Virus record (IMG/VR): IMGVR_UViG_3300021255_002417
Coordinates: 1 to 64,000 of that record
Origin: a virus
Taxonomy: Duplodnaviria > Caudoviricetes
Length of the DNA stretch: 64,000 nucleotides
Direction: 5' to 3' (one strand)
The position numbers were made by a program, and so were the translations under genes. How positions within the stretch are numbered: the stretch's first letter is position 1; the number at the start of each line of letters is the position of its first letter. The notes beneath the pieces were generated by a model. The model ran no database searches. It was not told where the DNA came from and saw nothing but the letters and a program-made list of their open reading frames with translations. Positions 1 to 64,000 of this stretch are shown here, in pieces.

Positions 1-1166
1 TGACCAATCTGTTTATAAACCTTTAATATATCACCATATAATTTAAAATCAAATGGCATTCCCATTGTAGTTAACCATTCACGTAAAGTGTAAAGTCTAT
101 TCTCTTTATAATGTAATACACTTTCCATTGTTCTGTGCATACATGCTGGCATAATATCATCTTTTATAACATTTAATTCTTCATGCCAAAAATTTTTATT
201 TTGACTTCTTTTGTTATAGATTATATTTATATAATCACTAATTCGCTTTTTAAAGCTTTCACTGTATTGTGAATTATTTACAATATACTTTTCAAAGTCT
301 CTTAATTTATTATCTCTGTATAAAACATCTAGCACATGTGCTGAAGTTAATATTTTTCTAAATGAGTCACTTTCATTATTAATAAGATAATCATACAATG
401 CTTGTCTAACTGGTTTAAGTTTAAGTGTAACATTCATTGTATCATTATCATTTTTTGGTATTCTATTTAATAGTTCTTCTACTGAAATTTGCTTATTTTC
501 AAATTGAAGCTCAGGAACACCTTTTATATTATCATCTCTTTTAAAGAAATATACAAATGTCCGTGGTCTATTTTGACAATTATCATGCAGCATTGTATTA
601 GTCTTATAATATGCCACAGAATAATTATTATCTCTTGCTATAGATTCTAATTCATCACGAACACATTTACCTTTATCAGCTAATAATGTTGGAGCATTTT
701 CAAAAATATATACTTTTGGTTTAATTACACTTAATGTATAATTTGCCAAAAATAACATATTATAATTTTTAGACATTAGAGCATCTTTTGAAGATGCAAT
801 TGTTGAATTAGAAAGTCCTGAGCACACGGGCAATGCAACAACTAAATCAATACCATTATAATCAGGTTTAACCTGTTTATCTTTACTTTCTAATATTTTA
901 ATATTTGTATTTTTATAATCTGATTGAAATGGGTCTTTGTCAAATTTATAATATGGTACTGATCTATTATGCTTTTTTAAGTATTGTAAAAGATGATATT
1001 CATTATGTGCAGAAATCACTTTATCATTTTTTAATTTTGCTTTATCATTTCCATGAAATGAAATAATACATTCAGCAGAATGACCTACTGCATTTTCAGT
1101 TGCAAAATATAGGCCCCCTGTTAATGGCTGAAGTGCAATCCATTTAATATTTTCGTTCAAAATCAT
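1..1166 (-). CDS. Phage-type C5-cytosine DNA methyltransferase, 3' end runs off the window (not in ORF track)
   Basis: Hand translation from ATG at 1166: MILNENIKWIALQPLTGG..., motif IV LPVCSG, motif VI FENAP, motif VIII QNRPRTF, motif X-like YTLREWLTTMGMPFDFKLYGDILKVYKQIG; frame open to position 3. Confidence 0.85.
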   Translation of the reverse strand, partial: MILNENIKWIALQPLTGGLYFATENAVGHSAECIISFHGNDKAKLKNDKVISAHNEYHLLQYLKKHNRSVPYYKFDKDPFQSDYKNTNIKILESKDKQVKPDYNGIDLVVALPVCSGLSNSTIASSKDALMSKNYNMLFLANYTLSVIKPKVYIFENAPTLLADKGKCVRDELESIARDNNYSVAYYKTNTMLHDNCQNRPRTFVYFFKRDDNIKGVPELQFENKQISVEELLNRIPKNDNDTMNVTLKLKPVRQALYDYLINNESDSFRKILTSAHVLDVLYRDNKLRDFEKYIVNNSQYSESFKKRISDYINIIYNKRSQNKNFWHEELNVIKDDIMPACMHRTMESVLHYKENRLYTLREWLTTMGMPFDFKLYGDILKVYKQIG

Positions 1167-1171
1167 ATTCC

Positions 1172-1753
1172 TTATTTATTTGTGATAAAAGATAATACTT
1201 CATTATAGATGTCGTTTTTATCTCTAAATATATTACCATTATTTACATATATCTTTTTCTTATTTTCAATTTTAGACAAATTAAAAATATCATCAAATGA
1301 ATTTACTTCATCTTGAATATCAGACCATTTATTTGACAAAGATTTCCCATCATCATTATTTACAAGTAAATCAATATTTGAACTTGTAAGTAATATAAAG
1401 TATAAATCTTTGCTAAAGATAAAAGTTCTTAATTGACCTAATTCAAGCTTATGAATCAAGCTTACAATATCAGCTTTAAGCTCATTTCTATATTTTGGAC
1501 CATATACATATTCACCATACATTGAACGATTATGTATAACAAGATCTAATGTTTCATCATAATAACCATCGAGTGTATCATGAATTAAACCATTATAATA
1601 AAAGCTAAAAAGATCTTTACTCTTTGGCACTCCAGCATGAATAACTTTTATATTACTATATAATGAGTTTAGCTTTTCAATAAGACTATCTTTACCTACA
1701 TTATCAGGACCTTCTATAATTAAAACCTTTGGTGTATGTGATGCTGTATACAT
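1172..1753 (-). CDS. Thymidylate/dNMP kinase-like P-loop protein
   Basis: IIEGPDNVGKD Walker A and HNRSMYGEYVYG (DR-like motif of TMP kinases). Confidence 0.75.
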   Translation of the reverse strand: MYTASHTPKVLIIEGPDNVGKDSLIEKLNSLYSNIKVIHAGVPKSKDLFSFYYNGLIHDTLDGYYDETLDLVIHNRSMYGEYVYGPKYRNELKADIVSLIHKLELGQLRTFIFSKDLYFILLTSSNIDLLVNNDDGKSLSNKWSDIQDEVNSFDDIFNLSKIENKKKIYVNNGNIFRDKNDIYNEVLSFITNK

Positions 1754-1810
1754 AATTACTCCAAAATAAATTATGCTATAATAAATTACTTTAAATTATA
1801 TACAAATAAA

Positions 1811-1833
1811 CCCCTATGCTATTAACATAGGGG
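1811..1833. terminator. Intrinsic terminator hairpin
   Basis: CCCCTATG-N7-CATAGGGG with adjacent A/T tract, directly after the stop of 1848..2222. Confidence 0.7.
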
Positions 1834-1847
1834 AGCTAATTTATTTA

Positions 1848-2222
1848 CTATTTATTGACATTGAAAAAATAATCTACAAATATATTTCTGCAATCTAAAA
1901 CAGTCATACTAAACAATGTTTCAACAATAAGATTTTCTAATTCATCATCATCCATTTCAAGGATTTCTTGCTTGTATATATGTTCTTCTTTTAAGAAATT
2001 CATCGCCTCATGTATCTGATATGATAGTATATTTAGTAAATACTGATATTGCTCATCAATGTCAGCGATCTGATTATCATTCATTTGTCTAGTTGAACGA
2101 CAGCCATTTAACTGAGCTGCATAATCAGACAATTTAATACATAACCATGTGCCTAATTTAGAGAAATATGGTAGATTTTCTAATACAGATTGGATTTGTT
2201 TATCCAACTGCTGAGCGTCCAT
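1848..2222 (-). CDS. Hypothetical protein
   Basis: 124-aa ORF, co-oriented, AAAGG RBS. Confidence 0.7.
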   Translation of the reverse strand: MDAQQLDKQIQSVLENLPYFSKLGTWLCIKLSDYAAQLNGCRSTRQMNDNQIADIDEQYQYLLNILSYQIHEAMNFLKEEHIYKQEILEMDDDELENLIVETLFSMTVLDCRNIFVDYFFNVNK

Positions 2223-2278
2223 CTTTTTACCTTTAAATTAATATGTCAATAAATATTATAGAATTATAATCTACAAAG

Positions 2279-2557
2279 CTACGTAGTATTAGATATTAAT
2301 TTTCTATTATACTCTTGTAAATTTATTCCTGCAATATCAGCACGTTTTTCAAGACACATTTTATAAGATTCCATTGCATCTCGCTGTTTTAACATTAAAG
2401 CTTTTATACGATCATCAATTACAGAATATGTATCTGATGTATTATTAAGTACATCATCTAATTTCGATAATCGAATTATCAGCTGAATATATTCAGCAAC
2501 AAAACGGTCTTTCCAATCATTACTACACATCAAGTTTATAGTTTCAACAAGTTTCAT
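2279..2557 (-). CDS. Conserved phage protein (crAss001_48-like family)
   Basis: LVETINLMCSNDWKDRFVAEYIQLIIRLSKL resembles a widespread phage family. Confidence 0.55.
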   Translation of the reverse strand: MKLVETINLMCSNDWKDRFVAEYIQLIIRLSKLDDVLNNTSDTYSVIDDRIKALMLKQRDAMESYKMCLEKRADIAGINLQEYNRKLISNTT

Positions 2558-2568
2558 TATAAGCCTCT

Positions 2569-3108
2569 TTACTTTGTACCACTCGAACCAAACCCCTTTT
2601 CACCACGCGATGTATTATCCACACACTTAGAGAATTCATCATTAGAAATTTCTTTCCATGTTGGATAAATAATCGGTAAATTCATAAGCTGTGTGATCTT
2701 ATCTCCAGTAGTAATTGTAACAGGCTCAGATCCTGTATTATATAAATTTATATGTATCTCACCATGATAATCAGCATCTATAAGTTCAGCAAGATGATTA
2801 AGTCCTTTTTTAGAAGCTACACCCGATTTATTTGCTACTAATAAACAAGTATCTTTATTCTCCATGTCTACTTTAATGCCAGATGGAATATTTATTCTAC
2901 CATGTGGTGCAATTGTAATTGTCATACTATCTAAAGATGGCGCTACAGATAATTCATAATCACTGCTATTTAAATTTTTAGCTACCAAATCATTACGAAA
3001 TGAACTACTATAGTCTGGAATAAAAATATCTGTACCAGCTGGATAACTATATGACTGCTGTGGCGACTTAACATTTCTTACTTTTGTAAATGTAATTTTA
3101 TTCATCAT
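2569..3108 (-). CDS. dut: Trimeric dUTPase
   Basis: Motifs ANKSG, LIDADYHGEI, GDKITQL, RGEKGFGSSG. Confidence 0.92.
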   Translation of the reverse strand: MMNKITFTKVRNVKSPQQSYSYPAGTDIFIPDYSSSFRNDLVAKNLNSSDYELSVAPSLDSMTITIAPHGRINIPSGIKVDMENKDTCLLVANKSGVASKKGLNHLAELIDADYHGEIHINLYNTGSEPVTITTGDKITQLMNLPIIYPTWKEISNDEFSKCVDNTSRGEKGFGSSGTK

Positions 3109-3121
3109 TATTCTATACCCT

Positions 3122-3649
3122 TTAAACTAAACCAGCAAATTGTGTTTCATCACGGCCAATTGCAAATAGGTTTGCAACAGATTTATTATATTTAATAATA
3201 CCAGCATTCTTATCAGCAATCATTAATACAATATCACTCTTTGGAATTACAATATAATAATTATTTAAATTTCCATCTGATTGTTTTACATTGTCTGCAT
3301 GTTCAAGAATATAATTCAACAATTGCATACCATCTACTATATACAAACAATCTGATACTTCATCAACAAATACATATGTATTACCAATATAACAACCCAA
3401 CTTATTCTTATTTACAGCAATAGAAAAGTTCGATGATCGATAATACTTTGATGAATTGCGTTTTATATTAAGACCTTTTCTTGTACCATTTCCATAACAA
3501 ATAATACTTGAATTTGTGCAATCCAAATCATGTGCAGATGATTTCATAAATTGAATGCCTGACTTTTTATACTTTTTATTAAGTAGCATTTCAACAATTG
3601 GTTCATCAACAAGCTTAGTACGATTTATAATACCATTATCTTTAAACAT
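3122..3649 (-). CDS. Hypothetical protein, possibly PD-(D/E)XK-like
   Basis: 175-aa ORF with GGAGG RBS; the nuclease resemblance is weak. Confidence 0.5.
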   Translation of the reverse strand: MFKDNGIINRTKLVDEPIVEMLLNKKYKKSGIQFMKSSAHDLDCTNSSIICYGNGTRKGLNIKRNSSKYYRSSNFSIAVNKNKLGCYIGNTYVFVDEVSDCLYIVDGMQLLNYILEHADNVKQSDGNLNNYYIVIPKSDIVLMIADKNAGIIKYNKSVANLFAIGRDETQFAGLV

Positions 3650-3672
3650 ATTAAACCTCCATATTAAACCAT

Positions 3673-4230
3673 TTAATTAGCGGTTACAAATTTGTTAGAC
3701 ACAACAACACGTGGGTATAATGATTTACCATTATGCTTTGGTGCATAAAGAATACGGTGTACATTAAATCTATTTATATTCTTATATTCGAGAACCGTCG
3801 GTGGTACAGCCATTAAACCTTCATAATCAACAGGAATATCTTTTAACTTGTCAATATTAATAATACCTGGATGATTGTCAAGAAATGAATATATAAATTC
3901 ATTACCAATATATTTTTCAATAAAAGACTGATTAATTGCTACGCTTGGTCTTTTTGTCGTAAATGTAGTTATAAACTTTATAGAGTTTTCAATAAACACT
4001 TTACCACTTTTAATAAGATTAAACATCTCATCTTTTAGAGCATAATCAAGCGGCAATTGTATTTTAGCATCTCTACCAAGATTTACTTGTTTAATAAATG
4101 CACTATACTTATTGTCCTCAATTTCAGAATGTGATGAAGTTTTCACACATGGAGTTACCATAGCTTTTAAAATGCTATCGACTAATTCTTTTTTCGCAGT
4201 TGCTTCAAGACTCATTTTTAAATCTCCCAT
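3673..4230 (-). CDS. Internally deleted paralog of an EcoRI-family adenine methyltransferase lacking NPPF
   Basis: INIDKLKDIPVDYEGLMAVPPTVLEY and LYPRVVV match the C-terminus of 19503..20399 (AINCNKATDIPIDYNEYIGVPVTYL, LYARLVI). Confidence 0.6.
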   Translation of the reverse strand: MGDLKMSLEATAKKELVDSILKAMVTPCVKTSSHSEIEDNKYSAFIKQVNLGRDAKIQLPLDYALKDEMFNLIKSGKVFIENSIKFITTFTTKRPSVAINQSFIEKYIGNEFIYSFLDNHPGIINIDKLKDIPVDYEGLMAVPPTVLEYKNINRFNVHRILYAPKHNGKSLYPRVVVSNKFVTAN

Positions 4231-4295
4231 AATATGCGAGATGAACCATTACATCTCACATGTGATAATATACACAATAAATTAATAATTTTTAA

Positions 4296-5069
4296 TTATG
4301 AACCCAATGAACCATGATATGTACATGTGCCATTACGATTTTCATATAAGTCATCCCACAAAGCATCCCAATTAAATGAATTTACAGCATCAGCATTCGC
4401 AAAGTCAACTGTTCTCGAATAATTCGAATATCGTGCACCATATACATTATCAGTCATAGTATATTTATGTGGAATAACAGCTGTAAGTTTACCATTACAA
4501 AATGACAGATTTACATTATAATCTTTAATTGGAATTATTCCACTAAACCCAATTTTTGTCTTTTTAATATCAGCACAATTAATTGCATTCGCAACAATGT
4601 CAACCATAGGATCAACATCAGCAAAGAATAATTTAACACTATCGCCAAGCGTTCTAGCAAACATCATTGCTTTTGTACCAAGCATAAATAGAGTTCTATT
4701 CTCATCTTGAGCCATATAACCCATTGCGCATGTTATATTTGCATTTGGATGTACATCAGATAACAATATATCATTGTTATAAAATTTAATATTCCAAACA
4801 ATCGCATAGTCATGTCCACTTTCAACAAAACAATTAAGTGGACAATTTACAATAAGATCTTTTAAATTAAATTTCCATACAGAGGCTATAATTTTATTAT
4901 TATCTTTTGTAATTATTGAAGAATAATCACTATATGCAAGTTCAACATCTTTTGGACATTTATCAAGAATAGCTTGCGTAATTTTTGTAAGTATATTTTT
5001 TGGAGATTCAATATTACCATTTACCATATTAATGGTAAATTTATTGCTTTCAAAAGAAATTATACTCAT
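4296..5069 (-). CDS. Hypothetical protein
   Basis: 257-aa ORF with GGAGA RBS. Confidence 0.7.
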   Translation of the reverse strand: MSIISFESNKFTINMVNGNIESPKNILTKITQAILDKCPKDVELAYSDYSSIITKDNNKIIASVWKFNLKDLIVNCPLNCFVESGHDYAIVWNIKFYNNDILLSDVHPNANITCAMGYMAQDENRTLFMLGTKAMMFARTLGDSVKLFFADVDPMVDIVANAINCADIKKTKIGFSGIIPIKDYNVNLSFCNGKLTAVIPHKYTMTDNVYGARYSNYSRTVDFANADAVNSFNWDALWDDLYENRNGTCTYHGSLGS

Positions 5070-5072
5070 TGT

Positions 5073-5435
5073 CTATTCTCCAAAGCTAGAAATTGGTTTT
5101 GATGTATGTTCAGCAAACTTTAAATATGCACCATTAGGATTTGGCACAAATGTTGGAATTGGCACTTCAGACACTTCAACAGCAATACAACGTGGTAAAT
5201 GTGCTAACAGCCAGGGATTTCTACCAAAATAAACTTCATCAGTATGACAAACACCAATAACACCAACATACCCATCTTCACATTTATATACATTCATTGA
5301 AGTAGAATATGATTCATCAAATGACCACGTTTCACCAACACGAGATTTTACAAGTTCAACATCAGTTTCAGGTACATCAGAAAATTCTTCACAATAAGAA
5401 GAGTTTACAAGACTAATAAAATCTTTAACCTTCAT
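5073..5435 (-). CDS. Hypothetical protein, paralog of 27399..27695
   Basis: Shared MKVxDxI start and NVYKC(E/D)DGYVG(V/I)xG(V/I) motif. Confidence 0.7.
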   Translation of the reverse strand: MKVKDFISLVNSSYCEEFSDVPETDVELVKSRVGETWSFDESYSTSMNVYKCEDGYVGVIGVCHTDEVYFGRNPWLLAHLPRCIAVEVSEVPIPTFVPNPNGAYLKFAEHTSKPISSFGE

Positions 5436-5452
5436 TGTGCACCCTCCAATGA

Positions 5453-5857
5453 TTATTCAAAGCAAGTATATTTACCATTTGCTTTTACAATGCGACCATC
5501 TCCAATTCCTGAACGTACAATCTGTGCAGCATATTTCGGCATACGCCATTGCAGTTCATAAATATCATCAGATGATAGCTTTTCGTGATCACAAATACGT
5601 TTCGCAGTTTGACTAAGGAATTTTGCATCAGACTTATTAAAACCACGTTTATTGCTATAAACAGTGCATTCTGCAGCTACTTCATCAGACAGCTGATTTT
5701 TAAATACAATCATTAAACCTTTAACAGCAAACTTTGAGTCATTACCAAGTCTCTCGCGATACATATCAACGAGGACAGCTCTTGATTTAATGTTTTGATT
5801 CATAATTGTCATATCACAGTCTCCATTTGGTTTAATGGATGAAGCCATTTCATCCAT
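5453..5857 (-). CDS. Conserved phage hypothetical protein; true start probably near 5810, downstream of the leader hairpin
   Basis: KGLMIVFKNQLSDE...SNKRGFNKSDAKFLS resembles a widespread phage family; GGAGA RBS precedes MTIM. Confidence 0.6.
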   Translation of the reverse strand: MDEMASSIKPNGDCDMTIMNQNIKSRAVLVDMYRERLGNDSKFAVKGLMIVFKNQLSDEVAAECTVYSNKRGFNKSDAKFLSQTAKRICDHEKLSSDDIYELQWRMPKYAAQIVRSGIGDGRIVKANGKYTCFE

Positions 5858-6123
5858 TCATTTTATGAGCTTATTATGCCATAGTCTCATGAACTTGTCA
5901 ACCAATTTTTTAATCTGGTTGAAATTTTTTCAATTGACTGTCAACACTCAAATGGTCTGTTCAACCATTCGATAGGCATATAATACTGTGATTCAGCTAC
6001 CTTGTCAACTAAAAATTTCAAAAATTTTTGCATCATATTGTATCGAAATAAAGCCACTTTTGCATCAGTTTTGCATCAAAAACTAAAGCCAATTATTATA
6101 GCACAGAATTTCCAGCATGTCAA
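5834..6123 (-). promoter_or_regulatory. Array of three tandem sigma70-type promoters with leader hairpins
   Basis: Minus strand TTGACA-N17-CATAAT (5901/5878), -TATTAT (6008/5985), -TATAAT (6123/6100); hairpins at 5834-5860 and 5948-5973. Confidence 0.85.
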
Positions 6124-6131
6124 TAAAAAAA

Positions 6132-6158
6132 GAAGGGAAAATTTTTAGTTTTCCCTTC
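6132..6158. terminator. Intrinsic terminator
   Basis: GAAGGGAAAA...TTTTCCCTTC next to an A8 tract. Confidence 0.7.
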
Positions 6159-6285
6159 GTAATTATTACTTGTCTTTATGTTTATTTTTATAATATAAAA
6201 TTATTTGTTCTATAACTAAACAAACTGATAATATTAATATATATAATCCAATATATGATAATATAGATCTAACAAACATAAGTAG

Positions 6286-6693
6286 CTACTCTTTCTTTAG
6301 ATGATTATATTCTGGTTTATTAGTTAAATCTTTTTTAAGAGTATACAGCAATTCTTTTGACCATGATCTAAGTTCATTTAATCTTTGTGATATATAAGGC
6401 GCTTTTGATTCATCATTTGCGACTAATACTAAAAATGATTCACCTTTATTTAAAAGCATATTAAATACATCTTCATGTGGAATAGTTCTATTATTTTCAA
6501 CAACTAGTTCATTGTATTTTTTCAATGTATCAACAATTGACATACATAATAACAAAGCTGCTGCAGTTCTAAGCTCATGCTTACTATCAGCTTCCTTTAA
6601 CTTTTTATATATTTTTTCAATAAAAACAATCTCAAGCTCAGTATCATCAAGTTCTTTAAAAATATCTACAGTGTTTTCTGTGCTTTCACTCAT
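6286..6693 (-). CDS. Hypothetical protein
   Basis: 135-aa ORF, TAGGA RBS. Confidence 0.65.
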   Translation of the reverse strand: MSESTENTVDIFKELDDTELEIVFIEKIYKKLKEADSKHELRTAAALLLCMSIVDTLKKYNELVVENNRTIPHEDVFNMLLNKGESFLVLVANDESKAPYISQRLNELRSWSKELLYTLKKDLTNKPEYNHLKKE

Positions 6694-6720
6694 ACTAAAT
6701 CCTACTATATATTAAATATA

Positions 6721-7416
6721 TTAATTTATTTCTATGCCATTATTAAAAATATGCAATTTATTTGGAATAACTGAATTCCAATCCTCATCTGTTAGCTTTG
6801 TTGTTGAAACATGAATGCCACTATCTGTCTTTAAATAATAAAGACTATGTGCATTCATATAAACATACATATTATTTGTAAGACTATCTGTAAAGATTAG
6901 ATTTGTTTTACCTAATGTTGATAGTTCATGACATGTGTTTTCAATTACATGATACATACAATTGAAAAATTCATTATAATTTTCAAAATATGAATGCTCA
7001 TAAAATGAGTTAATTGCTTCAACAATACAGAGTAAAATACGCTCGCTGTCTGTTTCACCTTTTTGTAAAGTACCTAATGCAGCAACAGCAGGGCTATCAT
7101 CAATATAACCATTATGAATTAGTGACCACCTAATTCCTTTAACATCATATTTAATAAATGGGTGACAGTTTAATGCACTTGCAGGCCCATGTGTCTTAAA
7201 ACGAATATGACAAAGTGCAAGCTTTGATTCAAAATTAAATTTACCTAATCCCTTTATATAATTCATTGCAGAATTTGGATTTACATATAATAAATTACGA
7301 TCAGCAAGATAGTAACCAAACCCATCTTGGTGCACTCTTGAATGAAGCCAAAACTCATTAGTATAACGATTAAGTCTTGTAGGTTTATTTCCGCAAAATC
7401 CGTAAACTTCACACAT
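6721..7416 (-). CDS. Class II glutamine amidotransferase (Ntn hydrolase)
   Basis: N-terminal MCE nucleophile, HQDGFG, CHIRFKTHG, NCHPF, HNG, GETDSE. Confidence 0.9.
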   Translation of the reverse strand: MCEVYGFCGNKPTRLNRYTNEFWLHSRVHQDGFGYYLADRNLLYVNPNSAMNYIKGLGKFNFESKLALCHIRFKTHGPASALNCHPFIKYDVKGIRWSLIHNGYIDDSPAVAALGTLQKGETDSERILLCIVEAINSFYEHSYFENYNEFFNCMYHVIENTCHELSTLGKTNLIFTDSLTNNMYVYMNAHSLYYLKTDSGIHVSTTKLTDEDWNSVIPNKLHIFNNGIEIN

Positions 7417-7483
7417 TGCAATTTCTCCTGTGGGTTATTAGCAATAGACACAAACTATTGCTAAATATAGTATACACAAATTG

Positions 7484-8464
7484 TTAAATCGATTGAATCG
7501 ATCTTGATTTAAATTTTATTATTCTATCAATGAAAAAGTTTATAAGTGATGAGTCAAAATTGTAATTAAACAAAATATCAAAAATATTCATTTTCATAAT
7601 ATTTTTAACATATTGCATATTGTCAATATGATCTAACAAATCATATAATACATATGTTTGTAACTCTGCCCAATATAATATTGTTTGTAAATCTAATGTC
7701 CCTTCTAATTGCCTAAACTCAAAATGAAGTTTATTACATTCACCGTCATACGAAAATTCACAAAATCTTGAACTTAACTTCTGATATTTATTTCGTGGCC
7801 ATGGTTTAGTAGGATGACAATATTTATTGCGACGCCTTGATGTTGGTACAATTGGATCAAATACTGTTTTTTCCATAACAGAATATGCTGATAATAAATC
7901 ACATATACTACCACGGAAAATATTATTATGCTTAAAGCCAATATGAATATGTGTACCACATGATTTATTTACTTCTGCATGTAAATACTTTTTGCAATAT
8001 TCAATTACGGTTGTAATAGTTTTAATATCGTCTGCATTAAATAAATTAAGCTTTGGTGATGATAACTCATATCCAAATGGCTCTTTTAGAGATGAATCAT
8101 TTATATTTATTGAGCCATCCTTTCCAAGAATCCATGACGTGCCATCATTGTGCGTATATACTCCCGAACGAAAATATTTTTCTTTTAAAAGTCTAAACAT
8201 TTCTATATCAAATGCAGAAATGTCGTACTGGTCTTCACTTCCAACAAATTCAAATTCAATACCAAATGTAATATCAGGTAGTTTAATATCATGCAGAATA
8301 TGATAATCGATAGCTGATATTAATTTCTCATATAATGCACGAGACATTTTTGAATCGACACTTTGGTCTTTTAATTGTAATATTGCTGAAACTTTTGTTT
8401 CATTTTTTAGTGTTATTCCATATAGTGCTAATGATTTTGCATGTGACTCATTTATTGTTGGCAT
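7484..8464 (-). CDS. Putative amidoligase (COOH-NH2 ligase)
   Basis: TFGIEFEF, DGS, GYELSSP, NKSCGTHIHIG, EFRQLEGT. Confidence 0.88.
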   Translation of the reverse strand: MPTINESHAKSLALYGITLKNETKVSAILQLKDQSVDSKMSRALYEKLISAIDYHILHDIKLPDITFGIEFEFVGSEDQYDISAFDIEMFRLLKEKYFRSGVYTHNDGTSWILGKDGSININDSSLKEPFGYELSSPKLNLFNADDIKTITTVIEYCKKYLHAEVNKSCGTHIHIGFKHNNIFRGSICDLLSAYSVMEKTVFDPIVPTSRRRNKYCHPTKPWPRNKYQKLSSRFCEFSYDGECNKLHFEFRQLEGTLDLQTILYWAELQTYVLYDLLDHIDNMQYVKNIMKMNIFDILFNYNFDSSLINFFIDRIIKFKSRSIQSI

Positions 8465-8499
8465 ATAATATCTCCCTATATGAATTACACATAGTTAAA

Positions 8500-9898
8500 C
8501 TATCTTTCACATAAGATATGTAAATATTTTTGACCTTTAATTTCCATAACTAAATCATAAATCTCACTTTTTGATTTATTTATAACACGATTATTAAATA
8601 TCTCTCGTGCATCTTGCTCTATTGTATCTGTATAAATAATGTCATTTCTATTATCAAGTAAATATGCACCATCTACATTCTTTTTAATAACATGGTAAAC
8701 AATCATATCCTACTTCCTTTTACCATTATAATAAATGGCAACATTACTTGCTTCAGTTTCACAAAACTTATAGCTCGCATCATAATAGCCACGGCATTTC
8801 CATATCTGTGAGCATTTACCAGATTTTTTTGATGTAGACCTTGCAAGATTAGACGCATCGCGTTTTTGCGTTAAATAAAAATACTTATGTGAACAATGTG
8901 TACAATCAGCAGATTCCCAATATGTAACACCATATAATTCAACCATACCAGCCTCCAATATTAAACAACTTGTTTAATGCAAGGATCAAACCAAAATGAT
9001 TCTGTCGCTAAGTTATCTTCATGTTTAATTACAATAACTAACTTACGTGAAACTCCAGCATAACTAAAATATACATCTCTTATTGAGAATACTTTCGTGC
9101 GATTTCCAAGTTTAGAATTAATTAATTTATGAAAATATAATAATAATGAATTAGGCATTTTTGCCAAATTAAGTCTCATATTTTTATTACGATGATCCCA
9201 AAAGTCAAGATACCGTTTAAGACTTATAGCACGTGCATTAATAACGTCATTAATATTGGTTGTATAATAGTTATCATCTACACAATAAAATCTATTATAA
9301 TGTGCTACATTAGCAGATTTTAAATTAACTAATTGATCTACATCAAGATCTATAAAATATGCAGGATAATCTAAACCAATAAATTTTTCATGCTTACTTA
9401 TAAGCTTCACACGAACAGATACATTATCTGAAACTGTGCTTTTTAAATCTGTTGATCGATAAACGCCGTTTAATGTATAATTTACCATTGAAGAGCACGG
9501 CACTTCTTTAAATGACATCGCCTTATATGTGTTTATAACGTCATTGTAGCACTTTTGAATTTGCTGCATTGTATAACCCATATAAACCTCCATTACTTGA
9601 TATGGCCATAGGCTTCAATTTCCCAATCTTCACATGGTGTTGAAAATCTGAAGTGATTCCAAAATTCACTTGATTTAAATTGTTTCCACTTTGATTCATA
9701 GCCATTAACATGATATTTTATCTGATAGTGTTTCCAGTCTATTATAATAAAATTATGACTATTAACCTTTGTAAATGCTTCATTAATAACTTCACCATGA
9801 TAATAACGTTTATTACTAAGGGCTTTTGATACACCTAAAATAAAACGTCCTTTATCTTCGCCATAAACAGGATATACCGCATAATATTTACTTGTCAT
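8500..9898 (-). other. Block of four small hypothetical CDS (8500..8706, 8710..8958, 8961..9593, 9593..9898)
   Basis: Closely abutting co-oriented ORFs with GGAG-type RBSs downstream of the 9.9-kb promoter array. Confidence 0.65.
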
Positions 9899-9914
9899 AG
9901 TTACCTCTTAGTAG

Positions 9915-10079
9915 TTGAACAGGAACCATTCCCGTTCAATTTATGGTTTATTTATACCACACTTTTTTGAGCTTGTCAACCAATTTTTTAACCTGGTTGA
10001 AATTTTTTCAAAGAGTCTCAAACAAGCTTCACTGCTCATTTGATGGTCTAATAATAACAAAGTTTGGACTGTTTGTCAA
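9915..10079 (-). promoter_or_regulatory. Two tandem sigma70 promoters with leader hairpins
   Basis: TTGACA-N17-TATAAA (9979/9956) and -TATTAT (10079/10056); hairpin TTGAACGGGA-ATGGT-TCCTGTTCAA at 9915-9939. Confidence 0.85.
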
Positions 10080-10147
10080 CTGAAAAATTTCGAAAAATTT
10101 GCTAATTTTGTATATGAATTGTATCAGAAAATTTCTTTATTTTTCTA

Positions 10148-10176
10148 TTGACAATTTATTTCACTTATGCTATAAT
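10148..10176 (+). promoter_or_regulatory. Perfect-consensus rightward sigma70 promoter
   Basis: TTGACA-N17-TATAAT. Confidence 0.8.
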
Positions 10177-10238
10177 TATATATTTTAATTTTTAATGATT
10201 TACTTGTTAAGACTTTAATACAATAAAATATAAATAAA

Positions 10239-10264
10239 CCGTTATATACAATTGTATATAACGG
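10239..10264. terminator. Bidirectional terminator (perfect palindrome)
   Basis: CCGTTATATACAATTGTATATAACGG with A tract on the left and T tract on the right. Confidence 0.75.
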
Positions 10265-10273
10265 CATTTTATT

Positions 10274-10576
10274 TTATCTTCTAGGTCCATGATTATGATT
10301 GTGACCACCTGGTGGTGGAGGATGATGTCCAGGTCGAGGACCAATTGGTGACGGCCACATACGATGTGGTGGAGGTGGAATAGGCGTATAATTACGTCTT
10401 ACACGTACATATTCACATCTTGAATGCGGATATGGGAATAATACTGTATAACATCTTTCAACTACATAGTATTGGCCTGGTGGAGGCAGTGGCTGTGCTG
10501 AAGCTACAGATGGTAACACAATAAATACTAATAAAGCAAACATAATAGCAATAAAGTTTTTCATAGTAATCTCCAT
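10274..10576 (-). CDS. Secreted Pro/His-rich small protein
   Basis: Signal peptide ending ASA, then PPP and HHPPPPGGHNHNH repeats. Confidence 0.65.
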   Translation of the reverse strand: MEITMKNFIAIMFALLVFIVLPSVASAQPLPPPGQYYVVERCYTVLFPYPHSRCEYVRVRRNYTPIPPPPHRMWPSPIGPRPGHHPPPPGGHNHNHGPRR

Positions 10577-10597
10577 AAATGTTTTTAATACAAATTG

Positions 10598-11278
10598 TTA
10601 AGTTAACCAGCGAAAATGTCGTTCATAAACATGAAGTGATCCAGCATTCCAAATCATATCACCAAGTATTACATTCAGACCTTCTTTATTAAGTAAATCT
10701 ACCATAAGTGATTGAACATGCTGTGCCCAAAGATAATCATTACAATACCCGTATACTGCATCACAACTTCTCATAAATACTGTATAATCAAGCTGATATA
10801 TATTACTTCTAACTTCATTTAAAAATACTTGTGTTGAATATGTGCACATGAAATCGTGCATCCCATTTAAATTACAATCAACCTGCATTGATGGGCGATT
10901 ATAAATCATACATGCTTCACGCGTATGTGGATCATCAATTAATCTTTTAATACAATAGTCAAGTTGATTACCGTTTTCTTTTGACCAAATACACCAGCCA
11001 TAATTAGAATTTATCTTACCATCTTTATCAGCACACATTTGCCAAATTTTTGGAACTTCACCTGGAATATCTTTAACAAATAAAGATTGTGATTTATACC
11101 ATTCAATCTCTCTATTTGCATATTCATAATTTGGTTTACGAATAATTGAATCACTATCTGCTAAAAAGTGAGCATTCTGAATCTCGATTGTTTTTCCATA
11201 CCTTCCTTCTCTGAAAATACCATCTTTGTATAGACGATTAAATTCATTTCTAATATCTGCTGTAGTTGGGATATTCAT
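10598..11278 (-). CDS. dCMP hydroxymethylase, T4 gp42-type (thymidylate synthase fold)
   Basis: Near-collinear with T4 gp42 as recalled: REIEWYKSQSLFVKDIPGEVPKIW, INSNYGW, RPSMQ, DFMCT (catalytic Cys), RSCDAVYGYCND (Asp at the dCMP-specificity position), GSLHVYERHF. Confidence 0.9.
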   Translation of the reverse strand: MNIPTTADIRNEFNRLYKDGIFREGRYGKTIEIQNAHFLADSDSIIRKPNYEYANREIEWYKSQSLFVKDIPGEVPKIWQMCADKDGKINSNYGWCIWSKENGNQLDYCIKRLIDDPHTREACMIYNRPSMQVDCNLNGMHDFMCTYSTQVFLNEVRSNIYQLDYTVFMRSCDAVYGYCNDYLWAQHVQSLMVDLLNKEGLNVILGDMIWNAGSLHVYERHFRWLT

Positions 11279-11301
11279 ACTAATTATCCTATAGCTAATA
11301 A

Positions 11302-11970
11302 TTAAAAAAAGTCTGGCTCATTCATTATAGAAGAACATAAACCAGCTTTTTTAGTTTTTGATTGTGTTGTCTTTGATGTGTTACTTACAGATGATACTGT
11401 AGTTTTTTTATTACTATTAAAAAATATAATATCATCAGGATCTATACATAATGGTGTACTGTCTATTGTGTATGGTCTACCTGTAGAAGTTTCTATAAAA
11501 GTTGAATTTGATTTTCTTATATATAAATTATTTTTATAGAATTTTTTATTACCATCAATAACAATAAATATTATCTTGCAATCATCATTTGCAATACACA
11601 TATTAATGAATGAATTAATATAATCATTAATATTTGGTGAATTGTCCAAACCTATAATTTTAATTATAACACTTTGACTTATTAAATACTGTGGATGCAA
11701 TATATGCTCATCATGTGTTCGCATAGCATGCATTGACTGATAAATTTTTGATTCATCTAATACAGTTGGAGCAATTAATTTATTTTCTAATAAATAAGTT
11801 AAAGCATATGAATTCCAATTAGAATAATCAATATCACCAATTGCAATTATTTTATTTTTTGGTTTTATATTCAATAAAGTCCTTTTATCTTGATCTGATA
11901 ATGACTTTATTGAATTCGATAAAAGATCTCTATATAAGAGAGCAATTCGATTTAAAGTTCTATCATTCAT
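11302..11970 (-). CDS. Hypothetical protein
   Basis: 222-aa ORF directly upstream of the hydroxymethylase. Confidence 0.65.
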   Translation of the reverse strand: MNDRTLNRIALLYRDLLSNSIKSLSDQDKRTLLNIKPKNKIIAIGDIDYSNWNSYALTYLLENKLIAPTVLDESKIYQSMHAMRTHDEHILHPQYLISQSVIIKIIGLDNSPNINDYINSFINMCIANDDCKIIFIVIDGNKKFYKNNLYIRKSNSTFIETSTGRPYTIDSTPLCIDPDDIIFFNSNKKTTVSSVSNTSKTTQSKTKKAGLCSSIMNEPDFF

Positions 11971-11978
11971 AATAAATA

Positions 11979-12272
11979 CTAATTATTAAATGGAAGCTCT
12001 AACTGATGTGGATCTTTTTGTGATTGATACAAAAATGATAAATCTTCATTAACAATAAACTGCAAATTGTCAATGCACTTTTCTAAAAATAATTTAGATT
12101 TATTATCATGCTTATTAATATATTGTGATAAATTTGCATAGTATTCAACTTGAAATTTCTTAAAACTTTCAGGTATTGCCTTATTTGAATAAGCATATGA
12201 AAGTGTTTTACCATCAACTAGTTGAAATATCTGAAGACACTTATATCCAAATGAGTCAAATAAATCTTTCAT
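11979..12272 (-). CDS. Hypothetical protein
   Basis: 97-aa ORF. Confidence 0.6.
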   Translation of the reverse strand: MKDLFDSFGYKCLQIFQLVDGKTLSYAYSNKAIPESFKKFQVEYYANLSQYINKHDNKSKLFLEKCIDNLQFIVNEDLSFLYQSQKDPHQLELPFNN

Positions 12273-12429
12273 ATAAAACCCTATAACTTAATACTTGAAG
12301 ACTAATTTTAACTTACTACATTTTATATACACAAATAATGCAGATGCCACAACATAAATTTATTTATAAATAAAAGAAATAGCTGCTATTTATAACTAAA
12401 TTATAGATAACAGCTACTTGGCACTTTAT

Positions 12430-14697
12430 TTATTGCATATAGTCATAATCATCTTCTTCTAATTCAGGAATATAAATATCTTCACTTGGTTCAGGATTAT
12501 TATCAACAGTGCTATCTTGAATAGATTCCATTTGTGGAGTAAATGTGCCATCAAATGTATCTGGATCATATTCAAATGGAATTAGCTCGCCAAATGATTT
12601 TCCAATTGAAAGATCTGGTAACATTGGAACTTCCCAATCTGGGAGTTTAATTGTTTGACACCTCATAATAATTGGAACAACTTCTTTTAAAAGCTTTTTA
12701 GGTACTAGATAGTTAATTTCATCGTGAATTGTACAAACCCATTTAACGCCTTTATCTTTATATGGAATAAATAGTTCTTTCCATAATCTTACTAGCATAA
12801 GTTTAAGTAAGTCACCAGCTGCACCCTGAACTGCTGTATTTTTAACTGTCCTTGTACCAAAACCAACCTTTTGCCTGTCTGTACTATTTAAATAGTATTT
12901 TACACGGCGAGGTCTACCAAAATATGTTTTAACATAACCATTCTTTTTTGCAAATCGTACAGCATTTCGTTGTCCAATCTCAATTGATGGTAATGCCTTT
13001 TTAAATGTATCAATAAATTCTTCACATTCTTCTAATGACATATCTGGAAACTGATTATGAAATCCATAAGCAGTTGATCCATACAAAATACCAAATGATG
13101 CAGCCTTTGCTTTTTTACGAGCTTCTTTGCAATAATTCTCTTCACCAAAAATCTTATAGGCTGTTAATTTATGAACATCTTGATTTGTATTAAAAGCATG
13201 AATCCATGTTGGCTCTTTATATATATTTGCAACCAATCTTAACTCTTCAGCTTTCATATCGACAGATACTATCACTGAATCATTATCAGGTGGTCTAATT
13301 GCTTTTCGTACATTTAAATGTGGATCTTGTCCTTCTGTTAAACCTAAACTACCTTCTGGATTATTATCAAAAACCCAACCACATAAATCTTCACCATTTG
13401 CAATTTGTTCATCAGTTGCTTTATGACAATGATAATTATGTGAATGTGGCTTTGGAAAACTTTGTATATTTAATGGTGAAAAGAATTTATTTTTTCCATC
13501 AGTCCCTGATGCTAATCTCCCAGTTGGGACCTTACAAGTAAAGTAATTAAATCTAATTGGATGCTTTTCAATTTCTTCTGGTGCTGAAATTTTTAATAAA
13601 GTTTCAAGGTATGAATTGTCAAATTTCAAAAGCTGTTTATATTCTACTAGCTTACGTAAATATTCATTATCACCATGTGTAGCAAAATAAGTACTAATAG
13701 TTTTAATATCTGTTTTCATTTGTCCAGTTGCTGTTCTAGAACCTGTGTCAATGCCAAGCTGCTGAAATACAGACATTAATTCTCTACCTGATGATAGATT
13801 ATATTCATGACCTACTTGTGCATAAAGATACTTTTTAAGCTCATCTAAATGAGCTAGAACATCACCACGAATTGATTTAAGATATTCATGATCAACATTT
13901 ATTGGTGTATTTTCTAATCTCATTAGAGGATATAAACATTCATTATCAAGTTTACCTGCAGCACCTGATTCTACATAATAACGTTCTGTTTTAAAGAAAA
14001 GATTATAAGTAGCTAACGCGTCTAAAGAAGCATATCTATAACCACTTGCAGCTGGTAAATATCCAAAGTTAGTTTCACCACCAGTAGTCTCTTCAAATGT
14101 TGGTGGATTCCAGCCAAGAAAATGCTTTTCTGATTTTTTCAACGATGGCATTACAACATTAGTGTCTGAAAGCCAAACTGAACATTGAACATCAAAGTAT
14201 TTAGTACTTGAAAGATCAAACGGATATATCTTTTCATTTGGTTCAGGCGTATAACCATACTTCTCAGGTGTCATAAACTCAAGGAATCGCATATCAAATC
14301 TTGCATTATATAATAAATGCAATTTTGATTTACAAATCATTGCATATAAAACTTTTAAACCTCTATAGCCAATCGCAATATCTGGATGTGTAAGCGGTAC
14401 ATAATAACCATTATGCCCATCTTGTGTAAAAGAATAACCTACAATTAAACCTTCAACAAGATCACCAGTTTTAACACCTTTTTCAGGACTTAAATCAGAT
14501 GTTTCAGTGTCCCATGCAAAAAATGAATCTGGTTTAAACTCATTTTTATAAAAGTCCATTAACTCTTCATAAGAATGAATTAAATGATGTTTGAGATTAT
14601 ATACATCTTCAAAGTTTTCCAAAATAGGAACAGCTTTTACATAATGTTCATATCCTGAATTATCTTTTGAACTTCCTAATTTTTTTCTTTGTGCCAT
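12430..14697 (-). CDS. polA: Family A DNA polymerase with 3'-5' exonuclease
   Basis: Exo I WDTET, YNARFD, YASLDA; TGRLAS; motif A VDMKAEELR; motif B RKKAKAASFGILYG (Phe at the 762-equivalent position); motif C TIHDEI. Confidence 0.95.
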   Translation of the reverse strand: MAQRKKLGSSKDNSGYEHYVKAVPILENFEDVYNLKHHLIHSYEELMDFYKNEFKPDSFFAWDTETSDLSPEKGVKTGDLVEGLIVGYSFTQDGHNGYYVPLTHPDIAIGYRGLKVLYAMICKSKLHLLYNARFDMRFLEFMTPEKYGYTPEPNEKIYPFDLSSTKYFDVQCSVWLSDTNVVMPSLKKSEKHFLGWNPPTFEETTGGETNFGYLPAASGYRYASLDALATYNLFFKTERYYVESGAAGKLDNECLYPLMRLENTPINVDHEYLKSIRGDVLAHLDELKKYLYAQVGHEYNLSSGRELMSVFQQLGIDTGSRTATGQMKTDIKTISTYFATHGDNEYLRKLVEYKQLLKFDNSYLETLLKISAPEEIEKHPIRFNYFTCKVPTGRLASGTDGKNKFFSPLNIQSFPKPHSHNYHCHKATDEQIANGEDLCGWVFDNNPEGSLGLTEGQDPHLNVRKAIRPPDNDSVIVSVDMKAEELRLVANIYKEPTWIHAFNTNQDVHKLTAYKIFGEENYCKEARKKAKAASFGILYGSTAYGFHNQFPDMSLEECEEFIDTFKKALPSIEIGQRNAVRFAKKNGYVKTYFGRPRRVKYYLNSTDRQKVGFGTRTVKNTAVQGAAGDLLKLMLVRLWKELFIPYKDKGVKWVCTIHDEINYLVPKKLLKEVVPIIMRCQTIKLPDWEVPMLPDLSIGKSFGELIPFEYDPDTFDGTFTPQMESIQDSTVDNNPEPSEDIYIPELEEDDYDYMQ

Positions 14698-14816
14698 ATT
14701 TCTTAAACCCCTAATTGGCTAAAAGGTAATAATCACAATAGTCTTAATCTTGACATTGTAAAATATAATATACAATAAAACCCTGATAGATTTAGCTTGC
14801 TATCAGAGTTTATTTA

Positions 14817-15008
14817 TTATTTATTATTTAATAATTTCTTAGATTGGGCTATAATAATTTCTGACATAGCTTTAATATTTTCAGCTATATTTAATACTTC
14901 TGTTAAATTATAATTATCATCCATAAATATAATTTCACGCAGTTGTTTACTTAATTTATTTATGATACCCTCTGCTGATTCAATGCAGCATTTAGCTTCA
15001 TCGTCCAT
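14817..15008 (-). CDS. Hypothetical protein
   Basis: 63-aa ORF coupled to the upstream MTase stop. Confidence 0.55.
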   Translation of the reverse strand: MDDEAKCCIESAEGIINKLSKQLREIIFMDDNYNLTEVLNIAENIKAMSEIIIAQSKKLLNNK

Positions 15009-16684
15009 TAATTAAACCATCTTATTTCAGGAAAACCTTTATATCCTTTTTTCCAAACAAACCAAGCATAACAAACAGCTGAAGCATTATTACTATTACT
15101 TACACCATTCATATAGCATTTCATTCTTGAAGTTGAAACCCAAACTCTTATTGGAGGATATTTGTCAAATAAATGTCTTCTGGATTTACCTTCAAGAAAT
15201 GTTAATTTAAGGAACATACAAACATATCTTCCATCATCAACAAGTGATAGCGCCTTTTCTACAAATGATTTTGCACAGTTACCACAAAAAAATTCTAATC
15301 CATTTCTTCGTAATAAAAATACACCATTCTTTTTCAAATTTAAACACCATACTTTACCAGTATATTCTACAGCACACTTATCATTTTTATTCGATGGGAA
15401 ATACATACGATTATATATACTATTTCTATTCTCATATATTATATAAAGTGCATGATTTATTCCATCGCTTGTTTTATATTTTGAATGTACAATATGTGAC
15501 AATAAACCAGTCTTTAATAAAAGCTCTTGTATATCTTCAGCCAGCTTTTTAGATGCAGTTCTAAAAATTCTAGCTTTAGATGTTTTTGTATTAAATAACG
15601 AACCATCACCAAAGAAATATGCATTAAGAAAACATGAAATTTGTTGTGATGTTAAATTCTTAATATCTTCAGGAATAAATTTATCTGCTGATTTTCCAAA
15701 TTGTTTTAAATAATGCCAAAGCTGTTCATTATGAATTTCAAAACTTATACATGGCGATTTTTTACCTTTTACATCAGCATATTCTTTATATGTAAACGGG
15801 AGTTTTGATAATATTTCTCGAACTCGATAAGCTGTTTTTTCTGATTGTTTTATAGTTACAGTTTTTCTATAATTATTATTTATATTAGTTGTATGTCTAC
15901 AACACCCATCTGCTAACCATAATCCAAAGAACTCAAGCCAGCTATTCATATTAATCTTAATTTCTTCTTTATATATAGGCTGTGCATGTTTACAACCAGC
16001 TATGCCAGGTAAAACAAAAATATCTTTTTGAATACCTTTCCATATATAACCAAGTTTTGGTATATAGTGTGCGCCTCTTATATATTTACTTTTTATTAGA
16101 TCATTATCTTTAATGCTAAGCTTATTGCTCTTAGCATCAAAAGCAAACATACGATGGTTATCAGTTACCATAATATCCATGTGACTTTTTTTAAAATGGT
16201 ACATCTTCTCATCGTCTGTTTTATCACGAATAATTATTGAGTTTATTGTACTCCATTCAAGTTCCATAGTATTTGGGTTAACAGATAAAATTTCATCAGA
16301 TTCTTTAATATCTGTATAATATAGCCAACCTCGCTTTGTATAACACTGTGTTTCAGAATCAAAGCAGTTATAGGGCGGGTTAGTAATAATATCAGCATTA
16401 TGCATTGGTGTTTCACACGTAAGAAAATCAAGAATCTCTATTCCATCTTTTCTAGCAATAATATCTGAATTTCTTACATGTTTTCCAGCTGCTGTAAATA
16501 CATCTGATAATGATAAGCTACCACATGCACACTCCCAAATATTATCTGATATATCTGGTTCCAATTGTAATAACCATTCTGCTGCTTTTGAATCTGATGA
16601 ATAAAAATCATGATCTGCTCTATCACAATCAGAATGATTGCTACATCCATTTGTTACAAAAAGTGAACTGCTACTTTTGCCCAT
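15008..16684 (-). CDS. N6-adenine DNA methyltransferase interrupted by an intein
   Basis: DFYSS, WECACG, DFL, DIITNPPY, FVEKAL, YAWFVW around a 363-aa insert. Confidence 0.88.
   Translation of the reverse strand: MGKSSSSLFVTNGCSNHSDCDRADHDFYSSDSKAAEWLLQLEPDISDNIWECACGSLSLSDVFTAAGKHVRNSDIIARKDGIEILDFLTCETPMHNADIITNPPYNCFDSETQCYTKRGWLYYTDIKESDEILSVNPNTMELEWSTINSIIIRDKTDDEKMYHFKKSHMDIMVTDNHRMFAFDAKSNKLSIKDNDLIKSKYIRGAHYIPKLGYIWKGIQKDIFVLPGIAGCKHAQPIYKEEIKINMNSWLEFFGLWLADGCCRHTTNINNNYRKTVTIKQSEKTAYRVREILSKLPFTYKEYADVKGKKSPCISFEIHNEQLWHYLKQFGKSADKFIPEDIKNLTSQQISCFLNAYFFGDGSLFNTKTSKARIFRTASKKLAEDIQELLLKTGLLSHIVHSKYKTSDGINHALYIIYENRNSIYNRMYFPSNKNDKCAVEYTGKVWCLNLKKNGVFLLRRNGLEFFCGNCAKSFVEKALSLVDDGRYVCMFLKLTFLEGKSRRHLFDKYPPIRVWVSTSRMKCYMNGVSNSNNASAVCYAWFVWKKGYKGFPEIRWFN
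15278..16366 (-). mobile_element. Intein with LAGLIDADG homing endonuclease domain
   Basis: Starts CFDSETQ (Cys107), ends ...NGLEFFCGN followed by Cys+1; internal WLEFFGLWLADG and FLNAYFFGDGS. Confidence 0.9.
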
Positions 16685-16689
16685 ATTAT

Positions 16690-16914
16690 TTATTCCTTTG
16701 GTGCATCAGGTAAAGACATCCAGTGAGTTACTTTTACGTGTGCCCATGTTTCAAGATCACCTTCAACATCATCTTGACTTGCCCACTTACCTTTACGTAA
16801 TTCTGCAACATGAGGAATAAACCTTAATTTAGAATTCTTCCAATCTACAACTGATACTAACACCCAGTCATATTCTTCTGGCAATCTATCATTTACATTA
16901 ATCCATTCACTCAT
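16690..16914 (-). CDS. DUF551-like phage protein
   Basis: MSEWINVNDRLPE...VTHWMSLPDAP. Confidence 0.8.
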   Translation of the reverse strand: MSEWINVNDRLPEEYDWVLVSVVDWKNSKLRFIPHVAELRKGKWASQDDVEGDLETWAHVKVTHWMSLPDAPKE

Positions 16915-16931
16915 ACTAAAGTCCTAGTTTA

Positions 16932-17168
16932 CTAATAATCATAATCATCATGACAGACATATTCATCCCAGCATCTGTCAACCACATCATAGCAATCACT
17001 TGGCGCACAATTATAACCCCAAGCGTCGCAAACAGTTTCACATTTTGTTATATAACTACATCGTGTTTCATAATGACAATTATCATCAATGAAAACACAA
17101 CCAGTTAATATCATTGTGAATAAAATTAATATACAAGATAAAATAATGTGCTTCATATTAAACCTCAC
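16932..17168 (-). CDS. Cys-rich lipoprotein
   Basis: Signal peptide II with lipobox LTG-C, then a Cys/Asp/Tyr-rich mature region. Confidence 0.75.
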   Translation of the reverse strand: MRFNMKHIILSCILILFTMILTGCVFIDDNCHYETRCSYITKCETVCDAWGYNCAPSDCYDVVDRCWDEYVCHDDYDY

Positions 17169-17641
17169 ATATTATCGTTACTTATATATTGTAGTACGCA
17201 TCTTGACAAAGCATTAGCTTCTTTTGTAGTACCATGCTTTTGTAAATTTGTACCACCTCTATTATATGCTTTTACTAATAATGCAATATGGTTAAACCGT
17301 TCACGCAAATGTTTTATATATCTTGCTGCGGCTATCGTATTACATTTAATATCATCTATATCATCAATAGAACATTCATCTGGCATATAAAATTTATAAA
17401 TTGGGTATGTTACCTGAAAGAACCCATGCGCACCTTTATCTGACACAACATTTCTACAACCACTTTCACAAACTACTAAATAAAAGTAATCAGCACTAAT
17501 GCCTTCATTTAAAAGTAAAGATACTATATACTCTTTATAAGGTAAACATCTGTCAAGTCTGCCATCAGCATAAGACTGTTTAATAGGCAATAAAACAAAC
17601 AAGATAGATGTAAATATTAAAAACATAATTTTGTTTATCAT
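17165..17641 (-). CDS. Lytic transglycosylase (SLT family) with signal peptide
   Basis: LVVCESG (catalytic Glu), SDKGAHGFFQV, AYNRG. Confidence 0.85.
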   Translation of the reverse strand: MINKIMFLIFTSILFVLLPIKQSYADGRLDRCLPYKEYIVSLLLNEGISADYFYLVVCESGCRNVVSDKGAHGFFQVTYPIYKFYMPDECSIDDIDDIKCNTIAAARYIKHLRERFNHIALLVKAYNRGGTNLQKHGTTKEANALSRCVLQYISNDNM

Positions 17642-18543
17642 TTTATCATTTTACTGTAGTAGATTTGAAACTCATTCCAAGAAAGATTGCCACCGTTTTC
17701 TTTATGCTCTTTATAAGCCAAAGATACAGCTTTCATTTGAGCAGAATGTATTTCTTTCATTTTAATCTTCGTTTCATCACTGTGTTTTTTACCATACATA
17801 GGTGCTTTTTCACCAGTGTTATGTACACCCCACATTGGATTCTTTTCACCAAGCTTTGACTCACTTAGTTTTTTCTTAGTTTCTTCTGTATGTTGCTTAC
17901 CAATATGTGATGTAACCATTTTATTTCTAATTGACTCATCTTGCCATTGATTTTTAGCAGCTTCACTTAATTTTAATCTAGTTTCATTAGTTGGATGCTT
18001 ACCATAATTTGGGTTATTTTCACCAGAATTATTAATTCTATACAGTTCACGTAGCTCATCATTCCAGCGAGCTTTATTAGATTTACTAATTTTTTCACGG
18101 TGTTCAACTGAAAAATGCTTACCATAGTTATGATTGTTTTCTCCAGAATACTTTATTGATTGTTCTATTCTGCGCCATGGGTGATCATTCCAAAACTTAA
18201 TATTCGACTTACTTATTTTTATTCTAGTCTCTTCTGAATATCTATGAATTTCTGTATGTTCTTTTGGTGTGATAAATATTATATATTTACCATACTCGAA
18301 ATGGTCATTTCCATTTTCATCAATTTCAAATCCCCAAAGTTCGTAATGTTCATCATTGTATTTTCTTTGTTCTTCTGTATCTCGTAAATGGTGTCGAACA
18401 GTAGCATTAGGATCGGGGTTATACTTTAATGACTTCTGAATTTCTCGACATTTTTTTGAATATTCAAATACATTAATACCTAATTTTGCAGCTTTCCAAT
18501 AATTATAATAATTCATATAATAATACCAAAATATAAATAGCAC
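17638..18543 (-). CDS. HNH-like homing endonuclease with NUMOD3 repeats
   Basis: TVRHH...N...EHTEIH followed by repeated YGKH(F/P/T)xxE(T/H)xxK(I/L)S motifs. Confidence 0.8.
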   Translation of the reverse strand: MLFIFWYYYMNYYNYWKAAKLGINVFEYSKKCREIQKSLKYNPDPNATVRHHLRDTEEQRKYNDEHYELWGFEIDENGNDHFEYGKYIIFITPKEHTEIHRYSEETRIKISKSNIKFWNDHPWRRIEQSIKYSGENNHNYGKHFSVEHREKISKSNKARWNDELRELYRINNSGENNPNYGKHPTNETRLKLSEAAKNQWQDESIRNKMVTSHIGKQHTEETKKKLSESKLGEKNPMWGVHNTGEKAPMYGKKHSDETKIKMKEIHSAQMKAVSLAYKEHKENGGNLSWNEFQIYYSKMIK

Positions 18544-18574
18544 AATTGCTATAAATAATTGATATTATTTATGA

Positions 18575-18805
18575 TTAAGTAGATGGCATTATTTGAAAGA
18601 ACCCACGTGCACCTTTTGGTGATGTTTTAATTTTGCAGCCGCTCTCACAAACTGCTAAGTAAAAATAATCAGATGATACACCCTCTGACTCTAACAATGA
18701 TGAAATCTCTTCTTGATAAGGTAAACAATTATCAAGTCGACCATCAGCATAAGCAGACATCGGAAAGATGATCACCATAAATAATAGAAATATCTTATAT
18801 AACAT
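18575..18805 (-). pseudogene. 5' fragment of a second lytic transglycosylase copy
   Basis: YADGRLDNCLPY...YFYLAVCESG...KGARGFFQIMPST-stop, about half the length of 17165..17641. Confidence 0.75.
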
Positions 18806-18819
18806 TATAATAATAACCT

Positions 18820-19440
18820 TTATTCAACTTTGTGAATAAATGACTTATCCACAAATAGATTATACAAATTACATCCTATAAAGTTAAATATAATAACTAA
18901 TAACAGATGCAACATCAAGCTTGGATTTTCATATATTACTGAACTAGCACCATAATAAAATGAATTTAAAACACAATTAAAACACGATGTATAAATAAAT
19001 CCTGTAATACATACAATTGGTATTATACAATTCTTTGATTTAGTACTAGATTCAATAGCCAATGTAAATAAAAATCCAGCTACAACAGCTTTTATAATAC
19101 ATAATAAATAACCATCACTAATAACTGATAATAGCATATTATCAGCCAAATTAGAAATAGCTGCATTTAGAAATCTTGATATAAGACCAAAAATAAATGC
19201 TGCAAATAGGTTACATATTAAAACAAGCATAAGTCTACGGAAGTCTATAGACTCAGACAAAAACCCAGCCTTATCTGTAAATAAATTAAGATTTAGTATG
19301 CTACATGATAGAAAACAAAGCGCCATCAAAATAGCACCAAATAAATTATTTGTACATGATAAATATAAATAGCCACCAATACCAATTATAATACCAGCAA
19401 GTAATGATCTTGAAATAATATGATTATTTGGATCTATCAT
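18820..19440 (-). CDS. Formate/nitrite transporter (FNT) family channel
   Basis: Multiple TM helices, SLLAGIIIGIG, LNLFTDK, FIYTSCFNCVLN. Confidence 0.75.
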   Translation of the reverse strand: MIDPNNHIISRSLLAGIIIGIGGYLYLSCTNNLFGAILMALCFLSCSILNLNLFTDKAGFLSESIDFRRLMLVLICNLFAAFIFGLISRFLNAAISNLADNMLLSVISDGYLLCIIKAVVAGFLFTLAIESSTKSKNCIIPIVCITGFIYTSCFNCVLNSFYYGASSVIYENPSLMLHLLLVIIFNFIGCNLYNLFVDKSFIHKVE

Positions 19441-19502
19441 TATTGAGTTCCTTTATATAAAATAAAACCTGCATAATTATTTACACTATGCAGGATTTAT
19501 TT

Positions 19503-20399
19503 TTAATTATTTATTTTCTTTTTAATAACTAATCTAGCATATAAGGCTTTACCATTTATACAAGGACCTCTAGTTCGCCATGGTGGTTTATCAAGTTTTA
19601 CTTCAGTCCCTGTTATAATACCGTTTTCAAAATCAAGTCTATCATAATGATTAAATAAACCAATTATGTCAAATTTAGCTGGATCATGTTTAGTCAAATA
19701 TGTAACAGGAACTCCAATATATTCATTATAATCAATAGGAATATCTGTGGCTTTATTACAATTTATGGCATCAAAGTTATCATATTTAATATATGAACCA
19801 TCAAAATGTCTCGTAAGTATTAATGATGAAGTTCTATCAACATTAAGATTTGTAAAAGTGCTTATTGCTGGAACTTTAATATAACATATATTGTCTTTTT
19901 TATATACTTTAGAATCTGGATCACTTGCATAGTCCTCATGGACAACAAACTCACAAGTTTTATTTGCAATATGACCCAGCAAAATTTTATTATGCACTAA
20001 TAAATTCATAACTAATTTATATGTTAGTGCATTTGTATTTCCCCAAATAATAAACTTCTTATTTAGAGAATTAAGCAACGAAAGAAATGGTCTAAACAAA
20101 CTAAACGGTGGATTTGTTATAACAACATCAGATCGTTTATAATTGTCTATTGCGATGTCACTGATGAAATCAACTCCGTTTTGAAGAGATGTATATAGCA
20201 ACTCTTTTATTAGCCCTTTGGCTTTTAACTCTAAAAAGTATTTGACGAAAGCTGATTCCTCAGTGTCACATGGACAATAGATTACTTTATCTTTGAATTG
20301 ATCAATATAATGATCAAGTTCAAATTTAACATCTTTATACAAAGTATAAAATTCATCTTTTTTAGATGAACGTGCATTACCTAATTTATCTCTTAACAT
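19503..20399 (-). CDS. EcoRI-family adenine-specific methyltransferase
   Basis: KKDEFYT, KVIYCPCD, DVVITNPPFSLFR, DIPIDYNEYIGVP. Confidence 0.88.
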   Translation of the reverse strand: MLRDKLGNARSSKKDEFYTLYKDVKFELDHYIDQFKDKVIYCPCDTEESAFVKYFLELKAKGLIKELLYTSLQNGVDFISDIAIDNYKRSDVVITNPPFSLFRPFLSLLNSLNKKFIIWGNTNALTYKLVMNLLVHNKILLGHIANKTCEFVVHEDYASDPDSKVYKKDNICYIKVPAISTFTNLNVDRTSSLILTRHFDGSYIKYDNFDAINCNKATDIPIDYNEYIGVPVTYLTKHDPAKFDIIGLFNHYDRLDFENGIITGTEVKLDKPPWRTRGPCINGKALYARLVIKKKINN

Positions 20400-20418
20400 A
20401 TTAAAATATATTAGATAT

Positions 20419-22338
20419 TTAACGTAATTCTAGTACATCAAACAAAGTTGTAGATGTAAGCTTACTTGGTGAAAGATCAATTGAGACATCTTTCGAGAAC
20501 TCATGTGTTACTATACCGCCAGCAAGCTCAATAAATTCTTTAATAGTCATCATAGAATCACACTTTGCAATAGATGTATTTAATACATTTTGCATAAGCT
20601 GTTTGTTAGGAATTCTATGACCACCACAAATATCGCCACCATACAAAATAAATGACTTATCTTTGTAAAATCCAATAACACCTTCACTTTCATGTACTTT
20701 AAGATTGAGTTTAGGTGCTATTGCATTTTTAGGATTTACCACTGCTGAAACCATATCGTTTGATTTGCTTTTAAAGTTGCATTCATTTGTAATGTCTTTT
20801 GTAAAAAGTAAATCAAAAGGAACTTCTCCAGATGTGTTATAGATATTTACACTAAGAATATAAGTATCTTTTACTTTTGATGATATTCTAAATGCTTCAA
20901 CAGCACCGTATGGTTTTGGTGCGTCTGTCATATCACCAGAGAATAAAATATCATTCTCTGATGATCTATAATTAGAATTCCACCCAAAAGAATTATTTAC
21001 TGAATTTAAATGAAAGTCTAGATCTATACGACATGTATCACTATTAAACCAATGTCCGCCAATACAAATTGCATTAGCATCTTTTGGAAGTTTGACTTTA
21101 GTGCCGTATGGTAACACATCACTCATCTGCTTTTCTGAAACAGGCACTGCATATTCAATTATGTTTGGTATATAAAATACTTTTCCTGAATACGTATTAT
21201 TTAATATTGATTTTAGCTGATTTGTACAAATATCATTTAACCACAATAAATTAGTAAGACGAACAACATTCACATTATTGTCTTCATCCTCTATCTTAAC
21301 GAAGACCTTACCATTTCTAATGTTATATATATGATCTTTTGCAACAGTCTCATATCTTGCAAAGTTTATAAGTTTAACAAGTTCTCTAATACTTGCTTTT
21401 TTAATAACATTTACAGCATCATCCTTCTTGCCAAGTGCAAGTAAGTTCATTAGATTTGAAACTGTAAATCCAGTAACTGGTTTGTGATTAGTATTAGCAA
21501 GTCTTCTTATCTTATTTATCTTGCTTGCAAGATTTTTATTATTTTTAAATGCTAAAAACAATGGCTTAAATCTAAAGAATGATTCTGACAGCTTTGTTAA
21601 ATCAGCATGCTCGAACATACTTTCAGCAAATAGATTTGTTGAAAAAGACTTTAATAATTCTATTGTCTTTTTATCTTTTACAATAGAAGCAATATTTCCA
21701 TTGCTTGCTTTATATATAGCTAATCTTAAAAAGTCCTGACTATTTGTAGGTACTATATTATGTATATCACAATATATAGCTTTAACTTCAAAAGACTTTA
21801 TTGAATCTACATCAATATCATTTACATACCGTAAAAGACGTGTTATATAATCGACTGAATCTTTATGTGGTGCACTAATATTGCAAATATAGTTTGTTAT
21901 CTCATGCTTAAATTCATCATCAGTTAATATATGTACAACAGTAAATGCTTCTATTGAAGGTGTGCTGTCTAAATTAATAAGAACCTTCTCTACAGGAATA
22001 TAATTGACAGAATTAAGTCCAATAGACTCCATCCCATAAGTACTAAAATAATGAACTATCTGTTCTGCAACAAGCTGTTCAATAGAAGCAGTTGCTACTT
22101 TATCCCAACTCTTATGAAATGAAGATGTCCATTCAACTGGTTTAATACCTAATGTGCTTATAATTAAATCAGCTAATTCAGTATCTATATTTTCTACTAT
22201 TCCTGAATTGCTAATAGGTACAACACCATACTTAACAAGTTTAGAAAATGAAACTGTGTAAGTGCTACAAGGATTCTTAACTGCGTGAAGTAACTTTAAT
22301 GAAGCTATCTGTAAACTATTATCTTTAATATTAATCAT
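20419..22338 (-). CDS. Large phage protein with a C-terminal TerD-like region
   Basis: RIDLDFH...GWNSNYR...LFSGDMTDAPKPYGAVE resembles TerD-related phage and bacterial proteins. Confidence 0.6.
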   Translation of the reverse strand: MINIKDNSLQIASLKLLHAVKNPCSTYTVSFSKLVKYGVVPISNSGIVENIDTELADLIISTLGIKPVEWTSSFHKSWDKVATASIEQLVAEQIVHYFSTYGMESIGLNSVNYIPVEKVLINLDSTPSIEAFTVVHILTDDEFKHEITNYICNISAPHKDSVDYITRLLRYVNDIDVDSIKSFEVKAIYCDIHNIVPTNSQDFLRLAIYKASNGNIASIVKDKKTIELLKSFSTNLFAESMFEHADLTKLSESFFRFKPLFLAFKNNKNLASKINKIRRLANTNHKPVTGFTVSNLMNLLALGKKDDAVNVIKKASIRELVKLINFARYETVAKDHIYNIRNGKVFVKIEDEDNNVNVVRLTNLLWLNDICTNQLKSILNNTYSGKVFYIPNIIEYAVPVSEKQMSDVLPYGTKVKLPKDANAICIGGHWFNSDTCRIDLDFHLNSVNNSFGWNSNYRSSENDILFSGDMTDAPKPYGAVEAFRISSKVKDTYILSVNIYNTSGEVPFDLLFTKDITNECNFKSKSNDMVSAVVNPKNAIAPKLNLKVHESEGVIGFYKDKSFILYGGDICGGHRIPNKQLMQNVLNTSIAKCDSMMTIKEFIELAGGIVTHEFSKDVSIDLSPSKLTSTTLFDVLELR

Positions 22339-22403
22339 ACTAATCTCCCATGCTGATTTTGCAAATATATTCGCGACTTAATAGGAATACTTATGAAACA
22401 AAA

Positions 22404-22560
22404 ACCTAGTAGCAATACCATTCTTGCGATAGCTAAAATCTTATAACCTAAAGAAGAAAAGGAAGCTACTTTGCAAGAATAATATCACCACTAGGTATAA
22501 TTAAATTTCTACGAGAGCTAATATTTAAGCAAGATATAAAGGAAGCTCTTTTGCAGAAAT
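22404..22560 (-). ncRNA. Tandem conserved hairpin motif upstream of the TerD-like gene
   Basis: Two units of stem-AAA/C-stem with loops starting UCCUUU; the two copies covary. Confidence 0.55.
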
Positions 22561-22561
22561 A

Positions 22562-22634
22562 TGCCTCAAGAAAGATTCGAACTTCCGACCGCCGCATTAC
22601 AGGTGCGATGCTCTACCAACTGAGCTATTGAGGC
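22562..22634 (-). tRNA. tRNA-Thr(UGU), C33 variant
   Basis: GCCTCAA/TTGAGGC acceptor, anticodon arm TCGCA-CCTGTAA-TGCGG, T loop TTCGAAT. Confidence 0.85.
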
Positions 22635-22637
22635 AAA

Positions 22638-22722
22638 CGGAGAAAATAGGATTCGAACCTATAATACATTTACATGTATGACGGATTAGCAATCCGCTGC
22701 GATACCATTACGCCATTTCTCC
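22638..22722 (-). tRNA. tRNA-Ser(GCU)
   Basis: GGAGAAA/TTTCTCC acceptor, GCGGA-TTGCTAA-TCCGT, long variable arm, G73. Confidence 0.92.
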
Positions 22723-22818
22723 AAATAGCAAATTATATCATCACGACATTATTTGCTATAAACACTAAACACAACAATATAAGGAAGGTTCTACATAATA
22801 AAGCATTATAAATATAAT

Positions 22819-22852
22819 TGTCAACAGAGAGACTAGAACTCTCAAGCCTTTC
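22819..22852 (-). pseudogene. 3' remnant of a Leu-type tRNA gene
   Basis: GAAAGGCTT-GAGAG-TTCTAGT-CTCTC-TGTTGAC-A; acceptor strand complementary to GTCAACA at 23977. Confidence 0.7.
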
Positions 22853-23746
22853 CTACTTACGAATAAAGCATTTTGAATAAAATTCATGAAAGTGTTTTCT
22901 AATATAAGCCCCAGCTTTCTGTGAAGAAATACCAAAAATATTTGCTATCTTCTCAACCCAACCAAACTTTGAAAAATCAATATCTGATTCTAATATCAAA
23001 TTCCATCTAAAACTTTTTAGAGATTCATCCACTTTATTTCTATAGTGCTTATTGATTGTATGCACTTCTTTAAGTGGCTTACTATTTACTTTCTTACTAT
23101 GTAAAGCTTTGCTAAATGCCTGTTCGTCATTTATTTCATAAAAACAATCAGCAGGCTCATCATACCTAAAGAACTTACATCCTATTGTAGATATAATAAA
23201 GTTTTGTTTTACAAGATCATGCTGTTTTACTTTCTCTTTATGGTGACGAGCTTCATCATATTCAAATGCAATATTTAGTTCTCTGTCATAGCCATCAAGA
23301 AAATAAGGACCTACTGTAATCTCACCACCGTTCAATGCATGTTGTAAATGCCAACCCATCTTTTCATTTAAGCTATCAATGTACTCACACGCTTTATGAT
23401 TAAAATTGGCACTATGACCAACACGCTTCTTAGCAGCAAATGATAATTTAATTCGTGTCTCATCTGAAATTGTCTGTACAGGTTTGTCTATATGATTTGG
23501 GTTGCTTTTACAATATTTAATATGATTAGTTAACCCAGACTTTTTCGATGAAACATAACCGCAAAACTCGCACTTAAAATAACAACATGTATTTTGAGGA
23601 ACAGTTCTACCTAATGAATCTGTATGCAGTGAAAGTTTAGCTTCACATGATTTATAATGTAAATATAAATCATTTCTTGTTGATAACTCTGTATTACAAT
23701 ACTTACAAACCCATTTATATGACCTATTTGATTTACAATTACACAT
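22853..23746 (-). CDS. Freestanding endonuclease: C2H2-like Zn fingers, PD-(D/E)XK (Vsr/DUF559-like) domain, FSKFGWV C-terminal domain
   Basis: CKYC..H..C, CEFC..H..C, YFLDGYDRELNIAFEYDEARHH; ATG at 23746 follows AAAGGAGA. Confidence 0.75.
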   Translation of the reverse strand: MCNCKSNRSYKWVCKYCNTELSTRNDLYLHYKSCEAKLSLHTDSLGRTVPQNTCCYFKCEFCGYVSSKKSGLTNHIKYCKSNPNHIDKPVQTISDETRIKLSFAAKKRVGHSANFNHKACEYIDSLNEKMGWHLQHALNGGEITVGPYFLDGYDRELNIAFEYDEARHHKEKVKQHDLVKQNFIISTIGCKFFRYDEPADCFYEINDEQAFSKALHSKKVNSKPLKEVHTINKHYRNKVDESLKSFRWNLILESDIDFSKFGWVEKIANIFGISSQKAGAYIRKHFHEFYSKCFIRK

Positions 23747-23856
23747 AATCAATCTCCTTTTAACTTTATTAAAGAGTTACTGCAATAACTCTAATATGTG
23801 TGGTTAGATAGGTTGGAGATTCCTATCAACTGGTTGCAGCCAGCTGTCCCACTAAT
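23747..23856 (-). ncRNA. Structured leader RNA, copy 1
   Basis: Nearly identical to 25220..25331 with compensatory changes. Confidence 0.8.
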
Positions 23857-23859
23857 AAA

Positions 23860-23943
23860 TACCCAGAGAGGGAGTCGAACCCTCAAGTCCATAGGGGCAG
23901 TAGCTTCTAAAGCTACCCTCTTTACCAGTTTGAGTATCTGGGC
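23860..23943 (-). tRNA. tRNA-Leu(UAG)
   Basis: GCCCAGA/TCTGGGT acceptor, GTAGC-TTTAGAA-GCTAC, variable arm. Confidence 0.9.
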
Positions 23944-23950
23944 AAATAAC

Positions 23951-23977
23951 TGCGTTTACCAATTTCATCATGTTGAC
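23951..23977 (-). pseudogene. 5' remnant of a Leu-type tRNA gene
   Basis: GTCAACA-TG-ATGAAATTGGTAAAC; pairs with the 3' remnant at 22819..22852. Confidence 0.7.
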
Positions 23978-23982
23978 ATAAA

Positions 23983-24055
23983 TTGTGAGTATTGGATTCG
24001 AACCAATTCTACGAGTGTATGAGGCTCGTGTACTAACCTATTATACTAACTCACA
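23983..24055 (-). tRNA. tRNA with CAU anticodon (elongator Met or Ile2)
   Basis: TGTGAGT/ACTCACA acceptor, CGAGC-CTCATAC-ACTCG, T loop TTCGAAT. Confidence 0.8.
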
Positions 24056-24060
24056 TTAAA

Positions 24061-24092
24061 TCTAGGTAGTGGGATTTGAACCTGCGATCCTT
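24061..24092 (-). pseudogene. 3' remnant of a Pro-like tRNA gene overlapping the endonuclease C-terminus
   Basis: GCAGG-TTCAAAT-CCCAC-TACCTAG-A; acceptor strand pairs with CTAGGTG at 25431. Confidence 0.65.
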
Positions 24093-25219
24093 CTATATAC
24101 ATAATTTATAAGATCTGTTGAATTAACAACCTTATAAATTTGACGACGAGTTAAACCTGTAACTTTCGATACCTTTTCAACCCATCCAAATTTAGAAAGA
24201 TCTACGTCACTATTGAGTATTGTTTCCTTTCTAAAATTCATTTCTTCATGTGAAATTTTATTAGCGTTTAGACGACCTTTAGTGTCTAATAAACCTTTCT
24301 TTCCTGCTTCACTAATATGAAGCGCATGATCAAGTTCTTTTTGCTTTTTCAAATCATACTTAATAATAGCTTCTTCACTAATAGGTTGTATATCACATCC
24401 AATCTTATCGTGAAAGTAAATCTCAAGCTGTCTCTCAACACCGTCTTTTGGTATAATTCTTAATGTAGTAAAACCTAATGCATCAGCCTCTATGTCTTTT
24501 AATCTGTCTGTGTCTATAGATTTACTATGCCAATATTCACCATCTATTTCTATAATAAGATTAAATTGTGGTACAAAGAAATCAACATACCTTCTAAAAG
24601 AATCAGAAACAATCAGCTTATTATGTTCAATACATAATTGATGGCTAATTAACCAATCGTAGGCAACTTGCTCTGGATATGTCATTTTACTTTTATTACA
24701 AGAAACTCTTGCGTTTGGATGTTTTTCTGGATGTTCAAGATAAAGCTTTTTCTTTCTATCAGATTGAGCTTTTCTTCTTTCTTCAGTCCAAGGTAAATGA
24801 TGATCAGCCTGTTTTATTTTACCAGATCTAACATTCTCTGAGTATCTTTCAGCTTGTTGCTTAATAATATCACATGTATCTTTAGTTAAACCTTTGTTCC
24901 ATGCATGCTTACCACAATATTCAGCATGAGCTGACAGTTTATGTTCTTGTAATTCTCGTCTTGTTACGAATACTTCTTCACAATGACAACATTGCCAACC
25001 ATCTTTTGTAGTTATAAATCTATTTGGATTTAATCTGCAATGCTTTTCATGTACTGACAAGGCACATGGTCTATCAAAATTTTTATGACAAAACGCACAT
25101 TCTAATTTATCATAATTAGTTATAGAGTTATCATTTTCTTTACACCACTTAATATGGTTTGAATATGAAGACTTTAAATTAAACGATTTACCACATAGAC
25201 TACATATAAATTCACACAT
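24062..25219 (-). CDS. Freestanding endonuclease: three C2H2-like Zn fingers, DUF559-like PD-(D/E)XK domain, LSKFGWV C-terminal domain
   Basis: TYPEQVAYDWL, YVDFFVPQFNLIIEIDGEYWHS; paralog of 22853..23746. Confidence 0.8.
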   Translation of the reverse strand: MCEFICSLCGKSFNLKSSYSNHIKWCKENDNSITNYDKLECAFCHKNFDRPCALSVHEKHCRLNPNRFITTKDGWQCCHCEEVFVTRRELQEHKLSAHAEYCGKHAWNKGLTKDTCDIIKQQAERYSENVRSGKIKQADHHLPWTEERRKAQSDRKKKLYLEHPEKHPNARVSCNKSKMTYPEQVAYDWLISHQLCIEHNKLIVSDSFRRYVDFFVPQFNLIIEIDGEYWHSKSIDTDRLKDIEADALGFTTLRIIPKDGVERQLEIYFHDKIGCDIQPISEEAIIKYDLKKQKELDHALHISEAGKKGLLDTKGRLNANKISHEEMNFRKETILNSDVDLSKFGWVEKVSKVTGLTRRQIYKVVNSTDLINYVYRRIAGSNPTT

Positions 25220-25331
25220 TCTAACATCTCCTTTTAGCTTTATTAAAGAGTTACGGCAATAACTCTAAAGAAATAGTGGTTAGACAGATTGGAGATTTCT
25301 GTCAACTGGTTGCCGCCAGCTGTCCCACTAA
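25220..25331 (-). ncRNA. Structured leader RNA, copy 2
   Basis: TAGTGG/CCACTA outer stem, CAGCTGG/CCAGTTG, GACAGA/TCTGTC, AGAGTTA/TAACTCT. Confidence 0.8.
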
Positions 25332-25355
25332 GATTTAATAAATATATTCAATAAA

Positions 25356-25393
25356 TCGGAATAGAGAGTGTTACCCGGTTACACCACACTCAG
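25356..25393 (-). pseudogene. Truncated tRNA 5' half
   Basis: CTGAGTG-TG-GTGT-AACCGGGTA-ACAC-T-CTCTA-TTCCGA, then AT-rich sequence. Confidence 0.55.
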
Positions 25394-25409
25394 TAAATAT
25401 AAGGAACTC

Positions 25410-25431
25410 TACCAGGTTTCGCCACACCTAG
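25410..25431 (-). pseudogene. 5' remnant of a Pro-like tRNA gene
   Basis: CTAGGTG-TG-GCGAAACCTGGTA. Confidence 0.6.
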
Positions 25432-25441
25432 ATAAGATGTA

Positions 25442-25509
25442 TTCACTCGAACTTGAACAGAGATAGATAGATTAAGAGTCTACTATTCTACATATTAAAT
25501 TACGAGTAC
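25442..25509 (-). pseudogene. Degenerate tRNA-Lys(CUU)
   Basis: Intact anticodon arm GTAGA-CTCTTAA-TCTAT; 3' strand of the T stem is missing. Confidence 0.55.
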
Positions 25510-25515
25510 ATAAAA

Positions 25516-25586
25516 TGGAGAATATCAGAATTGAACTGATGTCTATAGAATGCAAATCTATTGTTCTCCCGCTGAACTAATTCCCC
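25516..25586 (-). tRNA. tRNA-Ala(UGC)
   Basis: GGGGAAT/ATTCTCC with G3:U70, ATAGA-TTTGCAT-TCTAT. Confidence 0.9.
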
Positions 25587-25587
25587 A

Positions 25588-25661
25588 TGGTAGCGGTAGC
25601 CTGAATCGCACAGGCTCTTGTAGGGTATGAACCTACCGTGCTACTTTTACACTCTACCGCA
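25588..25661 (-). tRNA. tRNA-Met(CAU), initiator-like, encoded CCA
   Basis: 1:72 mismatch (T:T), GTAGG-TTCATAC-CCTAC, non-canonical T loop TGCGATT, ends ACCA. Confidence 0.7.
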
Positions 25662-25666
25662 ATAAA

Positions 25667-25974
25667 TAGCGAAGGTGAGAATTGAACTCACGACCAATGG
25701 TTTATCTTACTACTCTATATTTCTATAGCCACTTTATACAAAGTGTTGTAGTCTGGACTATCTCTTGTGCATATTCAAAAATGAACTTAGCATTGCCCTA
25801 TATAGTCTCTGCACATTTATAAAAGAAATTAGTTTTCTTTTAATTTAGCTCAAGATTGTCTACAGCATTACCTGTTTAGAGTTTCCTTGAATTAGGGGCA
25901 TTCTACTTTAAGCGTTTCCACTTAAGCACTCATATTATTAAAGACCACTGCTCTGACCGCTGAGCTACTCCGCT
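25667..25974 (-). tRNA. tRNA-Ile(UAU) split by a group I intron (exons 25974-25941 and 25705-25667)
   Basis: Joined exons give AGCGGAG/CTTCGCT acceptor and GTGGT-CTTATAA-ACCAT anticodon arm. Confidence 0.85.
25706..25940 (-). mobile_element. Group I intron (IC3-like, 235 nt, no ORF)
   Basis: P AATTCAAGGAAAC, Q AATCTTGAGC, R GTGCAGAGACT, S GATAGTCC, terminal G; exon CUU pairs with internal GAG (U.G at the splice site), as in trnL(UAA) introns. Confidence 0.88.
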
Positions 25975-25980
25975 ATAAAT

Positions 25981-26052
25981 ATACCATGAAAGATTCGAAC
26001 TTCCGACCGCCGCATTACAGGTGCGATGCTCTACCAACTGAGCTATTGAGGC
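25981..26052 (-). pseudogene. Chimeric second copy of tRNA-Thr(UGU) with a non-matching acceptor 3' strand
   Basis: Identical to 22570..22634 up to the T stem, then ATGGTAT instead of TTGAGGC. Confidence 0.7.
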
Positions 26053-26077
26053 AAACGGAGAAAATAGGATTCGAACC
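25988..26077. repeat. 90-bp exact direct repeat of 22570..22659
   Basis: Both ends fall in or next to T arms (TTCGAA). Confidence 0.9.
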
Positions 26078-26140
26078 CTCAAGGGAATAAATCCCGACAA
26101 ATTTTAAGTCTGTTTCCTTTACCAGTTTGGACATTCTCGC
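26056..26140 (-). pseudogene. Chimeric tRNA-Leu(UAA) carrying the 3' end of tRNA-Ser
   Basis: Leu body ACAGA-CTTAAAA-TTTGT; T stem GAGGG/CCTAT and acceptor GCGAGAA/TTTCTCC are mismatched. Confidence 0.7.
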
Positions 26141-26187
26141 AAATAAACTATATATTTTATTCAATTATCAAAGAACACATTTATAAA

Positions 26188-26275
26188 TAGCCGGGGTAGG
26201 ATTCGAACCTACAACGTTTCATTATTATGTCACGGATTTACAGTCCGCTGTCTTCACCATTCGACACACCCGGCT
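26188..26275 (-). tRNA. tRNA-Tyr(GUA)
   Basis: AGCCGGG/CCCGGCT, GCGGA-CTGTAAA-TCCGT, long variable arm. Confidence 0.9.
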
Positions 26276-26396
26276 TTGAGAGAATTAAATTTTATCTCGC
26301 GATAATATTTAATTCATATTTATTATATGAATAGAATTCAAAAATTTATTTAACTATTTTATGCAATTATTTTCATAAATAAATTTAATTATGAAA

Positions 26397-26469
26397 CAGG
26401 TCACAGAGGATTCGAACCTCTATCTTCGGTTTTGGAGACCAAAATGCTAAACCATTACACCAGCAACCT
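26397..26469 (-). tRNA. tRNA-Trp(CCA)
   Basis: AGGTTGC/GTGACCT, TTGGT-CTCCAAA-ACCGA, G73. Confidence 0.9.
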
Positions 26470-26472
26470 AAA

Positions 26473-26545
26473 TTCCAGAGAGCTGATTTGAACAGCTATC
26501 ACTGAGGTCAAAACCCAGTGTCCTAACCTATTGAACGACTCCGGA
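26473..26545 (-). tRNA. tRNA-Gln(UUG)
   Basis: TCCGGAG/CTCTGGA, CTGGG-TTTTGAC-CTCAG, T loop TTCAAAT. Confidence 0.8.
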
Positions 26546-26564
26546 ATATAATATACATAGATAT

Positions 26565-28298
26565 TTAAGAATTTTTAATTTTATTTTTTGAATATTGGCG
26601 ATAAGCTTTTACCCAATCAGGATTAAATCCATCTAATGTAATTTTTGTTTTAAAATCACTTGTTGGCACATAATCCTTGTATAACTTTGTAATTGTATTT
26701 GCATCTTCATGTGTAAGAAGACTTAAATCAATTCCACCAATATATTTATCATTTTCTTTAATGACAAATACTTTACGAGGTCTTGTACCATTAGATGATG
26801 TATATGTAAATTCTCTAACCATTTAAACTCCATGATTTATATGTTATTTAGATATAATTAAATATACACTGTTTAAAAGCTCTTTACAACTTTTATTTCC
26901 AAATTTCACATCCCTTTTGTGCGAGCAAATCGCATTCTATATTATTACGACCTTTACCAAAGTTAAACCAATCAGTAATTGACATACTATGATGATTATT
27001 ACAATTGCAGTCTCGTTCATATTGTAGCATACAAAGATCAGGATGTGACACTTTAAAATATCGATTTTTTCCGGTGTCAAGGTTCATGTGTACAAGAATG
27101 TAAAACTTATCAGTATATTTTCCAGTCTCTACAAATCGATTCCTGAACTCACGTCGTGAAATATTATTATTTATCTTGTCACCATTCTTTTTGCTTGTAC
27201 TACAACAGAATATAACCTCACGCAAACCATAATCAGTATTTATATAAAACTTCTTTTCGTCATGTGGTGTTGTAACACTGATAATTACATCATTATGTGA
27301 CTTTGCAGCATTAAGTGCAAAATCAACACCAAGTTTATGGATCTGCTGTGCTGTTAAATTTTCATTACTACAATTTGTCATAATTGTCACCTCAATTATT
27401 AAGCTTTCTTAGAAGCAGGAACATATTGAATTGTCTCAATAGGGACATATTCTTCTGCATAACATGGACAATCCATGTCAACAGAACTTGAACATTCATC
27501 AAAGCATTGTGCTATGCCATTAATCCCAACATAACCATCATCACATTTATAAACATTTGTTGAAAGTTCATACCAGCGATGGCGATCTACATTAATATCT
27601 GTTGCTACACATTGCAAATCAAAGTTAGTATCAAAATCAAATAATGACCAATATTTATTTGAATTAACTTTTGCAATTACATCGGCTACTTTCATTATAA
27701 AGCTCCACTATGATAATGTATTAATAGCATTTTCAATGCGTTTAAGCTCAGCATCTATAAACTTTTCTCGTTCACGATTATATGAATCTTTGCATTGTTC
27801 ATAGGTCTGTCTATGCTGTTCCATCATATCGTACAATCGTTTACCTTCAGCAGATTCATTAAATCGTTTAATAGCATCTTTTGAAACTTTTGCGCGAATA
27901 AACGTATACAAATCAACTGTATCTTCAAATGCGCCACCATAACAATCTACACATCTCTGTGAGCCTGTTGCGCTATGATGTTTACAATAATCGCACTTGC
28001 CATGACGTGCATTATATTCATCAAGATATCCCATATACAATACCTCTATATACTATTAGAAGTCTAAATCTTTAACAGGTTCAGCTGATTCAGTTACATA
28101 AGTTCCATCGTTAAGACAATAGCCTTTCCATAGTGTTACAAAACCATGAAATTTACTTTTATTATCAAGACACTTATTTACTTTTTTAATAGTTTGAACA
28201 GCTATACGAGCATCATGTATGTTATCAAACTCTTCATTCCAACCTTCATATAATGAATTTACAGGACGAACAAAATACTTTATCATTGTGTACTCCAT
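26565..28298 (-). other. Block of hypothetical CDS (26565..26822, 26893..27390, 27399..27695, 27708..28040, 28056..28298)
   Basis: Co-oriented ORFs with GGAG/GAGG RBSs; 27399 is a paralog of 5073, and 27708 matches the C-terminus of 53641. Confidence 0.65.
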
Positions 28299-28305
28299 TA
28301 TAGTA

Positions 28306-28568
28306 TTGAATGGAACCCATTATCCATTCAGTTTGTGGTTTATTTATACCATATTTTCCGCTGTCTGTCAACTAATTTTTTCAGACAACTAAAAATTTTT
28401 TCAAAAACCTCAAACAAGCTTCATTGCTCATTTGATGGATTAATCATACCATAACCAAATTTGTTTGTCAACTAAAAAATTCAATCGACGAAATTTTTCA
28501 AAGAACACTCAAACAAGCTTTCACTCATTTGATGGCATAATAATAACAAATTTCAAATTGTTTGTCAA
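28306..28568 (-). promoter_or_regulatory. Three tandem sigma70 promoters with leader hairpins
   Basis: -35/-10 at 28371/28348, 28471/28448, 28568/28545, all with 17-bp spacers. Confidence 0.85.
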
Positions 28569-28635
28569 CTGAAAAATTTCGAAAAATTTGCTAATTTTGT
28601 ATTAGATTGTATCTGAAAATTTCTTTATTTTTCTA

Positions 28636-28664
28636 TTGACAAGCTACTATAAATGTGCTATAAT
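28636..28664 (+). promoter_or_regulatory. Perfect-consensus rightward promoter antisense to 28664..29062
   Basis: TTGACA-N17-TATAAT; the -10 overlaps the stop codon of the minus-strand ORF. Confidence 0.75.
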
Positions 28665-29062
28665 TAATAACCATATTTTTTAACTAAATTTTGTATAGAT
28701 TCTTCAACGAATGAATTTTCAGATTGCAAATTATGTTTATTATTATATTCTTCTGCAATCTCATTATATACATTATATACAATATGATCATCCATTCCGC
28801 AATATTCAATGTAATAATTAAGTAGTGCTTGCAATTCGCATTTTAATGAATCACTATTATACTTTGTCATTAAACGATCTTCATATTTATGGAATATATC
28901 AAGCACACGTTGTTCTATTGAATCTCGAATAGTTCTTTTATAATATGCTTTTACATTTTGTCTAAATTGGTTAAATGTTGTTTCACTCATAATAGATGAA
29001 TTTCTTAAATCGTCAAATTGTTCGCTAGCATCACCAAGTACTGCATAAATTCCATATTTCAT
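28664..29062 (-). CDS. Hypothetical protein
   Basis: 132-aa ORF. Confidence 0.6.
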   Translation of the reverse strand: MKYGIYAVLGDASEQFDDLRNSSIMSETTFNQFRQNVKAYYKRTIRDSIEQRVLDIFHKYEDRLMTKYNSDSLKCELQALLNYYIEYCGMDDHIVYNVYNEIAEEYNNKHNLQSENSFVEESIQNLVKKYGY

Positions 29063-29085
29063 AGCAAATCTTCACATAAAATAAA

Positions 29086-29110
29086 TGGTGTATATGTAAT
29101 ATATACACCA
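29086..29110. terminator. Terminator hairpin after thyX
   Basis: TGGTGTATAT-N5-ATATACACCA. Confidence 0.7.
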
Positions 29111-29139
29111 TAAACTTTATTTGTTTAATAATAAGCTAT

Positions 29140-29793
29140 TTAATTATCACTATTTGAATTAGCTTCAATGTCATCAAATAATACAGGTATTTTACTCTTT
29201 AGCTCAGCAAGTAAACGATCACAAATTGACCTCATTTGCGGATGGGCACACATATTATGCGATGATCTTAGCTTTAGTACATTGCGCCATTCTCTAATGT
29301 TTGCTGTCATTATAATCTCAGTTGCAGTAGATAGCGGTAAGACATTACGAGCAATCTCTGGCTTTACATTATTACTAAGCATTGCCATATAAGCGTCTTC
29401 AGCATTTTTACAAGACATCCACCAAATATTATAATCTGTAGAGTCTCTAGGTAAAAGATCTTCAGGCTCAATTACTTTAATCTCATTACCAAATTTATCT
29501 TTACTGTAGTTCACATATCGTGTAGATTCTTGACAATAACTAGCAATTCTATGTCTAACTAGTTCATTTGCGATTGCCCTGTCTACAATAAATTTAACTG
29601 ATAATTGAGAATGCTCAATAACAGCTTCATGACCACGATTAAGTATATTTTTACAAAATGTAAGGCATGAATCATCAGTAGTATTATTTTCTGACTTATA
29701 GCAAACTCTTCCAGCTCGCTCAATATCTTTAAGAATTTTAATTGGATCAGACAAGTCTGTTAAAATTTCATATGACTGTTGAATTACTTTCAT
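29140..29793 (-). CDS. thyX: FAD-dependent thymidylate synthase
   Basis: GHEAVIEH and ThyX motif RHRIASYCQESTRY. Confidence 0.93.
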   Translation of the reverse strand: MKVIQQSYEILTDLSDPIKILKDIERAGRVCYKSENNTTDDSCLTFCKNILNRGHEAVIEHSQLSVKFIVDRAIANELVRHRIASYCQESTRYVNYSKDKFGNEIKVIEPEDLLPRDSTDYNIWWMSCKNAEDAYMAMLSNNVKPEIARNVLPLSTATEIIMTANIREWRNVLKLRSSHNMCAHPQMRSICDRLLAELKSKIPVLFDDIEANSNSDN

Positions 29794-30084
29794 ATTATAT
29801 TACCACCAATTTACACATTTTGCAATATTATCAAACTTTGTTTGACTTGTTAAAATATATGGATTTGACTGATAAATAGCAAACACTTCATTAGGAACTA
29901 ATGTCCAATAAATAGAATCTGCATTTTCACAAATACTATTAAGATCATAAAGCAAATTATTCTTATTTTCAATTATCTTAATGCTTACCATTTTATTCAC
30001 CATTACATAAAAATAAATAAACCCAGCATAAATAATATACACTGGGTTTTAGATATATTTAATATTTAATTAATTGAAATATAA

Positions 30085-31086
30085 TTATATACCAAGCTCT
30101 TTAATTAGCTTCTTTGTAAGATATGGTTTACCAATCTTTAAAAATCTCTCAGGTAAATTAGCAATTATATCAATGTTCTTTGCTTGTTTTGGCTTTGTGA
30201 AAAACTTCCATAGAAATTCTAAATTCTCATCACTAATTGTATTTTCAAACTTATCAGCAATATCTGACATTAACTGTCCAATCTCATCACAAAATCCACC
30301 ATGACATGCAAGATCGATAAGAACAGAATCTTTGTCTCCATAACCGTTTTCATATGTATAATTAAGAATTTTAGGTGGTAAACTTAATATAATTGAAGTT
30401 AGCTTTTTATTTTTACCATAAGAAAGTGGTATATTAGCAGCTTTACGAACAGCACCACATAATAGATCCTGATATTCACGTGTCCCACAATCTGCATCTA
30501 TATATTTATTCCAGTTGCTAACAAACCATTTGTAATCACCGTTTTCTTCATGGTCTTCAGCTTCACTAAGGAAGTCTTTATTTGACTGGTATATTACTGA
30601 TATTGCTTTTGCTGGAATATTACCTGCATATTCATAATCAAGCGGTATTTCATCAGAATCAAATTTTAAATTTTCATAATCATCGGCACCATCAAGCTCT
30701 TGATATTCATTTTCATTATCTTCATCATCGTTATCTTCATCATAATATCCATCATCACTAAATGGATCACGTAAAGCATTATAATCACCTTCTAATAGAT
30801 CAGGATTTAAATAGCTGCTGTCAATCTGTAATACTACAAAGTCATCTTTATTCGACATTCTAGCCCAATTCTTTGCAGAATTGATTGTCATTGTTAAATA
30901 TACTTTATTTGTATTAGTTAAACTATGTACTGAATAGCCAACCTCTTTACCTGGCTTTAAACCATTTTTAAGAATACTCTGCACCATATCTGCACGTGTG
31001 CCATGATAAAAGTATTTTGGCATATTACCACTAACAACCTTCTCTAGCTTTCGCATTCTATATTCTAATACTAAATTCTTTATCAT
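30085..31086 (-). CDS. Protein with an N-terminal ADP-ribosyltransferase-fold (Tpt1/DUF952-like) domain
   Basis: YFYHGT...ILKNGLKPG...KVYLT...VVLQID; acidic linker; N-terminal LEYRMRKLEK. Confidence 0.6.
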   Translation of the reverse strand: MIKNLVLEYRMRKLEKVVSGNMPKYFYHGTRADMVQSILKNGLKPGKEVGYSVHSLTNTNKVYLTMTINSAKNWARMSNKDDFVVLQIDSSYLNPDLLEGDYNALRDPFSDDGYYDEDNDDEDNENEYQELDGADDYENLKFDSDEIPLDYEYAGNIPAKAISVIYQSNKDFLSEAEDHEENGDYKWFVSNWNKYIDADCGTREYQDLLCGAVRKAANIPLSYGKNKKLTSIILSLPPKILNYTYENGYGDKDSVLIDLACHGGFCDEIGQLMSDIADKFENTISDENLEFLWKFFTKPKQAKNIDIIANLPERFLKIGKPYLTKKLIKELGI

Positions 31087-31110
31087 TTTTCAATCCTGCT
31101 ATATATAAAT

Positions 31111-31136
31111 AAAGAGAGTAATTAATTACTCTCTTT
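31111..31136. terminator. Palindromic terminator
   Basis: AAAGAGAGTAATTAATTACTCTCTTT. Confidence 0.7.
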
Positions 31137-31159
31137 ATAATGTATGAATTAATCTTAGT

Positions 31160-31807
31160 TTATTTATTTAATAGCTTTTCAAGTCTTTTAACACGAGATT
31201 CTAATTTATGTTTTTTAGATTCAGAAGCATTCATATTATCTAATAAAACTTGTGCCATTTGTGAAAGATCATCGGCAATATCATCACGAACAGACTCTAA
31301 ACGATCTGCATCATAGCCAAATTCATCACATAAATACTGAATAGCATCACTAACCATCATATCATTTGTGCCATCAGCCATGCCTTCCATTTCAAGCTGG
31401 AATTCACGCTCTGATCCATAATAGCCAGGTGCTCCAAAATTATTATCAAAAACTATCTGTAATTCTCGTAGCATATCAGGATGAAGACCTTCAAATTTAC
31501 GTCTGCAAGATTCTACTACAGGTTTATCAGCATCACGTGCAACTGATTTAAATGCACTAAGATCTTTTTTAGCTTGCTGTAATAATTTAATTCGATCATC
31601 AATAATATCATTCATTGATTGTAATGCGGCTGTTGCACTAGTCATTCCAGCACGTGTACATGCTCTTGCAACTGCTTTTTTATCAGATGGGTCATCTTCT
31701 AACATAGATAGAACATTTAATAATGCTGACCATCTAGTAAAATCAGTGTCCATATTATTGGATTTATTTAATTCAGCAAGCTGTTCAATAATAGCTCTTA
31801 AATCCAT
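31160..31807 (-). CDS. Hypothetical acidic protein with an LESRVKRLEK motif
   Basis: 215-aa ORF; motif shared with neighbouring ORFs. Confidence 0.7.
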   Translation of the reverse strand: MDLRAIIEQLAELNKSNNMDTDFTRWSALLNVLSMLEDDPSDKKAVARACTRAGMTSATAALQSMNDIIDDRIKLLQQAKKDLSAFKSVARDADKPVVESCRRKFEGLHPDMLRELQIVFDNNFGAPGYYGSEREFQLEMEGMADGTNDMMVSDAIQYLCDEFGYDADRLESVRDDIADDLSQMAQVLLDNMNASESKKHKLESRVKRLEKLLNK

Positions 31808-31823
31808 AGCAAACCCCGTTCTA

Positions 31824-32276
31824 TTAGCGATTCATTTTACGATGTGAAAATCTATTAATACGATTACGATTCATTGATTCAGAACGAAGATTCTTTTCTA
31901 AACGACGAATGCGAGCTTCAAGTTCACTAGTACGATTATCACATTCTTCTACGTCTTCAGAATCATCTTCAGCATCATCATCTTCATCTTCATAATCTAA
32001 AACTAAATCATCGTCTGCTGATTCATCTTCACCAGCATTATCTGGTGTTGTATCAAATTCAACTTCGTCACAGCCATCACAACTGCTTGGTAAACTCAAT
32101 GAACTAAGAACACGTTTACATTCTGCATCTGACATCTCTTGAACACATGCGAGAAGTGCTTCATCAGCATCAAGTGATCCCATGTCAACTAATGAAAGTA
32201 ATAGTTCATGTGGATCTTCAATAGACTCATTTTTTCGCTTTGCAGTAACAAACTTATTTGTATTAATTCTCTTCAT
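31824..32276 (-). CDS. Hypothetical acidic protein with an LEARIRRLEK motif
   Basis: 150-aa ORF; D/E-rich core. Confidence 0.7.
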   Translation of the reverse strand: MKRINTNKFVTAKRKNESIEDPHELLLSLVDMGSLDADEALLACVQEMSDAECKRVLSSLSLPSSCDGCDEVEFDTTPDNAGEDESADDDLVLDYEDEDDDAEDDSEDVEECDNRTSELEARIRRLEKNLRSESMNRNRINRFSHRKMNR

Positions 32277-32314
32277 AATTTAGACCTCATATAAGCATAT
32301 TGACAAAAGTGTAT

Positions 32315-32662
32315 TTAATTATAAATAATATAATTTGCTATACACAATTTAATTATTTGATCATCCTTAATTATATTTGATATATCTTTATCAGTGTATA
32401 AAGTTATTATACAATTATCAACAGTAGCTTTTAGTGTTTGCATTATTGCAAATAAAGCACTTAAACTTTTATCACAAGTATAATAAAATTCAATATTAAT
32501 ATTATTAAGTTTATGCTCATCAGATTTATGAACAATAAGTGATAAATCATATTCTGTAAATGGAACATCGCCACTAAATACTATCTGAATTTCATTATTA
32601 GATTTATTAAAATGTATTGATTTGCAATTTATATTATATTGTATAGGCATAATAATCACCAT
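32315..32662 (-). CDS. Hypothetical protein
   Basis: 115-aa ORF. Confidence 0.5.
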   Translation of the reverse strand: MVIIMPIQYNINCKSIHFNKSNNEIQIVFSGDVPFTEYDLSLIVHKSDEHKLNNINIEFYYTCDKSLSALFAIMQTLKATVDNCIITLYTDKDISNIIKDDQIIKLCIANYIIYN

Positions 32663-32831
32663 ATATTTATTAGTAATTTAAATAAGTATGTTTAACTAGT
32701 TATATAGTAGATATTTGTGAAATTTAATTTATTTTATATCTATATTATAATAGTAAACTAGTGTAATATTTCAATTACATATAGTGTTTTATTTTAGTTA
32801 ACATACTTATTTTATTTGACACAAGAGGTTT

Positions 32832-33278
32832 ATGGACACTATGCTTACACCTGGAATAGCGGCTATTATTTTAATAGCTGTTTGTATATTGCTTTTAATT
32901 ATAATCCCAATTTTAGATGGGTCTGAACGATTCTCTAAATTTATTAGCTTACGCTATACCCTAGTGGCAGTTGCACTCATTATGGCACTAGGGTGTGTTC
33001 TTGATTTTTCTCATCTTGCAGAGTCATCGAGAAATATCGTTTTAATGGGTGGTGTAATTTTAGTTGGTTTATTTGTAGTCGTTAGATCATTAGAAAAGAT
33101 GAAACTAGGCGGAAAGAAAATTGAATTTTCAATTGAAAAAGGCGACGCAAAAGCATCAGCTACATTACACGGTGAGCAATCACCAATAGCTAATATGAAT
33201 AAGCTTAAATCTAAAGACTCTGAATCAGAACAATATGACACCTCATGTGTTGAAGATGAACGTGGTGGCGAAGAATAA
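32832..33278 (+). CDS. Membrane protein (three TM helices, charged tail); possible holin
   Basis: Hydrophobic segments, GAGG RBS, palindromic terminator at 33305. Confidence 0.6.
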   Translation: MDTMLTPGIAAIILIAVCILLLIIIPILDGSERFSKFISLRYTLVAVALIMALGCVLDFSHLAESSRNIVLMGGVILVGLFVVVRSLEKMKLGGKKIEFSIEKGDAKASATLHGEQSPIANMNKLKSKDSESEQYDTSCVEDERGGEE

Positions 33279-33304
33279 TATAAAATAAATATACACAGTA
33301 TATA

Positions 33305-33330
33305 ATAGCGAGTAATTAATTACTCGCTAT
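33305..33330. terminator. Bidirectional palindromic terminator
   Basis: ATAGCGAGTAATTAATTACTCGCTAT between convergent genes. Confidence 0.8.
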
Positions 33331-33337
33331 TTTTATA

Positions 33338-34218
33338 TTATTCACGATTAAAAGTAAAATAAGAAAAGTCATCTAAATTATATTTGTCGAACTTTACTTT
33401 ATAATCAAATCTAACTTCATATTCATCTGCTGATGATGTTAACTCAGGATCATCTTTAATAACATCTATATTAATTTCAATTGGGCTATTAAAATAATTT
33501 ACTAAAACTGAAAGCATTTCATCTTTTGTAATATTATTTAATTTACTCCAATAGTTAATTAAATTATAATCAGCATCAAAATCACCACTTGTAATATAAT
33601 CAATATCTTTAAAATTATATACAATTGTTAAGTAGTCTTTAAGATATTTGCAATCAGTATGACCGAACTCTTTAACATAGTCATTTTCTGTATAATTCAT
33701 TTTAATCTCCAAATTAAACTAACAAGTAAATTGAATTAATAAATTACATATACAGAAAACTTCTATGATTTTGAAGCTTATTTATCTTCGCTATTATATT
33801 TATTTAATATATTATTAATATAATTATTTTGTACACTTTGTGTTAAATTATCATCTGGCACATATTTACCATATTTGTGATCATGTAAATACTTACTCAA
33901 TTGCTTTTCTGATTTAGATAAAGATAAATCTTTATCATCATATATATTATATGTTACACTTTCTATTAAATTTTGTACCCACTTATCAGCTTCAGGTCTT
34001 GCAAAATAATAAACATCAACATTAATTTTATGCTTATTAACAAAGAGCCGAGCTTTTCTAAAACATTCATCTTTGTCTTCGCATCCGCCAATAATATACA
34101 TTTCGCCATTAATAGTAATACAAAAAGCAAATTGCTTTGCTGATAAACCCATTCTCTTTTTAAAGAATTTAAGCTCAATACTATTAAATATGTTTCCAGT
34201 GCTATCTTCAAATAACAT
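33338..34218 (-). other. Two hypothetical CDS (33338..33712, 33778..34218)
   Basis: Co-oriented ORFs with GGAG RBSs. Confidence 0.6.
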
Positions 34219-34368
34219 AACTATAGCTTAAACTCCAAAATTAAATATAATATTTACAAGTAAAAATATAATCAATATATTGATATTCTTAAATAATGCT
34301 TATAAATATTAGCTTTATATAATACTATCAAAATAATACAATTATATTATTTACATGGAGATCTTATT

Positions 34369-34806
34369 ATGATAGAGTTTAAAAATAAATTATTGATGGT
34401 TTTTGTAAATCTTTTACTATTTCCATGGTTAGTAACTCAGTGGCTTCCAGGTTTAATAGGTCTTGTCATCTTTCATAATTGCGAGTGGTATGTAAACAAA
34501 GACGCTGGCGTTAGAGTTATTAAAGTTAATAAAGGTTACTTTATTGGTGGTGCATGTTTTTCATGTGGACCTATTATATTTGTTACACCAAATTGCGATG
34601 AAAATGTTATTAAACACGAAACCGGTCATTCTGTACAATCTTTAATGTTTGGATTATTATTTCATTTTATAGTAAGTATACCAAGCATTTGTTTATTTTG
34701 GATTAAACGTAAAAAGAATAAAAATGCAAAATGGTATCATTCGCATTGGCCTGAGAACGATGCTGATAAGCGAGGACATATAGACGTTTCAGAATATGGT
34801 TTATAG
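34369..34806 (+). CDS. Membrane protein with an HExxH zincin-like motif
   Basis: TM segments and IKHETGHSVQS, WPENDADKRG. Confidence 0.65.
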   Translation: MIEFKNKLLMVFVNLLLFPWLVTQWLPGLIGLVIFHNCEWYVNKDAGVRVIKVNKGYFIGGACFSCGPIIFVTPNCDENVIKHETGHSVQSLMFGLLFHFIVSIPSICLFWIKRKKNKNAKWYHSHWPENDADKRGHIDVSEYGL

Positions 34807-34921
34807 TTAAAGTATCTACATAATAAGAACATAATAAAGCCCTATATAATTAAACATATAGGGCTATTTTTGTATATTAAATATTGGAATCCGTAGTTAC
34901 CCGTAGATGGAGGATCATATA

Positions 34922-36274
34922 ATGTCGCAGTCAGTTTGGATTGAGCAGCCTTGTACAGACCAGATGAAACGTACATACTATTATAAAGATGGTTCGTATG
35001 TAACAAAAGAAAATGGTACTGTGGCTTGGCGAAACAACAATGAAGGTAATCTTCGCCCAGGTTCATTATCAGCAAATCGTATTGGTGTAGATAAAAAGAA
35101 TTTTGCTGTATTTGCTACACCTGAAGATGGACATAACGCTAAAAAGCATTTATTATTTTCATCGTCTTCATATAAAGATTTGTCATTAAAAGATGCTATT
35201 AAAAAATATGCGCCTTCATCTGATAATAATAATCCTGCAGCATACGCAAACTTTATTATGAACAATAGTAAAGTAGAAGATAAAATAATGAGTAAATATA
35301 ACTCTGATGAACAAGACAAGATTATGTCGGCAATGAAAATTCAAGAAGGCTATAAAGTTGGTACTGAAACAAGAGGTTATACATCAGATAAAGTAAGTAA
35401 ACCAGAAGAACAAAGTTTAAATAATAATTCACAGTCACAAAAATTAGACTATAATCAAAAGTCTGCTATTGCTTATAATAATAAATTAGGTTATTCTAAA
35501 TCTTATTGGAAATCTGTACAAGAAAAATTAAACACTGAAATTTCAGCTAATCTTGTACCTGATGGAATTCCAGGTAGATTAACTGCTGATTCAATATATA
35601 ATTTTCAAGTTGCTAAAAATATGACTTTAAAAGACGGCAAGTTTGGAAATAAAACTTCTACTGAACTTGGAATGAAAACATCAGCTGCAGTAAATAATAC
35701 TAAAACAAATAAATATGAATCTAATAATGGTAATATTACTATTCCAAGTGCAGCAACAATAATGAGTACATCTCATACACCTGATTTGGATTTATTAAAT
35801 AAACATGCAACAAAAAATGGGTTTAATGTAAAAGATGTTACAACTTCAGCAAATTATGTTGCTAAATACTGTACAGGAAATAATTCACAACATCAATGTA
35901 CACGTGGAACTTCTTTATTTTTACAATTAGCTTCTTATGCACGTGGTGAAGCCGATAGTAAGTATAAATCTTCATGTGCAGCACATTTGTTTGGCAGTGC
36001 AAACCCAATGACTAATTATAATATATCGAGTTCAGTTGCTAATGAATATACAATGAAATCAGCTGATAGTAAAACAGGTAAATCAAAAATGAATACATAC
36101 ATTACAGACAATATCACAAAAGATGGTGAATTTGTAACATTTAAGTATTCAACATCACAGCATATTGTATTTCATTCAGGTAGCAAATGGTACAGCGACT
36201 TTAAACAAGGAACACCTGCCGGTTGTGGTAAAGAAAACACAACCTATTCAAATGTACATTTCTTTAAAAGATAG
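34922..36274 (+). CDS. Multidomain peptidoglycan hydrolase: lysozyme-like, PG-binding and CHAP/NlpC-like domains (ORF track start 34907)
   Basis: AWRNNNEGNLR; PDGIPGRLT and DGKFGNKT; QCTRGT...HIVFHSGSKWYSDFKQ; GGAGG RBS before the ATG at 34922. Confidence 0.7.
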   Translation: MSQSVWIEQPCTDQMKRTYYYKDGSYVTKENGTVAWRNNNEGNLRPGSLSANRIGVDKKNFAVFATPEDGHNAKKHLLFSSSSYKDLSLKDAIKKYAPSSDNNNPAAYANFIMNNSKVEDKIMSKYNSDEQDKIMSAMKIQEGYKVGTETRGYTSDKVSKPEEQSLNNNSQSQKLDYNQKSAIAYNNKLGYSKSYWKSVQEKLNTEISANLVPDGIPGRLTADSIYNFQVAKNMTLKDGKFGNKTSTELGMKTSAAVNNTKTNKYESNNGNITIPSAATIMSTSHTPDLDLLNKHATKNGFNVKDVTTSANYVAKYCTGNNSQHQCTRGTSLFLQLASYARGEADSKYKSSCAAHLFGSANPMTNYNISSSVANEYTMKSADSKTGKSKMNTYITDNITKDGEFVTFKYSTSQHIVFHSGSKWYSDFKQGTPAGCGKENTTYSNVHFFKR

Positions 36275-36299
36275 ACAATATATTAAAGATAAAATAATT

Positions 36300-36327
36300 A
36301 AAACCCTATACCATGGTATAGGGTTTT
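36300..36327. terminator. Bidirectional palindromic terminator
   Basis: AAAACCCTATACCATGGTATAGGGTTTT between convergent genes. Confidence 0.8.
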
Positions 36328-36348
36328 CTTTTATAATAAACACAATAT

Positions 36349-37119
36349 TTAACAACTGATTAATAACTTGCCTTCATATTTTTTATATGGAACATTTGCA
36401 ATATCTAAAAGTTTTCTACTAGCAATATAAGAAGCTTCATCATGATATTTATCAGATAAATAAATAATTTCTGAAATACCTTTTTGCAATATCATCTTCA
36501 CGCAATCACAGCATGGAAATAAAGTACAATACAATTTAGTATTAGTTAAATCAAATACTGTACTATTTAATAAGGCATTCATTTCTGCATGCACTGTAAA
36601 AGCATATTTTGTTTCATTATATGGTAATGACTTATCGTTAGACGATGGAAATAACTGTTTATCAAGATTCCTTGGAATTCCATTATACCCTGTACCTAAA
36701 ACTTTATTATCATTCGATACAATAACAGAACCAACTTTTGTATTTAAATCTGATGATCGCAATGATGTCAATATTGCGATATTCATAAAGTAGTCATCCC
36801 AGCTTATAGGATAATTTGAATTTAATACATCTGAAATAACGGGATTATCATTTTTAATAAAAAGTGAATCATCATGATAGCATTCTTTTAATGACTCTGT
36901 AACTGAATTATTAATTTCATTATTATATAAATTATCTATTTGCTTTCCTTTCAATCTTGCAAATACTTCAATCTCATTTCTATATTTTAAATGATCAATA
37001 TAATCATCTGCATTACAACAACCATATGATGGAGTGAAGCTAATAGTGTCTGCAGAATATGATACATCATTATTTGTTTCACCATGCATGCTTCTAATAA
37101 TTTTATCGTGTATATCCAT
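36349..37119 (-). CDS. dCMP deaminase
   Basis: WDDYFMNIA, VGSVIV, GYNG, HAEMNA, PCCDC. Confidence 0.92.
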   Translation of the reverse strand: MDIHDKIIRSMHGETNNDVSYSADTISFTPSYGCCNADDYIDHLKYRNEIEVFARLKGKQIDNLYNNEINNSVTESLKECYHDDSLFIKNDNPVISDVLNSNYPISWDDYFMNIAILTSLRSSDLNTKVGSVIVSNDNKVLGTGYNGIPRNLDKQLFPSSNDKSLPYNETKYAFTVHAEMNALLNSTVFDLTNTKLYCTLFPCCDCVKMILQKGISEIIYLSDKYHDEASYIASRKLLDIANVPYKKYEGKLLISC

Positions 37120-37125
37120 AATTAA

Positions 37126-39739
37126 TTACCATATAATTGCTTTACGAATCCAAGTAATTTCACCATCTGTATATTCACCATCACCAATAGGTGTCATATC
37201 TTCAAGCATTATATCAGCATTAAGATATTCACTAAGTGAATTTATATATTCTAATGCAGCATTTTTTGAATTAAAATATTCTCGAGTTAGAATAGAATCA
37301 CTTGTTGATTTATAATATACATTAGATTCAACTTTCCACATAGCCGCCAGCCCAACCCATGTTGTGATATAACTAACATTTTATGTTAGATTTAATAACA
37401 TCTACAAGTTCATCTACACCCTCAAGTGCTTCATTAAAATCAGACAATGTTTGCTCATTAACACCATTAACAAATGCAGCATCAGTCATAATTGAACGTA
37501 AATGTAAAGCATCTTTTTCCATTCGATGTGCAATTCCTTTCTTTTTCTTATTAAGTTCTTCAATCATAAAGTCTATATCATTAATATCTGCATAATGATT
37601 ATTTAAAGATTGTGATAAATTGTTTGCAAGTTCAACAAGACCTGTAAGTTTCATATTATTACTCCCTATTAATCATGTGCACGTTTACTAAGATCAAGTT
37701 TATGATTATCTTTACAAACATAATCAATTACATTATTATATGATTTTAGCTTATTGTGAAGATCCCATTCATTAACATAGTAAAGATTACAGTCTTTTAT
37801 AACATAAAGATATTCAATATCACCATGAAGATGGTTATCATTATTCATTTCTAATTTATATTCATCTTCATAATCACTATCCTTTGCTACTTCACCAACA
37901 AGTAAATCATATAGTGACATATCTTTAATTAGTGTATTCATACCCAATGAATATACAAGCTTACAACGTAATTCTTCACCAACACCTGAGAGATAACCAT
38001 CACAATGATGATAAAATTGATGTGCCTTATTGTCCGGTGTAACGAGGATGATATTTGAACGTGTACTCATAATATAGTTCCTTATTATAAAATTGTTATG
38101 TTGTTATGCTACTTCATATTCTCTAAATAGTTCATCACATTCCAATCGAATGCCATCAACTATAGCTATTGTTTCAAATCTAACTTCTTTATTCCAAAAT
38201 GGCTTTGAATCTGATCCACTTTTGGTTGGCTTCTCGTCATAATTCATGTCAATTTTAATATCATATTCAACTTCTTTATCAAGTGATTTCATAATGAAAT
38301 TGAACATCTTTGTGTAGTCCATATTATTATCATTTGCCCATGAATTAATAAGGTCTACATAATCATTTGAAATTGTAGACCTTATATCTTCATCATCAAT
38401 TCCGCAATCTCCAAGATATGTTGAAAGAAATTCTCTTAATGTTTTATCTTCACTCCAATCTTCTTTAAATTTCTGAAGACATCTATTTGCAAAGTCTTTA
38501 TTTAACATAAATTTGTGCAATCCTTATATTATTTATAAATACTCTTTTTACTATTAGTCTTTTCTTTTATAAAAAGACATATACCTAAAAAGTTCATAAG
38601 TTCATATTCACATGCTGTCACTGTAATATAACGTGTATGCACAGGACAAAGTTCACAATATGAAGTTTTTGGCATTCTTACTTTCATCCTCATAACCCAT
38701 ACCTCCATTATTCAGCAAGTAATGAAACAATTTCTTTTAAATCATCTTCAGGAATTACTCTATATAACCAGGCTGATCCATATTTATAACCATCATCTTC
38801 AAGCAACCCGATTGACTCAAGATATTTACATGAATCTTCATACGAGCAAATTCGTCTACCAGATTTCTTTGCATCATCAAGTGCTTGTTCCTGTTTAACA
38901 GTCCCAGCATGCATCCCATTCAAGTGATATGACTTCCATAATCTATATAATTTTTTAAACAGTGGGTTACAGAACAGTTCATCAAAGCTGGCTAATTCGT
39001 CTAAACACTGCCCACCCATAACAATGTCGGTATGACTTGAATTCCATAAATCACCACAAATTGAAAGTTCTGGTTTATCAGTATCAGTATCCCTCAATTC
39101 AACTTCAATCGTTGGAAGATTTACACGACGTGAAGATGTATATGCAACTTTAGGAAATGTAAAAGTTTTGCTCATTGTTGTCATTATAAAGTCTCCTGTG
39201 TGTTTAATGAATGGAACCAATCCATTCAATTTATGAATTATTTATATCATGTTTAAACCTGTTTGTCAACAGGTTTTTTCTTATGCAGCTTTTAAAGCTT
39301 TGTAAACTTTATGTGCATCACATGCACGAATTTTATTATCATAATTGTCATAATCAGACATATAATCTAATTCAACATCACATTTTGCAGTACATTTAAT
39401 ACCAGCATCAGGATAATCTTTTGACTCTTGACGAACAACGGCTTGAATCTTTTTTGCGAAATAGTCTTTAATACGAATAGGATCCATTTCAAGATCAAAA
39501 CGGAATCCGTTTGTATAACCACAAGAACCGTAATTCTTATATAATTCTTTGTTTATCACAAGGCAGACATTTCCGTCAATCATTTCAGCATCTGCAAACG
39601 GCCAATATCGTTCAGCCTTGCGACTATTTTCCCACATACCATCTGATAATTGACCAAGCGTGCTTTTAAGAACGTTCAAGCTAACACGATCGTTAAGGCC
39701 AGTATTGATAATGAGGGCATTTGAATTCGTGTTTGTCAT
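37126..39739 (-). other. Block of early hypothetical CDS (37126, 37373, 37669, 38104, 38708, 39281)
   Basis: Co-oriented ORFs with RBSs; 37669 carries a STRSNI...HCDGY phage motif. Confidence 0.65.
39208..39269 (-). promoter_or_regulatory. Sigma70 promoter with leader hairpin
   Basis: TTGACA(39269)-N17-TATAAA; hairpin TGAATGGA-TTGGT-TCCATTCA. Confidence 0.8.
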
Positions 39740-39760
39740 ATCAGTATCTCCATTTGGTTA

Positions 39761-40138
39761 GTGAGTGATGATCCATTCTTCACTCATTTGTTGTTTTATT
39801 TATACCGTATTTTCAGTTGTCTGTCAACTAATTTTTTCAGTCAACTGAATTTTTCTTTTTAAAGCCTCAATGAACTCTCATTCATTAAGTGGGCTTATAA
39901 TATCATGCTCTCTACCGTTTGTCAACTAAAAAATTCAGTCAATCAAAAATTTTTCAAAGAACCTCAAACAAGCTTCATTGCTCATTTGATAGGCTTATTA
40001 TGCCAAAAGTTCCATTGTCTGTCAACTAAAAAATTTCGAAAAATTCAGGAAAATTGTATTGAATTGTTTCACTGGTATATCGAATCGAATCAAAAATTTA
40101 AGCCAATTATTATTGGCACAAATTTTCAAGTTTGTCAA
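39761..40138 (-). promoter_or_regulatory. Array of three to four tandem sigma70 promoters with hairpins
   Basis: -35 at 39827, 39925, 40025 (17-bp spacers) and a weaker one at 40138. Confidence 0.85.
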
Positions 40139-40229
40139 CTAAAAATAAAGAAAAAATGTACCAGATTATTTCATTATTTTGAAACATTCTGATACACTTA
40201 AATTATATATAATATTTGACATTTATATA

Positions 40230-40900
40230 TTATTTCCAACCATTGCCATAATCATATATATAATGCTCTAAATAAGCAACTATATCATTTGCATTATCAG
40301 CATTAAAAGTACAATCAGTACAATCATCATTTAATTGTAAAATACCATCATGTTTATATTGTGACATGAAACAACCTGATTTATGAATTTCTAATGAACC
40401 TCTATTATCATTTTCATTTAAATTTAAAAATAAAATTAAAGGTGCTATAATATTTTTTGTATTAATAACCCAAATGTAAATGCCACCTCTATCAAGATCA
40501 GCACTTTGTGGAATAACACGTCTTATTGCTCGTAATATATCACCGCCATAATAATATGTATCGTGCTCATATTTTCTCATAATAGTCACCTGCCATAATA
40601 TACTATGATAATTCGCTAATAAACTGATTTAATATATTTTTTAAATGCTTCAACAACAGGTTTATTTGCATCAGCACATCTTGTTGGTTGTTTATTATCA
40701 AGGAAATAAAGATTTTTCCAATCAGCATTTACAGACTTATTTGTCTCAATCTGTTTCCATGTACCATCATTTGCCATAATACACAAAGTGCAATTCCAAG
40801 CGCCATTCCTATGGTCGCATTGTGATCTAAATTTATGACCATTGTGCTCATACACAAGAATCGAATTGCATGGATTGCCATTATCATATACAAGCTTCAT
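40230..40900 (-). other. Two hypothetical CDS (40230..40589, 40616..40900)
   Basis: ORFs with RBSs. Confidence 0.6.
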
Positions 40901-40974
40901 ATTTATATCTCCAATATGTTATTGGATGGAAATTCCATCCAAGTTAGTTATTTATTACATCGCTAAACTTAATG

Positions 40975-42189
40975 CTATTCACTTGCTTTGAAATTGTAAA
41001 TCGGTTTAATAACATCCACAATGTCAATAGTATCTTTAACTAATTCAATAATCTCGTTTGCATCTTTATATGCCATCGGCGATTCATCCAATGTGGATTC
41101 ATTTACCGAAGTAGTAAATATACCTTCCATTGAGTGTTTAAAATCATCCATTGAAATTGCTTCACAAGCTTTTGATCGCGACATCAACCGACCAGCTCCA
41201 TGCGGACCTGAACAGTTCCAATCTTCATTTCCTTTGCCGATTCCGATGATTGATCCATCTTTCATATTAAGCGGGATTATACATTTTTCACCTTTGTTAC
41301 AACGAATAGCTCCCTTGCGAATTATATTATCTTCAAAGTCAATGTAGTTGTGAACAGTGTGGAATGCTTCAACAGGATCAACTTTTAAAAATTCAATAAT
41401 ACGACGAGCAATCTCTTCACGATTTTTAACTGCATATTCTTGACATATTTTCATATCATGTAAATAGTCATCACGATGTGCACCTTCTAAATAACATAAA
41501 TCTTCCGGTACTTTTTCTATGTTAGCATATTTTTCTCGCAATTCACGAACAGCCTGTGCTATTTCTTTATGACGCAAAGCCTCTTTATATTCAGCAATCA
41601 GTTGTTCAGTTTTAGCTTTTACCTCTTCAGATTTTACATTGCAATCGTCAATAGCAATCGCCTGATAATATCGACAAACTTGCTGTCCTAAATTACGTGA
41701 ACCTGTATGAATAACTAAATAAACATTTCCTTTTGAATCTTTGTTTAATTCAATAAAATGGTTACCACCACCTAACGATCCAACAGAGCGGAATAAGTGT
41801 TCAACATTTTTAAGATATTTCCACATTTTTAAGTCCTGCAATTTTGCAAAACCTACGCAATGTTTATCATCATTCGCAGTCATTCCAGCCGGAACATTTT
41901 CATGAATAAATTTATCTAATCCAGCTAATACATCATCAGATATATCAACTTTACCTAATTCACAAACATACATTCCGCAGCCAATATCAACACCTACTAA
42001 ATTCGGAACAACTTTATCACCTAAATTTGCAGTAAATCCAATAACACAGCCTTTACCTGCATGAGTGTCCGGCATAATACGAACTTTCGCATCTCTAAAT
42101 ACTTTTACAGACAGTAACTGTTTTAACTGATCGTTGACTTCCTGTTCAACAGTTTTTGCAAAAATTTTTAAGTTCATATTAGCCTCCAA
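40975..42189 (-). CDS. rtcB: RtcB RNA 2',3'-cyclic phosphate ligase
   Basis: MPDTHAG, VGVDIGCG, GSLGGGNHFIE, HTGSR, VHNY, HGAGR, DESPMAYK. Confidence 0.95.
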   Translation of the reverse strand: MEANMNLKIFAKTVEQEVNDQLKQLLSVKVFRDAKVRIMPDTHAGKGCVIGFTANLGDKVVPNLVGVDIGCGMYVCELGKVDISDDVLAGLDKFIHENVPAGMTANDDKHCVGFAKLQDLKMWKYLKNVEHLFRSVGSLGGGNHFIELNKDSKGNVYLVIHTGSRNLGQQVCRYYQAIAIDDCNVKSEEVKAKTEQLIAEYKEALRHKEIAQAVRELREKYANIEKVPEDLCYLEGAHRDDYLHDMKICQEYAVKNREEIARRIIEFLKVDPVEAFHTVHNYIDFEDNIIRKGAIRCNKGEKCIIPLNMKDGSIIGIGKGNEDWNCSGPHGAGRLMSRSKACEAISMDDFKHSMEGIFTTSVNESTLDESPMAYKDANEIIELVKDTIDIVDVIKPIYNFKASE

Positions 42190-42203
42190 AAATATTGGTT
42201 GTT

Positions 42204-42374
42204 TTACATGCAGTGAAAAGTTACCATGTCATCGTCTATTAAAATGTCGTCTTCATCAAATGAACCATCGCCTTCAATATCTTCACCGTATTCAGAAAAT
42301 GCCATATATGAATAATGAACTTCAGCATCCGGATCAGCCTGTGAAAGCAATTCCATCAATTCAGCAACTTTCAT
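42204..42374 (-). CDS. Small acidic protein of the MxVxELIxxL family (not in ORF track)
   Basis: MKVAELMELLSQADPDAEVH..., 56 aa, GGGAG RBS. Confidence 0.7.
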   Translation of the reverse strand: MKVAELMELLSQADPDAEVHYSYMAFSEYGEDIEGDGSFDEDDILIDDDMVTFHCM

Positions 42375-42394
42375 GATTTAACTCCCATGGCTAG

Positions 42395-42661
42395 CGAACA
42401 AGGATCCATTCCATGCTCATTTGTTGTCTTATTTATACTGCAAACCAAACTCTCTGTCAACCAATTTTTTAACCTGGTTGAAATTTTTTCAAAGAGCATT
42501 CAAATGAACTCATCGCCCATTTGATAAACCAATAATACCACAGACTAGCCTTGTTGTCAACTAAAAATTTCAAAAATTTTTGCATCAGTCTGTATCTGAA
42601 CGTGTGACAAAGTGTCACAGTTTAAATTATTTATTATAGCACATTTTTAGTTGCTTGTCAA
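42395..42661 (-). promoter_or_regulatory. Three tandem sigma70 promoters with hairpins
   Basis: -35 at 42460, 42560, 42661, each N17 to TATAAA/TATTAT/TATAAT. Confidence 0.85.
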
Positions 42662-42692
42662 CAGAAAAATTCAAAAAATTTTTAATAAAATA

Positions 42693-42718
42693 ATGCCGTA
42701 TAGTTAACTATACGGCAT
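42693..42718. terminator. Palindromic terminator
   Basis: ATGCCGTATAGTTAACTATACGGCAT. Confidence 0.75.
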
Positions 42719-43039
42719 CTATTGTATTTTAATATATTATAAATATTTATCTAAATTATAACTTATATATAAGAAAAATAAAAATACTATTATTGATAAA
42801 AATAATTGAGCCATATTTGCAATTTACTCCGTTTATTAATCTCCATTTTTATACCAAATTAGTATAATCATGAAAACTATGGAGCATATTACCAATGCAG
42901 ATAAAAATGAAATTTCTGATGTATTAATTAACATTGTCTATACTCCATCATGTAAATTTAATTTAAATGCTGAATGTATGTTATTAAACTACACTCAGCA
43001 CATAATTTTAGATATACATGATGTAATTAAAATTATCAA

Positions 43040-44068
43040 CTACCAATCAGCATTCATGTATATCTTCTCTTCATCAAAATTAGTATCTTCAAGAACTTTA
43101 CTAAATTGAATATAAATCTCGCATACTTTATAGAATAAAAATGAATCATTAGAATCTAATGCTTCGCTGCATATTTCATCAGCTTCATCAATAAGACTGT
43201 CTGTTACTAATCCATTTTTAAATGTCAAATAATTAGACCTATCACCACCACATCTAATAGTACAGCCTTTATAATTAATTGGTGACGTATCAATTTCAAA
43301 TCCTTTATCAGTGAAATGTTTTTCTACCATAAGAATTAATTTCTTTGACATTGTAACAAGATCTTCAATTTGAGACTTTGTTATTTCAACGTCTTTGCCA
43401 TAATCTTCATCTTTATAATTGAAATAATTTACAATCCACCAAAGCTTTCTAAAGTATGCTACTTCATCACCGTCTACATCACTTCTATAAACATTGCTAT
43501 TACGACGTAGATATGTCATTATAATATCAGCTAAGCAAGCTTCAAAATCAATATGATTTTCATCAGTATAATAATGAAGATCTTCAATAGCAGTCGTTAA
43601 ATCTTTATTAGTAGAGGCACATAAATTTGCAGAAATATCTGCAAATGATTTTGTAGCATGACGATGTATAGGTTTTCTTATAAAGTAAACATCAAGTCCC
43701 ATATATATCTCCACTATTTAATCAAGAACCCAGTCAAGATAAAATACTTTATCCAAACATTTAATGGAAATTACAGGCCAACCACCTGCAGGTCCGCACT
43801 CTTGAAATACTCTGCATTCAACAGATGATTCCATGTGTGCTTTAATCCAATCTTCCATATCAGATTCTTTCATATCATTCTGATCAGCCATAGCCCATAA
43901 TGTATCATTACATTTAAGCTCATTAATCATATCATTAAAGTTTTCGCAAGCTGTATACCGTGATAATATATCATGAAGAACTTCACATTCATGACAAAAT
44001 GCATTAAGCTGATTAACTGTACGAAGTGCCATAATTATATACTCCCTATATTGAATGAATGGAACCAA
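43040..44068 (-). other. Two hypothetical CDS (43040..43714, 43718..about 44030)
   Basis: ORFs downstream of the promoter and hairpin at 44056-44117. Confidence 0.65.
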
Positions 44069-44113
44069 TCCATTCAGTTTGTAAATTATTTATAGCATAT
44101 AATAATGATTTTG

Positions 44114-44629
44114 TCAACCATTATTTTTAGCTATTTGCTTTGCACGATTTCGTTCCCTAATTTCTGCCTGTTTACGAATTACCACCCATGATTTAATTTC
44201 ATTATCTATAGAGCAATCCTCTTCTTCTGAATGGATTATATTATGGGCTTTTTCACACACCCACATAAGATTTGACGGGTGGTTATTAAATACATCATGA
44301 TCTTTATGGTGCACATGTAGTTCACCTTCGCATACATGGTCGGGATCAGTACATGCACATTTTTTAATTAAACACATTTTAGCAACATCGCGTGCCAAAT
44401 GGTATGCAGCTGTAATAAGGTTTTCAACTTCTTTATCGTCACCTCGCCGAACTGCATTTATATGCTTCATCTTGCGGGCGCGATATGCTTTTTTCGCGCC
44501 TCTTTTAGCACAATTATCGGAACAATATATGGTATTCCTTGAGTCTGATTCAAATGACTCACCACAAATTTTACAAACTTTTGTGTATGCCATATTTGAC
44601 TCCAATGCTATGAATGAGACCATTCTCAT
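44114..44629 (-). CDS. HNH endonuclease with an N-terminal Zn ribbon (true start near 44593)
   Basis: CKICG...YCSDNC; LHVHHKDHDVFNNHPSNLMWVCEKAHNIIH. Confidence 0.8.
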   Translation of the reverse strand: MRMVSFIALESNMAYTKVCKICGESFESDSRNTIYCSDNCAKRGAKKAYRARKMKHINAVRRGDDKEVENLITAAYHLARDVAKMCLIKKCACTDPDHVCEGELHVHHKDHDVFNNHPSNLMWVCEKAHNIIHSEEEDCSIDNEIKSWVVIRKQAEIRERNRAKQIAKNNG

Positions 44630-44862
44630 TCATTTGTTAAATTATTTATAACGCATATTCAATTCTCTGTCAACTAAAAAATTCAGTTAACAGAAATTTT
44701 TCAAAGAGTCATCAAGCGAGCATCTTGCTCATTTGATAAAGCAATAGTACCATAGTTCAGTCGATTTGTCAACTGAAAAATTTCGAAAAATTCAAGAAAT
44801 TGCATCAGATTTTATCAGAGATTTTGGCACATTATTATAGCACATTTTTAACCATCTGTCAA
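44610..44862 (-). promoter_or_regulatory. Three tandem sigma70 promoters with hairpins
   Basis: -35 at 44673, 44772, 44862; perfect hairpin ATGAATGAGA-ATGG-TCTCATTCAT. Confidence 0.85.
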
Positions 44863-44994
44863 CAGAAAAATTTAAAAAATTTTCAGCTTGTATAAAATAA
44901 AAATAAAAGATTATATATTAAAGCTTAATATATAATCTTTATGAAATTTTGCAGTGTGGCAGTGCAAACTTTATATTATTTATTTAAAATAATC

Positions 44995-45821
44995 TTACTT
45001 ATCACCAAGCGATTTGTCCATTACATTAATAGCAACTTCGATTGCTTTCCCAAGCTCAGTAGGATTTACCATTTCATACTTATTTGGTACATGATTATCA
45101 CGTCGCCATTTATTATGTCTAATTAAAATTGACATAGCATCTTTAATCGACATTTCATTTTCATTGTTATCATCCCAATTAATAGATAAATCCCAATCTT
45201 CTTTAGAAAATGAACTTACATCTACACCATCATAATCTACATCAAATAACATGCAATCAGTATCACAATAAATATTGTCATTATAGATCGTGTATGTATC
45301 ATTATTAATATCGTATTTAAGCTTTTTTCCACAATGCTTGCAATACATAATTAGTTATCCTCATCTTTAATTAGAGAATTTCCATCATATAGTTTATCAG
45401 TTAAATAAGCAATTCGCATTAATTTTGAACCGCAATCTTTCATAAGTTCAGTATTATCATGAAAACAATGAATATCACCGCGAGTTATTTCTTTAAGGCA
45501 CAATACAATATTAACTACAGCATCTTTTAGAATTCCCATGTCTTCCCAATCTTGTGGTGTCATATTATAAATTCCTTATATTTATAATTTGTTAAAAAGA
45601 ATGTTATCCTCGTACGCCGCTTTATAACCATACAAACGAAGTTCTTCAAGAATATACTTTTGTGGAAATGCGCGGCATCCTTTTTGTTTTGGCTTTGCTG
45701 TAAATCCTATAATGATAGTATTACTACGTGCAACGGCATAAGAATAAATCTTTCTACCTTGTATTTCATAATCATGAAAAAGTGACTTCTTCAATTTTTT
45801 CTTACATTGTCTGCTGTTCAT
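44995..45821 (-). other. Three hypothetical CDS (44995, 45351, 45582)
   Basis: Abutting ORFs; 45582 belongs to a basic paralog family. Confidence 0.6.
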
Positions 45822-45830
45822 AATATTATC

Positions 45831-47000
45831 CTATCGGTGATATTTGAGAAGGAAGTTTGGAGATACACATTTAAAGTTCTGTTGACCATCTTGTGAATAG
45901 AAAACAAACCCTTCAATATCACCACCATCAATTGCAGATTTACATGAATCTACATAATTAACAATCTCTTCTACTGATTTTGGAATTTTATAATCATAAT
46001 CATAAACATGAACATGTGGCAATTCGCGATCTTCACAGATCTTAACCATTTCTTTGATTGGTAATCGTTTGCCATCGAACCAAATATGAAATACAACAAA
46101 GTCATGTTTATTTTTTAATGAATAAGTACGTTTTTGAATTCCATCACCATAAGTCTCACCCTGAATTGCAACGGTCTTTAAACCATGCACAATTTTTAGA
46201 GATTTGAGAAGTTCTTGCATATTGTATTTAAATCCAGATTCTGCCCACACGTTGCATTTATAGTAATTGCCACCATCTGAGTCTTTATCAGGATTTTTAA
46301 TTACATTATGTGAACCTACCATATATTTATCTTTTTCATTCAAGATAAATGAAGTAGAACAACCATCAACTTTTTCAGTGATAATATATTTATCATTGCA
46401 ACCAAATAAATGTGGGAGATTTTGAATACGTTCAGATCCAGTCTTTGGTAACCATTCCGGCCATTTACATTTATCTTTATCTTTTTTATGTACAAAGACT
46501 TTTGCTAATAACCATCGCACTGGTTTATATTTCATCAAATATTTTACAATTGGATTTTTAAAGAATTTCTTATGACGATCCATTGCACGTTGAAAATCAG
46601 AGACTTTAGGTTTAGAGCATTGATTTTCACATACAGGCTCAGGATCATATTTTTCTACATGAAGTTTATCAGTTACAAAATCGCCTTCTTTACAACCTTT
46701 TAATTCAGGAAAATCGGATAATGGAAGTACAAGTCCTTGTGATACAACTTTGCAGATCTTAATAGTTTTAACTAGATATTTGCGTTTTTCCATAAATGCA
46801 AATCGTGCATCGTTCGCAGGCAACTTAGAGTCAATTTCAAAGTATACTACAAGATCACCAGTTTTAATATCTTTAGGCGCAACGCACCACCACCCCAAAA
46901 CTTTTACATAGTGAACAGAATCATAACCAGGAAGTTCTTTTGCTTCAGACACTTTAACAATGTATGCAAGTTCTCGTTCATTAGTTTTTGGATTTAACAT
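45831..47000 (-). CDS. ATP-dependent RNA ligase, Rnl2/DRB0094-like
   Basis: N-terminal OB-like VLGWWCV..GDLVVYFEIDS; motif I EKVDGCS; IQGETYG; FHIW; IEGFVF; FKCVS. Confidence 0.85.
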   Translation of the reverse strand: MLNPKTNERELAYIVKVSEAKELPGYDSVHYVKVLGWWCVAPKDIKTGDLVVYFEIDSKLPANDARFAFMEKRKYLVKTIKICKVVSQGLVLPLSDFPELKGCKEGDFVTDKLHVEKYDPEPVCENQCSKPKVSDFQRAMDRHKKFFKNPIVKYLMKYKPVRWLLAKVFVHKKDKDKCKWPEWLPKTGSERIQNLPHLFGCNDKYIITEKVDGCSTSFILNEKDKYMVGSHNVIKNPDKDSDGGNYYKCNVWAESGFKYNMQELLKSLKIVHGLKTVAIQGETYGDGIQKRTYSLKNKHDFVVFHIWFDGKRLPIKEMVKICEDRELPHVHVYDYDYKIPKSVEEIVNYVDSCKSAIDGGDIEGFVFYSQDGQQNFKCVSPNFLLKYHR

Positions 47001-47014
47001 ATTAAGCTCCCTAT

Positions 47015-47530
47015 TTATTGAAGTCCATCTTCAAAGTTACAAATACTGATGTGGAGTTCGGTAGCAAGATCTTCTACTTCTTTTCTTGCAACCCGCAGTT
47101 TATCATAAAGTCCGTCACTGATATAATGTGAACTAATAGCACAATTCAGTCTTAATAATGAAGACAATAGATCAGAACATAATCGCTTTGAATCCATTAA
47201 ACATGCAATCTCATAAGCATCTTTAATTTGTTTATTCGGCATATTAGTAACCTCCAGCATATAATGCTAAATAAAATTGCTACTTAAATAGTGATTTTAT
47301 TTTTAGTCTTCATCATCATCTAACTCTTCAATGTCATAATATTCATCAAAAGACATTCCATATTCTTCTTCCATGGAAGCTTCATAATCATCAGAAAAAC
47401 TTAAATAACACTCTTCACAAAGAGCAAGTGTTGAATTGTGCGACACATAGGCTGCAGGATTAAAGCAACACATACAAGTCCGACGTTTACGTTTCATAGC
47501 AATCTCCGTGAAAGATTGAACAGGATCCAT
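47015..47530 (-). other. Two small hypothetical CDS (47015..47260, 47303..about 47497)
   Basis: ORFs with GGAG RBSs. Confidence 0.55.
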
Positions 47531-47682
47531 TCCCGTTCAATTTATGATTTATTTATATCATAATCTCAGGTATCTGTCAACTAAAAAATTCAGTTAACAG
47601 GAACTTTTTTCAAAGTCTAATGAATGGCTTATTCACTCATTCATTATGGGTATATAGTACCATAGTTCAATCAGTTTGTCAA
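47516..47682 (-). promoter_or_regulatory. Two tandem sigma70 promoters with hairpins
   Basis: -35 at 47580 and 47682, N17. Confidence 0.85.
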
Positions 47683-47761
47683 CAGAAAATTTCAAAAATT
47701 TTTGCATCAAATTTCTGATAAATTCAGATACAGTCTGGTACAATTTTCTTAAACTTTTCTG

Positions 47762-47885
47762 TTGACGAATAACGGCTATCGTGTTATAATTAAATAGTCG
47801 GGTAGTGCAATCTGGTGATTAATCATTCAGACTGTTGACATAAATATACAAATAAACCCTAGGTGTTATGCCTAGGGTCTACTTA
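47762..47885 (+). ncRNA. Candidate small RNA with its own promoter and terminator
   Basis: TTGACG-N17-TATAAT (47762-47790), internal hairpin TCTG-GTGATT-AATCAT-TCAGA, terminator ACCCTAGG-N7-CCTAGGGT. Confidence 0.55.
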
Positions 47886-47895
47886 TTTATATAAT

Positions 47896-48672
47896 CTATT
47901 TATCTCTATCTTTTTTCTTTTTATGTTTCAAAAGATCTTTTTTGCTTTTCTTTTTTGAATGTGTATTATTATTTACGTTCTTAATATCATCTAATGATAA
48001 TGTTACTTCACTTGATTCGTCTTCATCTATGTCTTCATCATTATAACGAATGATCTCATATCCGCGTTTTTCTCTATCTTTATCTTTAGGAATTTTAGCT
48101 AAAATTTCATCCGGAATTGGCGTTGTTTCACGAATTAAAAATGGAGCACAACATCCTTGAATCGATGAACATGCTACTTGAAGTGCGTGTTTTAATCGTT
48201 GTTCAACAGGCATGTATGGTGCAAGTTCATTTAATACTTTCATAGCACCTAATGCAACTGATCCACCAATACCAATTGAATCTACATTATCAGCTGGTTC
48301 AATAATTGAAAGATCCATCTGCATTCTATAAATACGATCTTTTACAGCAATTAAAAGTTCCCAAGCATCATCATCATCAAAGTCTTCAGTTAGTGCTCTA
48401 ACAACAGGTGTAAATTCATTAATTAAATATGATAGATTAATATCATCTGTTGCTAATTCATCTTCTGCTGGAAAGATACCTGGAACATATTGTAACAGAT
48501 TAGGCAATCTAAATGTACCAGCACATCCAATTAAAACATCACGTCTACCAACAGGATTAAACACTTTACAATTTTTAACTATTGATCGATCAATCGAATT
48601 AGACGCACAGGAATCTGCAGCGATATATGCATGTTTTGATTCAGGATCTACATAAGCTAATGCAACAGTCAT
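47896..48672 (-). CDS. HslV/proteasome beta-subunit-like Ntn hydrolase
   Basis: N-terminal Thr (MTVALAY), IAADS, SIGIGGSVALGA. Confidence 0.65.
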   Translation of the reverse strand: MTVALAYVDPESKHAYIAADSCASNSIDRSIVKNCKVFNPVGRRDVLIGCAGTFRLPNLLQYVPGIFPAEDELATDDINLSYLINEFTPVVRALTEDFDDDDAWELLIAVKDRIYRMQMDLSIIEPADNVDSIGIGGSVALGAMKVLNELAPYMPVEQRLKHALQVACSSIQGCCAPFLIRETTPIPDEILAKIPKDKDREKRGYEIIRYNDEDIDEDESSEVTLSLDDIKNVNNNTHSKKKSKKDLLKHKKKKDRDK

Positions 48673-48831
48673 ATTAAAGCTCCATTGTTATAATTGAATA
48701 TTATTTACCCATTTTGTGACAAGATATTCTTCAAAGCTAGGTTTTGAATAATCAAGCATGACTATGTTAATCTTATCATTATTTATAGTATACACAACAT
48801 TTACAAAGAAATTTAACATAGTCATAAATAT

Positions 48832-51225
48832 TTATTTCCCAAAAATATAACGAACAAGTTTAATTAATGAATCTTCAAGATCATCTTCACATTCATCTTT
48901 TTTGTTATTGTTATTTTCAATAAGAGATTCAATAGGAACTTTCTTTTTATCAGAACGAGCTTTTGCATTGCAGGCATCTTCAAGGTTCTTTTTACGATTT
49001 ACAATCTTATTATAAATATCATCCTCTGAATCTTTTGCGTCTACTTTAATGTGTTCTTTTTCATCATTATCAGATTTATCATTGTCATTATTTAGTTTAA
49101 TATAATCATTCAATCTCTGATATGCTGATGGACATTTACAAGTCCATTTAGTATCTTTTTTATCTGTATTTGAACAATCAGGCTTTGCTACCTTAATCCT
49201 ATCATCATTTGGTACTTTAATAACATCAGCTAATCGTTTAAATGATTTATTATAATCATCAAACCAATCCCACCCAAAACCATACATGTCAGAAATACGT
49301 TTCATACGTTTACGATGAGCGGTTAACCAATCATTATCATCATCCCATGATTTATTTAAAAGATTATCTTTAACAACATTATTTAATTTAGCTTTATCAG
49401 TTGTACAACTAAATGTGCGAGTCTCTTCACTCCACTTTGTATCACCAACAGACTCTACTTTATGATAAGTACAATGTTTATTTTTATCATCACCATTATC
49501 AGATAATGTAATAACTGTTTTACATTCAATACCATCTACATCTTTTTTCAGAACTGCCTTAAATGTACAATCCTTATCTTTTTCACGATCAATCACTGAT
49601 TCTTTTGCATCAATATGATAGCCATCTTTAATGTAAGAATGAATAGCATCAGAGGCAACAGTGTTCATATCGTTGGAATCATTAAACTTTGTCAACATAA
49701 TTACTTGTCCTCCATATTATATATTTTCTCATAATCAGAAATAAATTTTTCTTCACTAGTATCACCACTGATAAACCAATCTAGTGAGTGCATTACTTTT
49801 GCAAGTTTACCAAGATCCTCACAAATAAGTTTCATATATGTAAGTGTCTTTGAATTGTATGCGTATTCATCGCTGTCATTAGCACAGTATTCAATATAAC
49901 CAATTTCTTTTGCAACCATACCCTGAAGGTAGTTAAGTTCATTATCTTTGTAATCGAATGCTCCGCCACTCATTACTTAATCTCCGTATAAGTTTCAGGA
50001 AAGTTTCCTATTAAATACATGTCTTCATAACACTTTGAAAGGTATTTAATACGTTCATCTTCAGCTTCTTTTTCAGAGTCAGCATAAACATCATAGTACG
50101 ATTTGTAATAACAACGTGATTCTTCAAAATCAAATCTGTGATCTTCATTGCATTTAACGACAAAAATTATAACGAAGTGATCATAACTACATCGTGTTAT
50201 GATTTTAACTGTATAGTGATTATTAGTAAGTACAGCTACAAATTCTCTTTTATCAGTCTGCTCTGTAGGAACTATTCTGTAACCTTCTAACAAAAACGAC
50301 CTTATAATGTCTGCTGGTTTGTTATTAAGTTCTTTTAAAGAGTACAATGACATAATCCTAACCTTTATTAAGACGCTCTACGAGCATTGTTGTCAACTAC
50401 ATCATCAAACCATCTTCCACCAAACTCAAATCGCTTCATAATAATTTTATTAGGATTAATAAGATCACTTAATTTAATAACAACAATATGTAAATCACCT
50501 GGATAAGCATTTTTTCCGGATAGCATATAAAAATCATCCATCTCATTTCCATCAATGACATGAAACACAGCACCATCTTTTAAACCGCATTCACGATCAA
50601 GATAATTTGCATAATCGTCCAAGCTGTCTAAATCAAGACCCTCAAGTGTTAGAGCTGATGTATCATAGAATTCATCACAAAGACTCATTGTGACGTCTGT
50701 GTTAACAGTGTACTTTTTCATGCTATATCCTCTTGTGTTAATGAATGAATTCATTCCATTCATTTGTTAAGTTATATTATATGCACATTCCTGAGAATGT
50801 CAACTAATTTTTTAAAATTATTTACAGCATAGTAATTCATCAACGTATTTGTCTAAGAATTCACTATGATTATTCGTGTATAATTCTCTATCTTCATTAG
50901 CAAGTTTTTCATATAGCAACACTTGTTCAATGCTAGGAAAATGTAAAGTAATACATTCATCACATTGTACAGTTTTATCACATTTTACATTTAATTCAAT
51001 AGCAGTACTCAAACCATCAAATTCTCTGTTGACTGTTACACCTGCAATAGTCTCAAACATGTATATCGTTTTTAATTTGCCACGACGAGCTAATAATGAA
51101 ACTTTTAACAGTGCCTCACGAATTTGAACTTCATTTGAGCTATCAAAGAAATTCCAAATTGTTGCTATAAATGGTATAATTCTTTTTGCCTGTGTACCAG
51201 CAACTGTAGTAAGTTTTATGCTCAT
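48832..51225 (-). other. Block of hypothetical CDS (48832, 49701, 49973, 50368, 50818)
   Basis: Co-oriented ORFs; 48832 and 49973 share an N-terminal domain with 56660. Confidence 0.65.
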
Positions 51226-51490
51226 TGCTAAACTCCAGTGAATGGGATCATTCCATTCATTTTGTGAATTTATTATGCCATGAGTTTAATCCACTGTCAA
51301 CTAAAAAATTCAGTTAACAGAACTTTTTTCAAAGAGTCTCAAATGAACTCATCGCTCATTTGATAGACTAATAATAGCGTAAAGTGATCCTCTTGTCAAC
51401 AGAAAAATTTCGAAAAATTAACCAATTTTGTATCGAATTGTATCAGAAATTTTGATGCTATATTATACCACAATTTCCAATATTTGTCAA
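50741..51490 (-). promoter_or_regulatory. Promoter with hairpin at 50741-50803 and three tandem promoters at 51239-51490
   Basis: -35 at 50803, 51300, 51399, 51490. Confidence 0.8.
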
Positions 51491-51505
51491 CAGAAAAATA
51501 AAAAA

Positions 51506-51533
51506 ATAAAGACGATAAATTTATCGTCTTTAT
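51506..51533. terminator. Palindromic terminator
   Basis: ATAAAGACGATAAATTTATCGTCTTTAT. Confidence 0.7.
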
Positions 51534-52261
51534 AATAATCTTATTTTATAAAATTTTAATTTAAACATCATTTATAAATCAAAAAGTTTAATGATTGCTA
51601 CAATAATACCTGCAACTATAATCATTAAAATAATGAATGCAAATGGTTCATTTTCTGATTGATTATCAAACATAGCTTATGTCCTTTTATATTTTTCTTG
51701 TGCATACTCATGAATCTGTGTGTCATCTGCAGAAAGTAATTTTACATGAAAAGACAATGTTCGAGAATCTACGTGACAACCTCTTGCATAAATGTCTACA
51801 TCCATATTACAATTAGTTGGATTCTTATTCTGATCGTAATCAAGTTGCCAATCATCCCATCTGCTCTCTTTAAAGTCACAGTCATATTCAGAAAGAATAT
51901 TTGCAATATGTTTACATCGTTCTTGAAACTTAATATACAAATCTGTGAAAGTTAAAATCTCGTATTTATCCATAGCACTGCTCCACTGTCATCTTAACTA
52001 TTCTCGTCTCTGAAAATAGATTCGTTAATGGCAAATAATGCTGTGTTTATATGTACATAACAATCATTGTGAGATAAACCAAGATCTTTCAATAATACAT
52101 CGTATAATTGTTTAAGTCTATTATTAGTGTTATTACAACTTTCTTTCAACTCATAATCCTTATTCATAGAAGCTCTCCATTTATTCATATCACTACATTT
52201 ACATTAAGAATTCGTTATAGCATAGGGGAGATATTTTAAAGTATCTCCCAACTTATAAGTA

Positions 52262-52822
52262 TTATTTCAAAACAGTTATAATATCAGAGAACCGTTCATA
52301 GATTCCTGGCAACTTATGATATGATTCTTTTTTATCTGATCCAACACCTAAAGTATAGAGGAAATTTATATCCTTAGTTCTACACTTTTTTGCCAATTCT
52401 CTGAAATATTCAGATGTTGTATAATCTGGATTAAGTTTAAATTGTTCAAGACCATCTATAGCTATAGTTCTAATATTATCTTTACCAGCTAAAGAGCAAT
52501 AAAAATTAACAATATACTCTGCAAAATCTTTTGGAGCGACTTTGCTAGAAAACCTGCTCATTTCTTTCAGAGAATAAAAGTGAAGCTTGCTGTTAATTTT
52601 ATCGTTAAAATACAATCTTCCATATATTTCATTTCCCAAAACAAAAACATCTTCATCTCTATTTAATTTTTCTTGAATAAGCTGCTTAAACAGTGTTGTT
52701 TTACCACAGCCTATTGTACCAAAAATAAGATGTGTTTTTGAATTATATTTAATAGAGCAATCTTTTACTAATTCACATTTATCTCGTATTCCAGACTTTG
52801 ATTCAGTAGTAAATTCACACAT
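52262..52822 (-). CDS. P-loop NTPase (RecA-like)
   Basis: IFGTIGCGKTT Walker A, IAIDGLE Walker B. Confidence 0.7.
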   Translation of the reverse strand: MCEFTTESKSGIRDKCELVKDCSIKYNSKTHLIFGTIGCGKTTLFKQLIQEKLNRDEDVFVLGNEIYGRLYFNDKINSKLHFYSLKEMSRFSSKVAPKDFAEYIVNFYCSLAGKDNIRTIAIDGLEQFKLNPDYTTSEYFRELAKKCRTKDINFLYTLGVGSDKKESYHKLPGIYERFSDIITVLK

Positions 52823-52841
52823 AATTACTTCTCCATAGAGT

Positions 52842-53588
52842 CTAGTTACTTAAGAGCTGTGCTTCTCTTAATCTATTACAAGCTATGTTAAAATAATTTA
52901 AATCTTTCTCAATACCAATAAAGTTCCTGTTAAGATTTTTACATGCAACGCCAGTTGTACCTGAGCCCATACAAAAATCCAATACAGTATCATCTTTATT
53001 TGTAAATAGCGTGATAATACGTTCCATTAGTTTTATAGGTTTTTGTGTAGGGTGATTAACTTTTTCTTTAGAGTTATAAGGTAAAGATGGAATATCTGTC
53101 CAAACATCAGATAAAGTAATACCGTCTTTTAGTATTCCAGTTTTATACTCTTGCCGGTCTAAATTTGACTTTACTTTAATAGAATTAAACACTGAAGATT
53201 TTCCTTTAGACCAAAATAAAATTGGCTCATAGCCACTTGCTAATGCCTTACCTCTTGTATTATTAAAGCCTCTCTTCCTTACCCATATAATTGTCCTATT
53301 CTCTTCAAAGCCATTTTCATAAAGTACTTTACACATTCTCCATATATTTTGTCTTGAGCAGAATAGTATAATGTTTCCGTTAGGCTTTATAATTTTATTT
53401 ATACATTTAAGTATAGAATTAAACCATTCAATGTAATCATCTACGCTGTCCCATTGGTTGTCAAAGCTAGCTTTGACAATCTTAAAATATGGTAAGTCGC
53501 AAATAACATGATCAACTTGTAAATTGCAAGTATACATCTCTACCATTTGTATTAGGCAATCATTATTATATAATTTATATTCACTCAT
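52842..53588 (-). CDS. N6A/N4C DNA methyltransferase (beta class)
   Basis: ICDLPY, NHPTQKP, VLDFCMGSGTTG, FIGIE. Confidence 0.9.
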   Translation of the reverse strand: MSEYKLYNNDCLIQMVEMYTCNLQVDHVICDLPYFKIVKASFDNQWDSVDDYIEWFNSILKCINKIIKPNGNIILFCSRQNIWRMCKVLYENGFEENRTIIWVRKRGFNNTRGKALASGYEPILFWSKGKSSVFNSIKVKSNLDRQEYKTGILKDGITLSDVWTDIPSLPYNSKEKVNHPTQKPIKLMERIITLFTNKDDTVLDFCMGSGTTGVACKNLNRNFIGIEKDLNYFNIACNRLREAQLLSN

Positions 53589-53640
53589 ATAATATTACTC
53601 GCAGTCAATTATTTGTAATATGCTATTAAATTTATAAATA

Positions 53641-54525
53641 CTAGCTTTTACAGTATTCATCTAATGATTCAAGCGCTTTGTCAATATTATCTGAAACAAA
53701 CCTTGCTGTCTTATAAGCATATTCACTTTGTAGGTTGGACCACTCTTTACGCTTGTCTTCCAGTTCTTGATCTAAAATTTCTTTCTGCTTTTCTACATAT
53801 TCATTAAAATCGTCATATACATTTTTACGCAAATCAATCTTTGCTTTTAAGTCGATAGCTTCTTTTGAATTTATAAATTCATTATTTGAATCTTCAGATA
53901 CTCTTTTAATGACATATTGCTTTAAGTTTATTTCTTGTACAAACCAATTATGATTTTTGCACATGTAACATCTGCCACTCTGAACATTATTATAGGCACA
54001 GAATTCGCATTTATTATTTCTATCTTTATACTCTTTAATGTATTTGCTAATATCATACATTGGCTTATTGTCTTCTACAATCATATTTTCAAATTTGAAT
54101 ATCAGTTCTATAGTATCTCCAGAAAAGCATTCAACATTTGGATTAAATAACGGATAGAATTCTTCAAGATTCCATTTCTTAAACAAGCTATGATCATTCT
54201 TATTATAAGCATATAACTTTGCCTTTACAAGTAGATCGCTTCTGCTGCTATGTAGTGTATTACATGGGCTCCATACACTATTTACCCATCTGTTTATAAG
54301 TGGCAAAACATCTTTTATATGCTTATAGCGTTCTATGCAATGAATTTCTCCAGATGTTTTAAAGTGTAGAGACTTATATCCTATAGGACATGCTGGAATT
54401 TTAACTGCAGGAATTTCCACACGATTAACTGATAATTTAATATGCTCTTGATTATCAGAAATCTCTTTTGGCAAATTAAATTCAATTACAAAATCAAACA
54501 TGCCCAATGAATCTGTTGCAAACAT
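53641..54525 (-). CDS. Fusion protein: tail-tube-like N-terminal region plus a Cys-motif coiled-coil domain paralogous to 27708..28040
   Basis: FVIEF...VEIP...WVNSV...KAKLYAY...KKWNLEEFYP; CEFCAYN..RCYMC vs CDYCKHH..RCVDC. Confidence 0.45.
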   Translation of the reverse strand: MFATDSLGMFDFVIEFNLPKEISDNQEHIKLSVNRVEIPAVKIPACPIGYKSLHFKTSGEIHCIERYKHIKDVLPLINRWVNSVWSPCNTLHSSRSDLLVKAKLYAYNKNDHSLFKKWNLEEFYPLFNPNVECFSGDTIELIFKFENMIVEDNKPMYDISKYIKEYKDRNNKCEFCAYNNVQSGRCYMCKNHNWFVQEINLKQYVIKRVSEDSNNEFINSKEAIDLKAKIDLRKNVYDDFNEYVEKQKEILDQELEDKRKEWSNLQSEYAYKTARFVSDNIDKALESLDEYCKS

Positions 54526-54528
54526 ATA

Positions 54529-55197
54529 TTATCTCCTATTCATAACACCATTATAATATCTGATTAACCACAAAGCATATTCTAATGAGTATGCTTTCGA
54601 GCCTTTTTGTTTTGGCCTTGATGTGAAAAAGCAGTAATCACCAATGTTATAGGTGTACACTTTTATGCCATTACTTAATCTAAATTTAGAATGGCTATAC
54701 TTCTTTCGTTTTATTTTTGATTTGTGTTTTGGTACAGTTGGATGATGTAGCATAGACATATTAGATTATCCTCGCCTGTCAAGATCGTCGTTGAATAGCA
54801 TCATTCTAACATAGTGATGCTTTTTATTTTGTTTAAGCGTATAATCGTATGCAGTGTATTTTGCTCTTCTGAATCCTTTTATATTTAAGATCTCTGAAGT
54901 AGATTCAAACATTCCAGCGTTACCATAATTCGTTTCCTGAAAATTATTAAACACTAATTCACTATCAAAAGAGTTCATTGGCAACTTCAATAGCATGTTA
55001 GAAAAATCTTTTACTGACAACTCATTCTTATATGCCTCTAAATCACCTTCTCGAAATAAAGTTACAAATGTTTTATGTGCATCTTTATTATAAGAGACCT
55101 CTAAAACAGGATGAAGTAAATTATCAGAATCACCCCATAAAACATGCCAATCTAATGGCATGTGATGTAGTATTGTTAGTGCTTTGTAAACTTTCAT
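54529..55197 (-). other. Two hypothetical CDS (54529..54759, 54766..55197)
   Basis: ORFs; 54529 belongs to the basic paralog family. Confidence 0.6.
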
Positions 55198-55242
55198 AAT
55201 AATTGTTATAATTTATAATAGTGTAGTGTAATCTAATGTTTA

Positions 55243-56034
55243 TTAGTCTATAAATATATGTTTGTTAATATAATCTCTATCTTGCGTAAGAATTGGCATA
55301 TTAAAATCAACTACCCAATCACTATGTTCTTCACCACGATTATAGCAAGCAGTGCCTCGCTTCTTATAAACTTCAAGATCATTCCAGTTTATACCACGTT
55401 CTGTAAATAATTTATCCTGCAGTTTGTCACAAGAAAGACCTTGTAATTCTTTATGAGAAAATTGTGATTGAGCTAATGATTGTATTGAATTTCTTGTGGC
55501 ATCTTGTTGTCTCCAAATAAGGCAATTACATACATCCTCTTTTGGAACATTGAAAGCTCTACAATCAAATACAGCGCCAGTCTCTAAAGCTTTATTATAT
55601 GCAGACAAACATTTGCCATTTTCTTTATCATTGAAATATTCAGGAACGTGTTTATGAACCTCTTCTCTGAATATACGATTAAATGCTAATGTGCATAATG
55701 AAGATGCTACTGAACACATCTTTTGAACTTCATTGTCATACCATGCTGATGAAGTTAACTTTTTATAATCAATAAGAATCAATGAAATTTCATCAGATTG
55801 AGTATATCCAAAAGTGCAACCTTGAATATTTTGACAAAGATATTTCATTGTTCTTATCATAGAACACATAAGTACTTCATCAAATGGCTTAATAAACCCC
55901 TTTGTGAAAGTATGGAAATGACAACCATCTAATCTAAGGATCACAGGCATTCTTCTGATAAGGTGTGATTTACTCACAAGCTCGTATTGTTTCATTCGAT
56001 CACCTAAACTAGCCATTGTCTTATTCCTTATCAC
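55243..56034 (-). CDS. thg1: tRNA(His) guanylyltransferase / Thg1-like 3'-5' polymerase
   Basis: ILRLDGCHFHTFT, YTQSDEISL, FDCRAF, WRQQDATRNSI. Confidence 0.92.
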   Translation of the reverse strand: MIRNKTMASLGDRMKQYELVSKSHLIRRMPVILRLDGCHFHTFTKGFIKPFDEVLMCSMIRTMKYLCQNIQGCTFGYTQSDEISLILIDYKKLTSSAWYDNEVQKMCSVASSLCTLAFNRIFREEVHKHVPEYFNDKENGKCLSAYNKALETGAVFDCRAFNVPKEDVCNCLIWRQQDATRNSIQSLAQSQFSHKELQGLSCDKLQDKLFTERGINWNDLEVYKKRGTACYNRGEEHSDWVVDFNMPILTQDRDYINKHIFID

Positions 56035-57034
56035 GAGTATACTGTGTTATATGAAGTACAGTTTTAGATTTAGGATCATACGGAATGTAGCTTGTTATTT
56101 CCATTGTCTCTTTTCCATTACTTAATGGAATTATACTTATATCAAGCTCAGTTCCGTAGCCAAATGTATTTTCAATAATATATTTACATACTGTTGACGC
56201 AAATGCTTTTGGAACTGTAAATGAAAATGTGCCAACAAAATGAGTATTTATATCAGTAAAGAAAACAAGGTGTGCGGCACCATTTGATGTATTCTCAATT
56301 TTATTAAGTAGCACTTTCATTGTTTAACACCTTCATATATGTTTCAAATGAGTTATCACCAATCTGTTGAATTTTCAAATGCATTTTGTAACAATCAATA
56401 TGCTGTCTCACATATTCATCTCTTGCTTTAGGTATTTCATTAATCTCTATATTACGCTTTGCAGCATGAAGTTCTCTAAACTTTCTTTCATATTCTATAT
56501 TTAGTTGTTCAATCTCTTTGTCTATGTCATTGACTTTAGAGCGTAAATCAGAATACTGTTTAGAATGCATAAACTTCTTAACAAGACTAATGCCATATTC
56601 ATTCAGCTTATCAGCATATTTGTAAAGAGGGTTATTCTTATTCATTATTTACCTCCACTCTAAACAATATTACATAACCCAAGATTAAATGCTAACCATT
56701 TCTTATGTTCTTCTTTTGCTTCATCTTCTGAATCTGCATAAATATCGTCATGTACTTTATAATAAGGAACATTAATTCTTTGTGCACTACCTCCACCAAT
56801 ACTACAATACACATTAAATGAACTTATAAAAGAATCACCATCATCTTTAGTACAAATTTCTATAGTTTGTTTAGTGTCTTTATTATATAAAGATACATTA
56901 AAGATATGTGGATTATCTGACACTGATTTATCAGAATCTATTTTAAATCCTTGTTTTATAACATCACTAATATAGTCTGCTGTTTTACTATGCAATTCGT
57001 TTAGCGTATGAAGTGACATAATCTTGTTCTCCAA
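56021..57034 (-). other. Three hypothetical CDS (56021, 56304, 56660)
   Basis: Overlapping start/stop ORFs. Confidence 0.6.
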
Positions 57035-57085
57035 TTAAGATGTATCATGATATGATGGTTATAGTATTATTAATGTCTTAAACTT

Positions 57086-58435
57086 TTATACAACTGATGA
57101 CTCCCAATAAGACATTATACTGTCTAAATCTTCATCAACAGTTGATTTGTGTTCTTTAGAATAATACTCTTCAAGTTCAGCAATCTTTTCATCTCTGTCT
57201 TTTGATTCAAGAACCTCATACTTGCATCTTGTAAGAACAGTTTGTTTTTGATTACGATATTCACTATGATCTTTAATTTTTCCGGTTAATTGAATTGTTG
57301 CGCCTTTGTCAAGGTAATACCATTGTGAGTAGTTAGAGTGATTATCTTTTACAGTATATTCTAATCTGCTTCCCGTAGACCATTTAAAAATGTTACCATT
57401 ATCATCCATGAATAAATGAATGTATGAACTACCGAAACTTGTATCGTATGAATAAGTATTTACATATTTAACTTTTACAGAAATCTTATCGCCTACATTA
57501 CCAACATACTCACTTACTTTACCATAATTCTTTTTAAGATCAAGCAATCTTTTATATTCACTTTTACGATATGATGGAATTAATGAAGCAAGAAATCCAA
57601 AGTGTCTTGCTGTGCAATATCCTGCATCTATAATCTGTTTAAGATTAAATAAATAACTTGACTTTGTAGCTTCATCTTCAGACAATGATTTAATCCATTC
57701 TATAGCGTCAACAGCTTCACTTTCAATTTTAGTTCTATTATATTCATCCATGATAAATTTCCATGTAGCATTCATACTACCGGATGGTTCAAAACCATAT
57801 TTATCAATAAGACGTTTTGCTGCTGATACAATGTCAACTACATTATATGTTTTAACTCCATTCGATTCAAAGAATACATCTGCATTATCTTCACCTTGCA
57901 TTAAGCATCTTAATTCTGAATCTCTCATTTTGAGAATATTCATATAATCATTTACTTCTGCAATAAGGTTACCATCCAAACCAGATGTGAATTCTTTTAC
58001 GCATGAAGTACCAACAATTTTTCTTTCACCATTATCGTGTTCAAGTATAACAACAGAATTACGGTGAACTTTTTTATGACAGTGATCACAATGAAAATCA
58101 GTGTCTTTATATTGTTTAATTAAATAAGCGTTATCGAAATAACATTGAACGATTCCATCTTTTCTTTGAATCATTCCCAATGAAGACCAACCATTAAATT
58201 TAAATGTAACATCAAGATTTAAATCAACAAGACTTACTTCAAAACTTTTATCCTTATTAATTGTAACTAACTTATTATATGGTGCACTTACATTAAATGT
58301 ATAATCAATATGATTCTTTTCACATTTCTTAACAATACGTTTAATCTTTTTGCAGATTTCTTCTGACATGCTATTAAGTACTGTGTAAGTAGTCATATCA
58401 TTGTCTCCATTTAAATTCGTAAAGTGAAAGCACAA
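57086..58435 (-). CDS. Conserved phage protein with a Zn ribbon and a C-terminal OB-fold-like domain
   Basis: CDHCHKKVHR, VGTSC, YVGNVGDKI...FMDDNGNIFKW...LTGKIKDH...QTVLTR. Confidence 0.6.
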   Translation of the reverse strand: MCFHFTNLNGDNDMTTYTVLNSMSEEICKKIKRIVKKCEKNHIDYTFNVSAPYNKLVTINKDKSFEVSLVDLNLDVTFKFNGWSSLGMIQRKDGIVQCYFDNAYLIKQYKDTDFHCDHCHKKVHRNSVVILEHDNGERKIVGTSCVKEFTSGLDGNLIAEVNDYMNILKMRDSELRCLMQGEDNADVFFESNGVKTYNVVDIVSAAKRLIDKYGFEPSGSMNATWKFIMDEYNRTKIESEAVDAIEWIKSLSEDEATKSSYLFNLKQIIDAGYCTARHFGFLASLIPSYRKSEYKRLLDLKKNYGKVSEYVGNVGDKISVKVKYVNTYSYDTSFGSSYIHLFMDDNGNIFKWSTGSRLEYTVKDNHSNYSQWYYLDKGATIQLTGKIKDHSEYRNQKQTVLTRCKYEVLESKDRDEKIAELEEYYSKEHKSTVDEDLDSIMSYWESSVV

Positions 58436-58695
58436 AACTATGCCAACAATCTTAGACTTCCCAATGAGTTAGTAACTCACGGGAAATTTTTGCAAAATGC
58501 AATGTCACTGCGAAAGATTTTGTTTTCTTATTTGTTGGACGACATGTATAAATTATAAATGGCTTATCTTTTACGCCTGTTATCGAGTAAACATAAACTT
58601 TACGAGCTTTATATGAAAGTGGAAAATTCGCGGCATGTTCAATACGTTCACGCTTTTTAATTGTTCTCTGTTTCATAAGTCTACCCATTTGGTTA

Positions 58696-58992
58696 ATGAA
58701 CAAGGACCCATTCCTCATTCATTTGTTGCTTTATTTATACCATGAATCAAGTCCTCTGTCAACTAATTTTTTCAGTCAAAGAGAATTTTTTCAAGGCATC
58801 AAATGAGTCTCATTGCTCATTTGATAAACCTATAGTACCATATTTCAGCAAGTTTGTCAACTAAAAAATTACCTAAAAAGAAAATTTTTTAACTAAAAAT
58901 CTGGTACAAACTTTGCATGTGGAAATCTTGGTACAAATCGATACAGACAAATAAAGCGGTGCAATTCTACCACGAATCAAATTGGTTGTCAA
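58696..58992 (-). promoter_or_regulatory. Three tandem sigma70 promoters with hairpins
   Basis: -35 at 58762, 58860, 58992; hairpins ATGAATGAGGA-ATGGG-TCCTTGTTCAT and ATCAAATGAG-CAATGAGA-CTCATTTGAT. Confidence 0.85.
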
Positions 58993-59017
58993 CTAAAAAA
59001 TTCAAGTATTTTTCTAA

Positions 59018-59811
59018 TTAAAAGTCATCCATTGTTTCATTATTATCAGGATCATTAAATGGATCGTATGATGGTTCTAAATCATCTTGTCTTTTCATTT
59101 CGTCATAATAATCAAATTTACTTCCTACTTTCCAATCATCATTATCAGAGCAGTCCCATCTATAATTTCTACATGTATTAAATCCCTCATAAGCTTCATC
59201 ATCTTTAAGGTCATTAAATACATTATCATCATCCCATATATTATGTTGCTTTGGTTCTCCAGTTAAATAGTCAAATGAATCTTGATCATCATATTCATCA
59301 CAATAACGGCCATCATCATCCCACACTGATGAATAATAATGATCTCGCCAAGTATCTTCGTAATCCCATTTATTATTTGACTTATATAATTTATTACATT
59401 CTGCTAATTGTTCTTTACTTGTATTTATAATATGTAAATTATTATTCTCACTTAATGCTGTATGTAAATAATCTTCAATTTCACCTGGCATAAATCCAGA
59501 TTCTTTCATTGCTGTAACAGTATATGCCATAACATCGAATACAGTCTCAAGTCCCTGAATACTATACATATATGCCTCCATTATGCTATACAGCAATCTT
59601 CATTTTGTTTGTCAAGATTTTCTTTATGTTTACGATAATCTTCTCGTACGTTAGCAGCAATAGAACTTAATACACGAATAATTCCCCAATGACCATCATT
59701 ACTAAGTTTACGTATGTTATGACGTTTTGCATAATTAAGTGCAGCTCGTTTACTAGCAAAGTAAACAATGTTATACAATCCAATATTATTCACTGTGTAA
59801 ACGTAACGCAT
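59018..59811 (-). other. Two hypothetical CDS (59018..about 59569, acidic; 59581..59811, true start at MRYVY)
   Basis: GGAGG RBSs before the inner ATGs. Confidence 0.6.
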
Positions 59812-59834
59812 AAGCTTCCTCCATTTATAAATAA

Positions 59835-60005
59835 TGTCATACTCAGGGATCGAACCTGAATCTTCCAACAGGCATCTAATATGATTCCTATAATTGTATT
59901 GATCCTGAACTTATAGAAATAATATTCTACTCACGAATTGAACGTAACCAATTATAGGTATTAGTTTATAGCTTCTGTGGACGTCTTCAAATTAACCAGT
60001 ATGAC
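59835..60005 (-). ncRNA. 171-nt tRNA-like RNA with a long structured insert replacing the anticodon loop
   Basis: GTCATAC/GTATGAC-A acceptor, TCAGG-TTCGATC-CCTGA T arm, 4-nt variable region, extended stem CCTATAATTG/CAATTATAGG. Confidence 0.75.
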
Positions 60006-60009
60006 AAAG

Positions 60010-60110
60010 CGGGGTGTTTTTAGGTAGCTACTCTTTTTCAGCAACAGGACATTCACCCAAAACCTCTGTGTTAGCTAGCCTCACTAACATTGCCCGATTT
60101 TAACGGGACT
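60010..60110 (-). ncRNA. Candidate multi-hairpin structured RNA
   Basis: CCCG/CGGG, TGTTAG/CTAACA, TTTTGGGT/ACCTAAAA and GTTGCT/AGTAGC stems; GC-richer than the flanks. Confidence 0.4.
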
Positions 60111-60113
60111 TTA

Positions 60114-60189
60114 TGGGAAATAAAAGATTTGAACTTTCATCTAACGGCCCAATGAAGGCCGGTTGTTTTACCAATTAAACTAATTTCCC
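60114..60189 (-). tRNA. Atypical tRNA (7-nt loop TTCATTG, nominal CAU anticodon with U37)
   Basis: GGGAAAT/ATTTCCC-A acceptor, canonical D and T arms, anticodon stem CGGCC/GGCCG extended by AAC/GTT-like pairs. Confidence 0.55.
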
Positions 60190-60292
60190 ATAAATATTAT
60201 TTATACATTGAGCTATAATGTCATCAGCGCGAACTCAATGTATATTTTTCTCTATCGCGCGTAACATCACTATATAGAGAATATTTATAAAG

Positions 60293-61485
60293 TTACGAAG
60301 CTACTTTCGGACGTTTATAATTTTTCCAATCGTTCAACGGATGTAAACCATCTACAAGCCAATCTTCCCAATGTGCAATCCCGGAATTTGGATTTACAGC
60401 ACCCTCTTCACCATAACCTTCATCATCAGCACTCCAATATGGATTGTCGCTTGATAACGATCTCCAAACCATTGCTTTATTTAATGTAGGAACAAAACTT
60501 ACTGTCTCATAATGATTATCAGTTTCATCAAATTGAAATACAAATACTGAATCAGGATCATCTTCAGGGAAATTTTCTATTTTATCAATGTAACCATAAT
60601 AAGGACTGTCAATATAGAAATGATTAAATTTCAATTCAATGCCATTTAGATTTGTAAACTCTTTTGCCATTTCTTTTGCTTTTTCATGCAAAGCACTAAA
60701 ATCATGTGTAGCTTCAACGTTCATTACTTTACCTCCAAAGTATAGTATTAAATAAGCTCGGTTAAAAGATCACCATAAACATCGCCCGGAATATCACCAT
60801 CCGGATAGTCTTTAATTTTACCCATGGAATTAATTTCGCAAATAACTCCATGTGCAGTCCGGATTTTATAACCCGTCCATTTGTTATGTTTAATTTCAAG
60901 TCTTGCAAACAAAATTGCAATAGGATTATTCGTAGTGATAAGATCTTTACCTTCAGGTGTTATAAGTGTTACAGTAGGTTCAACAGGCAGATTGTCAAAA
61001 TTAATTGTCATGATAAACCCTCTTTAATCAATGTTATTTTAACTTTGAGTTCTTGTCATCTCTATCATTGCATAAACGATCATACATAGAGAATATTTCA
61101 AACTTGAGATCTGCTACTTTGTCTTTAAGATATTGAATATTACATGGTAAAGACTCTGTTTCGCATTTGTGAAGATAGACATCAAGATCCCCTACATAAT
61201 CAACTGCAGACGCTAAATCTAATACGAAGTGTTCAACCAATTTATTATAATCTTTATAGTCTATCATGACGGTTCTCTCTATTCAATCAAAGTTATTTTA
61301 ACCTGTTTAATTTTGCATTCCTGTCCGTCATTACCATGATTAATTCTTAACTTTGCACCTTTTTCAGTGACAAATAAATGTGCTTTATCAAAACTGTCAT
61401 ATCCGTAACATGAAGAGATACTTTGATGTTTCCAATAGAATTTACCATCAGCTCTCTGAATAACGTACATTATTCTATCTTCCAT
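60293..61485 (-). other. Four hypothetical CDS (60293, 60748, 61034, 61279)
   Basis: Co-oriented ORFs with RBSs. Confidence 0.6.
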
Positions 61486-61487
61486 GA

Positions 61488-62380
61488 TTAACCAACTCCA
61501 ATTGAGAACTTACCGAAACTAATATCAATCTCTTCTTTATCAATCGGATATTCATAATATTCAGAAGTATAATAGCCTGAATCGGGAGCTTCAATGACAA
61601 CTTCCATATCAGGATCCACTGTCTTTAACATTTCAATAAGTTCTCCAGCTGTCATAATATTTTCTCCCCTATGATTTATTACCGATTACCATCTGAATCC
61701 CACTGAGAAATAAGAAGTGCAGTAGGTTCATTACCATGTTCATTAAACGGATACCCATCTTTTATGGAACGGATATACTCTTACGTATTCCATTCCAACC
61801 TTCACAATCTTCTGTATAAACAGTCAGATTCTGGTCAAATGTTTTCAGAATTTCAATGAGTTCTTTTACTGTCATAATGTATTCTCCGTTTGGTTTATTG
61901 AATGGATCCATTTCATTCAATGTAAATGAAAAGTTTTACGTAATCATTTAGAAATGTACATTATCTTTTCATCATCGTCCTGTGTAAAATCAGATTCACA
62001 CATTTCATCCTGAACCCATTCGTAGCCATCTTTACATGGCCCAACAACTACGTAATCTTCATTAAACATTTTAAGTTTTTCAATCAATTCTTTTACTGTC
62101 ATGTTATTTTCTCCGTTTGGTTTATTGAACAGGATCCATTCCCATTCAATTTATGGTTTATTTATATCACAGATTCAACTGAATGTCAACAGGAATTTTC
62201 TATTTATTTATCAGAAATGTCAAGAATGACTATATGACCGTTTACTTTAACATCGTCTTCATCAAAATCCTCAAGATCTTCCCAGCATAACCCATAGAGA
62301 TCACCTTTCATAAACCGAACGAGAACCTGTGAATCAGAATCAAGTGCCGATAATTTTTTAATCAATTCCTGTACTGTCAT
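61488..62380 (-). repeat. Tandem array of four small MTVxELIxxL paralogs (61488..61655, 61762..61875 short or frameshifted, 61944..62102, 62204..62380)
   Basis: Hand translation MTAGELIEMLKTVDPD, MTVKELIEILKTFDQN, MTVKELIEKLKMFNED, MTVQELIKKLSALDSD; duplicated leader CTCCGTTTGGTTTATTGAA at about 61884 and 62111. Confidence 0.75.
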
Positions 62381-62568
62381 TTTAAAGTCTCCATTTCGGT
62401 TCAATGAATGAATTCATCATCCATTCAATTTATGTGTTATTTATACCATGTTTTCAGCTGTCTGTCAACTAATTTTTTCCAGTCAGTTGAAATTTTTTCA
62501 AAGAACACTCAAACGACTCATTCGTCATTTGATAGGCATATAATACGGCAAACAGACCTGATTGTCAA
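62125..62568 (-). promoter_or_regulatory. Promoters with hairpins at 62125-62189 and 62404-62568
   Basis: -35 at 62189, 62468, 62568, N17. Confidence 0.85.
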
Positions 62569-62625
62569 CTAAAAATTCAAAAAGTTTTGTGTCAGATAGT
62601 GTCTAAAAATTTCTTTATTTTTCTG

Positions 62626-62737
62626 TTGACGAATTCAGGATTCCATGATATAATTAAATTGGTGCAATCCACAACATAGTTGTGCAGTCCAAAGTATAAA
62701 ATAAAAGGGTATGCATTAATGCATACCCTTTTATTTT
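62626..62737 (+). ncRNA. Candidate small RNA with its own promoter and palindromic terminator
   Basis: TTGACG-N17-TATAAT (62626-62654), GTGCAATC, hairpin CACAAC-ATA-GTTGTG, 40-bp perfect palindrome at 62698-62737. Confidence 0.55.
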
Positions 62738-62749
62738 ATTTGTATTTAA

Positions 62750-63964
62750 TTAAACAATCATCTTGCTCATCTTCATCAGTGTTTCATTTGTAGCTTTATT
62801 AAAGTTTTCACCAACAACAATCTCTTCAAGTTGAACTTCAACAGGTCTATCTTCAATATCAGTGTCATCAATCTCCCAAGTGTCAAGCGTAAGATTGATA
62901 AACAGTTGCTGTAATTTACACCAAGCAATAATGGTATCATAATCTAATGTACCATTTAATTGACGGAATTCAAGGTGCATTTCTTTTGTGTCTCTTTTTA
63001 CATTGCAGAAATTTAATTTACGATAACGATCCCAAATATAACGTTCATTAACAGTGCGTGAATATCTAGCTTTGTTTCCTTTACGATTGTTTGGAACACA
63101 TTTATCAAATAATGTATTTTCACTTTTACGATATGAACGCGCAAAGTGTTTTATTAAATCTTCACTAGCATTGTCAACAGGGAATGACATATGGATATGA
63201 GTTCCACATGTATTGTTTACAACACCATCAAATTTATCTCTAATTAATTTGCAAACTGCTTTTAATTCATTTAAATCCTTTTTACTATTAAGATTGAAAA
63301 TAGGTGAAGTCAATTCAAATCCACGGAAATTGCTAGGCTGTGCAGTCCTACGATTTACAGAGCAATCTTTTCCAAGTTCCCATTGTTTACCATCATTCTT
63401 ATGGTATTGCATAATAGGATTGTAACGATCTTGACCAACTCGTTTATACATAGCTGCATTAAATTCAGCAAGCTTATCTGGATTACCAATAAACTCTAAT
63501 TCAACGCCAAACTTAATAGGAACTTTATGTGCAGGATCCCAATCGTATGAATTTTTAAATGTGTCAACGAGTGAAAGCATAGTATCGCGTTTCATACGAT
63601 ATTTATTGCCTGTGCTTTTAAACACAATCGATAAACTTGCAGGTGTTGTTTTAATAACATCTATACCCATAGTATTGAGAATCTTTTCATTCTCTTCACC
63701 AATAGGTTCATTACGGCGACGTGGTGCACGTGTTCTGGTTGTGCCATCTGTTGATACAGATGAAGTTGATTGACGATTATTTAGAGTATTAAATAAACGA
63801 TGTAAATACTTTTCCTGTGTTTCATTAGCTTTTTGTGTGAAAGCACGGGCAGTAAAAAGCGGTTGCATTAGAGGGAGATATTTATTCGGATTGACAACCA
63901 GTGCATTAAAGCTAAAAGACACATTATCAATTGTAACTTTTGTAATACCGTTAACAACTGGCAT
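62750..63964 (-). CDS. Putative amidoligase (second copy) with an N-terminal extension
   Basis: KFGVELEF, GFELTSP, NNTCGTHIHMS, RYRKLN, LEFRQLNGT. Confidence 0.88.
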   Translation of the reverse strand: MPVVNGITKVTIDNVSFSFNALVVNPNKYLPLMQPLFTARAFTQKANETQEKYLHRLFNTLNNRQSTSSVSTDGTTRTRAPRRRNEPIGEENEKILNTMGIDVIKTTPASLSIVFKSTGNKYRMKRDTMLSLVDTFKNSYDWDPAHKVPIKFGVELEFIGNPDKLAEFNAAMYKRVGQDRYNPIMQYHKNDGKQWELGKDCSVNRRTAQPSNFRGFELTSPIFNLNSKKDLNELKAVCKLIRDKFDGVVNNTCGTHIHMSFPVDNASEDLIKHFARSYRKSENTLFDKCVPNNRKGNKARYSRTVNERYIWDRYRKLNFCNVKRDTKEMHLEFRQLNGTLDYDTIIAWCKLQQLFINLTLDTWEIDDTDIEDRPVEVQLEEIVVGENFNKATNETLMKMSKMIV

Positions 63965-64000
63965 GCTGAATTCTCCATAAAAGAAGTTTGATGATGGAGA

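Follow-up and report, generated by a model that had tools for sequence, protein, structure and literature searches.

Two families of conserved hairpins at the predicted 5' ends of early transcripts in an uncultivated large phage

Does a phage known only from metagenomes mark its early transcripts with a common RNA signal? An earlier note on the window (the whole 64,000-nt stretch of phage DNA analysed here) had reported a short hairpin behind nearly every promoter and proposed that a single factor recognizes them all. We find that most host-polymerase messages of this large phage are predicted to be headed by one of two conserved hairpins. The reading we favor as fairly likely is that these 5'-leader families do different jobs, Nus loading for the distal class (P2) and 5' protection plus recognition of the loop by a reader for the proximal class (P1).

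Promoter cassettes and their hairpins

The promoters recur in a cassette that runs intrinsic terminator, P3, P2, about 100 bp, P1, SD, and first gene. P2 and P1 are 97–107 bp apart, and the terminators upstream of the cassettes are canonical, with T runs. An exact TTGACA-N16-18-TANNAT is found at 23 sites, where 2.6 would be expected. P3 promoters have a perfect TATAAT, while the -10 boxes of P1 mostly read TATAAA, which corrects the TAnnAT previously given for proximal promoters. The cassettes are paralogous and recombine. Host RNA polymerase would transcribe them, making the hairpins RNA elements at transcript 5' ends. Because a pyrimidine-A is kept 7 nt 3' of the -10 in 33 of 35 units on the contig, the inferred start lies 5' of every hairpin.

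In the window, 26 hairpins (14 P1 and 12 P2) lie directly behind sigma-70-type promoters, and two further copies have no -35. Those listed in the earlier note were all recovered on the minus strand, which is the sense strand. The share of promoters with a hairpin is about 26 of 36 since the P3 class, about ten sites, carries none; 'nearly every promoter' was thus too broad. Stems are 8–12 bp long in both classes, with folding energies of -9.2 to -12.8 kcal/mol (z of -2.3 to -3.8 against dinucleotide shuffles).

The P1 hairpin begins at +5 to +9 from the inferred start, leaving 4–8 free 5' nt, and ends 5–10 nt before the SD, which is usually GGAG and often lies within AAAUGGAGA. The P1 copies in the window are:

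5834–5901, minus strand: P1 unit; -35 5901–5896, -10 5878–5873, inferred start 5866; hairpin 5858–5834, 10 bp, loop AUGGC
9915–9979, minus strand: P1 unit; -35 at 9979, inferred start 9944; hairpin 9939–9915, 11 bp, one G.U, loop UGG
28307–28371, minus strand: P1 unit; hairpin 28330–28307, 8 bp, loop UAAUGGGU
39208–39269, minus strand: P1 unit, no P2 upstream; hairpin 39228–39208, 8 bp, loop UUGGU
39762–39827, minus strand: P1 unit; hairpin 39786–39762, loop AUGGA, stem differing through compensatory changes
42396–42460, minus strand: P1 unit; hairpin 42418–42396, 9 bp, one G.U and one mismatch, loop AUGGA
44056–44117, minus strand: P1 unit, no P2 upstream; hairpin 44076–44056, loop UUGGU
44610–44673, minus strand: P1 unit; hairpin 44633–44610, 10 bp, loop AUGG
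47515–47580, minus strand: P1 unit; hairpin 47541–47515, 11 bp, one G.U, loop AUGGA
50740–50803, minus strand: P1 unit, spacer 16; hairpin 50764–50740, loop AUGAA, without GG
51239–51300, minus strand: P1 unit; hairpin 51259–51239, loop UGA, without GG
58695–58762, minus strand: P1 unit; hairpin 58723–58695, 12 bp, two G.U, loop AUGGG
62124–62189, minus strand: P1 unit; hairpin 62150–62124, 11 bp, two G.U, loop AUGGA
62405–62468, minus strand: P1 unit; hairpin 62427–62405, 9 bp, one G.U, loop GAUGA
61892–61923, minus strand: P1-type hairpin within an operon, no recognisable -35; SD 9 nt further on
40916–40947, minus strand: P1-type hairpin without -35, preceding the RtcB gene; loop UGG lost (AUGGC in the G001 ortholog)

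The last two belong to a set of four P1-type copies without a -35, so the P1 hairpin is not strictly bound to a 5' end.

The P2 hairpin begins at +1/+2 from the inferred start in all twelve window copies, and 2–5 nt after it comes a single-stranded boxA-like word, G-Y-UCUUUGA-A/C-AA:

5948–6008, minus strand: P2 unit; inferred start 5973; hairpin 5972–5948; variant GUUGACAG replaces the usual boxA-like word
10004–10079, minus strand: P2 unit; inferred start 10044; hairpin 10043–10018; boxA-like word 10014–10004
28397–28471, minus strand: P2 unit; hairpin 28435–28410; degenerate boxA-like word 28406–28397
28494–28568, minus strand: second P2 unit of the same cassette; hairpin 28532–28509; boxA-like word 28504–28494
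39866–39925, minus strand: P2 unit; hairpin 39889–39866; without boxA-like word
39950–40025, minus strand: P2 unit; hairpin 39989–39964; boxA-like word 39960–39950
42485–42560, minus strand: P2 unit; hairpin 42524–42500; boxA-like word 42495–42485, preceded by GC, best match to the E. coli core
44697–44772, minus strand: P2 unit; hairpin 44737–44711; boxA-like word 44707–44697
47606–47682, minus strand: P2 unit; hairpin 47646–47618 with P1-like stem and long loop; shortened boxA-like word 47615–47606
51325–51399, minus strand: P2 unit; hairpin 51363–51339; boxA-like word 51335–51325
58787–58860, minus strand: P2 unit; hairpin 58825–58798; shortened boxA-like word 58795–58787
62494–62568, minus strand: P2 unit; hairpin 62532–62509; boxA-like word 62504–62494

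The cassette with two P2 units (28397–28568) heads a stretch of about 18 kb that holds a tRNA array and the DNA polymerase gene.

Selection on the stems

Stem pairs in G000, with G.U and A.C scored alike, comprise 313 Watson–Crick, 29 G.U, and 9 A.C. Within helix interiors from four genomes, G.U pairs outnumber A.C by 34 to 7 (P = 6e-4), and the antisense strand folds 4–5 kcal/mol worse wherever a stem has a G.U. We compared orthologs between G000 and G001, two phages that are 80–90% identical. Single-sided stem changes were Watson–Crick to or from G.U in 26 cases versus Watson–Crick to or from A.C in six (P = 3e-4), and six changes were double and compensatory. Per-site divergence is 32–42% in the -35/-10 spacers and 9–12% in the stems; in the loops it is 16% for P1 and 26% for P2. 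A plain MAFFT alignment of P2 has 95% of cells paired, with both sides changed in eight of ten pairs; none of 500 shuffles reached the observed score, and slid alignments were 23–47% paired. Among 75 covariance-model matches to P1, pairing was 95% and both sides had changed in seven of eleven pairs. Judged from this G.U excess, the compensatory changes, and the covariation, selection is acting on the sense-strand RNA of the hairpins, as had been suspected.

These inverted repeats just downstream of promoters might instead act as DNA, either as operators for dimeric repressors or as PeSL-type terminators or recombination sites. A simple scan did flag two P2 hairpins as terminator-like, and indels between G000 and G001 end inside the cassettes, as with the PeSLs of T4-like phages (PMC2839356). 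We nonetheless regard a DNA role as highly improbable: the arms vary freely while pairing is kept, mismatched pairs read G.U on the sense strand but A.C on its complement, and the stems are AU-rich with no immediate U run, the true T-run terminators lying upstream of the cassettes. Recombination at repeats can also be a side effect of repetition. PeSL cassettes (Arbiol 2010; Comeau 2014) likewise repeat a near-consensus early promoter together with a stem-loop, occur where small orphan genes abound, and mark the ends of indels between close relatives. However, their stem-loop precedes the promoter, has a G-run/C-run, and terminates transcription, whereas the stems here are AU-rich parts of transcribed 5' leaders and fall into two classes.

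The proximal loop and its putative reader

The (A)UGG loop of P1 is kept in four phage genomes, even on entirely different stems. It persists at a DNA polymerase identity of only 75%, also in copies built on unrelated stems. GG stands in the loop of 50 of 55 hairpins adjacent to an SD and of 6 of 15 others (P = 1e-4). This specific conservation suggests a trans-acting reader. The P1 hairpin probably shields the 5' end and is read by a putative factor: the stem would guard the early message against 5'-end-dependent decay, and a phage or host factor reading the loop sequence-specifically would control how well the entire early message set is translated or how long it lasts. Counting against shielding by the stem, the 4–8 unpaired 5' nt of P1 reach or exceed the limit described for stabilising 5' stems.

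CsrA had been offered as an analogy. The P1 hairpin would then be a bipartite site (GGA in the loop plus the SD) through which host CsrA represses or protects early messages. Loops AUGGA, AAGGA, and ACGGA do agree with the A-N-GGA motif of CsrA, the SD commonly supplies a second GGA, and the loop-to-SD spacing of about 15–25 nt is inside the CsrA bridging range. This explanation is quite unlikely, as only 28 of 70 loops contain GGA. What follows GG is variable (A 28, U 23, G 10, C 5), and what precedes it is nearly always U, the reverse of the CsrA preference. None of the four phage records, of which one is 95% complete, contains a CsrA gene, and a search for candidate readers found no homologues of CsrA, RegA, or RegB. 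With roughly 20–30 early leaders per genome sharing one SD-adjacent motif, the arrangement does resemble the T4 RegA and CsrA regulons, in which one protein serves many leaders. The motif is UGG-centered, however, in contrast to the GGA of CsrA and the AU-rich site of T4 RegA.

Alternatively, P1 could serve a phage N-type antiterminator as a boxB-like site, in concert with the boxA lying upstream on transcripts from P2 and P3. P2 transcripts carry boxA and, about 70 nt later, the P1 hairpin, whose loop is sequence-specific, and terminators lie between cassettes. We consider this very doubtful, given that many P1 units lack an upstream P2 or boxA (39269, 44117, 50803, 62189), that a distance of 70 nt stands against roughly 8 nt in the nut sites of lambda, and that the motif is bound to an SD 5–10 nt downstream, which a transcription signal would not need. 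Membership in the boxB or put families, also suggested earlier, is not supported: the loop is not GNRA-like, each element is a single hairpin, in contrast to the two stems of the roughly 70-nt HK022 put RNA, and an Rfam scan with the hairpins matched no family.

The distal leader and its boxA-like word

Exact copies of the word UCUUUGAAAAA number 10 in G000 and 11 in G001; each lies on the sense strand, immediately 3' of a P2 hairpin. Together they account for only 21 of the 32 P2 leaders of the two genomes. In G002, UCUUU follows only about four of nine distal hairpins. In the relatives G002 and G003, a hairpin and a canonical rrn boxA precede tRNA genes with no promoter downstream, and this boxA 17-mer is also found in many phyla, in their rrn leaders or spacers.

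Bacterial rrn leaders carry tandem P1/P2 promoters, a 5' or boxB hairpin, and a boxA, and are bound by a complex of NusB–S10, NusA, and NusG. Those of B. subtilis open with a 5'-terminal hairpin, directly after which comes the NusB-binding AUGAUCUUUGAAA (PMC13753749), and their consensus, ending in UCUUUGAAA, matches the phage word at 9/9 positions. The phage shares with rrn leaders the tandem strong promoters about 100 bp apart and the small 5'-end hairpin leading at once into a single-stranded GYUCUUU-type word. It differs in reiterating the layout about 15 times per 72 kb before protein-coding early operons, and in overlapping the word with the upstream A-tract of the next promoter.

T7 offers a second parallel. 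Its boxA behind the early promoters is genetically proven (PMC3709561) and lies downstream of host promoters A1–A3 (Savalia 2010, cited therein). The shared picture is of a virulent phage that combines host polymerase, tandem consensus promoters, and an early-leader boxA without an N protein, but T7 has a single boxA, while here every cassette has one, each after a 5'-terminal hairpin. With lambda nut and HK022 put the leaders share a promoter-proximal position and could likewise confer termination resistance; boxA is common to nut, although here the hairpin precedes boxA instead of following it, and no N protein was identified in the phage.

By these analogies, the P2 hairpin and boxA-like word are most likely a Nus-factor anti-termination leader, as in T7. 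The 8–12 bp hairpin at +1/+2 and the word behind it copy the rrn leader layout and would recruit host NusB/S10, NusG, and NusA to the polymerase, making transcripts from P2 (and P3) resistant to Rho and terminators and able to cross long or untranslated regions, the tRNA array among them. The nut-like role once proposed for all hairpins is thus plausible for the distal class, by way of a boxA-like word that the earlier note had missed. A single signal for both classes is not supported: the distal loops CAAUGA/CGAUGA hold in this genome only, the close relative G001 having GAACAG, GGCGAA, and the like, and the two families stand in different contexts.

The word also continues into an A6 tract, located around -64 to -59 of P1, and may act as a UP-type DNA element instead of, or besides, a boxA. 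A broader form of this idea makes both hairpins plain 5' stabilisers without a reader, the word a UP element of P1, and the loop a relic of recent ancestry or gene conversion. Known stabilisers (the E. coli ompA, B. subtilis aprE, and T7 phi10 leaders) pair a 5' stem-loop with a strong SD. The short phage leaders look similar, with hairpins at or near the inferred 5' ends (P2 stems at +1/+2), poorly conserved P2 loops, and paralogous, recombining cassettes. We still think this unlikely. P1, unlike those known leaders, leaves 4–8 free 5' nt, and a plain stabiliser would need no sequence-conserved loop. P2 and P3 promoters have a T-tract upstream instead, which sets the word apart from a generic UP element, and the boxA core before tRNA genes in G002 and G003 has no promoter to serve. 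P1 loops, moreover, have changed far less than the change-saturated spacers, and UGG tracks an adjacent SD on unrelated stems in all four genomes.

Promoters and hairpins in the repeated cassette

Exact TTGACA-N16-18-TANNAT promoter sites were found 23 times, against 2.6 expected. On the − strand, the intergenic regions repeat a single cassette, whose elements are, in order, an intrinsic terminator, a promoter of a third class (P3), a distal promoter (P2), an A/T-rich stretch, a proximal promoter (P1), a hairpin, a GGAG Shine–Dalgarno (SD) sequence and the gene. The −35 boxes of P2 and P1 lie 97–107 bp apart, and the P1 −10 is mostly TATAAA, followed by TAA. Of 35 units, 33 keep a pyrimidine-A step 7 nt past the −10, and we infer that this A is the transcription start. 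Relative to it, P2 hairpins begin at +1/+2 and P1 hairpins at +5 to +9, leaving 0–1 and 4–8 unpaired 5′ nucleotides before the stem, respectively. In 5′-terminal stabiliser stem-loops the stem is a few nucleotides at most from the end of the primary transcript.

An earlier note on this DNA had described a hairpin at nearly every early promoter. The hairpins lie where it placed them (14 P1 and 12 P2 in the window), with folding energies of −9.2 to −12.8 kcal/mol (z −2.3 to −3.8), but their ubiquity was overstated: about ten P3-type promoters, which have a perfect extended −10, carry no 5′ hairpin.

P3 promoters in the window
6123, 40138, 42661, 44862, 51490, 58992; − strand; −35 sites of P3 promoters
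10148, 28636, 47762, 62626; + strand; −35 sites of P3 promoters

P3 leaders contain repeats of the GATGCAA/GATACAA type (GATGCAAAA, GATACAA or GTGCAATC). The + strand copies are directed away from all genes; they would yield RNAs of about 70 nt whose 3′ ends lie at the bidirectional terminator that closes the upstream operon. The −10 and discriminator of P1 read TATAAATAA (e.g. window 9956-9948 and 62166-62158), within which lies TATAAATA, the T4 late-promoter word. Four P1-type copies lack a −35. Because TAATAAATAA is retained in hairpin copies without a −35 (window 40916-40947; 72310-72343 in the close relative G001), a −35-independent form of the polymerase might use some P1-type units.

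Selection on the stems

G001 was found through the P1 motif; it is 91 kb long, syntenic with the genome of the contig (G000) and 80–90 per cent identical to it in nucleotide sequence. Two more distant relatives, G002 (204 kb, 95 per cent complete) and G003 (156 kb), have DNA polymerases 75–76 per cent identical. Stems were delimited with a helix finder that scored G.T and A.C alike; a generic hairpin scan with a tolerance of two non-Watson–Crick pairs in 9 bp proved too loose for this AT-rich DNA and was set aside.

The stem pairs of G000 comprise 313 Watson–Crick, 29 G.U and 9 A.C pairs, the last mostly at helix ends. In helix interiors of the four genomes, 34 G.U pairs stand against 7 A.C (P = 6e-4 against strand composition), and at hairpins with G.U pairs the opposite strand folds 4–5 kcal/mol worse. 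A comparison of 27 orthologous hairpin pairs between G000 and G001 gave the same bias among single-sided stem changes (26 between Watson–Crick and G.U, 6 between Watson–Crick and A.C; P = 3e-4), together with six double compensatory changes. Per-site divergence between these two genomes is 0–1 per cent in the −35, 1–5 per cent in the −10, 9–12 per cent in the stems, 16 per cent in P1 loops, 26 per cent in P2 loops and 32–42 per cent in the promoter spacer.

When 32 P2 leaders were aligned with ordinary MAFFT, 95 per cent of cells were paired and both sides had changed in eight of ten pairs; none of 500 shuffles reached the observed score, and slid registers gave 23–47 per cent pairing. A scan of the genome and its relatives with a P1 covariance model, a check the earlier note had proposed, returned 75 hits in the four genomes, also with 95 per cent of cells paired and with both sides changed in 7 of 11 pairs, counts that lean toward structure because the alignment was fitted to the model. 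Strong P1 hits fall on the sense strand, including + copies (68163, 68265, 68672) where the genes turn to that strand. The G.U bias, the covariation and the sense-strand hits identify the transcript as the target of selection, as the earlier note had supposed. DNA operators are contradicted by the freely varying arms and the G.U bias. The stems also contradict a role as terminators: they are AU-rich and no U run adjoins them, although a simple scan did flag two in P2.

A boxA-like word behind the distal hairpins

P2 hairpins are followed, 2–5 nt past the stem, by a word consisting of G, a pyrimidine and UCUUUGAAAAA. The UCUUUGAAAAA part is present in 21 of the 32 P2 leaders of G000 and G001, preceded mostly by GU, GC, AC or AG, and the exact 11-mer has 10 copies in G000 and 11 in G001, all of them on the sense strand and immediately 3′ of a P2 hairpin. 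The word is degenerate or absent in about one-third of P2 leaders, and it overlaps an A-tract. The region upstream of both P2 and P3 is a T-tract, unlike that upstream of P1; since these upstream regions differ in this way, the word does not appear to be a generic UP element.

In B. subtilis rrn operons a small 5′-terminal hairpin is followed at once by AUGAUCUUUGAAA, which is bound by NusB, and the E. coli boxA consensus is UGCUCUUUAACA (PMC13753749). NusB–NusE recognises an 8-nt core (PMC3177189), and boxA has been searched for in gamma-proteobacteria with the consensus GYTCTTTAANA (PMC5725501). By the consensuses of PMC13753749 and PMC5725501, the P2 word contains the core GYUCUUU(A/G)A of rrn leaders, predicted to be single-stranded in the nascent RNA. 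Its surroundings also have the rrn-leader layout, with a hairpin just 5′ of the word, close to the inferred start, and tandem promoters. By sequence, the core of the P2 word is that of an rrn-type boxA.

In G002 and G003 a hairpin is followed by UCUUUGACAA(C/U).GAAUA. At G002 136193 and 136740, both directly upstream of tRNA genes, and at G003 146094, a canonical rrn-type boxA and a conserved GAAUAAGAGAAAG word follow the hairpin. The 17-mer of the G003 copy, UCUUUGACAACUGAAUA, turned up in over 120 species spread across many phyla; chance alone would give about 70 matches. Of 80 loci retrieved, 20 have 16S or 23S landmarks no more than 1.5 kb away by a crude test, and the flanks carry the usual G-Y prefix. 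This proximity to rrn landmarks, with the prefix, indicates that the phage family does use an rrn-type boxA. The boxA region UCUUUGACAACUGAAUA itself is, on these matches, conserved far more widely than the E. coli consensus suggests. Matches in leaders or spacers of rrn operons came from Firmicutes, Acidobacteriota, Nitrospirota, Deltaproteobacteria, Saccharibacteria and other groups.

The hairpins had also been likened to lambda boxB and HK022 put, and they are neither. The boxB of lambda nut lies about 8 nt after boxA, and its GNRA-like pentaloop binds the arginine-rich N peptide. Here the order is reversed, the hairpin preceding the boxA-like word, and the loops are not GNRA-like, being variable in P2 and AUGGN in P1. 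HK022 put, located behind pL and pR, has two stems in about 70 nt of RNA; the present elements are single hairpins of 25–29 nt. No Rfam family matched them: the window gave only tRNAs at the gathering threshold, and one cassette, searched at E up to 10, gave nothing credible, only chance matches at the level of eukaryotic snoRNAs.

In T7, genetic evidence has established a boxA behind the host-type early promoters (PMC3709561). In the phage studied here, the hairpin and boxA of P2 and P3 transcripts would recruit NusB–S10, NusG and NusA, and the polymerase would become termination-resistant. One cassette, with two P2 units (28568, 28471), heads a promoter-poor stretch of about 18 kb that holds the tRNA array and replication genes, and it is there that processive transcription would matter most. 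If this is correct, the phage family drives its early genes with many copies of the promoter-leader design of host rRNA operons. The hijacking of boxA, familiar from lambda and T7, would then extend to large uncultivated phages and to cassettes present in multiple copies.

The proximal loop and its link to the SD

The P1 covariance model had 29 hits in G002 and 18 in G003, where the −35 is TTTACA and the P1 leader and hairpin are kept; the leader hairpin was also present in three further IMG/VR contigs. Loops of AUGGA, AUUGG, AAUGGAC or AGUGGG persist on wholly different stems, and 53 of 70 loops (non-redundant P1 hits) contain UGG. A GG in the loop is found in 50 of the 55 hairpins with an SD and start codon within 20 nt, versus 6 of the 15 others (P = 1e-4). 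The distance from stem end to SD is 5–10 nt in most P1 copies, and the SD is mostly GGAG. One P1 hairpin of G001, at about 37190-37225, contains an 11-nt internal duplication of the loop and 3′ arm that produces a longer stem-loop.

The earlier note had assigned a shared AAUG(G/A) loop to all the hairpins. This holds for P1 and fails for P2, whose loops in G001 are unlike those in G000; distal hairpins of G002 often have a P1-type stem, without UGG. On these comparisons there are two hairpin families, not one. The note's interpretation stands in part, for the RNA-level selection and for an antitermination role of P2, which the boxA-like word makes plausible, and not as one signal for both classes.

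Several readings of the P1 loop were rejected. A pseudoknot between the loop UGG and a downstream CCA is contradicted by the presence of CCA between stem and SD in only about one-third of copies. Inconsistent reading frames argue against translation from the loop AUG, whether as a start codon or within a mini-ORF; pairing with 16S rRNA in the manner of STAB-SD could involve at most 3 bp; and the stems are too short for RNase III sites.

The analogy with CsrA, also drawn earlier, fared poorly. CsrA/RsmA sites have a nearly invariant GGA in a hairpin loop (A-N-GGA) and a second GGA that overlaps the SD, 10–60 nt away. P1 has the second GGA, its SD being mostly GGAG. Only 28 of the 70 loops contain GGA, and the constant base is the U that precedes GG, the following one being variable, so CsrA fits poorly as the loop reader. 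Six-frame searches of G000–G003 found no CsrA (PF02599), T4 RegA (PF01818) or T4 RegB (PF10715); for G000, G001 and G003 this absence carries little weight, because these records are partly incomplete.

P1 transcripts would lack boxA, and their hairpin would shield the 5′ end; the UGG loop beside the SD may be recognised by a factor that governs how the early messages are translated or decay. Leaders of the rrn/T7 boxA style and 5′ UTR hairpins are already-known kinds of element; it is the UGG-loop motif that is undescribed. We put forward tentatively, and with more doubt than confidence, the proposal that this loop is the operator of a dedicated RNA-binding factor, phage-encoded or hijacked from the host, that co-controls translation or decay of 20–30 early messages across a whole family of large uncultivated phages, and that with the parallel, N-independent, rrn-mimicking Nus leader it forms a two-layer RNA code for early expression. 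The P1 hairpin is a compact motif absent from databases; it covaries clearly, occurs in dozens of copies per genome and has its loop tied to the ribosome-binding site. These features recommend it as a clean, testable candidate for a post-transcriptional switch acting throughout the phage, and it may double as a portable 5′ UTR part.

Cassettes as apparent boundaries of gene modules

Synteny blocks of G000 and G001 break at cassettes, e.g. 59582-62388 versus G001 82633/82628, among the few junctions inspected. The indels between these 80–90 per cent identical genomes are of kilobase size and end inside promoter-hairpin cassettes, which suggests modular gene shuffling by recombination between repeats, similar to that of PeSL (promoter-early stem-loop) elements; it appears to be at the cassettes that related phages exchange gene modules. 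A PeSL stem-loop lies upstream of a promoter and is a terminator with a G run, loop and C run (PMC4122927). The stems here are not PeSLs in the strict sense, being AU-rich, downstream of the −10 and without a U run; the likeness is that the cassettes are reiterated and bound indels between close relatives.

Genome and gene content

Searching bacterial genomes for a host with the P1 motif gave three chance matches only, without the hairpin and at 43 per cent GC, and the extended boxA word of G002 and G003 gave no match. Megablast against a phage collection found no close named relatives, and its family-A DNA polymerase shares only about 23 per cent identity with those of known phages. The source contig, an IMG/VR viral record of 72,497 bp from which the window takes bases 1–64000, is about 34 per cent complete (CheckV) and has 30 per cent G+C. 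Nearly all genes of the window are on the − strand, and the first genes downstream of promoters are small orphans. The window also contains the tRNA array, RtcB, RNA ligase and amidoligases.

Selected genes of the window
7484-8464; amidoligase-family protein
15008-16684; LAGLIDADG-containing protein
40975-42189; RtcB ligase
45831-47000; Rnl-type RNA ligase
62750-63964; amidoligase-family protein

The RtcB and Rnl-type ligase genes form an RNA-repair set close to the tRNA genes.

Follow-up and report, generated by a model that had tools for sequence, protein, structure and literature searches.

SegB of phages T4 and T6, the closest known case to the locus described here, cuts within tRNA genes and homes together with neighbouring tRNAs (PMC2330249, PMC13096335). 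Splitting of genes by Vsr-like endonuclease genes has a precedent in the 'fractured genes' of Dassa et al. 2009 (PMC2677866), and I-Bth0305I is a dimer that cleaves beside the site of its insertion, within a 14-bp pseudopalindrome (PMC3239194). I-Ssp6803I is a PD-(D/E)XK homing endonuclease of a group I intron in a cyanobacterial tRNA-fMet (PMC2677866), and illegitimate break repair has been documented in T4 (PMC2988022).

Here we analyze a tRNA array in a 64,000-nt stretch of DNA from an uncultured phage (the window; IMG/VR record IMGVR_UViG_3300021255_002417). We read it as containing two free-standing cassettes for Vsr-like (EDxHD) homing endonucleases with N-terminal C2H2-type fingers, each lying within a tRNA gene of the array, and put the probability of this reading at roughly 0.8.

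Results

Layout of the two cassettes

Both cassettes lie wholly on the minus strand and share one order: outer 5' tRNA half, cargo tRNA, structured leader, endonuclease ORF, outer 3' tRNA half (Table 1). Direct reading of the letters placed every element where the initial annotation had put it, and bore out its claim that the distant acceptor strands still pair at 7/7 positions in each cassette (GTCAACA/TGTTGAC in cassette 1; CTAGGTG, from 25431, with TACCTAG in cassette 2, one pair being G-T). The same array also holds a genuine group I intron, in a tRNA-Ile(UAU) 1.7 kb away.

Table 1. Elements of the two cassettes, in positions of the window.
Feature	Positions	Strand	Description
Cassette 1, 5' remnant of former tRNA-Leu(UAG)	23951..23977	-	acceptor GTCAACA and type-II D arm, tRNA positions ~1-26
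Cassette 1, spacer GTTATT	23945..23950	-	junction same in L051, not in L031
Cassette 1, cargo tRNA-Leu(UAG), intact	23859..23944	-	ARAGORN; Rfam tRNA 55.6 bits
Leader 1	23747..23858	-	structured element, precedes ORF1
ORF1, 297 aa	22853..23746	-	two C2H2-type zinc fingers, Vsr-like core, FGWVEK domain
Cassette 1, 3' remnant	22819..22852	-	variable-arm end, T arm, acceptor TGTTGAC, discriminator A
Cassette 2, 5' remnant of outer tRNA	25408..25431	-	CTAGGTG acceptor, D-stem 5' strand, D loop; read directly
Cassette 2, decayed cargo tRNA	25356..25393	-	tRNA-Pro(UGG) 5' part fused to Pro-type 3' piece
Leader 2	25220..25331	-	same structured element as leader 1
ORF2, 385 aa	24062..25219	-	C2H2 fingers, NUMOD-like linker, Vsr-like/EDxHD core (EIDGEYWH...D), FGWVEK domain
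Cassette 2, 3' remnant	24061..24088	-	short variable loop, T arm, acceptor TACCTAG, discriminator A; read directly

Cassette 1 splits a former tRNA-Leu(UAG) gene

A related phage, L031, carries a compact array (Gln-Trp-Pro-Leu(UAG)-Ser-Arg) without endonuclease genes. Its kinship is evident from a flanking 639-aa protein, 84% identical, and an upstream flank matching at 72/74 nt. The tRNA-Leu(UAG) of L031 is uninterrupted and without a cassette, and so provides the empty allele that the initial annotation had proposed to look for. The cassette-1 5' remnant equals L031:7513-7539 at 24/27 positions, ~30/34 nt of the 3' remnant are the same as L031:7562-7595, and the spacer beyond is similar to that of L031. 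Because both remnants are homologous to this one intact gene (7512-7595), chance is excluded, and the alignments identify the outer halves as the two ends of what was once this phage's tRNA-Leu(UAG) gene.

Compared with L031, the two halves lack positions ~27-47, a stretch covering the anticodon arm and the first part of the variable arm. The gap is filled by another, intact tRNA-Leu(UAG), the structured leader and ORF1, whose stop codon is followed immediately by the 3' remnant. This cargo tRNA is the sole tRNA-Leu(UAG) detected within the window. It aligned to the L031 Leu(UAG) gene with a score of just 24 across 86 nt, and the 32 nt at its 5' end are similar to a Leu(CAG) gene of L049; judged by these alignments, it is of another lineage than the gene that was split. 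The GTTATT spacer probably arrived together with the cassette.

Could the outer halves still make up a working gene, be it a tRNA with an exceptionally long intron or one whose two pieces are joined again as RNA? The complementary acceptor strands and the true intron nearby would fit, but joining the halves yields a tRNA without an anticodon arm. We regard this absence as decisive and give the idea next to no weight. A broad Intron_gpI search found no match in 22000-27000 at E<=1; that pass also missed the true intron at 25735-25950, which a focused, higher-sensitivity search with the same library recovered at 61 bits. An archaeal-type split or permuted tRNA was likewise considered and rejected, as positions ~27-47 are in neither cassette-1 piece.

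Cassette 2 has the same layout with a decayed cargo

The layout of cassette 2 is that of cassette 1, but its cargo tRNA-Pro is now fragmentary. The tRNA-Pro(UGG) 5' part (25393-25366) comprises acceptor CTGAGTG and the D arm; the 3' end piece, TCTATTCCGA at 25365-25356, comes from a Pro-type tRNA. The cargo matches an intact tRNA-Pro(UGG) of the close relative L051 (raw 5625-5697) at 33/33, and the 3' piece and the spacer behind it match L046. Since this tRNA is broken, compensation is not visible in cassette 2.

The outer tRNA of cassette 2 had no intact homolog in the collections searched. The closest resemblance of its 5' remnant, a weak one, is to phage tRNA-Pro(UGG) genes, and its 3' remnant occurs once in the 72.5-kb record. 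Given that the D-loop and T-arm landmarks dictate where the strands must lie, the seven acceptor pairs have a chance probability of ~1e-3; this value, together with four further matched cases in other phages (see below), makes the case for a split tRNA. The last 9 codons of ORF2 and its stop codon lie within the 3' remnant. The L051 ortholog, 78% identical, ends straight after ...VYRR, from which we conclude that the C-terminal extension of ORF2 arose by fusion to the remnant.

ORF1 and ORF2 are predicted Vsr-like endonucleases

The two ORFs had been proposed to be paralogs with C2H2-like fingers and a shared tail, and the searches confirmed each point. They are 23% identical (BLASTP E=1e-12), and profile-profile comparison of the ORF1 and ORF2 families by hhalign gave 99.9% and E=3.7e-35. 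The zf-C2H2 domain exceeded the Pfam cutoff in both (28.1 bits in ORF1, 27.7 bits in ORF2), and the C-terminal FGWVEK domain, helical in ORF1, is common to the two.

For ORF2, Pfam assigned DUF559/Vsr at 23.9 bits (cutoff 20.6), and a search with the family profile retrieved I-Bth0305I (3r3p_A, E=1.1e-10) and 3hrl_A (E=5.5e-10). Candidates for the catalytic E, D, H and D lie in its EIDGEYWH motif and the D..D that follows; an alignment of 11 relatives shows no variation at E224 and G227 and almost none at D238. The Vsr-like core of ORF1 (residues ~113-206) is divergent. In its family alignment F-E-Y-D-E..H is invariant, with a D further downstream (candidate residues E162, E165, H168, D177). 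The AF2 model of ORF1 has a mean pLDDT of 85.5. Foldseek by itself returned only E>=0.01 for this model; VIA-align gave middling Z values of 7.5 for Vsr (1cw0_A; rmsd 2.6, 85 aligned), 7.1 for 3hrl_A, 6.7 for I-Bth0305I (3r3p_B; rmsd 3.0, 78 aligned) and 10.1 for a RAP-domain protein. According to the model, the ORF1 catalytic domain has a Vsr-like fold.

Neither ORF had a Pfam match to a GIY-YIG domain at E<=1. The suggestion that the nuclease fold differs from that of SegB was correct; the family is not a new one, as Vsr-like/EDxHD endonucleases have already been described (PMC2677866, PMC3239194). By homology, ORF1 and ORF2 are zinc-finger members of this known family, and predicted homing endonucleases of the I-Bth0305I type.

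A conserved structured leader precedes the endonuclease genes

Leader 1 folds into a three-way junction, then a hairpin, followed by the ribosome-binding site; a loop of the junction carries an invariant UCUCC, an anti-Shine-Dalgarno sequence. Leaders 1 and 2 are ~93% identical, far above the identity of the ORFs they precede. The element was found in 13 cassettes, each time 8-35 nt past a tRNA 3' end, and stands ahead of diverse DUF559-type ORFs. Across the 13 leaders, 232 pair cells were 100% paired, compared with 17-49% in slid controls, and 8/18 pairs showed compensatory changes.

Homologs reside in tRNA arrays and recur with split tRNAs

Five of five fetched close ORF1 homologs are located in phage tRNA arrays, as are the three nearest homologs of ORF2. 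We examined 80 IMG/VR loci; tRNAs were present within 1.5 kb in 15/15 of the closest, most of them directly adjoining the ORF, and tRNA-Leu genes were the commonest neighbours. At 52 of the 80, occupied by distant relatives that match the nuclease core only, there was no tRNA within 1.5 kb. Targeting of tRNA genes would be a property of the clade and not of the whole family. Many homolog genes are flanked by tRNA halves, which, with the empty L031 array, upholds the proposal that these endonucleases form a mobile family tied to tRNA genes.

Whether such halves are consistently complementary had been put forward as a check. Matched 7/7 acceptor halves enclose four further cassettes, in L042 (GTTTCGG/CCGAAAC), L046 (a tRNA-Pro, CGGAGTA/TACTCCG, with just ~11 nt around the anticodon loop gone), L006 (CTCGGTG/TACCGAG) and L065; L034, L039, L041 and L045 have a remnant on neither side of the endonuclease gene, and L005 has a 5' remnant with no matching 3' strand. 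The isoacceptor of the remnant is that of the adjacent intact tRNA in cassette 1 (Leu), L006 (Pro), L044 (Ser), L050 (Ile UAU) and L065 (Arg). Breakpoints fall in the anticodon loop in L046 and in L005 and L006 (TTTG meeting TATAAATA); in cassettes 1 and 2 and L042 the whole anticodon arm has been removed.

Cassette presence is polymorphic among related phages, with none in L031 and different ones in L051, which is indirect evidence for homing. The window and L031 differ more in their tRNA alleles (65-87% identical) than in the flanks (97%). A rival account holds that the halves were left behind when tRNA genes recombined in a general way at conserved microhomologies of the D and T loops; the endonuclease genes would then be mere passengers that neither cause nor target the breaks. 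The divergent alleles would suit that account, as would a 93-nt repeat, 99% identical from T arm to T arm, that creates chimeric tRNAs in the same array. So would two features of L051: its cassettes are bounded by halves from different tRNAs, and the cassette-2 5' junction, at which GGTAGA meets GTTCCTTA, recurs there behind another tRNA's 5' remnant. The bounding by different tRNAs indicates that cleavage-independent recombination of tRNA genes also shapes these arrays. As the whole explanation, however, we consider it unlikely: the same clade adjoins same-isoacceptor remnants in many unrelated contigs, breakpoints are concentrated in the anticodon stem-loop and not in D or T loops only, and the endonuclease-free L031 array is tidy. 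Recombination and homing are compatible, given that SegB cuts can drive microhomology rearrangement of tRNA arrays (PMC13096335).

The tRNA halves are best read as insertion scars

The initial annotation had suggested that the retained ends fold into a tmRNA-like cap. In this scheme the tRNA ends would pair in the transcript, as a tmRNA-like domain or minihelix around the endonuclease mRNA, be processed by RNase P or a 3'-end enzyme, and be kept by selection. It draws on the 7/7 acceptor pairing in the window and in the four cassettes above, and on T-arm and acceptor remnants straight after the stop codon, which are very common in the endonuclease group; the cassette-1 acceptor stem even has a compensatory G-C to A-T change relative to L031, which may predate the insertion.

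The rest of the structure, though, is broken. Neither cassette has an anticodon arm or a substitute helix. The D stem of cassette 1 is mismatched (ATG/CGC, A10/C25, versus GTG/CAC in L031), and T-loop position 57, universally a purine in tRNAs, is T in its 3' remnant. The cassette-2 T stem (GCAGG/CCCAC) retains just 3/5 pairs. With an intact tRNA-Leu standing between them, the cassette-1 5' half would be cut away from the mRNA by normal RNase P and 3'-end maturation. In L051 the cassette-1 5' junction is exactly the same, but what follows it is a 3' remnant from another tRNA that shows no complementarity, and the homologs with no remnants or an unmatched one also count against a cap. ARAGORN and Rfam detected no tmRNA, Rfam giving just an 18-nt, 13.8-bit fragment elsewhere; moreover, ORF1 and ORF2 are full-length proteins with their own Shine-Dalgarno sequence and ATG. 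The cap is thus not supported, and we judge it very improbable. Insertion scars are the best reading of the halves, which may also serve as homology arms for further homing; the remnants would have no role at the RNA level, the 7/7 pairing being a legacy of the original tRNA.

Discussion

The scars suggest the following course of events. The predicted endonuclease would cut sensitive tRNA-gene alleles in or near the anticodon stem-loop, a site deduced from the scars; at the DNA level the stem-loop forms an inverted repeat that would suit a dimeric EDxHD enzyme. The cassette would then be copied in by double-strand-break repair. Its position within its own target would confer immunity, and the two halves could act as short homology arms in the next homing round. 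The cargo tRNA would compensate for the destroyed gene, making an intron or intein unnecessary. The ORF is presumably transcribed along with the tRNA operon, with processing of the upstream tRNA defining the 5' end of the mRNA, and the anti-Shine-Dalgarno loop of the leader may throttle translation.

Phage tRNA arrays are now regarded as counter-defence assets. Besides SegB, a second, unrelated nuclease family resident in them appears to operate differently: the damage would be paid for with a carried tRNA, reaching the outcome of an intron or intein without ribozyme or intein. The scars are natural footprints that predict tRNA anticodon stem-loop targets for a little-studied zinc-finger endonuclease family, and they may explain why tRNA alleles of sister phages are so much more divergent (65-87% identical) than the surrounding DNA (97%). 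Cassettes that split a tRNA gene and bring a spare seem to be a common, little-described route by which phage tRNA sets turn over.

A bolder proposal, which we rate at slightly under even odds, is that these cassettes represent a general and so far undescribed class of 'self-compensating' tRNA-gene homing elements, which sit within their own target, use its halves as homology arms and, instead of splicing, carry a same-isoacceptor spare tRNA that resists cleavage. In the literature we found no description of an endonuclease cassette that brings its own replacement tRNA. If such a class exists, it would rank among the chief forces behind allele turnover, swapping of anticodon arms and chimera formation in the tRNA arrays of phages, and the portable anti-Shine-Dalgarno leader would be a shared module for expression and recombination.

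Comparison with known systems

Like the cassettes, SegB is encoded by a free-standing gene in a phage tRNA array; it drives array rearrangement and amplification, and its tRNA association is widespread (PMC2330249, PMC13096335). SegB is, however, a GIY-YIG enzyme that recognises the T-psi-C motif and whose gene has intact tRNA genes on either side, whereas the zinc-finger Vsr-like ORFs lie inside a tRNA gene with both dead halves retained and scars that point to the anticodon stem-loop. In the cassettes, a same-isoacceptor cargo tRNA and the conserved leader travel with the ORF.

With I-Bth0305I and the 'fractured genes' the cassettes have in common the nuclease core (3r3p, profile E=1.1e-10), a modular DNA-binding N-terminal region, free-standing copies that halve a host gene, and hairpin-containing control regions that accompany the endonuclease gene. 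C2H2-type zinc fingers occupy the place of the two NUMOD2 motifs of I-Bth0305I. The EDxHD hosts known so far code for proteins, and split inteins or group I introns come to their rescue; the cassette host is a tRNA gene that is never rejoined, its function being supplied, we propose, by the carried spare.

I-Ssp6803I also combines a restriction-enzyme fold with an element inserted in a tRNA anticodon loop, but it is intron-encoded and splicing restores the tRNA, while no ribozyme surrounds ORF1 or ORF2; the enzymes belong to very different branches of the fold. In the genes-in-pieces and intronless homing of T4-type phages, as in the cassettes, a free-standing endonuclease gene invades another gene, a target that is disrupted or variant gives immunity, and new sites are entered through illegitimate break repair at microhomologies (PMC2988022). 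There, either the split protein is put together again from its halves or the endonuclease gene is located next to its target; in the cassettes an RNA-gene target is destroyed, and the cargo copy would then substitute for it.

Anatomy of two endonuclease cassettes in a phage tRNA array

The initial annotation described two endonuclease genes, ORF1 and ORF2, each enclosed by the separated halves of a tRNA gene. This anatomy was borne out to the base on the minus strand, as was the pairing of the distant acceptor strands (7/7 in each cassette; one pair of cassette 2 is G-T). The record is 72.5 kb long and estimated to be about one third complete, and the window covers most of it. A megablast search of the tRNA array against cultured phage genomes returned only short, tRNA-sized matches, and therefore there is no close isolate among cultured phages; the tblastn matches of ORF2 in phage genomes were all distant, namely 'Hef-like' endonucleases of Campylobacter phage CP30A and of one uncultured phage.

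Coordinates of the tRNA array, the two cassettes and the promoter-like motif (window positions unless a locus is named)
Feature	Position	Strand	Remarks
tRNA array	26546-22561	minus	8 tRNAs by ARAGORN; Rfam adds several that ARAGORN missed
Cassette 2 5' remnant	25431-25408	minus	CTAGGTG and D loop
ORF2, 385 aa	25219-24062	minus	preceded by tRNA fragment, then leader
Cassette 2 3' remnant	24088-24061	minus	encodes last nine ORF2 codons; contains the stop
Cassette 1 5' remnant	23977-23951	minus	GTCAACA, TG, type-II D arm
Cassette 1 spacer	between 5' remnant and cargo tRNA	minus	GTTATT
Cargo tRNA-Leu(UAG)	23944-23859	minus	intact
Leader 1, 112 nt	between cargo tRNA-Leu(UAG) and ORF1	minus	
ORF1, 297 aa	23746-22853	minus	
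Cassette 1 3' remnant	22852-22819	minus	variable-arm end, T arm, TGTTGAC, A; directly after ORF1 stop
Promoter-like motif	about 22745-22775	minus	
Promoter-like motif, L034	4785-4800, 6005-6030, 6440-6465		

An empty allele for cassette 1

Relatives were fetched with the 639-aa protein adjoining the array as query. In one of them, the cassette-free phage L031, this protein is 84% identical and the flank upstream of the array matches at 72/74 nt. The L031 array is compact (Gln-Trp-Pro-Leu(UAG)-Ser-Arg) and lacks endonuclease genes; its uninterrupted tRNA-Leu(UAG) is the empty allele for which the initial annotation had proposed a search. This gene agrees with the cassette-1 remnants at 24/27 positions of the 5' half and ~30/34 of the 3' half, and the likeness continues past the 3' remnant into the next spacer. 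Of the L031 gene, the window has neither the anticodon arm nor the beginning of the variable arm; in their place stand GTTATT, a tRNA-Leu(UAG) of another lineage, the leader and ORF1. The matches to both remnants and the replaced segment thus indicate that the resident tRNA-Leu(UAG) was broken by an insertion, which carried a tRNA of that isoacceptor with it.

The retained tRNA ends had also been read as a tmRNA-like cap folded around the endonuclease mRNA, a reading that the evidence does not support. The remnants show structural decay: those of cassette 1 have A10/C25 in the D stem and T at T-loop position 57, which are not tolerable in a working tRNA. The cassette-1 acceptor stem does have one compensatory change, which may be older than the insertion. 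An intact tRNA lies between the 5' half and the mRNA in cassette 1, and RNase P and the 3'-end enzymes should excise it. In L051, a close relative with cassettes, the 3' remnant after the cassette-1 5' half comes from another tRNA, and several relatives have only one remnant or none. Neither ARAGORN nor Rfam fitted a tmRNA model, and no Rfam intron model fits the cassettes.

Decayed cargo in cassette 2

In cassette 2 the outer T stem pairs at 3/5 positions. No intact homolog of this outer tRNA was found by a pattern scan of IMG/VR, in the records of L031 and L043, in the phage's own record or among the 341 tRNAs of all fetched loci. The inner tRNA fragment corresponds to the 5' portion of a tRNA-Pro(UGG). 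The whole tRNA stands intact at the same place in L051, which argues that cassette 2 descended from a module of tRNA-Pro, leader and endonuclease whose cargo has since decayed. Just upstream, at 25438-25509 (minus), lies an AT-rich, odd tRNA-like sequence that scores 39.9 bits with the Rfam tRNA model and is not called by ARAGORN; it is possibly another decaying tRNA.

tRNA remnants recur beside related endonucleases

The initial reading of the cassettes as tRNA-associated mobile elements gained support from their homologs. The closest three ORF2 homologs in IMG/VR (40-42% identity) are all in tRNA arrays, and more distant ones lie mostly elsewhere. Each of the contigs retrieved with close ORF1 homologs carries a tRNA array (5/5), and a tRNA lies within 1.5 kb in 28/80 IMG/VR loci found with the ORF1-family profile, including all 15 closest; tRNA-Leu dominates among these neighbors.

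Because an automatic scan for 7-mers complementary over distances up to 700 nt picked up many chance matches, halves were accepted as matched only where the 7-mer lay 2 nt upstream of a D arm. Matched halves, their acceptor strands complementary at 7/7 positions, flank the endonucleases of L042, L046, L006 and L065; in the L046 tRNA-Pro, only ~11 nt around the anticodon loop are absent. Elsewhere a 5' remnant lies directly upstream of the ORF (L005, L060-L062, L064-L066), or a T-arm and acceptor remnant directly follows the stop (L038, L044, L049, L050, L051). Where a cassette adjoins an intact tRNA, this tRNA and the remnant usually belong to one isoacceptor (Leu in cassette 1, Pro in L006, Ser in L044, Ile(UAU) in L050, Arg in L065). 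Breakpoints fall in the anticodon loop (L005, L006, L046), or the whole anticodon arm is removed.

At the loci of the closest ORF2 homologs (L005:1240-1350, 1930-2015; L006:375-445, 1000-1090), the tRNA-Pro 5' half breaks off within the anticodon loop, at TTTG, and a T4-type late promoter, TATAAATA, is joined straight onto it. The next intact tRNA-Pro provides the stop codon of the endonuclease there, as its U8-A9-G10.

A conserved structured leader

The two leaders are ~93% identical, whereas ORF1 and ORF2 share only 23%. The exact leader pattern had no match in IMG/VR; a covariation-tolerant pattern recovered 1 viral and 8 metagenome loci, nine more contigs, and L051 has a variant leader. 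Across 13 leader copies, 100% of 232 cells of the three-way junction are paired, compared with 17-49% in slid controls. Compensatory changes occur at 8/18 leader pairs, a count that leaves out a fourth hairpin, whose two sequence types are out of register in the alignment. The loop UCUCC is invariant and complementary to the ribosome-binding site, GGAG(A/G). In every case the leader begins 8-35 nt past a tRNA 3' end, and at least 8 different zinc-finger/DUF559 ORFs stand downstream of it. The leader looks like a portable translational throttle. L051 combines a cassette-1 upstream junction, a cassette-2-type leader and a third ORF, a mixture suggesting that the leader may also be a site of ORF exchange.

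Nuclease family

ORF1 and ORF2 are distant paralogs with C2H2-like fingers, as initially noted: their alignment has E=1e-12, their family profiles match along the full length (99.9%, E=3.7e-35), and both contain C2H2-type zinc fingers over the Pfam cutoff. ORF2 also has a DUF559/Vsr match in Pfam. Single-sequence PDB searches returned eukaryotic zinc fingers only, and profiles were required to reach nuclease structures; a profile of ORF2 relatives matched the catalytic domain of the homing endonuclease I-Bth0305I (3r3p; E=1.1e-10). Structural alignment of residues 113-206 of the ORF1 AlphaFold model (mean pLDDT 85.5) gave Z 7.5 for Vsr, Z 7.1 for the DUF559 protein 3hrl and Z 6.7 for I-Bth0305I; searched whole with Foldseek, the model reached at best E=0.01. 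We conclude that both proteins belong to the Vsr-like 'EDxHD' homing endonuclease family, known from 'fractured' protein genes and a recA intron (PMC2677866, PMC3239194).

In contig L004, which also has a tmRNA gene, the only interruptions of an ORF2 homolog (3690-4630) are several in-frame TAG codons, at sites that encode amino acids in relatives; this could reflect TAG recoding in that phage or a pseudogene.

Variation in the surrounding array

The orthologous intact tRNAs at 26396-26546 and 22637-22723 are 65% (Gln), 80% (Trp) and 72% (Ser) identical to those of L031, and the 74-nt stretch upstream of the array reaches 97%. Between these two phages, tRNA alleles turn over much faster than the surrounding DNA. 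The last array tRNA (22561-22635) shares its acceptor, D and T arms with L031:7701-7776 and differs in the anticodon arm, which is Thr(UGU) in the window and Arg(UCU) in L031, apparently through a swap limited to this arm.

A direct repeat of 93 nt (22567-22659 and 25985-26077; 99% identical) begins in the T arm of one tRNA and ends in that of the next, and chimeric tRNAs arise from its upstream copy. One, at 26140-26057, joins a tRNA-Leu(UAA) body to a tRNA-Ser(GCU) 3' end (compare L051), so its acceptor stem does not pair. The tRNA-Ile(UAU) at 25663-25963 (minus) contains a ~270 nt group I intron placed after U34; Rfam Intron_gpI matched 25735-25950 with 61 bits (gathering 50; E=2.8e-15), a match absent from a broader Rfam pass. 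The intron-bearing gene also occurs in L034, L047 and L050, directly upstream of a leader and endonuclease cassette. A promoter-like motif, AA(T/C)GTCGTGA followed by (N)ATATAAT, is repeated upstream of tRNA genes and cassettes in this phage group.

Proposed homing and comparison with known systems

The cassette layout, judged from sequence, corresponds to classical homing in which no splicing element takes part. The gene for the endonuclease would sit within its own target, flanked by the target halves; insertion would destroy the target and thereby confer immunity, and the cargo copy would supply the lost tRNA function. The enzymes are predicted to cleave sensitive alleles of tRNA genes within or next to the anticodon stem-loop, which at the DNA level is a 17-bp inverted repeat. 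The dimeric I-Bth0305I cleaves at a 14-bp pseudopalindrome, adjacent to its insertion site (PMC3239194). To enter a new tRNA gene for the first time, a cassette would depend on illegitimate break repair at microhomologies, as documented in T4 (PMC2988022).

Our literature search found no paper on tRNA genes split by an endonuclease cassette that brings a replacement tRNA. The nearest functional analogue is SegB, the free-standing GIY-YIG homing endonuclease of the T4 tRNA region, which recognizes the T-psi-C motif and cleaves within tRNA genes; it homes together with neighboring tRNAs and remodels arrays (PMC2330249, PMC13096335). By analogy with SegB the T arm was considered as the cleavage target, and was dropped for the anticodon stem-loop, since the breaks of the most precise scars (L005, L006, L046) lie in the latter. 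The initial annotation proposed a different nuclease fold: the Vsr-like fold is indeed unlike that of SegB, yet it is already known among homing endonucleases.

Follow-up and report, generated by a model that had tools for sequence, protein, structure and literature searches.

A conserved double-pseudoknot leader, probably a translational brake, upstream of homing endonuclease genes in uncultured phages

A conserved folded RNA of about 95 nt was found upstream of homing endonuclease genes (HEGs) in many uncultured phages. Two copies lie on the minus strand of the window, the 64,000-nt stretch of the IMG/VR virus record IMGVR_UViG_3300021255_002417 that was analyzed, at about 23744-23852 (leader 1) and about 25217-25331 (leader 2). 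At the level of sequence comparison, its fold, both of its tertiary pairings, its association with HEGs and its adjacency to tRNA genes were established. The leader is probably a cis-acting double-pseudoknot translational brake at the 5' edge of free-standing HEG cassettes, and it most likely keeps the nucleases at a low level. We infer that the pairing represses translation and that the repression is constitutive (leaky) rather than switched.

Both leaders consist of a three-way junction (P1, H1 and H2) followed by a hairpin, H3 (Table 1). A 21-nt H1 pattern had exactly 2 matches in the window, compared with 0 expected. The stems that the initial annotation listed for the two leaders were borne out on the minus strand: the outer stem P1 (GUGG/CCAC in leader 1 and UAGUGG/CCACUA in leader 2), H1 (CAGCUGG/CCAGUUG), H3 (AGAGUUA/UAACUCU) and the covarying H2, in which AUAGG/CCUAU of leader 1 and ACAGA/UCUGU of leader 2 differ by two compensatory pairs. 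The Shine-Dalgarno (SD) sequence, GGAGAU(U), is matched by a complementary H2 loop, AAUCUCCAA; their duplex has 6 bp (-9.3 kcal/mol) in leader 2 and 7 bp (-9.8 kcal/mol) in leader 1. A generic 16S tail on the same SD sites gave -8.8 kcal/mol (leader 2) and -11.3 kcal/mol (leader 1), about equal to the loop-SD duplex. The distance from the loop to the SD is about 57-65 nt rather than the 45 nt or so initially estimated.

Table 1. Positions of the two leaders, their parts and the downstream ORFs in the window
Feature	Position	Strand	Basis or remark
Leader 2, P1 5' strand to ATG of the 385-aa endonuclease ORF	25217-25331	-	CM match 25242-25334, 101 bits
Leader 2 P1, 5' strand UAGUGG	25325-25330 (partner CCACUA 25274-25279)	-	5/6 P1 pairs covary in relatives
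Leader 2 H1, stem CAGCUGG/CCAGUUG with conserved G.U	25303-25322 (loop CGGCAA 25310-25315)	-	Loop fully complementary to that of H3
Leader 2 H2, stem ACAGA/UCUGU	25284-25302 (anti-SD loop AAUCUCCAA 25289-25297)	-	5/5 stem pairs covary
Leader 2 junction strand CUAA, three-way-junction core with GA 25323-25324	25280-25283	-	Kept across CM matches
Leader 2 H3, stem AGAGUUA/UAACUCU	25247-25266 (loop UUGCCG 25254-25259)	-	7/7 stem pairs covary; loop kisses H1 loop
Leader 2 A-rich tract UUAAUAAAGCUAAAA, H3-to-SD interval	25232-25246	-	Conserved
Leader 2 SD GGAGAU, H2-loop target	25226-25231 (start ATG 25219-25217)	-	Sequence and pairing
385-aa homing-endonuclease-like ORF; C2H2 zinc fingers and DUF559/Vsr-like nuclease domain	24062-25219	-	Pfam; PHROG homing endonuclease families
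Leader 1, whole element	23744-23852	-	CM match 23768-23858, 91 bits
Leader 1 P1, GUGG with CCAC	23849-23852 with 23800-23803	-	
Leader 1 H1	23827-23846 (loop CUGCAA 23834-23839)	-	
Leader 1 H2	23808-23826 (loop 23813-23821)	-	
Leader 1 CUAA	23804-23807	-	
Leader 1 H3	23773-23792 (loop UUGCAG 23780-23785)	-	
Leader 1 A-rich tract	23758-23772	-	
Leader 1 SD GGAGAUU and ATG	23751-23757 and 23746-23744	-	
297-aa homing-endonuclease-like ORF; C2H2 zinc finger	22853-23746	-	Pfam; PHROG 14736

The C-terminal domain of the 297-aa ORF is common to the 385-aa ORF. For the former, which had been listed as 299 aa, ATG 23746 is more likely the start than TTG 23752, because of the SD spacing and because the TTG would overlap the SD.

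About 50 distinct relatives, including one from the Prevotella megaphage Lak-A1, were gathered from viral and metagenome contigs. Most were found by sequence patterns, which biases the positions that appear invariant. The carriers are very different and range from contigs of 146-424 kb to the Lak megaphage of 540 kb. When four different leaders were searched by blastn against 50,697 phage records, only Lak megaphage MAGs matched. When 185,579 prokaryote genomes were scanned with the pattern, 0 matches were obtained, so at that stringency nothing suggests that cellular or prophage DNA carries the motif. The homing endonucleases encoded downstream belong to catalytic types that are not related to one another, GIY-YIG, HNH and PD-(D/E)xK (as DUF559), which argues for a need common to all HEGs and not for recognition by one protein.

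All four helices covary. Among 38 distinct relatives, 97.3% of the cells were paired and 26 of the 31 pairs showed compensatory changes, compared with 75.7% paired cells in shuffles and 28-48% with slid partners; none of 500 shuffles reached the observed value. With this covariation and both window copies present, the leader is a real, conserved and structured RNA, as the initial annotation had claimed. On the other strand the conserved G.U of H1 would read A.C, which ties the fold to the sense RNA. The stability gain of nested MFE folds over shuffles was not significant (z = -1.2 and -1.0), so the case rests on the comparative evidence. The local nested SD pairing in the MFE fold of leader 2 is not conserved. 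A helix there between the U-rich linker and the SD was set aside as incidental, relatives lacking it, and so was a 7-bp helix between the linker of leader 1 and its AUG region. As the flanks lack conservation, a candidate outer helix pairing AAUAAA with a U-rich 5' flank was discarded.

The invariant junction core reads GGACA...UG(A/G)...CUAAC. GGACA...CUAAC was kept in all 45 CM matches, six of which were retrieved by CM or BLAST searches in which it was not a requirement. These six (two extra G004 copies, G003, G005, Lak-A1 and an arm-swap copy) differ in the H1 stem, the loops or the roles of the arms. Past H3, an A-rich tract (58% A) contained an AAAG-type match (UAAAG, AAAAG, AAAGG or CAAG) within 22 nt in 38 of 40 distinct copies.

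The first tertiary pairing joins the 6-nt loop of H1 to the 6-nt loop of H3, its exact complement (CUGCAA/UUGCAG in leader 1 and CGGCAA/UUGCCG in leader 2). This kissing pair occurs in about 15 sequence forms. It was left out of the covariance model, and among 38 distinct sequences it was 99.1% paired, with all 6 pairs covarying. Watson-Crick complementarity of the two loops is thus kept by covariation. In an independent set of relatives, found with a different H1 pattern, the loops were exact complements in 12 of 12, adding 7 further sequence forms. A kissing interaction had been suggested initially; it is present as this H1-H3 loop pair, which the initial annotation did not contain. Fully paired loop-loop kissing complexes of 6-7 nt are formed by HIV TAR-TAR* and ColE1 RNA I/RNA II, which are intermolecular (antisense or engineered). 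The H1 and H3 loops likewise pair along their whole length, but their kiss is intramolecular and places the neighbouring strand on a second loop.

The second tertiary pairing involves the H2 loop. In the first set, cognate loop-target duplexes had a mean energy of -6.93 kcal/mol, whereas permuted partners gave -5.65 +/- 0.26, a background inflated by the readiness of pyrimidine-rich loops to pair with purine-rich SDs, and 0 of 20000 were as good. Control windows gave -3.3 to -3.7 kcal/mol and shuffled loops -4.03 kcal/mol. In the independent set, the cognate score was 7.5 compared with 5.43 for permuted partners (again 0/20000). Of 37 distinct copies, 35 had the target between positions -16 and +8 relative to the start, and 24 had at least 6 contiguous loop-target pairs.

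The H2 loop varies together with its target, which, depending on the phage, is either the SD or the AUG itself. AUG-targeting loop:target pairs include CCAUAAU:AUUAUGG, UUGUCAUGAU:AUCAUGACAA and, in Lak-A1, AAUUCCA:UGGAAUU. The initial description of an invariant loop complementary to an invariant SD thus holds as regards complementarity, but the two are invariant only between the paralogous window copies and co-vary across relatives. Its assignment of the loop as an anti-RBS is upheld by the co-variation of loop and target over about 50 relatives; an absence of such loop-SD covariation in homologs was to have counted against it. The target is the SD where one exists, and the AUG instead in SD-less contexts. 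In a natural arm-swap copy (L016:11314-11418), the H1 loop pairs with 9 nt of the SD region and the H2 loop kisses H3. Loop-target pairing is weak in a few copies, L051, L050/L014 (4 bp) and L036/L047; in the last pair, recombination appears to have placed another ORF and SD behind the leader.

The leader starts 0-11 nt past a tRNA gene in 25 of 35 copies, and about a quarter of the 35 have no adjoining tRNA. In the window, the 3' end of a tRNA-Leu gene at 23859 lies 6 nt from P1 of leader 1. Many copies are preceded by a complete tRNA, tRNA fragments flank the cassettes, and the compared sequences 5' of the leaders are unrelated from site to site. A scan for sigma-70 promoters and intrinsic terminators near the window copies gave only chance-level signals, with a consensus that may not be the phage's own. 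These results fit the setting proposed initially, read-through from tRNA promoters. There was no indication that tRNA processing relieves the repression, as had also been suggested: P1 does not overlap the tRNA, and the copies without an adjoining tRNA also speak against it.

We propose that the three-way junction with its invariant core would fold first during transcription. H3 would form next, and its loop would kiss that of arm H1. The kiss would dock the following A-rich strand, so that the initiation region could pair with the loop of arm H2 through the SD, or through the AUG where an SD is absent. The double pseudoknot would then compete with the 30S subunit and allow only a trickle of nuclease to be made. 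Such low output would suit the usual setting, where the gene forms the 3' trailer of a tRNA operon whose expression is high.

Burial of the SD in an aptamer pseudoknot is known from the SAM-II, preQ1-II and preQ1-III riboswitches. As in these, the RBS would be sequestered by the loop of an upstream folded domain and not by a simple hairpin; in contrast to them, the leader has two separate loop-mediated tertiary helices, no ligand is indicated, and there is no covariance-model similarity. It had been suggested that the motif might be undescribed, and the searches agree with this. A scan of the window region with Rfam 15 gave nothing over the leaders at E<=10, leader 2 alone gave only chance-level matches below gathering score (18.1 vs 40 bits and below), and nothing in 20 related loci reached gathering score. 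The best sub-threshold match was cow-rumen-4 (RF02948) in the Lak-A1 copy, at 21.6 compared with a gathering score of 48.5 bits. It resembles the leader in its rumen-metagenome origin and as an element with a hairpin, an A-rich spacer and an SD, but it was rejected because the weak match does not extend beyond H3 and the tail and was not seen in the window copies. No paper on the motif was found in the literature; the list that Fremin et al. 2023 (PMC10690425) drew from IMG/VR, with 8,495 candidate structured RNAs, may contain it without a name.

RBS-sequestering hairpins control the T4 genes I-TevI, I-TevII, I-TevIII and segB and mobE of Aeh1, and segB of the T-even phages also sits in a tRNA gene cluster (PMC2988022). 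The leader shares with these a cis RNA structure that would occlude the SD of a phage HEG transcribed by read-through. However, the T-even structures are local hairpins that contain the RBS, are peculiar to each gene and are bypassed by an internal late promoter, whereas the leader is a portable module of about 95 nt common to many unrelated endonuclease genes and phages, with no internal promoter evident. Its SD or AUG is not part of a local stem-loop but pairs with a hairpin loop that lies about 55-65 nt upstream, on the far side of H3.

The strict conservation of the unpaired junction bases and of the A-rich tract seems to exceed the needs of a simple brake, a hint that the leader may do more, for example act as a sensor or resist nucleases. 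It is possible but rather unlikely that the same fold acts as a switch, its core binding a metabolite, an ion or a protein that stabilizes or destabilizes the double pseudoknot and so turns nuclease synthesis off or on with the state of infection. Unpaired junction bases are typically conserved at this level in the aptamers of riboswitches, and here GGACA, UG(A/G) and CUAAC are kept in every CM match, including those from searches not requiring them, and the A-rich tract is conserved as well. However, no conserved alternative structure was seen, no known aptamer matched, the gene context yielded no candidate ligand, and the orienting of two arms to dock two consecutive downstream segments could alone explain the conserved junction. 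A switch of this kind would be compatible with the brake, as an added layer. Distinctly unlikely, in our judgement, is a main role in mRNA protection, in which the knot would block 5'-to-3' or 5'-end-dependent decay (by RNase J or E) of the 5'-monophosphate message left by tRNA 3' processing. The position of most copies just past a tRNA 3' end would suit this, and a three-way junction with a double pseudoknot is also the general description of class 1 and 2 xrRNAs (PMC12397905); flavivirus xrRNAs block Xrn1. The leader resembles these RNAs in having a three-way junction (P1/H1/H2) locked by two pseudoknots, one of them from a hairpin loop to a downstream segment (H2 loop to initiation region, besides H1 loop to H3 loop). 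Yet one xrRNA pseudoknot uses a 5' end threaded through a ring, whereas both of those in the leader use hairpin loops and downstream partners. No pairing that would thread the 5' end was identified, and an informal look noticed no conserved complementarity between 5' flank and junction. The copies without an adjoining tRNA also argue against protection. The second pseudoknot always falls on the SD or AUG, the translation start region, and not on an arbitrary downstream segment, which points to translation as the controlled step.

A temporal bypass in the manner of T4 is very unlikely. Read-through would be silenced, and a late promoter in or after the structure would give short translatable transcripts without the inhibitory arms, a logic documented for the T4 and Aeh1 genes named above (PMC2988022). 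The conserved AAAG-N-UAAAA tract would be an example of a site for such a promoter. While a conserved A/T-rich element does lie between H3 and the SD, it is conserved across very different phages, which are unlikely to have a common promoter consensus, its distance from the SD is only about 0-7 nt, so that the transcripts would have almost no leader, and sigma-70-like signals were not above chance. We consider it extremely improbable that the leader, instead of being a translational operator, belongs to a group I intron, or to a self-cleaving ribozyme, that carries the endonuclease ORF. Flanking tRNA fragments would fit, and small ribozymes, too, typically have conserved junction cores, but the pairing with the initiation region would stay unexplained and many copies follow a complete tRNA. 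The reading was rejected because neither the two window leaders nor those of 20 related loci coincide with a match to any intron or ribozyme family and because the upstream flanks are unrelated between sites. Intron_gpI (RF00028), which models the conserved P3-P9 catalytic core that would flank the ORF, did not cover the window leaders and had no match in the 20 loci, their ORFs and downstream flanks included.

The leader, as a probable translational brake, bears on how free-standing HEGs are kept at low expression, the means of which are known for only a handful of T-even genes, each with its own hairpin. It would be a portable RNA module serving GIY-YIG, HNH and PD-(D/E)xK genes in phages up to the 540-kb Lak megaphages. 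Its anti-RBS loop retargets to a signal of the host ribosome, SD or AUG, and its arms can exchange roles, so that it would be a natural, compact and programmable translational off-module. Double-pseudoknot folding could be studied cleanly on it, and it would be a marker by which HEG cassettes can be recognized in metagenomes. A tentative and on balance doubtful extension is that the core and the A-rich tract make the leader a sensor plus brake, either a riboswitch-like or factor-gated RNA class for selfish nuclease genes or a bacterial-virus counterpart of xrRNAs. In the latter case, the RNA would both shield the tRNA-processed 5' end and gate translation. Under this extension, homing endonuclease output would be tuned to the state of the infected cell.

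The 22.5- to 26.5-kb region of the window (minus strand) is a phage tRNA gene cluster, in which ARAGORN called 9 tRNAs and Infernal 13. The source IMG/VR viral record spans 72.5 kb in all, with an estimated completeness of ~34%, and the family A DNA polymerase of the window shows only ~23-27% identity with the enzymes of cultured phages. Two paralogous homing-endonuclease-like ORFs sit amid the tRNAs. Both contain C2H2 zinc fingers and match PHROG homing/HNH endonuclease families, and ORF 2 has a DUF559/Vsr-like PD-(D/E)xK domain. For ORF 1, the ATG at 23746 is a better start than the TTG of the ORF listing, because the TTG overlaps the Shine-Dalgarno (SD) sequence. A leader of ~110 nt precedes each ORF, with 88% identity between the two. 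The LAGLIDADG_3 ORF elsewhere in the window, which may be an intein or a further homing endonuclease, has no leader copy; therefore, the leader is not used by every mobile nuclease of this phage.

Coordinates of the features discussed (window positions unless a relative's locus, L, or an accession is named)
Feature	Position	Strand	Remarks
ORF 1	22853-23746	-	homing-endonuclease-like; 297 aa if ATG start
ORF 2	24062-25219	-	homing-endonuclease-like; 385 aa
Leader 1	23744-23852	-
Leader 2	25217-25331	-
A-rich tract	25232-25246 and 23758-23772	-	UUAAUAAAG(C/U)UAAAA, between H3 and SD
LAGLIDADG_3 ORF	15008-16684	-	558 aa
Direct repeat	22567-22659 / 25985-26077		93 nt, 99% identical; tRNA sequence flanking both cassettes
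End of ORF 2	24062-24090		inside T-arm-like sequence (...GSNPTT, then stop)
tRNA-like 5' portion	25332-25437		upstream of leader 2
Sigma-70-like match	22795-22824	-	TTGACA-18-TATTAT, 11/12; best of the region; just downstream of ORF 1, upstream of tRNA-Ser
tRNA 3'-end-like piece	L055:2440-2480		genome G006; behind endonuclease ORF
Arm-swap copy	L016:11314-11418		H1 and H2 roles exchanged
Half-motif	L016:9251-9273	-	P1 5' strand and H1 only, followed by unrelated A-rich sequence; upstream of clamp-loader-like ORF (MSEKKKCSLWTEAFRPQTIKD...)
Near-identical leader 2 copy	L005:~585-700 (G001 134336-134428)	-	only a 67-aa N-terminal piece of an endonuclease follows, running into a tRNA gene; G-to-U change in P1 breaks the invariant G-C pair
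Lak-A1 copy	MK250015.1, 499142-499256		precedes zinc-finger ORF with in-frame TAG codons (L063:1626-1760)
HEARO RNA	L046:4056-4252		RF02033, 97.7 bits; ~2 kb from motif copy, same phage tRNA region

On reading the sequences, we found all helices named in the initial annotation in both window leaders: P1, H1 and H2 of the three-way junction and the hairpin H3 after it. The H1 pattern occurred twice in the window (0 expected), and a covariance model (CM) search of the window found leaders 1 and 2 as the only copies. Since two copies cannot establish a structure, more relatives were gathered. The H1-based pattern retrieved 9 viral and 33 metagenome contigs, with 0 matches among 185,579 prokaryote genomes. 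A covariance model, R1, then found more divergent copies within the same viral genomes, namely, three in one complete 146-kb phage and one with swapped arms. A blastn search added a copy in Prevotella megaphage Lak-A1. TAG is recoded in Lak megaphages, and the TAG codons of the ORF behind this copy, whose record is unannotated, are as expected from such recoding. A second pattern, from the divergent H1 stem, brought in 10 further viral contigs, the longest of 424 kb; these served as an independent test set. The half-motif of L016 is probably a decayed remnant, and the L005 locus looks like a cassette in decay.

In the CM alignment (45 hits, 38 distinct), 97.3% of the cells in the nested helices were paired, compared with 75.7% for column shuffles and 28-48% for slid partners, and 26 of the 31 pairs showed compensatory change. 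An earlier MAFFT alignment gave the same covariation picture. In 36 of 38 sequences H1 retains a G.U pair; since the opposite strand would have A.C at this position, it is the sense RNA of the endonuclease gene that folds. At the junction, G-GA precedes H1, UG(A/G) follows it and CUAA-C precedes the 3' strand of P1. These bases were unchanged in 45/45 hits, 6 of which had been obtained by CM or BLAST searches with no requirement for them. Thermodynamic folding of leader 2 yielded the junction and H3. Because the folding energies of the window leaders did not differ significantly from those of shuffles, the structural case rests on the comparative evidence, which argues that the nested structure is real.

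The initial annotation had overlooked a pairing between the H1 and H3 loops. The loops of H1 and H3, each of 6 nt, are exact reverse complements: CUGCAA/UUGCAG in leader 1 and CGGCAA/UUGCCG in leader 2. In the first set, an exact H1-loop complement lay downstream in 33/35 copies; one more matched at 5/6, and one locus was truncated. This kissing helix, which is absent from the CM itself, was 99.1% paired in the CM alignment with 6/6 pairs covarying. The independent set had the exact complement in 12/12 copies and added forms including UUCCCG/CGGGAA, CUCCUA/UAGGAG, UCCCCA/UGGGGA and UUAGUG/CACUAA. Because the H1 and H3 stems are not complementary to each other, the pairing is an intramolecular loop-loop contact; a long helix formed in place of the two hairpins would not explain it.

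The H2 loop pairs with the translation start region. In the window, the loop AAUCUCCAA complements GGAGAU(U) over 6 bp in leader 2 (-9.3 kcal/mol) and 7 bp in leader 1 (-9.8), close in strength to the duplexes of a generic 16S 3' tail with these sites. The distance between loop and SD is ~57-65 nt, not ~45 nt as the initial annotation stated, and the loop it called invariant varies among relatives together with its target: AUCUCC with GGAGAU, UUCUCC with GGAGAA, UACUC with GAGUA, AUUUCUC with GAGAGAU, UAACCUU with AAGGUUA, and UACCUCU with AGAGGUA. In copies without an evident SD, the loop is instead complementary to sequence around the start codon (CCAUAAU:AUUAUGG, UUGUCAUGAU:AUCAUGACAA, UUUCCAUAA:UUAUGGAAA, UUCAUUC:GAAUGAA and, in Lak-A1, AAUUCCA:UGGAAUU).

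For the 33 distinct loop-target pairs of the first set, the cognate duplexes averaged -6.93 kcal/mol, compared with -5.65 +/- 0.26 for permuted partners (0/20000 as good), -4.03 +/- 0.27 for shuffled loops and -3.3 to -3.7 for the same loops paired with control windows from coding or upstream sequence. This supports the proposal of the H2 loop as an anti-SD of the endonuclease ribosome-binding site. The cognate advantage persisted in eight loops lacking a CUCC or UCUC core (p ~0.0009) and in the independent set (score 7.5 versus 5.43; 0/20000). Of 37 distinct copies, 35 had their target within -16 to +8 of the start, and 24 had at least 6 contiguous pairs. Exceptions were L051 and L050/L014, with weak pairing, and L036 and L047, in which a leader that is otherwise identical stands before another ORF with another SD; the latter two look like recent recombinants.

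In the arm-swap copy, the H1 loop UUACUCCAAUGU forms 9 bp with ACAUUGGAG at the SD, the kissing partner of the H3 loop (CGGCAA) is the H2 loop (UUGCCG), and the junction core is kept. Judged from these pairings, what is conserved is the design, in which H3 is held by one arm and the ribosome landing site by the other. The A-rich tract, roughly (U)AAAG-N-UAAAA, lies between H3 and the start region in distant phages as well; an AAAG-containing match was found in 38/40 distinct copies, and the arm-swap copy lacks the tract.

Downstream of the motif lie homing endonuclease genes from unrelated catalytic families: zinc-finger/DUF559 PD-(D/E)xK, NUMOD3-bearing (with a PHROG HNH/homing-endonuclease match or visible HH(I/L)xP motif), GIY-YIG with NUMOD3, DUF723 and, below threshold, DUF7487/endonuclease-I-like. 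This speaks against autoregulation by a particular protein; a need that all such genes share fits better. Leader copies 92-98% identical over ~115 nt precede proteins that are <=25-40% identical or unalignable, and the DNA upstream of near-identical copies is unrelated; the window and L033, at one site, have upstream flank and leader in common and different endonuclease ORFs. By these comparisons the leader behaves as a discrete module. Fragments resembling tRNAs border the cassettes (see table).

In 25/35 copies a tRNA gene, of 11 isotypes in all, ends 7-21 nt before the junction, with P1 starting 0-11 nt after the tRNA; the rest have no adjoining tRNA. A scan around the window copies for sigma-70-like promoters, which may differ from those of the phage, and for intrinsic terminators gave no signal above chance. 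Since copies mostly adjoin tRNAs and such signals did not exceed chance, the endonuclease messages are probably 3' trailers of tRNA operon transcripts. The region's best sigma-70-like match is a candidate promoter that may restart transcription of the distal tRNAs.

The best-supported reading of these sequences is a double pseudoknot that would form co-transcriptionally and hide the SD or AUG from the 30S subunit, throttling the output of a nuclease gene lying in a strongly transcribed operon. In function it comes nearest to the RBS-sequestering hairpins of T4 I-TevI, I-TevII, I-TevIII and segB and of Aeh1 mobE; those hairpins are local, gene-specific and bypassed by an internal late promoter (PMC2988022). 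Three features go beyond a plain brake, namely, the invariant junction core, the A-rich tract in nearly all distinct copies and the usual site directly after a tRNA processing point. Because of them we keep other readings alive. A ligand- or factor-gated switch is unlikely; a protective knot, suggested by analogy with the three-way junction and double pseudoknot of xrRNAs (PMC12397905), seems quite improbable, and a T4-style bypass by an internal promoter slightly more so. An intron or ribozyme is very unlikely, given the lack of a Rfam intron or ribozyme match at the leaders of the window and in 20 related loci and the unrelated upstream flanks.

The initial annotation had raised the possibility of an undescribed motif, and in scans of the leader region of the window, of 20 related loci and of leader 2 and the Lak-A1 copy by themselves no Rfam 15 family matched. 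We found no description of the motif in the literature; the text of a 2023 IMG/VR catalogue of 8,495 candidate structured RNAs (PMC10690425) has no such motif, and its tables may hold it as an unnamed entry. We regard the leader as a new architecture for a known regulatory principle; it is widespread in uncultured phages, and the sequence evidence for how it works is unusually direct.

Follow-up and report, generated by a model that had tools for sequence, protein, structure and literature searches.

The window, a 64,000-nt stretch of viral DNA that forms the first 64 kb of a 72,497-bp IMG/VR virus record, carries on its minus strand a tRNA gene (25974–25667, from A25974 to the discriminator A25667, with CCA not encoded) that is interrupted in its anticodon loop. 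This gene is very probably a functional phage tRNA-Ile(UAU), in which an IC3-like group I ribozyme without an ORF, a mobile passenger of the trnL(UAA) family, separates U34 from A35. The first-pass annotation had proposed a group I intron in a tRNA-Ile(UAU) at exactly these coordinates, and a match to the group I intron model together with a junction that has the U and terminal G of group I splice sites confirms the proposal. The phage is large, uncultured, and, as also annotated, AT-rich (30% GC); nearly all of its genes lie on the minus strand, and CheckV estimates the record to be ~34% complete, with two thirds of the genome missing.

Anatomy of the split tRNA gene and its intron

The 5′ half of the gene comprises one strand of a 7-bp acceptor stem, the D arm, and the anticodon-stem strand GUGGU, followed by CUU, while the 3′ half runs through AUAA, ACCAU, a 5-nt variable loop, the T arm, and the matching acceptor strand to A73. 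The 73-mer obtained by joining the two halves is called tRNA-Ile(tat) by ARAGORN, with a canonical cloverleaf of 7/4/5/5 bp that includes two G–U pairs and bears the anticodon UAU, so that splicing restores a clean tRNA-Ile(UAU), as the annotation had it. When run without introns, ARAGORN does not call the split Ile gene in the window. A promoter and terminator scan returned sites no more numerous than those in shuffled sequence.

The group I model search that the first-pass annotation had suggested yields a match to RF00028 (Intron_gpI) at 25735–25950(−), covering full model positions 1–253, with a score of 61 bits against a gathering score of 50 and E values of 7e-15 in a 901-nt search and 1.4e-16 in a genome search. 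The Rfam gathering scan of the whole window reported no intron, which is a filter effect, since the focused scan finds it. Helices P1–P10 were mapped on the window intron, and their pairs were then counted on an alignment of 22 related introns. Pairing is kept in 85.4% of cells, compared with 34–41% for slid partners; 51 of the 70 pairs have changed on both sides; and the covariation score is 0.470, compared with 0.07–0.15 in slid controls. The conservation of the helices is thus far beyond chance. Specifically, P3, P4, and P8 of the conserved core covary (in P8, the outer pairs), whereas P7 is identical in all 22 introns and hence gives no covariation information. When the intron is folded by itself to its minimum free energy (MFE), P2–P6, P8, and the P9 domain form, with a z-score of only −1.65.

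The fold is a compact P2–P9 arrangement that lacks P5abc, with P5/P5a reduced to a simple hairpin and GAAA loops in L2 and in one P9 hairpin. The P8 motif GCUAAG...UAUGC resembles the 11-nt GAAA-tetraloop receptor, and most relatives have CCUAAG...UAUGG at this place. The absence of P5abc, the GAAA loops, and the receptor-like motif in P8 are features that we take, from the Azoarcus and Anabaena literature, to be marks of IC3 introns. The intron is accordingly described here as IC3-like and of the trnL(UAA) type, an assignment made by likeness to trnL(UAA) introns and not by subgroup models, and the kinship with these introns that had been noticed at first reading is borne out. It shares with them the insertion between U34 and A35 (loop position 3), the U(−1)/ωG rule, the small size and lack of an ORF, the P2 with a GAAA loop, the missing P5abc, and a P9 domain ending in GUAGUAAG; over the ~115-nt 3′ part it is 71–77% identical to phage trnL(UAA) introns. 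It differs in that its host is a class I tRNA-Ile(UAU) with a 5-nt variable loop, its guide is UAUGAG rather than UUUGAG, and it resides in a phage genome, the phage's own tRNA-Leu(UAA) being intronless.

Table 1. Elements of the split tRNA-Ile(UAU) gene (window positions). L211 is the same gene in a related phage; paired cells and changed pairs refer to the 22-intron alignment.
Feature	Position	Strand	Content and support
5′ exon of tRNA-Ile(UAU), 34 nt	25941..25974	(−)	Acceptor 5′ strand, D arm, anticodon stem 5′ strand, loop C32 U33 U34; 100% identical in L211
Group I intron, 235 nt, without ORF, terminal ωG at 25706	25706..25940	(−)	RF00028, mapped helices, covariation, MFE fold
Internal guide 5′-UAUGAG-3′	25929..25934	(−)	P1: GAG with exon CUU; P10: UAU with AUA at the start of the 3′ exon
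P2 hairpin, 7 bp, GAAA tetraloop	25908..25925	(−)	7/7 pairs changed on both sides; 88% of cells paired
P3 (25900–25896 with 25798–25794), enclosing P4 (25890–25885/25855–25850), P5/P5a, P6, and the AU-rich P6a hairpin	25794..25900	(−)	P3 95.5% paired, 5/5 pairs changed on both sides
P7 (GACUA 25807–25803 with UAGUC 25760–25756; guanosine-binding helix), enclosing the P3 3′ strand and P8 (25792–25768)	25756..25807	(−)	Helix mapping; P7 invariant, outer pairs of P8 covary
P9 domain: ACUAC/GUAGU closing helix, hairpins 25745–25730 and 25728–25715 (GAAA loop), then AAG with ωG	25709..25752	(−)	GAAA hairpin 100% paired, 5/5 pairs changed on both sides
3′ exon of tRNA-Ile(UAU), 39 nt	25667..25705	(−)	A35 U36 A37 A38, anticodon stem 3′ strand, 5-nt variable loop, T arm, acceptor 3′ strand, A73; identical in L211

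Splice junction and internal guide

All eight junctions that leave a 7-nt loop were tried, after Williams (bioRxiv 10.1101/2020.01.27.920355), and CTT/...G/ATAA is the sole one that combines a U at position −1 with a terminal intron G. The resulting loop, CUUAUAA, carries the anticodon UAU and places the insertion between U34 and A35, the site given by the first-pass annotation. In P1, exon CUU pairs with guide GAG, and U25941 forms a wobble pair with G25931 at the splice site, a column that is U–G in 16 of the 22 aligned relatives. At the other end of the intron, G25706 is the ωG, and P10 is formed by guide UAU and exon AUA. The exon–guide part of P1 is short, with three pairs only; the Azoarcus intron likewise uses a 3-bp pairing, CAU/GUG. 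Ten of the 15 Ile introns have the triplet UAU 5′ of GAG, six of the 19 Leu introns have UUU at this place, and the Thr intron has UAC. We conclude that the guide changes in step with the 3′ exon from one host tRNA to another.

A different junction with a different anticodon, such as the ochre-type "tta", or a pseudogene that does not splice at all, is extremely unlikely. A TAA follows the 5′ splice site, so that several junctions leave a 7-nt loop, and the intron mode of ARAGORN indeed reports tRNA-Stop(tta), i(38,235), an ochre suppressor with the intron one step 3′ of the anticodon. However, we treat this call as an artefact, since both critical positions of its junction, −1 and the last intron base, are A, which is incompatible with group I chemistry. 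It is also inconsistent between phages, since the first intron bases differ and alternative junctions therefore yield different anticodons in the two: in L211 the ARAGORN-type junction would give UAG instead of UUA. With the U/G junction, the anticodon is UAU in the two phages alike, and ARAGORN itself calls tat on L211's own record. Stop-codon use in the window phage is ordinary, TAA ending 52 of 69 ORFs, which argues against an ochre suppressor. The complete (100%) conservation of the exons next to an intron that has diverged through compensatory changes speaks against a pseudogene.

The arrangement of guide, helices, and ωG suggests the following course of events. The tRNA cluster would be transcribed as a precursor, in which the intron would fold into P1–P9, with UAUGAG holding both the end of the 5′ exon, CUU (P1, with its U–G wobble), and the start of the 3′ exon, AUA (P10). 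Free guanosine would cut after U34, G25706 would then enter the guanosine-binding site in P7, and the exons would be ligated with no protein required. Host enzymes would add CCA and modifications, and the 73-nt product would read AUA without lysidine. The insertion site is that of the constitutively self-splicing trnL introns, and the window intron, too, most likely self-splices constitutively as a mobile passenger.

Relatives of the locus and spread of the intron family

A related phage (G001; locus L211/L251), whose record is almost equal in size, has the same split gene with exons 100% identical to those of the window. Its intron is ~80% identical (81% mean column identity over the aligned stretch, 79% over the 205 columns used for the tree) and scores 49.1 bits, just below the Rfam cut-off of 50. 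Compensatory changes between the two introns occur in P2, in P9, and in the GAAA hairpin; for example, P2 is UUAAGUG/CGCUUAA in one phage and CCAAUAA/UUAUUGG in the other, and a second helix is CUAUA/UAUAG in one and CUAUG/CAUAG in the other. The order Tyr–Leu(UAA)–Ile is common to both phages, and the tRNA-Leu(UAA) two genes upstream of the Ile gene is intronless in both. A search with the pattern AGATAAACCATTGGTC gave 13 viral matches, of which L211 is the sole true homologue, the others being coding sequence. In another phage (locus L196), an intronless tRNA-Ile(UAU) is identical to the predicted spliced product at 66 of 74 positions (89%), with matching anticodon arm and variable loop.

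A 90-bp exact repeat is present at 22570–22659 and 25988–26077; the second copy overwrites the 3′ end of the intronless tRNA-Leu(UAA) (26057–26140) and creates a tRNA-Thr(UGU) look-alike (25980–26052) with a broken acceptor stem, while the Leu(UAA) gene at the corresponding place in G001 is intact. On the other side lies a tRNA-like gene with anticodon CAU (25591–25661(−)), which scores 48 bits with Rfam and is not called by ARAGORN; U1 and U72 are mismatched, the D loop lacks GG, the T loop (UGCGAUU) is non-canonical, and the candidate isotypes are initiator, elongator Met, and Ile2.

The core motif ATAGTCCAGACTACA is found in more than 118 viral contigs, and a U/G-aware search defined both exons for 40 of them. 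A majority of these 40 are tRNA-Leu(UAA) genes with the insertion at the 34/35 site; the other host tRNAs are Asn(GUU), Thr(UGU), Lys(UUU), Arg(UCU), one CAU tRNA, and suppressor tRNAs, namely six with anticodon CUA (including that of Prevotella phage Lak-B1) and two with UCA. Most of the remaining contigs with the motif continue into AAAAUCC..., the 3′ exon of tRNA-Leu(UAA). Some introns of the family are 300–500 nt long and may hold ORFs, and a minority of the motif matches fall inside apparent protein-coding genes. In the Lak-B1 genome (locus L002, MK250020.1, ~412,065–412,315), a 245-nt member of the family interrupts a CUA suppressor tRNA after U35; no Rfam match at E ≤ 0.01 and no ARAGORN call were obtained at this locus. 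Introns of this type are thus common among phage tRNA genes, where they have hardly been described.

A pattern composed of the P9 end plus ATAA retrieves split tRNA-Ile(UAU) genes in ~20 contigs (six viral, ~14 further metagenomic), which comprise ~11 different tRNA bodies, all with the same U/AU insertion. The same pattern found no tRNA in 185,579 prokaryote genomes, one per species, although the pattern derives from phage introns and its result does not imply that bacteria are without such introns; behind the single prokaryote match (Larkinella, L224), the 3′ half of a tRNA does not follow.

In a maximum-likelihood tree of 47 introns, built on a short alignment of 205 columns, the Ile-hosted introns are interleaved with Leu-hosted and other introns, and well-supported branches force at least 5 changes of label. 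Monophyly of the Ile-hosted introns fails the AU test (p = 1.7e-8), and the introns have therefore switched host tRNA repeatedly; in terms of this alignment, a single origin of the Ile introns is not tenable, the exact number of switches being uncertain at 205 columns. The most likely route is that a trnL(UAA)-family intron was retargeted to the near-identical tRNA-Ile loop (CUUAUAA, compared with CUUAAAA in tRNA-Leu) by a one-base change of the guide, and that a switch of this type took place several times. In view of its scatter over many phage tRNAs, the intron is best read as a mobile, largely neutral passenger.

AUA decoding, the role of the intron, and its significance

ATA makes up 30% of the Ile codons of the phage (22.5 per 1000 codons in minus-strand ORFs of at least 100 aa). 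The available 72.5 kb, from a record that is ~34% complete, contain no TilS-type domain, and no further Ile tRNA was seen in them. The spliced tRNA sequence has A73, A37, and A38, and charging with Ile is inferred from the anticodon and from the likeness to other phage tRNA-Ile(UAU) genes. Since UAU needs no lysidine, a TilS-independent AUA decoder, as put forward by the first-pass annotation, is plausible. The same annotation regarded UAU-Ile as rare, which holds for bacteria and does not hold for phages: in ~1 Mb of viral loci chosen regardless of Ile, ARAGORN finds 17 Ile(UAU) and 13 Ile(GAU) genes. A tRNA-Ile(UAU) is thus rare in bacteria and common in phages, and the unusual part of the locus is the intron.

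The window also encodes an RtcB tRNA-splicing ligase (40975–42189(−), Pfam E 3e-61) and, at 45831–47000(−), an RNA ligase of the Rnl type that has an OB-fold domain. The two look like a kit for tRNA repair, which probably counters anticodon nucleases of the host. Inside the tRNA cluster, one ORF has a C2H2 zinc finger and an HNH-like match (22853–23752(−)) and another a zinc finger and DUF559 (24062–25219(−)). Near the cluster, a homing-endonuclease PHROG is matched by an ORF at 17638–18543(−), and just downstream of the gene for a family A DNA polymerase (12430–14697) lies an ORF of 558 aa (15008–16684(−)) that contains a LAGLIDADG domain. A 217-aa ORF (29140–29793(−)) matches positions 388–587 only of an 866-position thymidylate synthase PHROG profile and could be one piece of a gene that is split or fused.

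The gating part of the earlier proposal has not fared as well as the decoding part. It would require splicing to be rate-limiting or conditional (on GTP, Mg2+, or infection stage), so that it gates the supply of the AUA decoder and the translation of AUA-rich genes, and we regard this as improbable. AUA is a frequent codon, the gene encodes the sole Ile tRNA seen in 72.5 kb, and a related phage retains the split gene with intact exons; but neither the sequence nor the relatives bear a regulatory sign, no regulatory element, ORF, or protein-binding feature being evident, and the same family interrupts many unrelated phage tRNAs (Leu, Asn, Thr, Lys, Arg, and suppressors). Moreover, repeated switching of the host tRNA is the pattern of a mobile element and not of a dedicated regulator, and intronless tRNA-Ile(UAU) genes are common in other phages. 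There is a small chance that the intron protects the locus, either by disrupting the DNA site (CTTATAA plus the anticodon arm) of a free-standing phage endonuclease, in the manner of collaborative homing, or by letting the precursor evade host anticodon nucleases. Collaborative homing has reportedly been established by Bonocora and Shub for other ORF-less phage introns, two endonuclease-like ORFs lie inside the tRNA cluster, and the RtcB and RNA ligase suggest pressure from tRNA-cutting defences. However, tblastn with the window's four endonuclease-like proteins against all 249 other fetched intron/tRNA loci (~2 Mb) gave one weak match and no recurrent partner, and endonucleases are common in phage tRNA clusters with or without introns.

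More generally, it is unlikely that the intron is kept because it is useful to the phage, be it by shielding the anticodon-loop DNA from a homing endonuclease, by shielding the precursor from anticodon nucleases, or by tying the release of the AUA decoder (elsewhere, of a suppressor tRNA) to the state of the cell; if it were, the repeated retargeting among Leu, Ile, and suppressor tRNAs would be adaptive. That the intron hides the anticodon loop in the precursor, as had been pointed out in the first-pass annotation, is true but trivial. The presence of RtcB and the Rnl-type ligase in the window also raises the idea that the intron is no longer active on its own and that a nuclease cuts it out, with the exons resealed by one of the two ligases. 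This is very unlikely: all core helices and the conserved J8/7–P7 sequence are present, the score is above the Rfam cut-off, and the U(−1), the ωG, and the P1/P10 guide, which are relevant to ribozyme splicing only, are retained. Because the ribozyme is complete, a ligase is not needed. A self-splicing passenger, selfish rather than regulatory, is hence the reading that we favour for the intron.

Among known systems, the tRNA-Ile(CAU) intron of Azoarcus sp. BH72 ("Ile2.5Ug"; PMC13168695, PMC3984707) resembles the window intron in being an IC3 intron in the anticodon loop of an AUA-reading tRNA with a very short P1 exon–guide pairing, but it is a bacterial intron that lies after the anticodon (loop position 5) of a lysidine-requiring CAU tRNA, whereas the window intron splits the UAU anticodon of a phage tRNA. 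The tRNA-Ile(UAU) of Mycoplasma mobile (PMC3575796) also decodes AUA without TilS or lysidine, but it is cellular and uninterrupted and has a co-adapted IleRS and ribosome, whereas the tRNA described here is a phage accessory tRNA with an intron. The phage group I introns of mRNAs (T4 td, nrdB, and nrdD; Twort; Bastillevirinae, PMC11878797) are likewise phage-borne and self-splicing, but belong mostly to other subgroups and often carry homing endonuclease genes.

A 2014 review noted that every phage intron known by then interrupted a protein-coding gene, although tRNA genes are numerous in phages (PMC3984707). In Lak megaphages, Devoto et al. (2019) described "enigmatic" tRNA introns, which they left unclassified, and they knew of no earlier phage tRNA intron (PMC6784885). 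Those introns, too, interrupt phage tRNAs, and the one at the Lak-B1 locus L002 is of the family described here; they were not classed as group I in that work, and the host tRNA of L002 has the anticodon CUA and is not a tRNA-Ile. A full-text literature search found no paper that describes a group I intron in tRNA-Ile(UAU) or in any phage tRNA gene. Williams (2020) raised the bacterial tRNA/site classes from 4 to 21 (bioRxiv 10.1101/2020.01.27.920355). Judged against the four classical bacterial cases, and not against the 21 classes of Williams, tRNA-Ile(UAU) is an addition to the host genes of this well-known type of intron.

As an example of a trnL-type ribozyme in a phage tRNA gene, the locus is clean and fully mappable. 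Split genes of this kind escape or mislead standard tRNA finders (here, ARAGORN missed the Ile gene, and its intron mode turned it into a stop suppressor), and phage tRNA inventories, and arguments from codon usage, are biased as a consequence. The CUA and UCA suppressor tRNAs that are split by the same family are relevant to studies of stop-codon recoding in phages. Furthermore, a one-base change of the guide (UUU to UAU) shifts the intron between near-identical loops, which bears on how tRNA introns spread, and the relatives of the intron make up a small natural set of ribozymes with programmable exon specificity. The interest of the finding lies in the breadth of this family of phage tRNA introns and in the retargeting of its guide, rather than in a special regulatory role.
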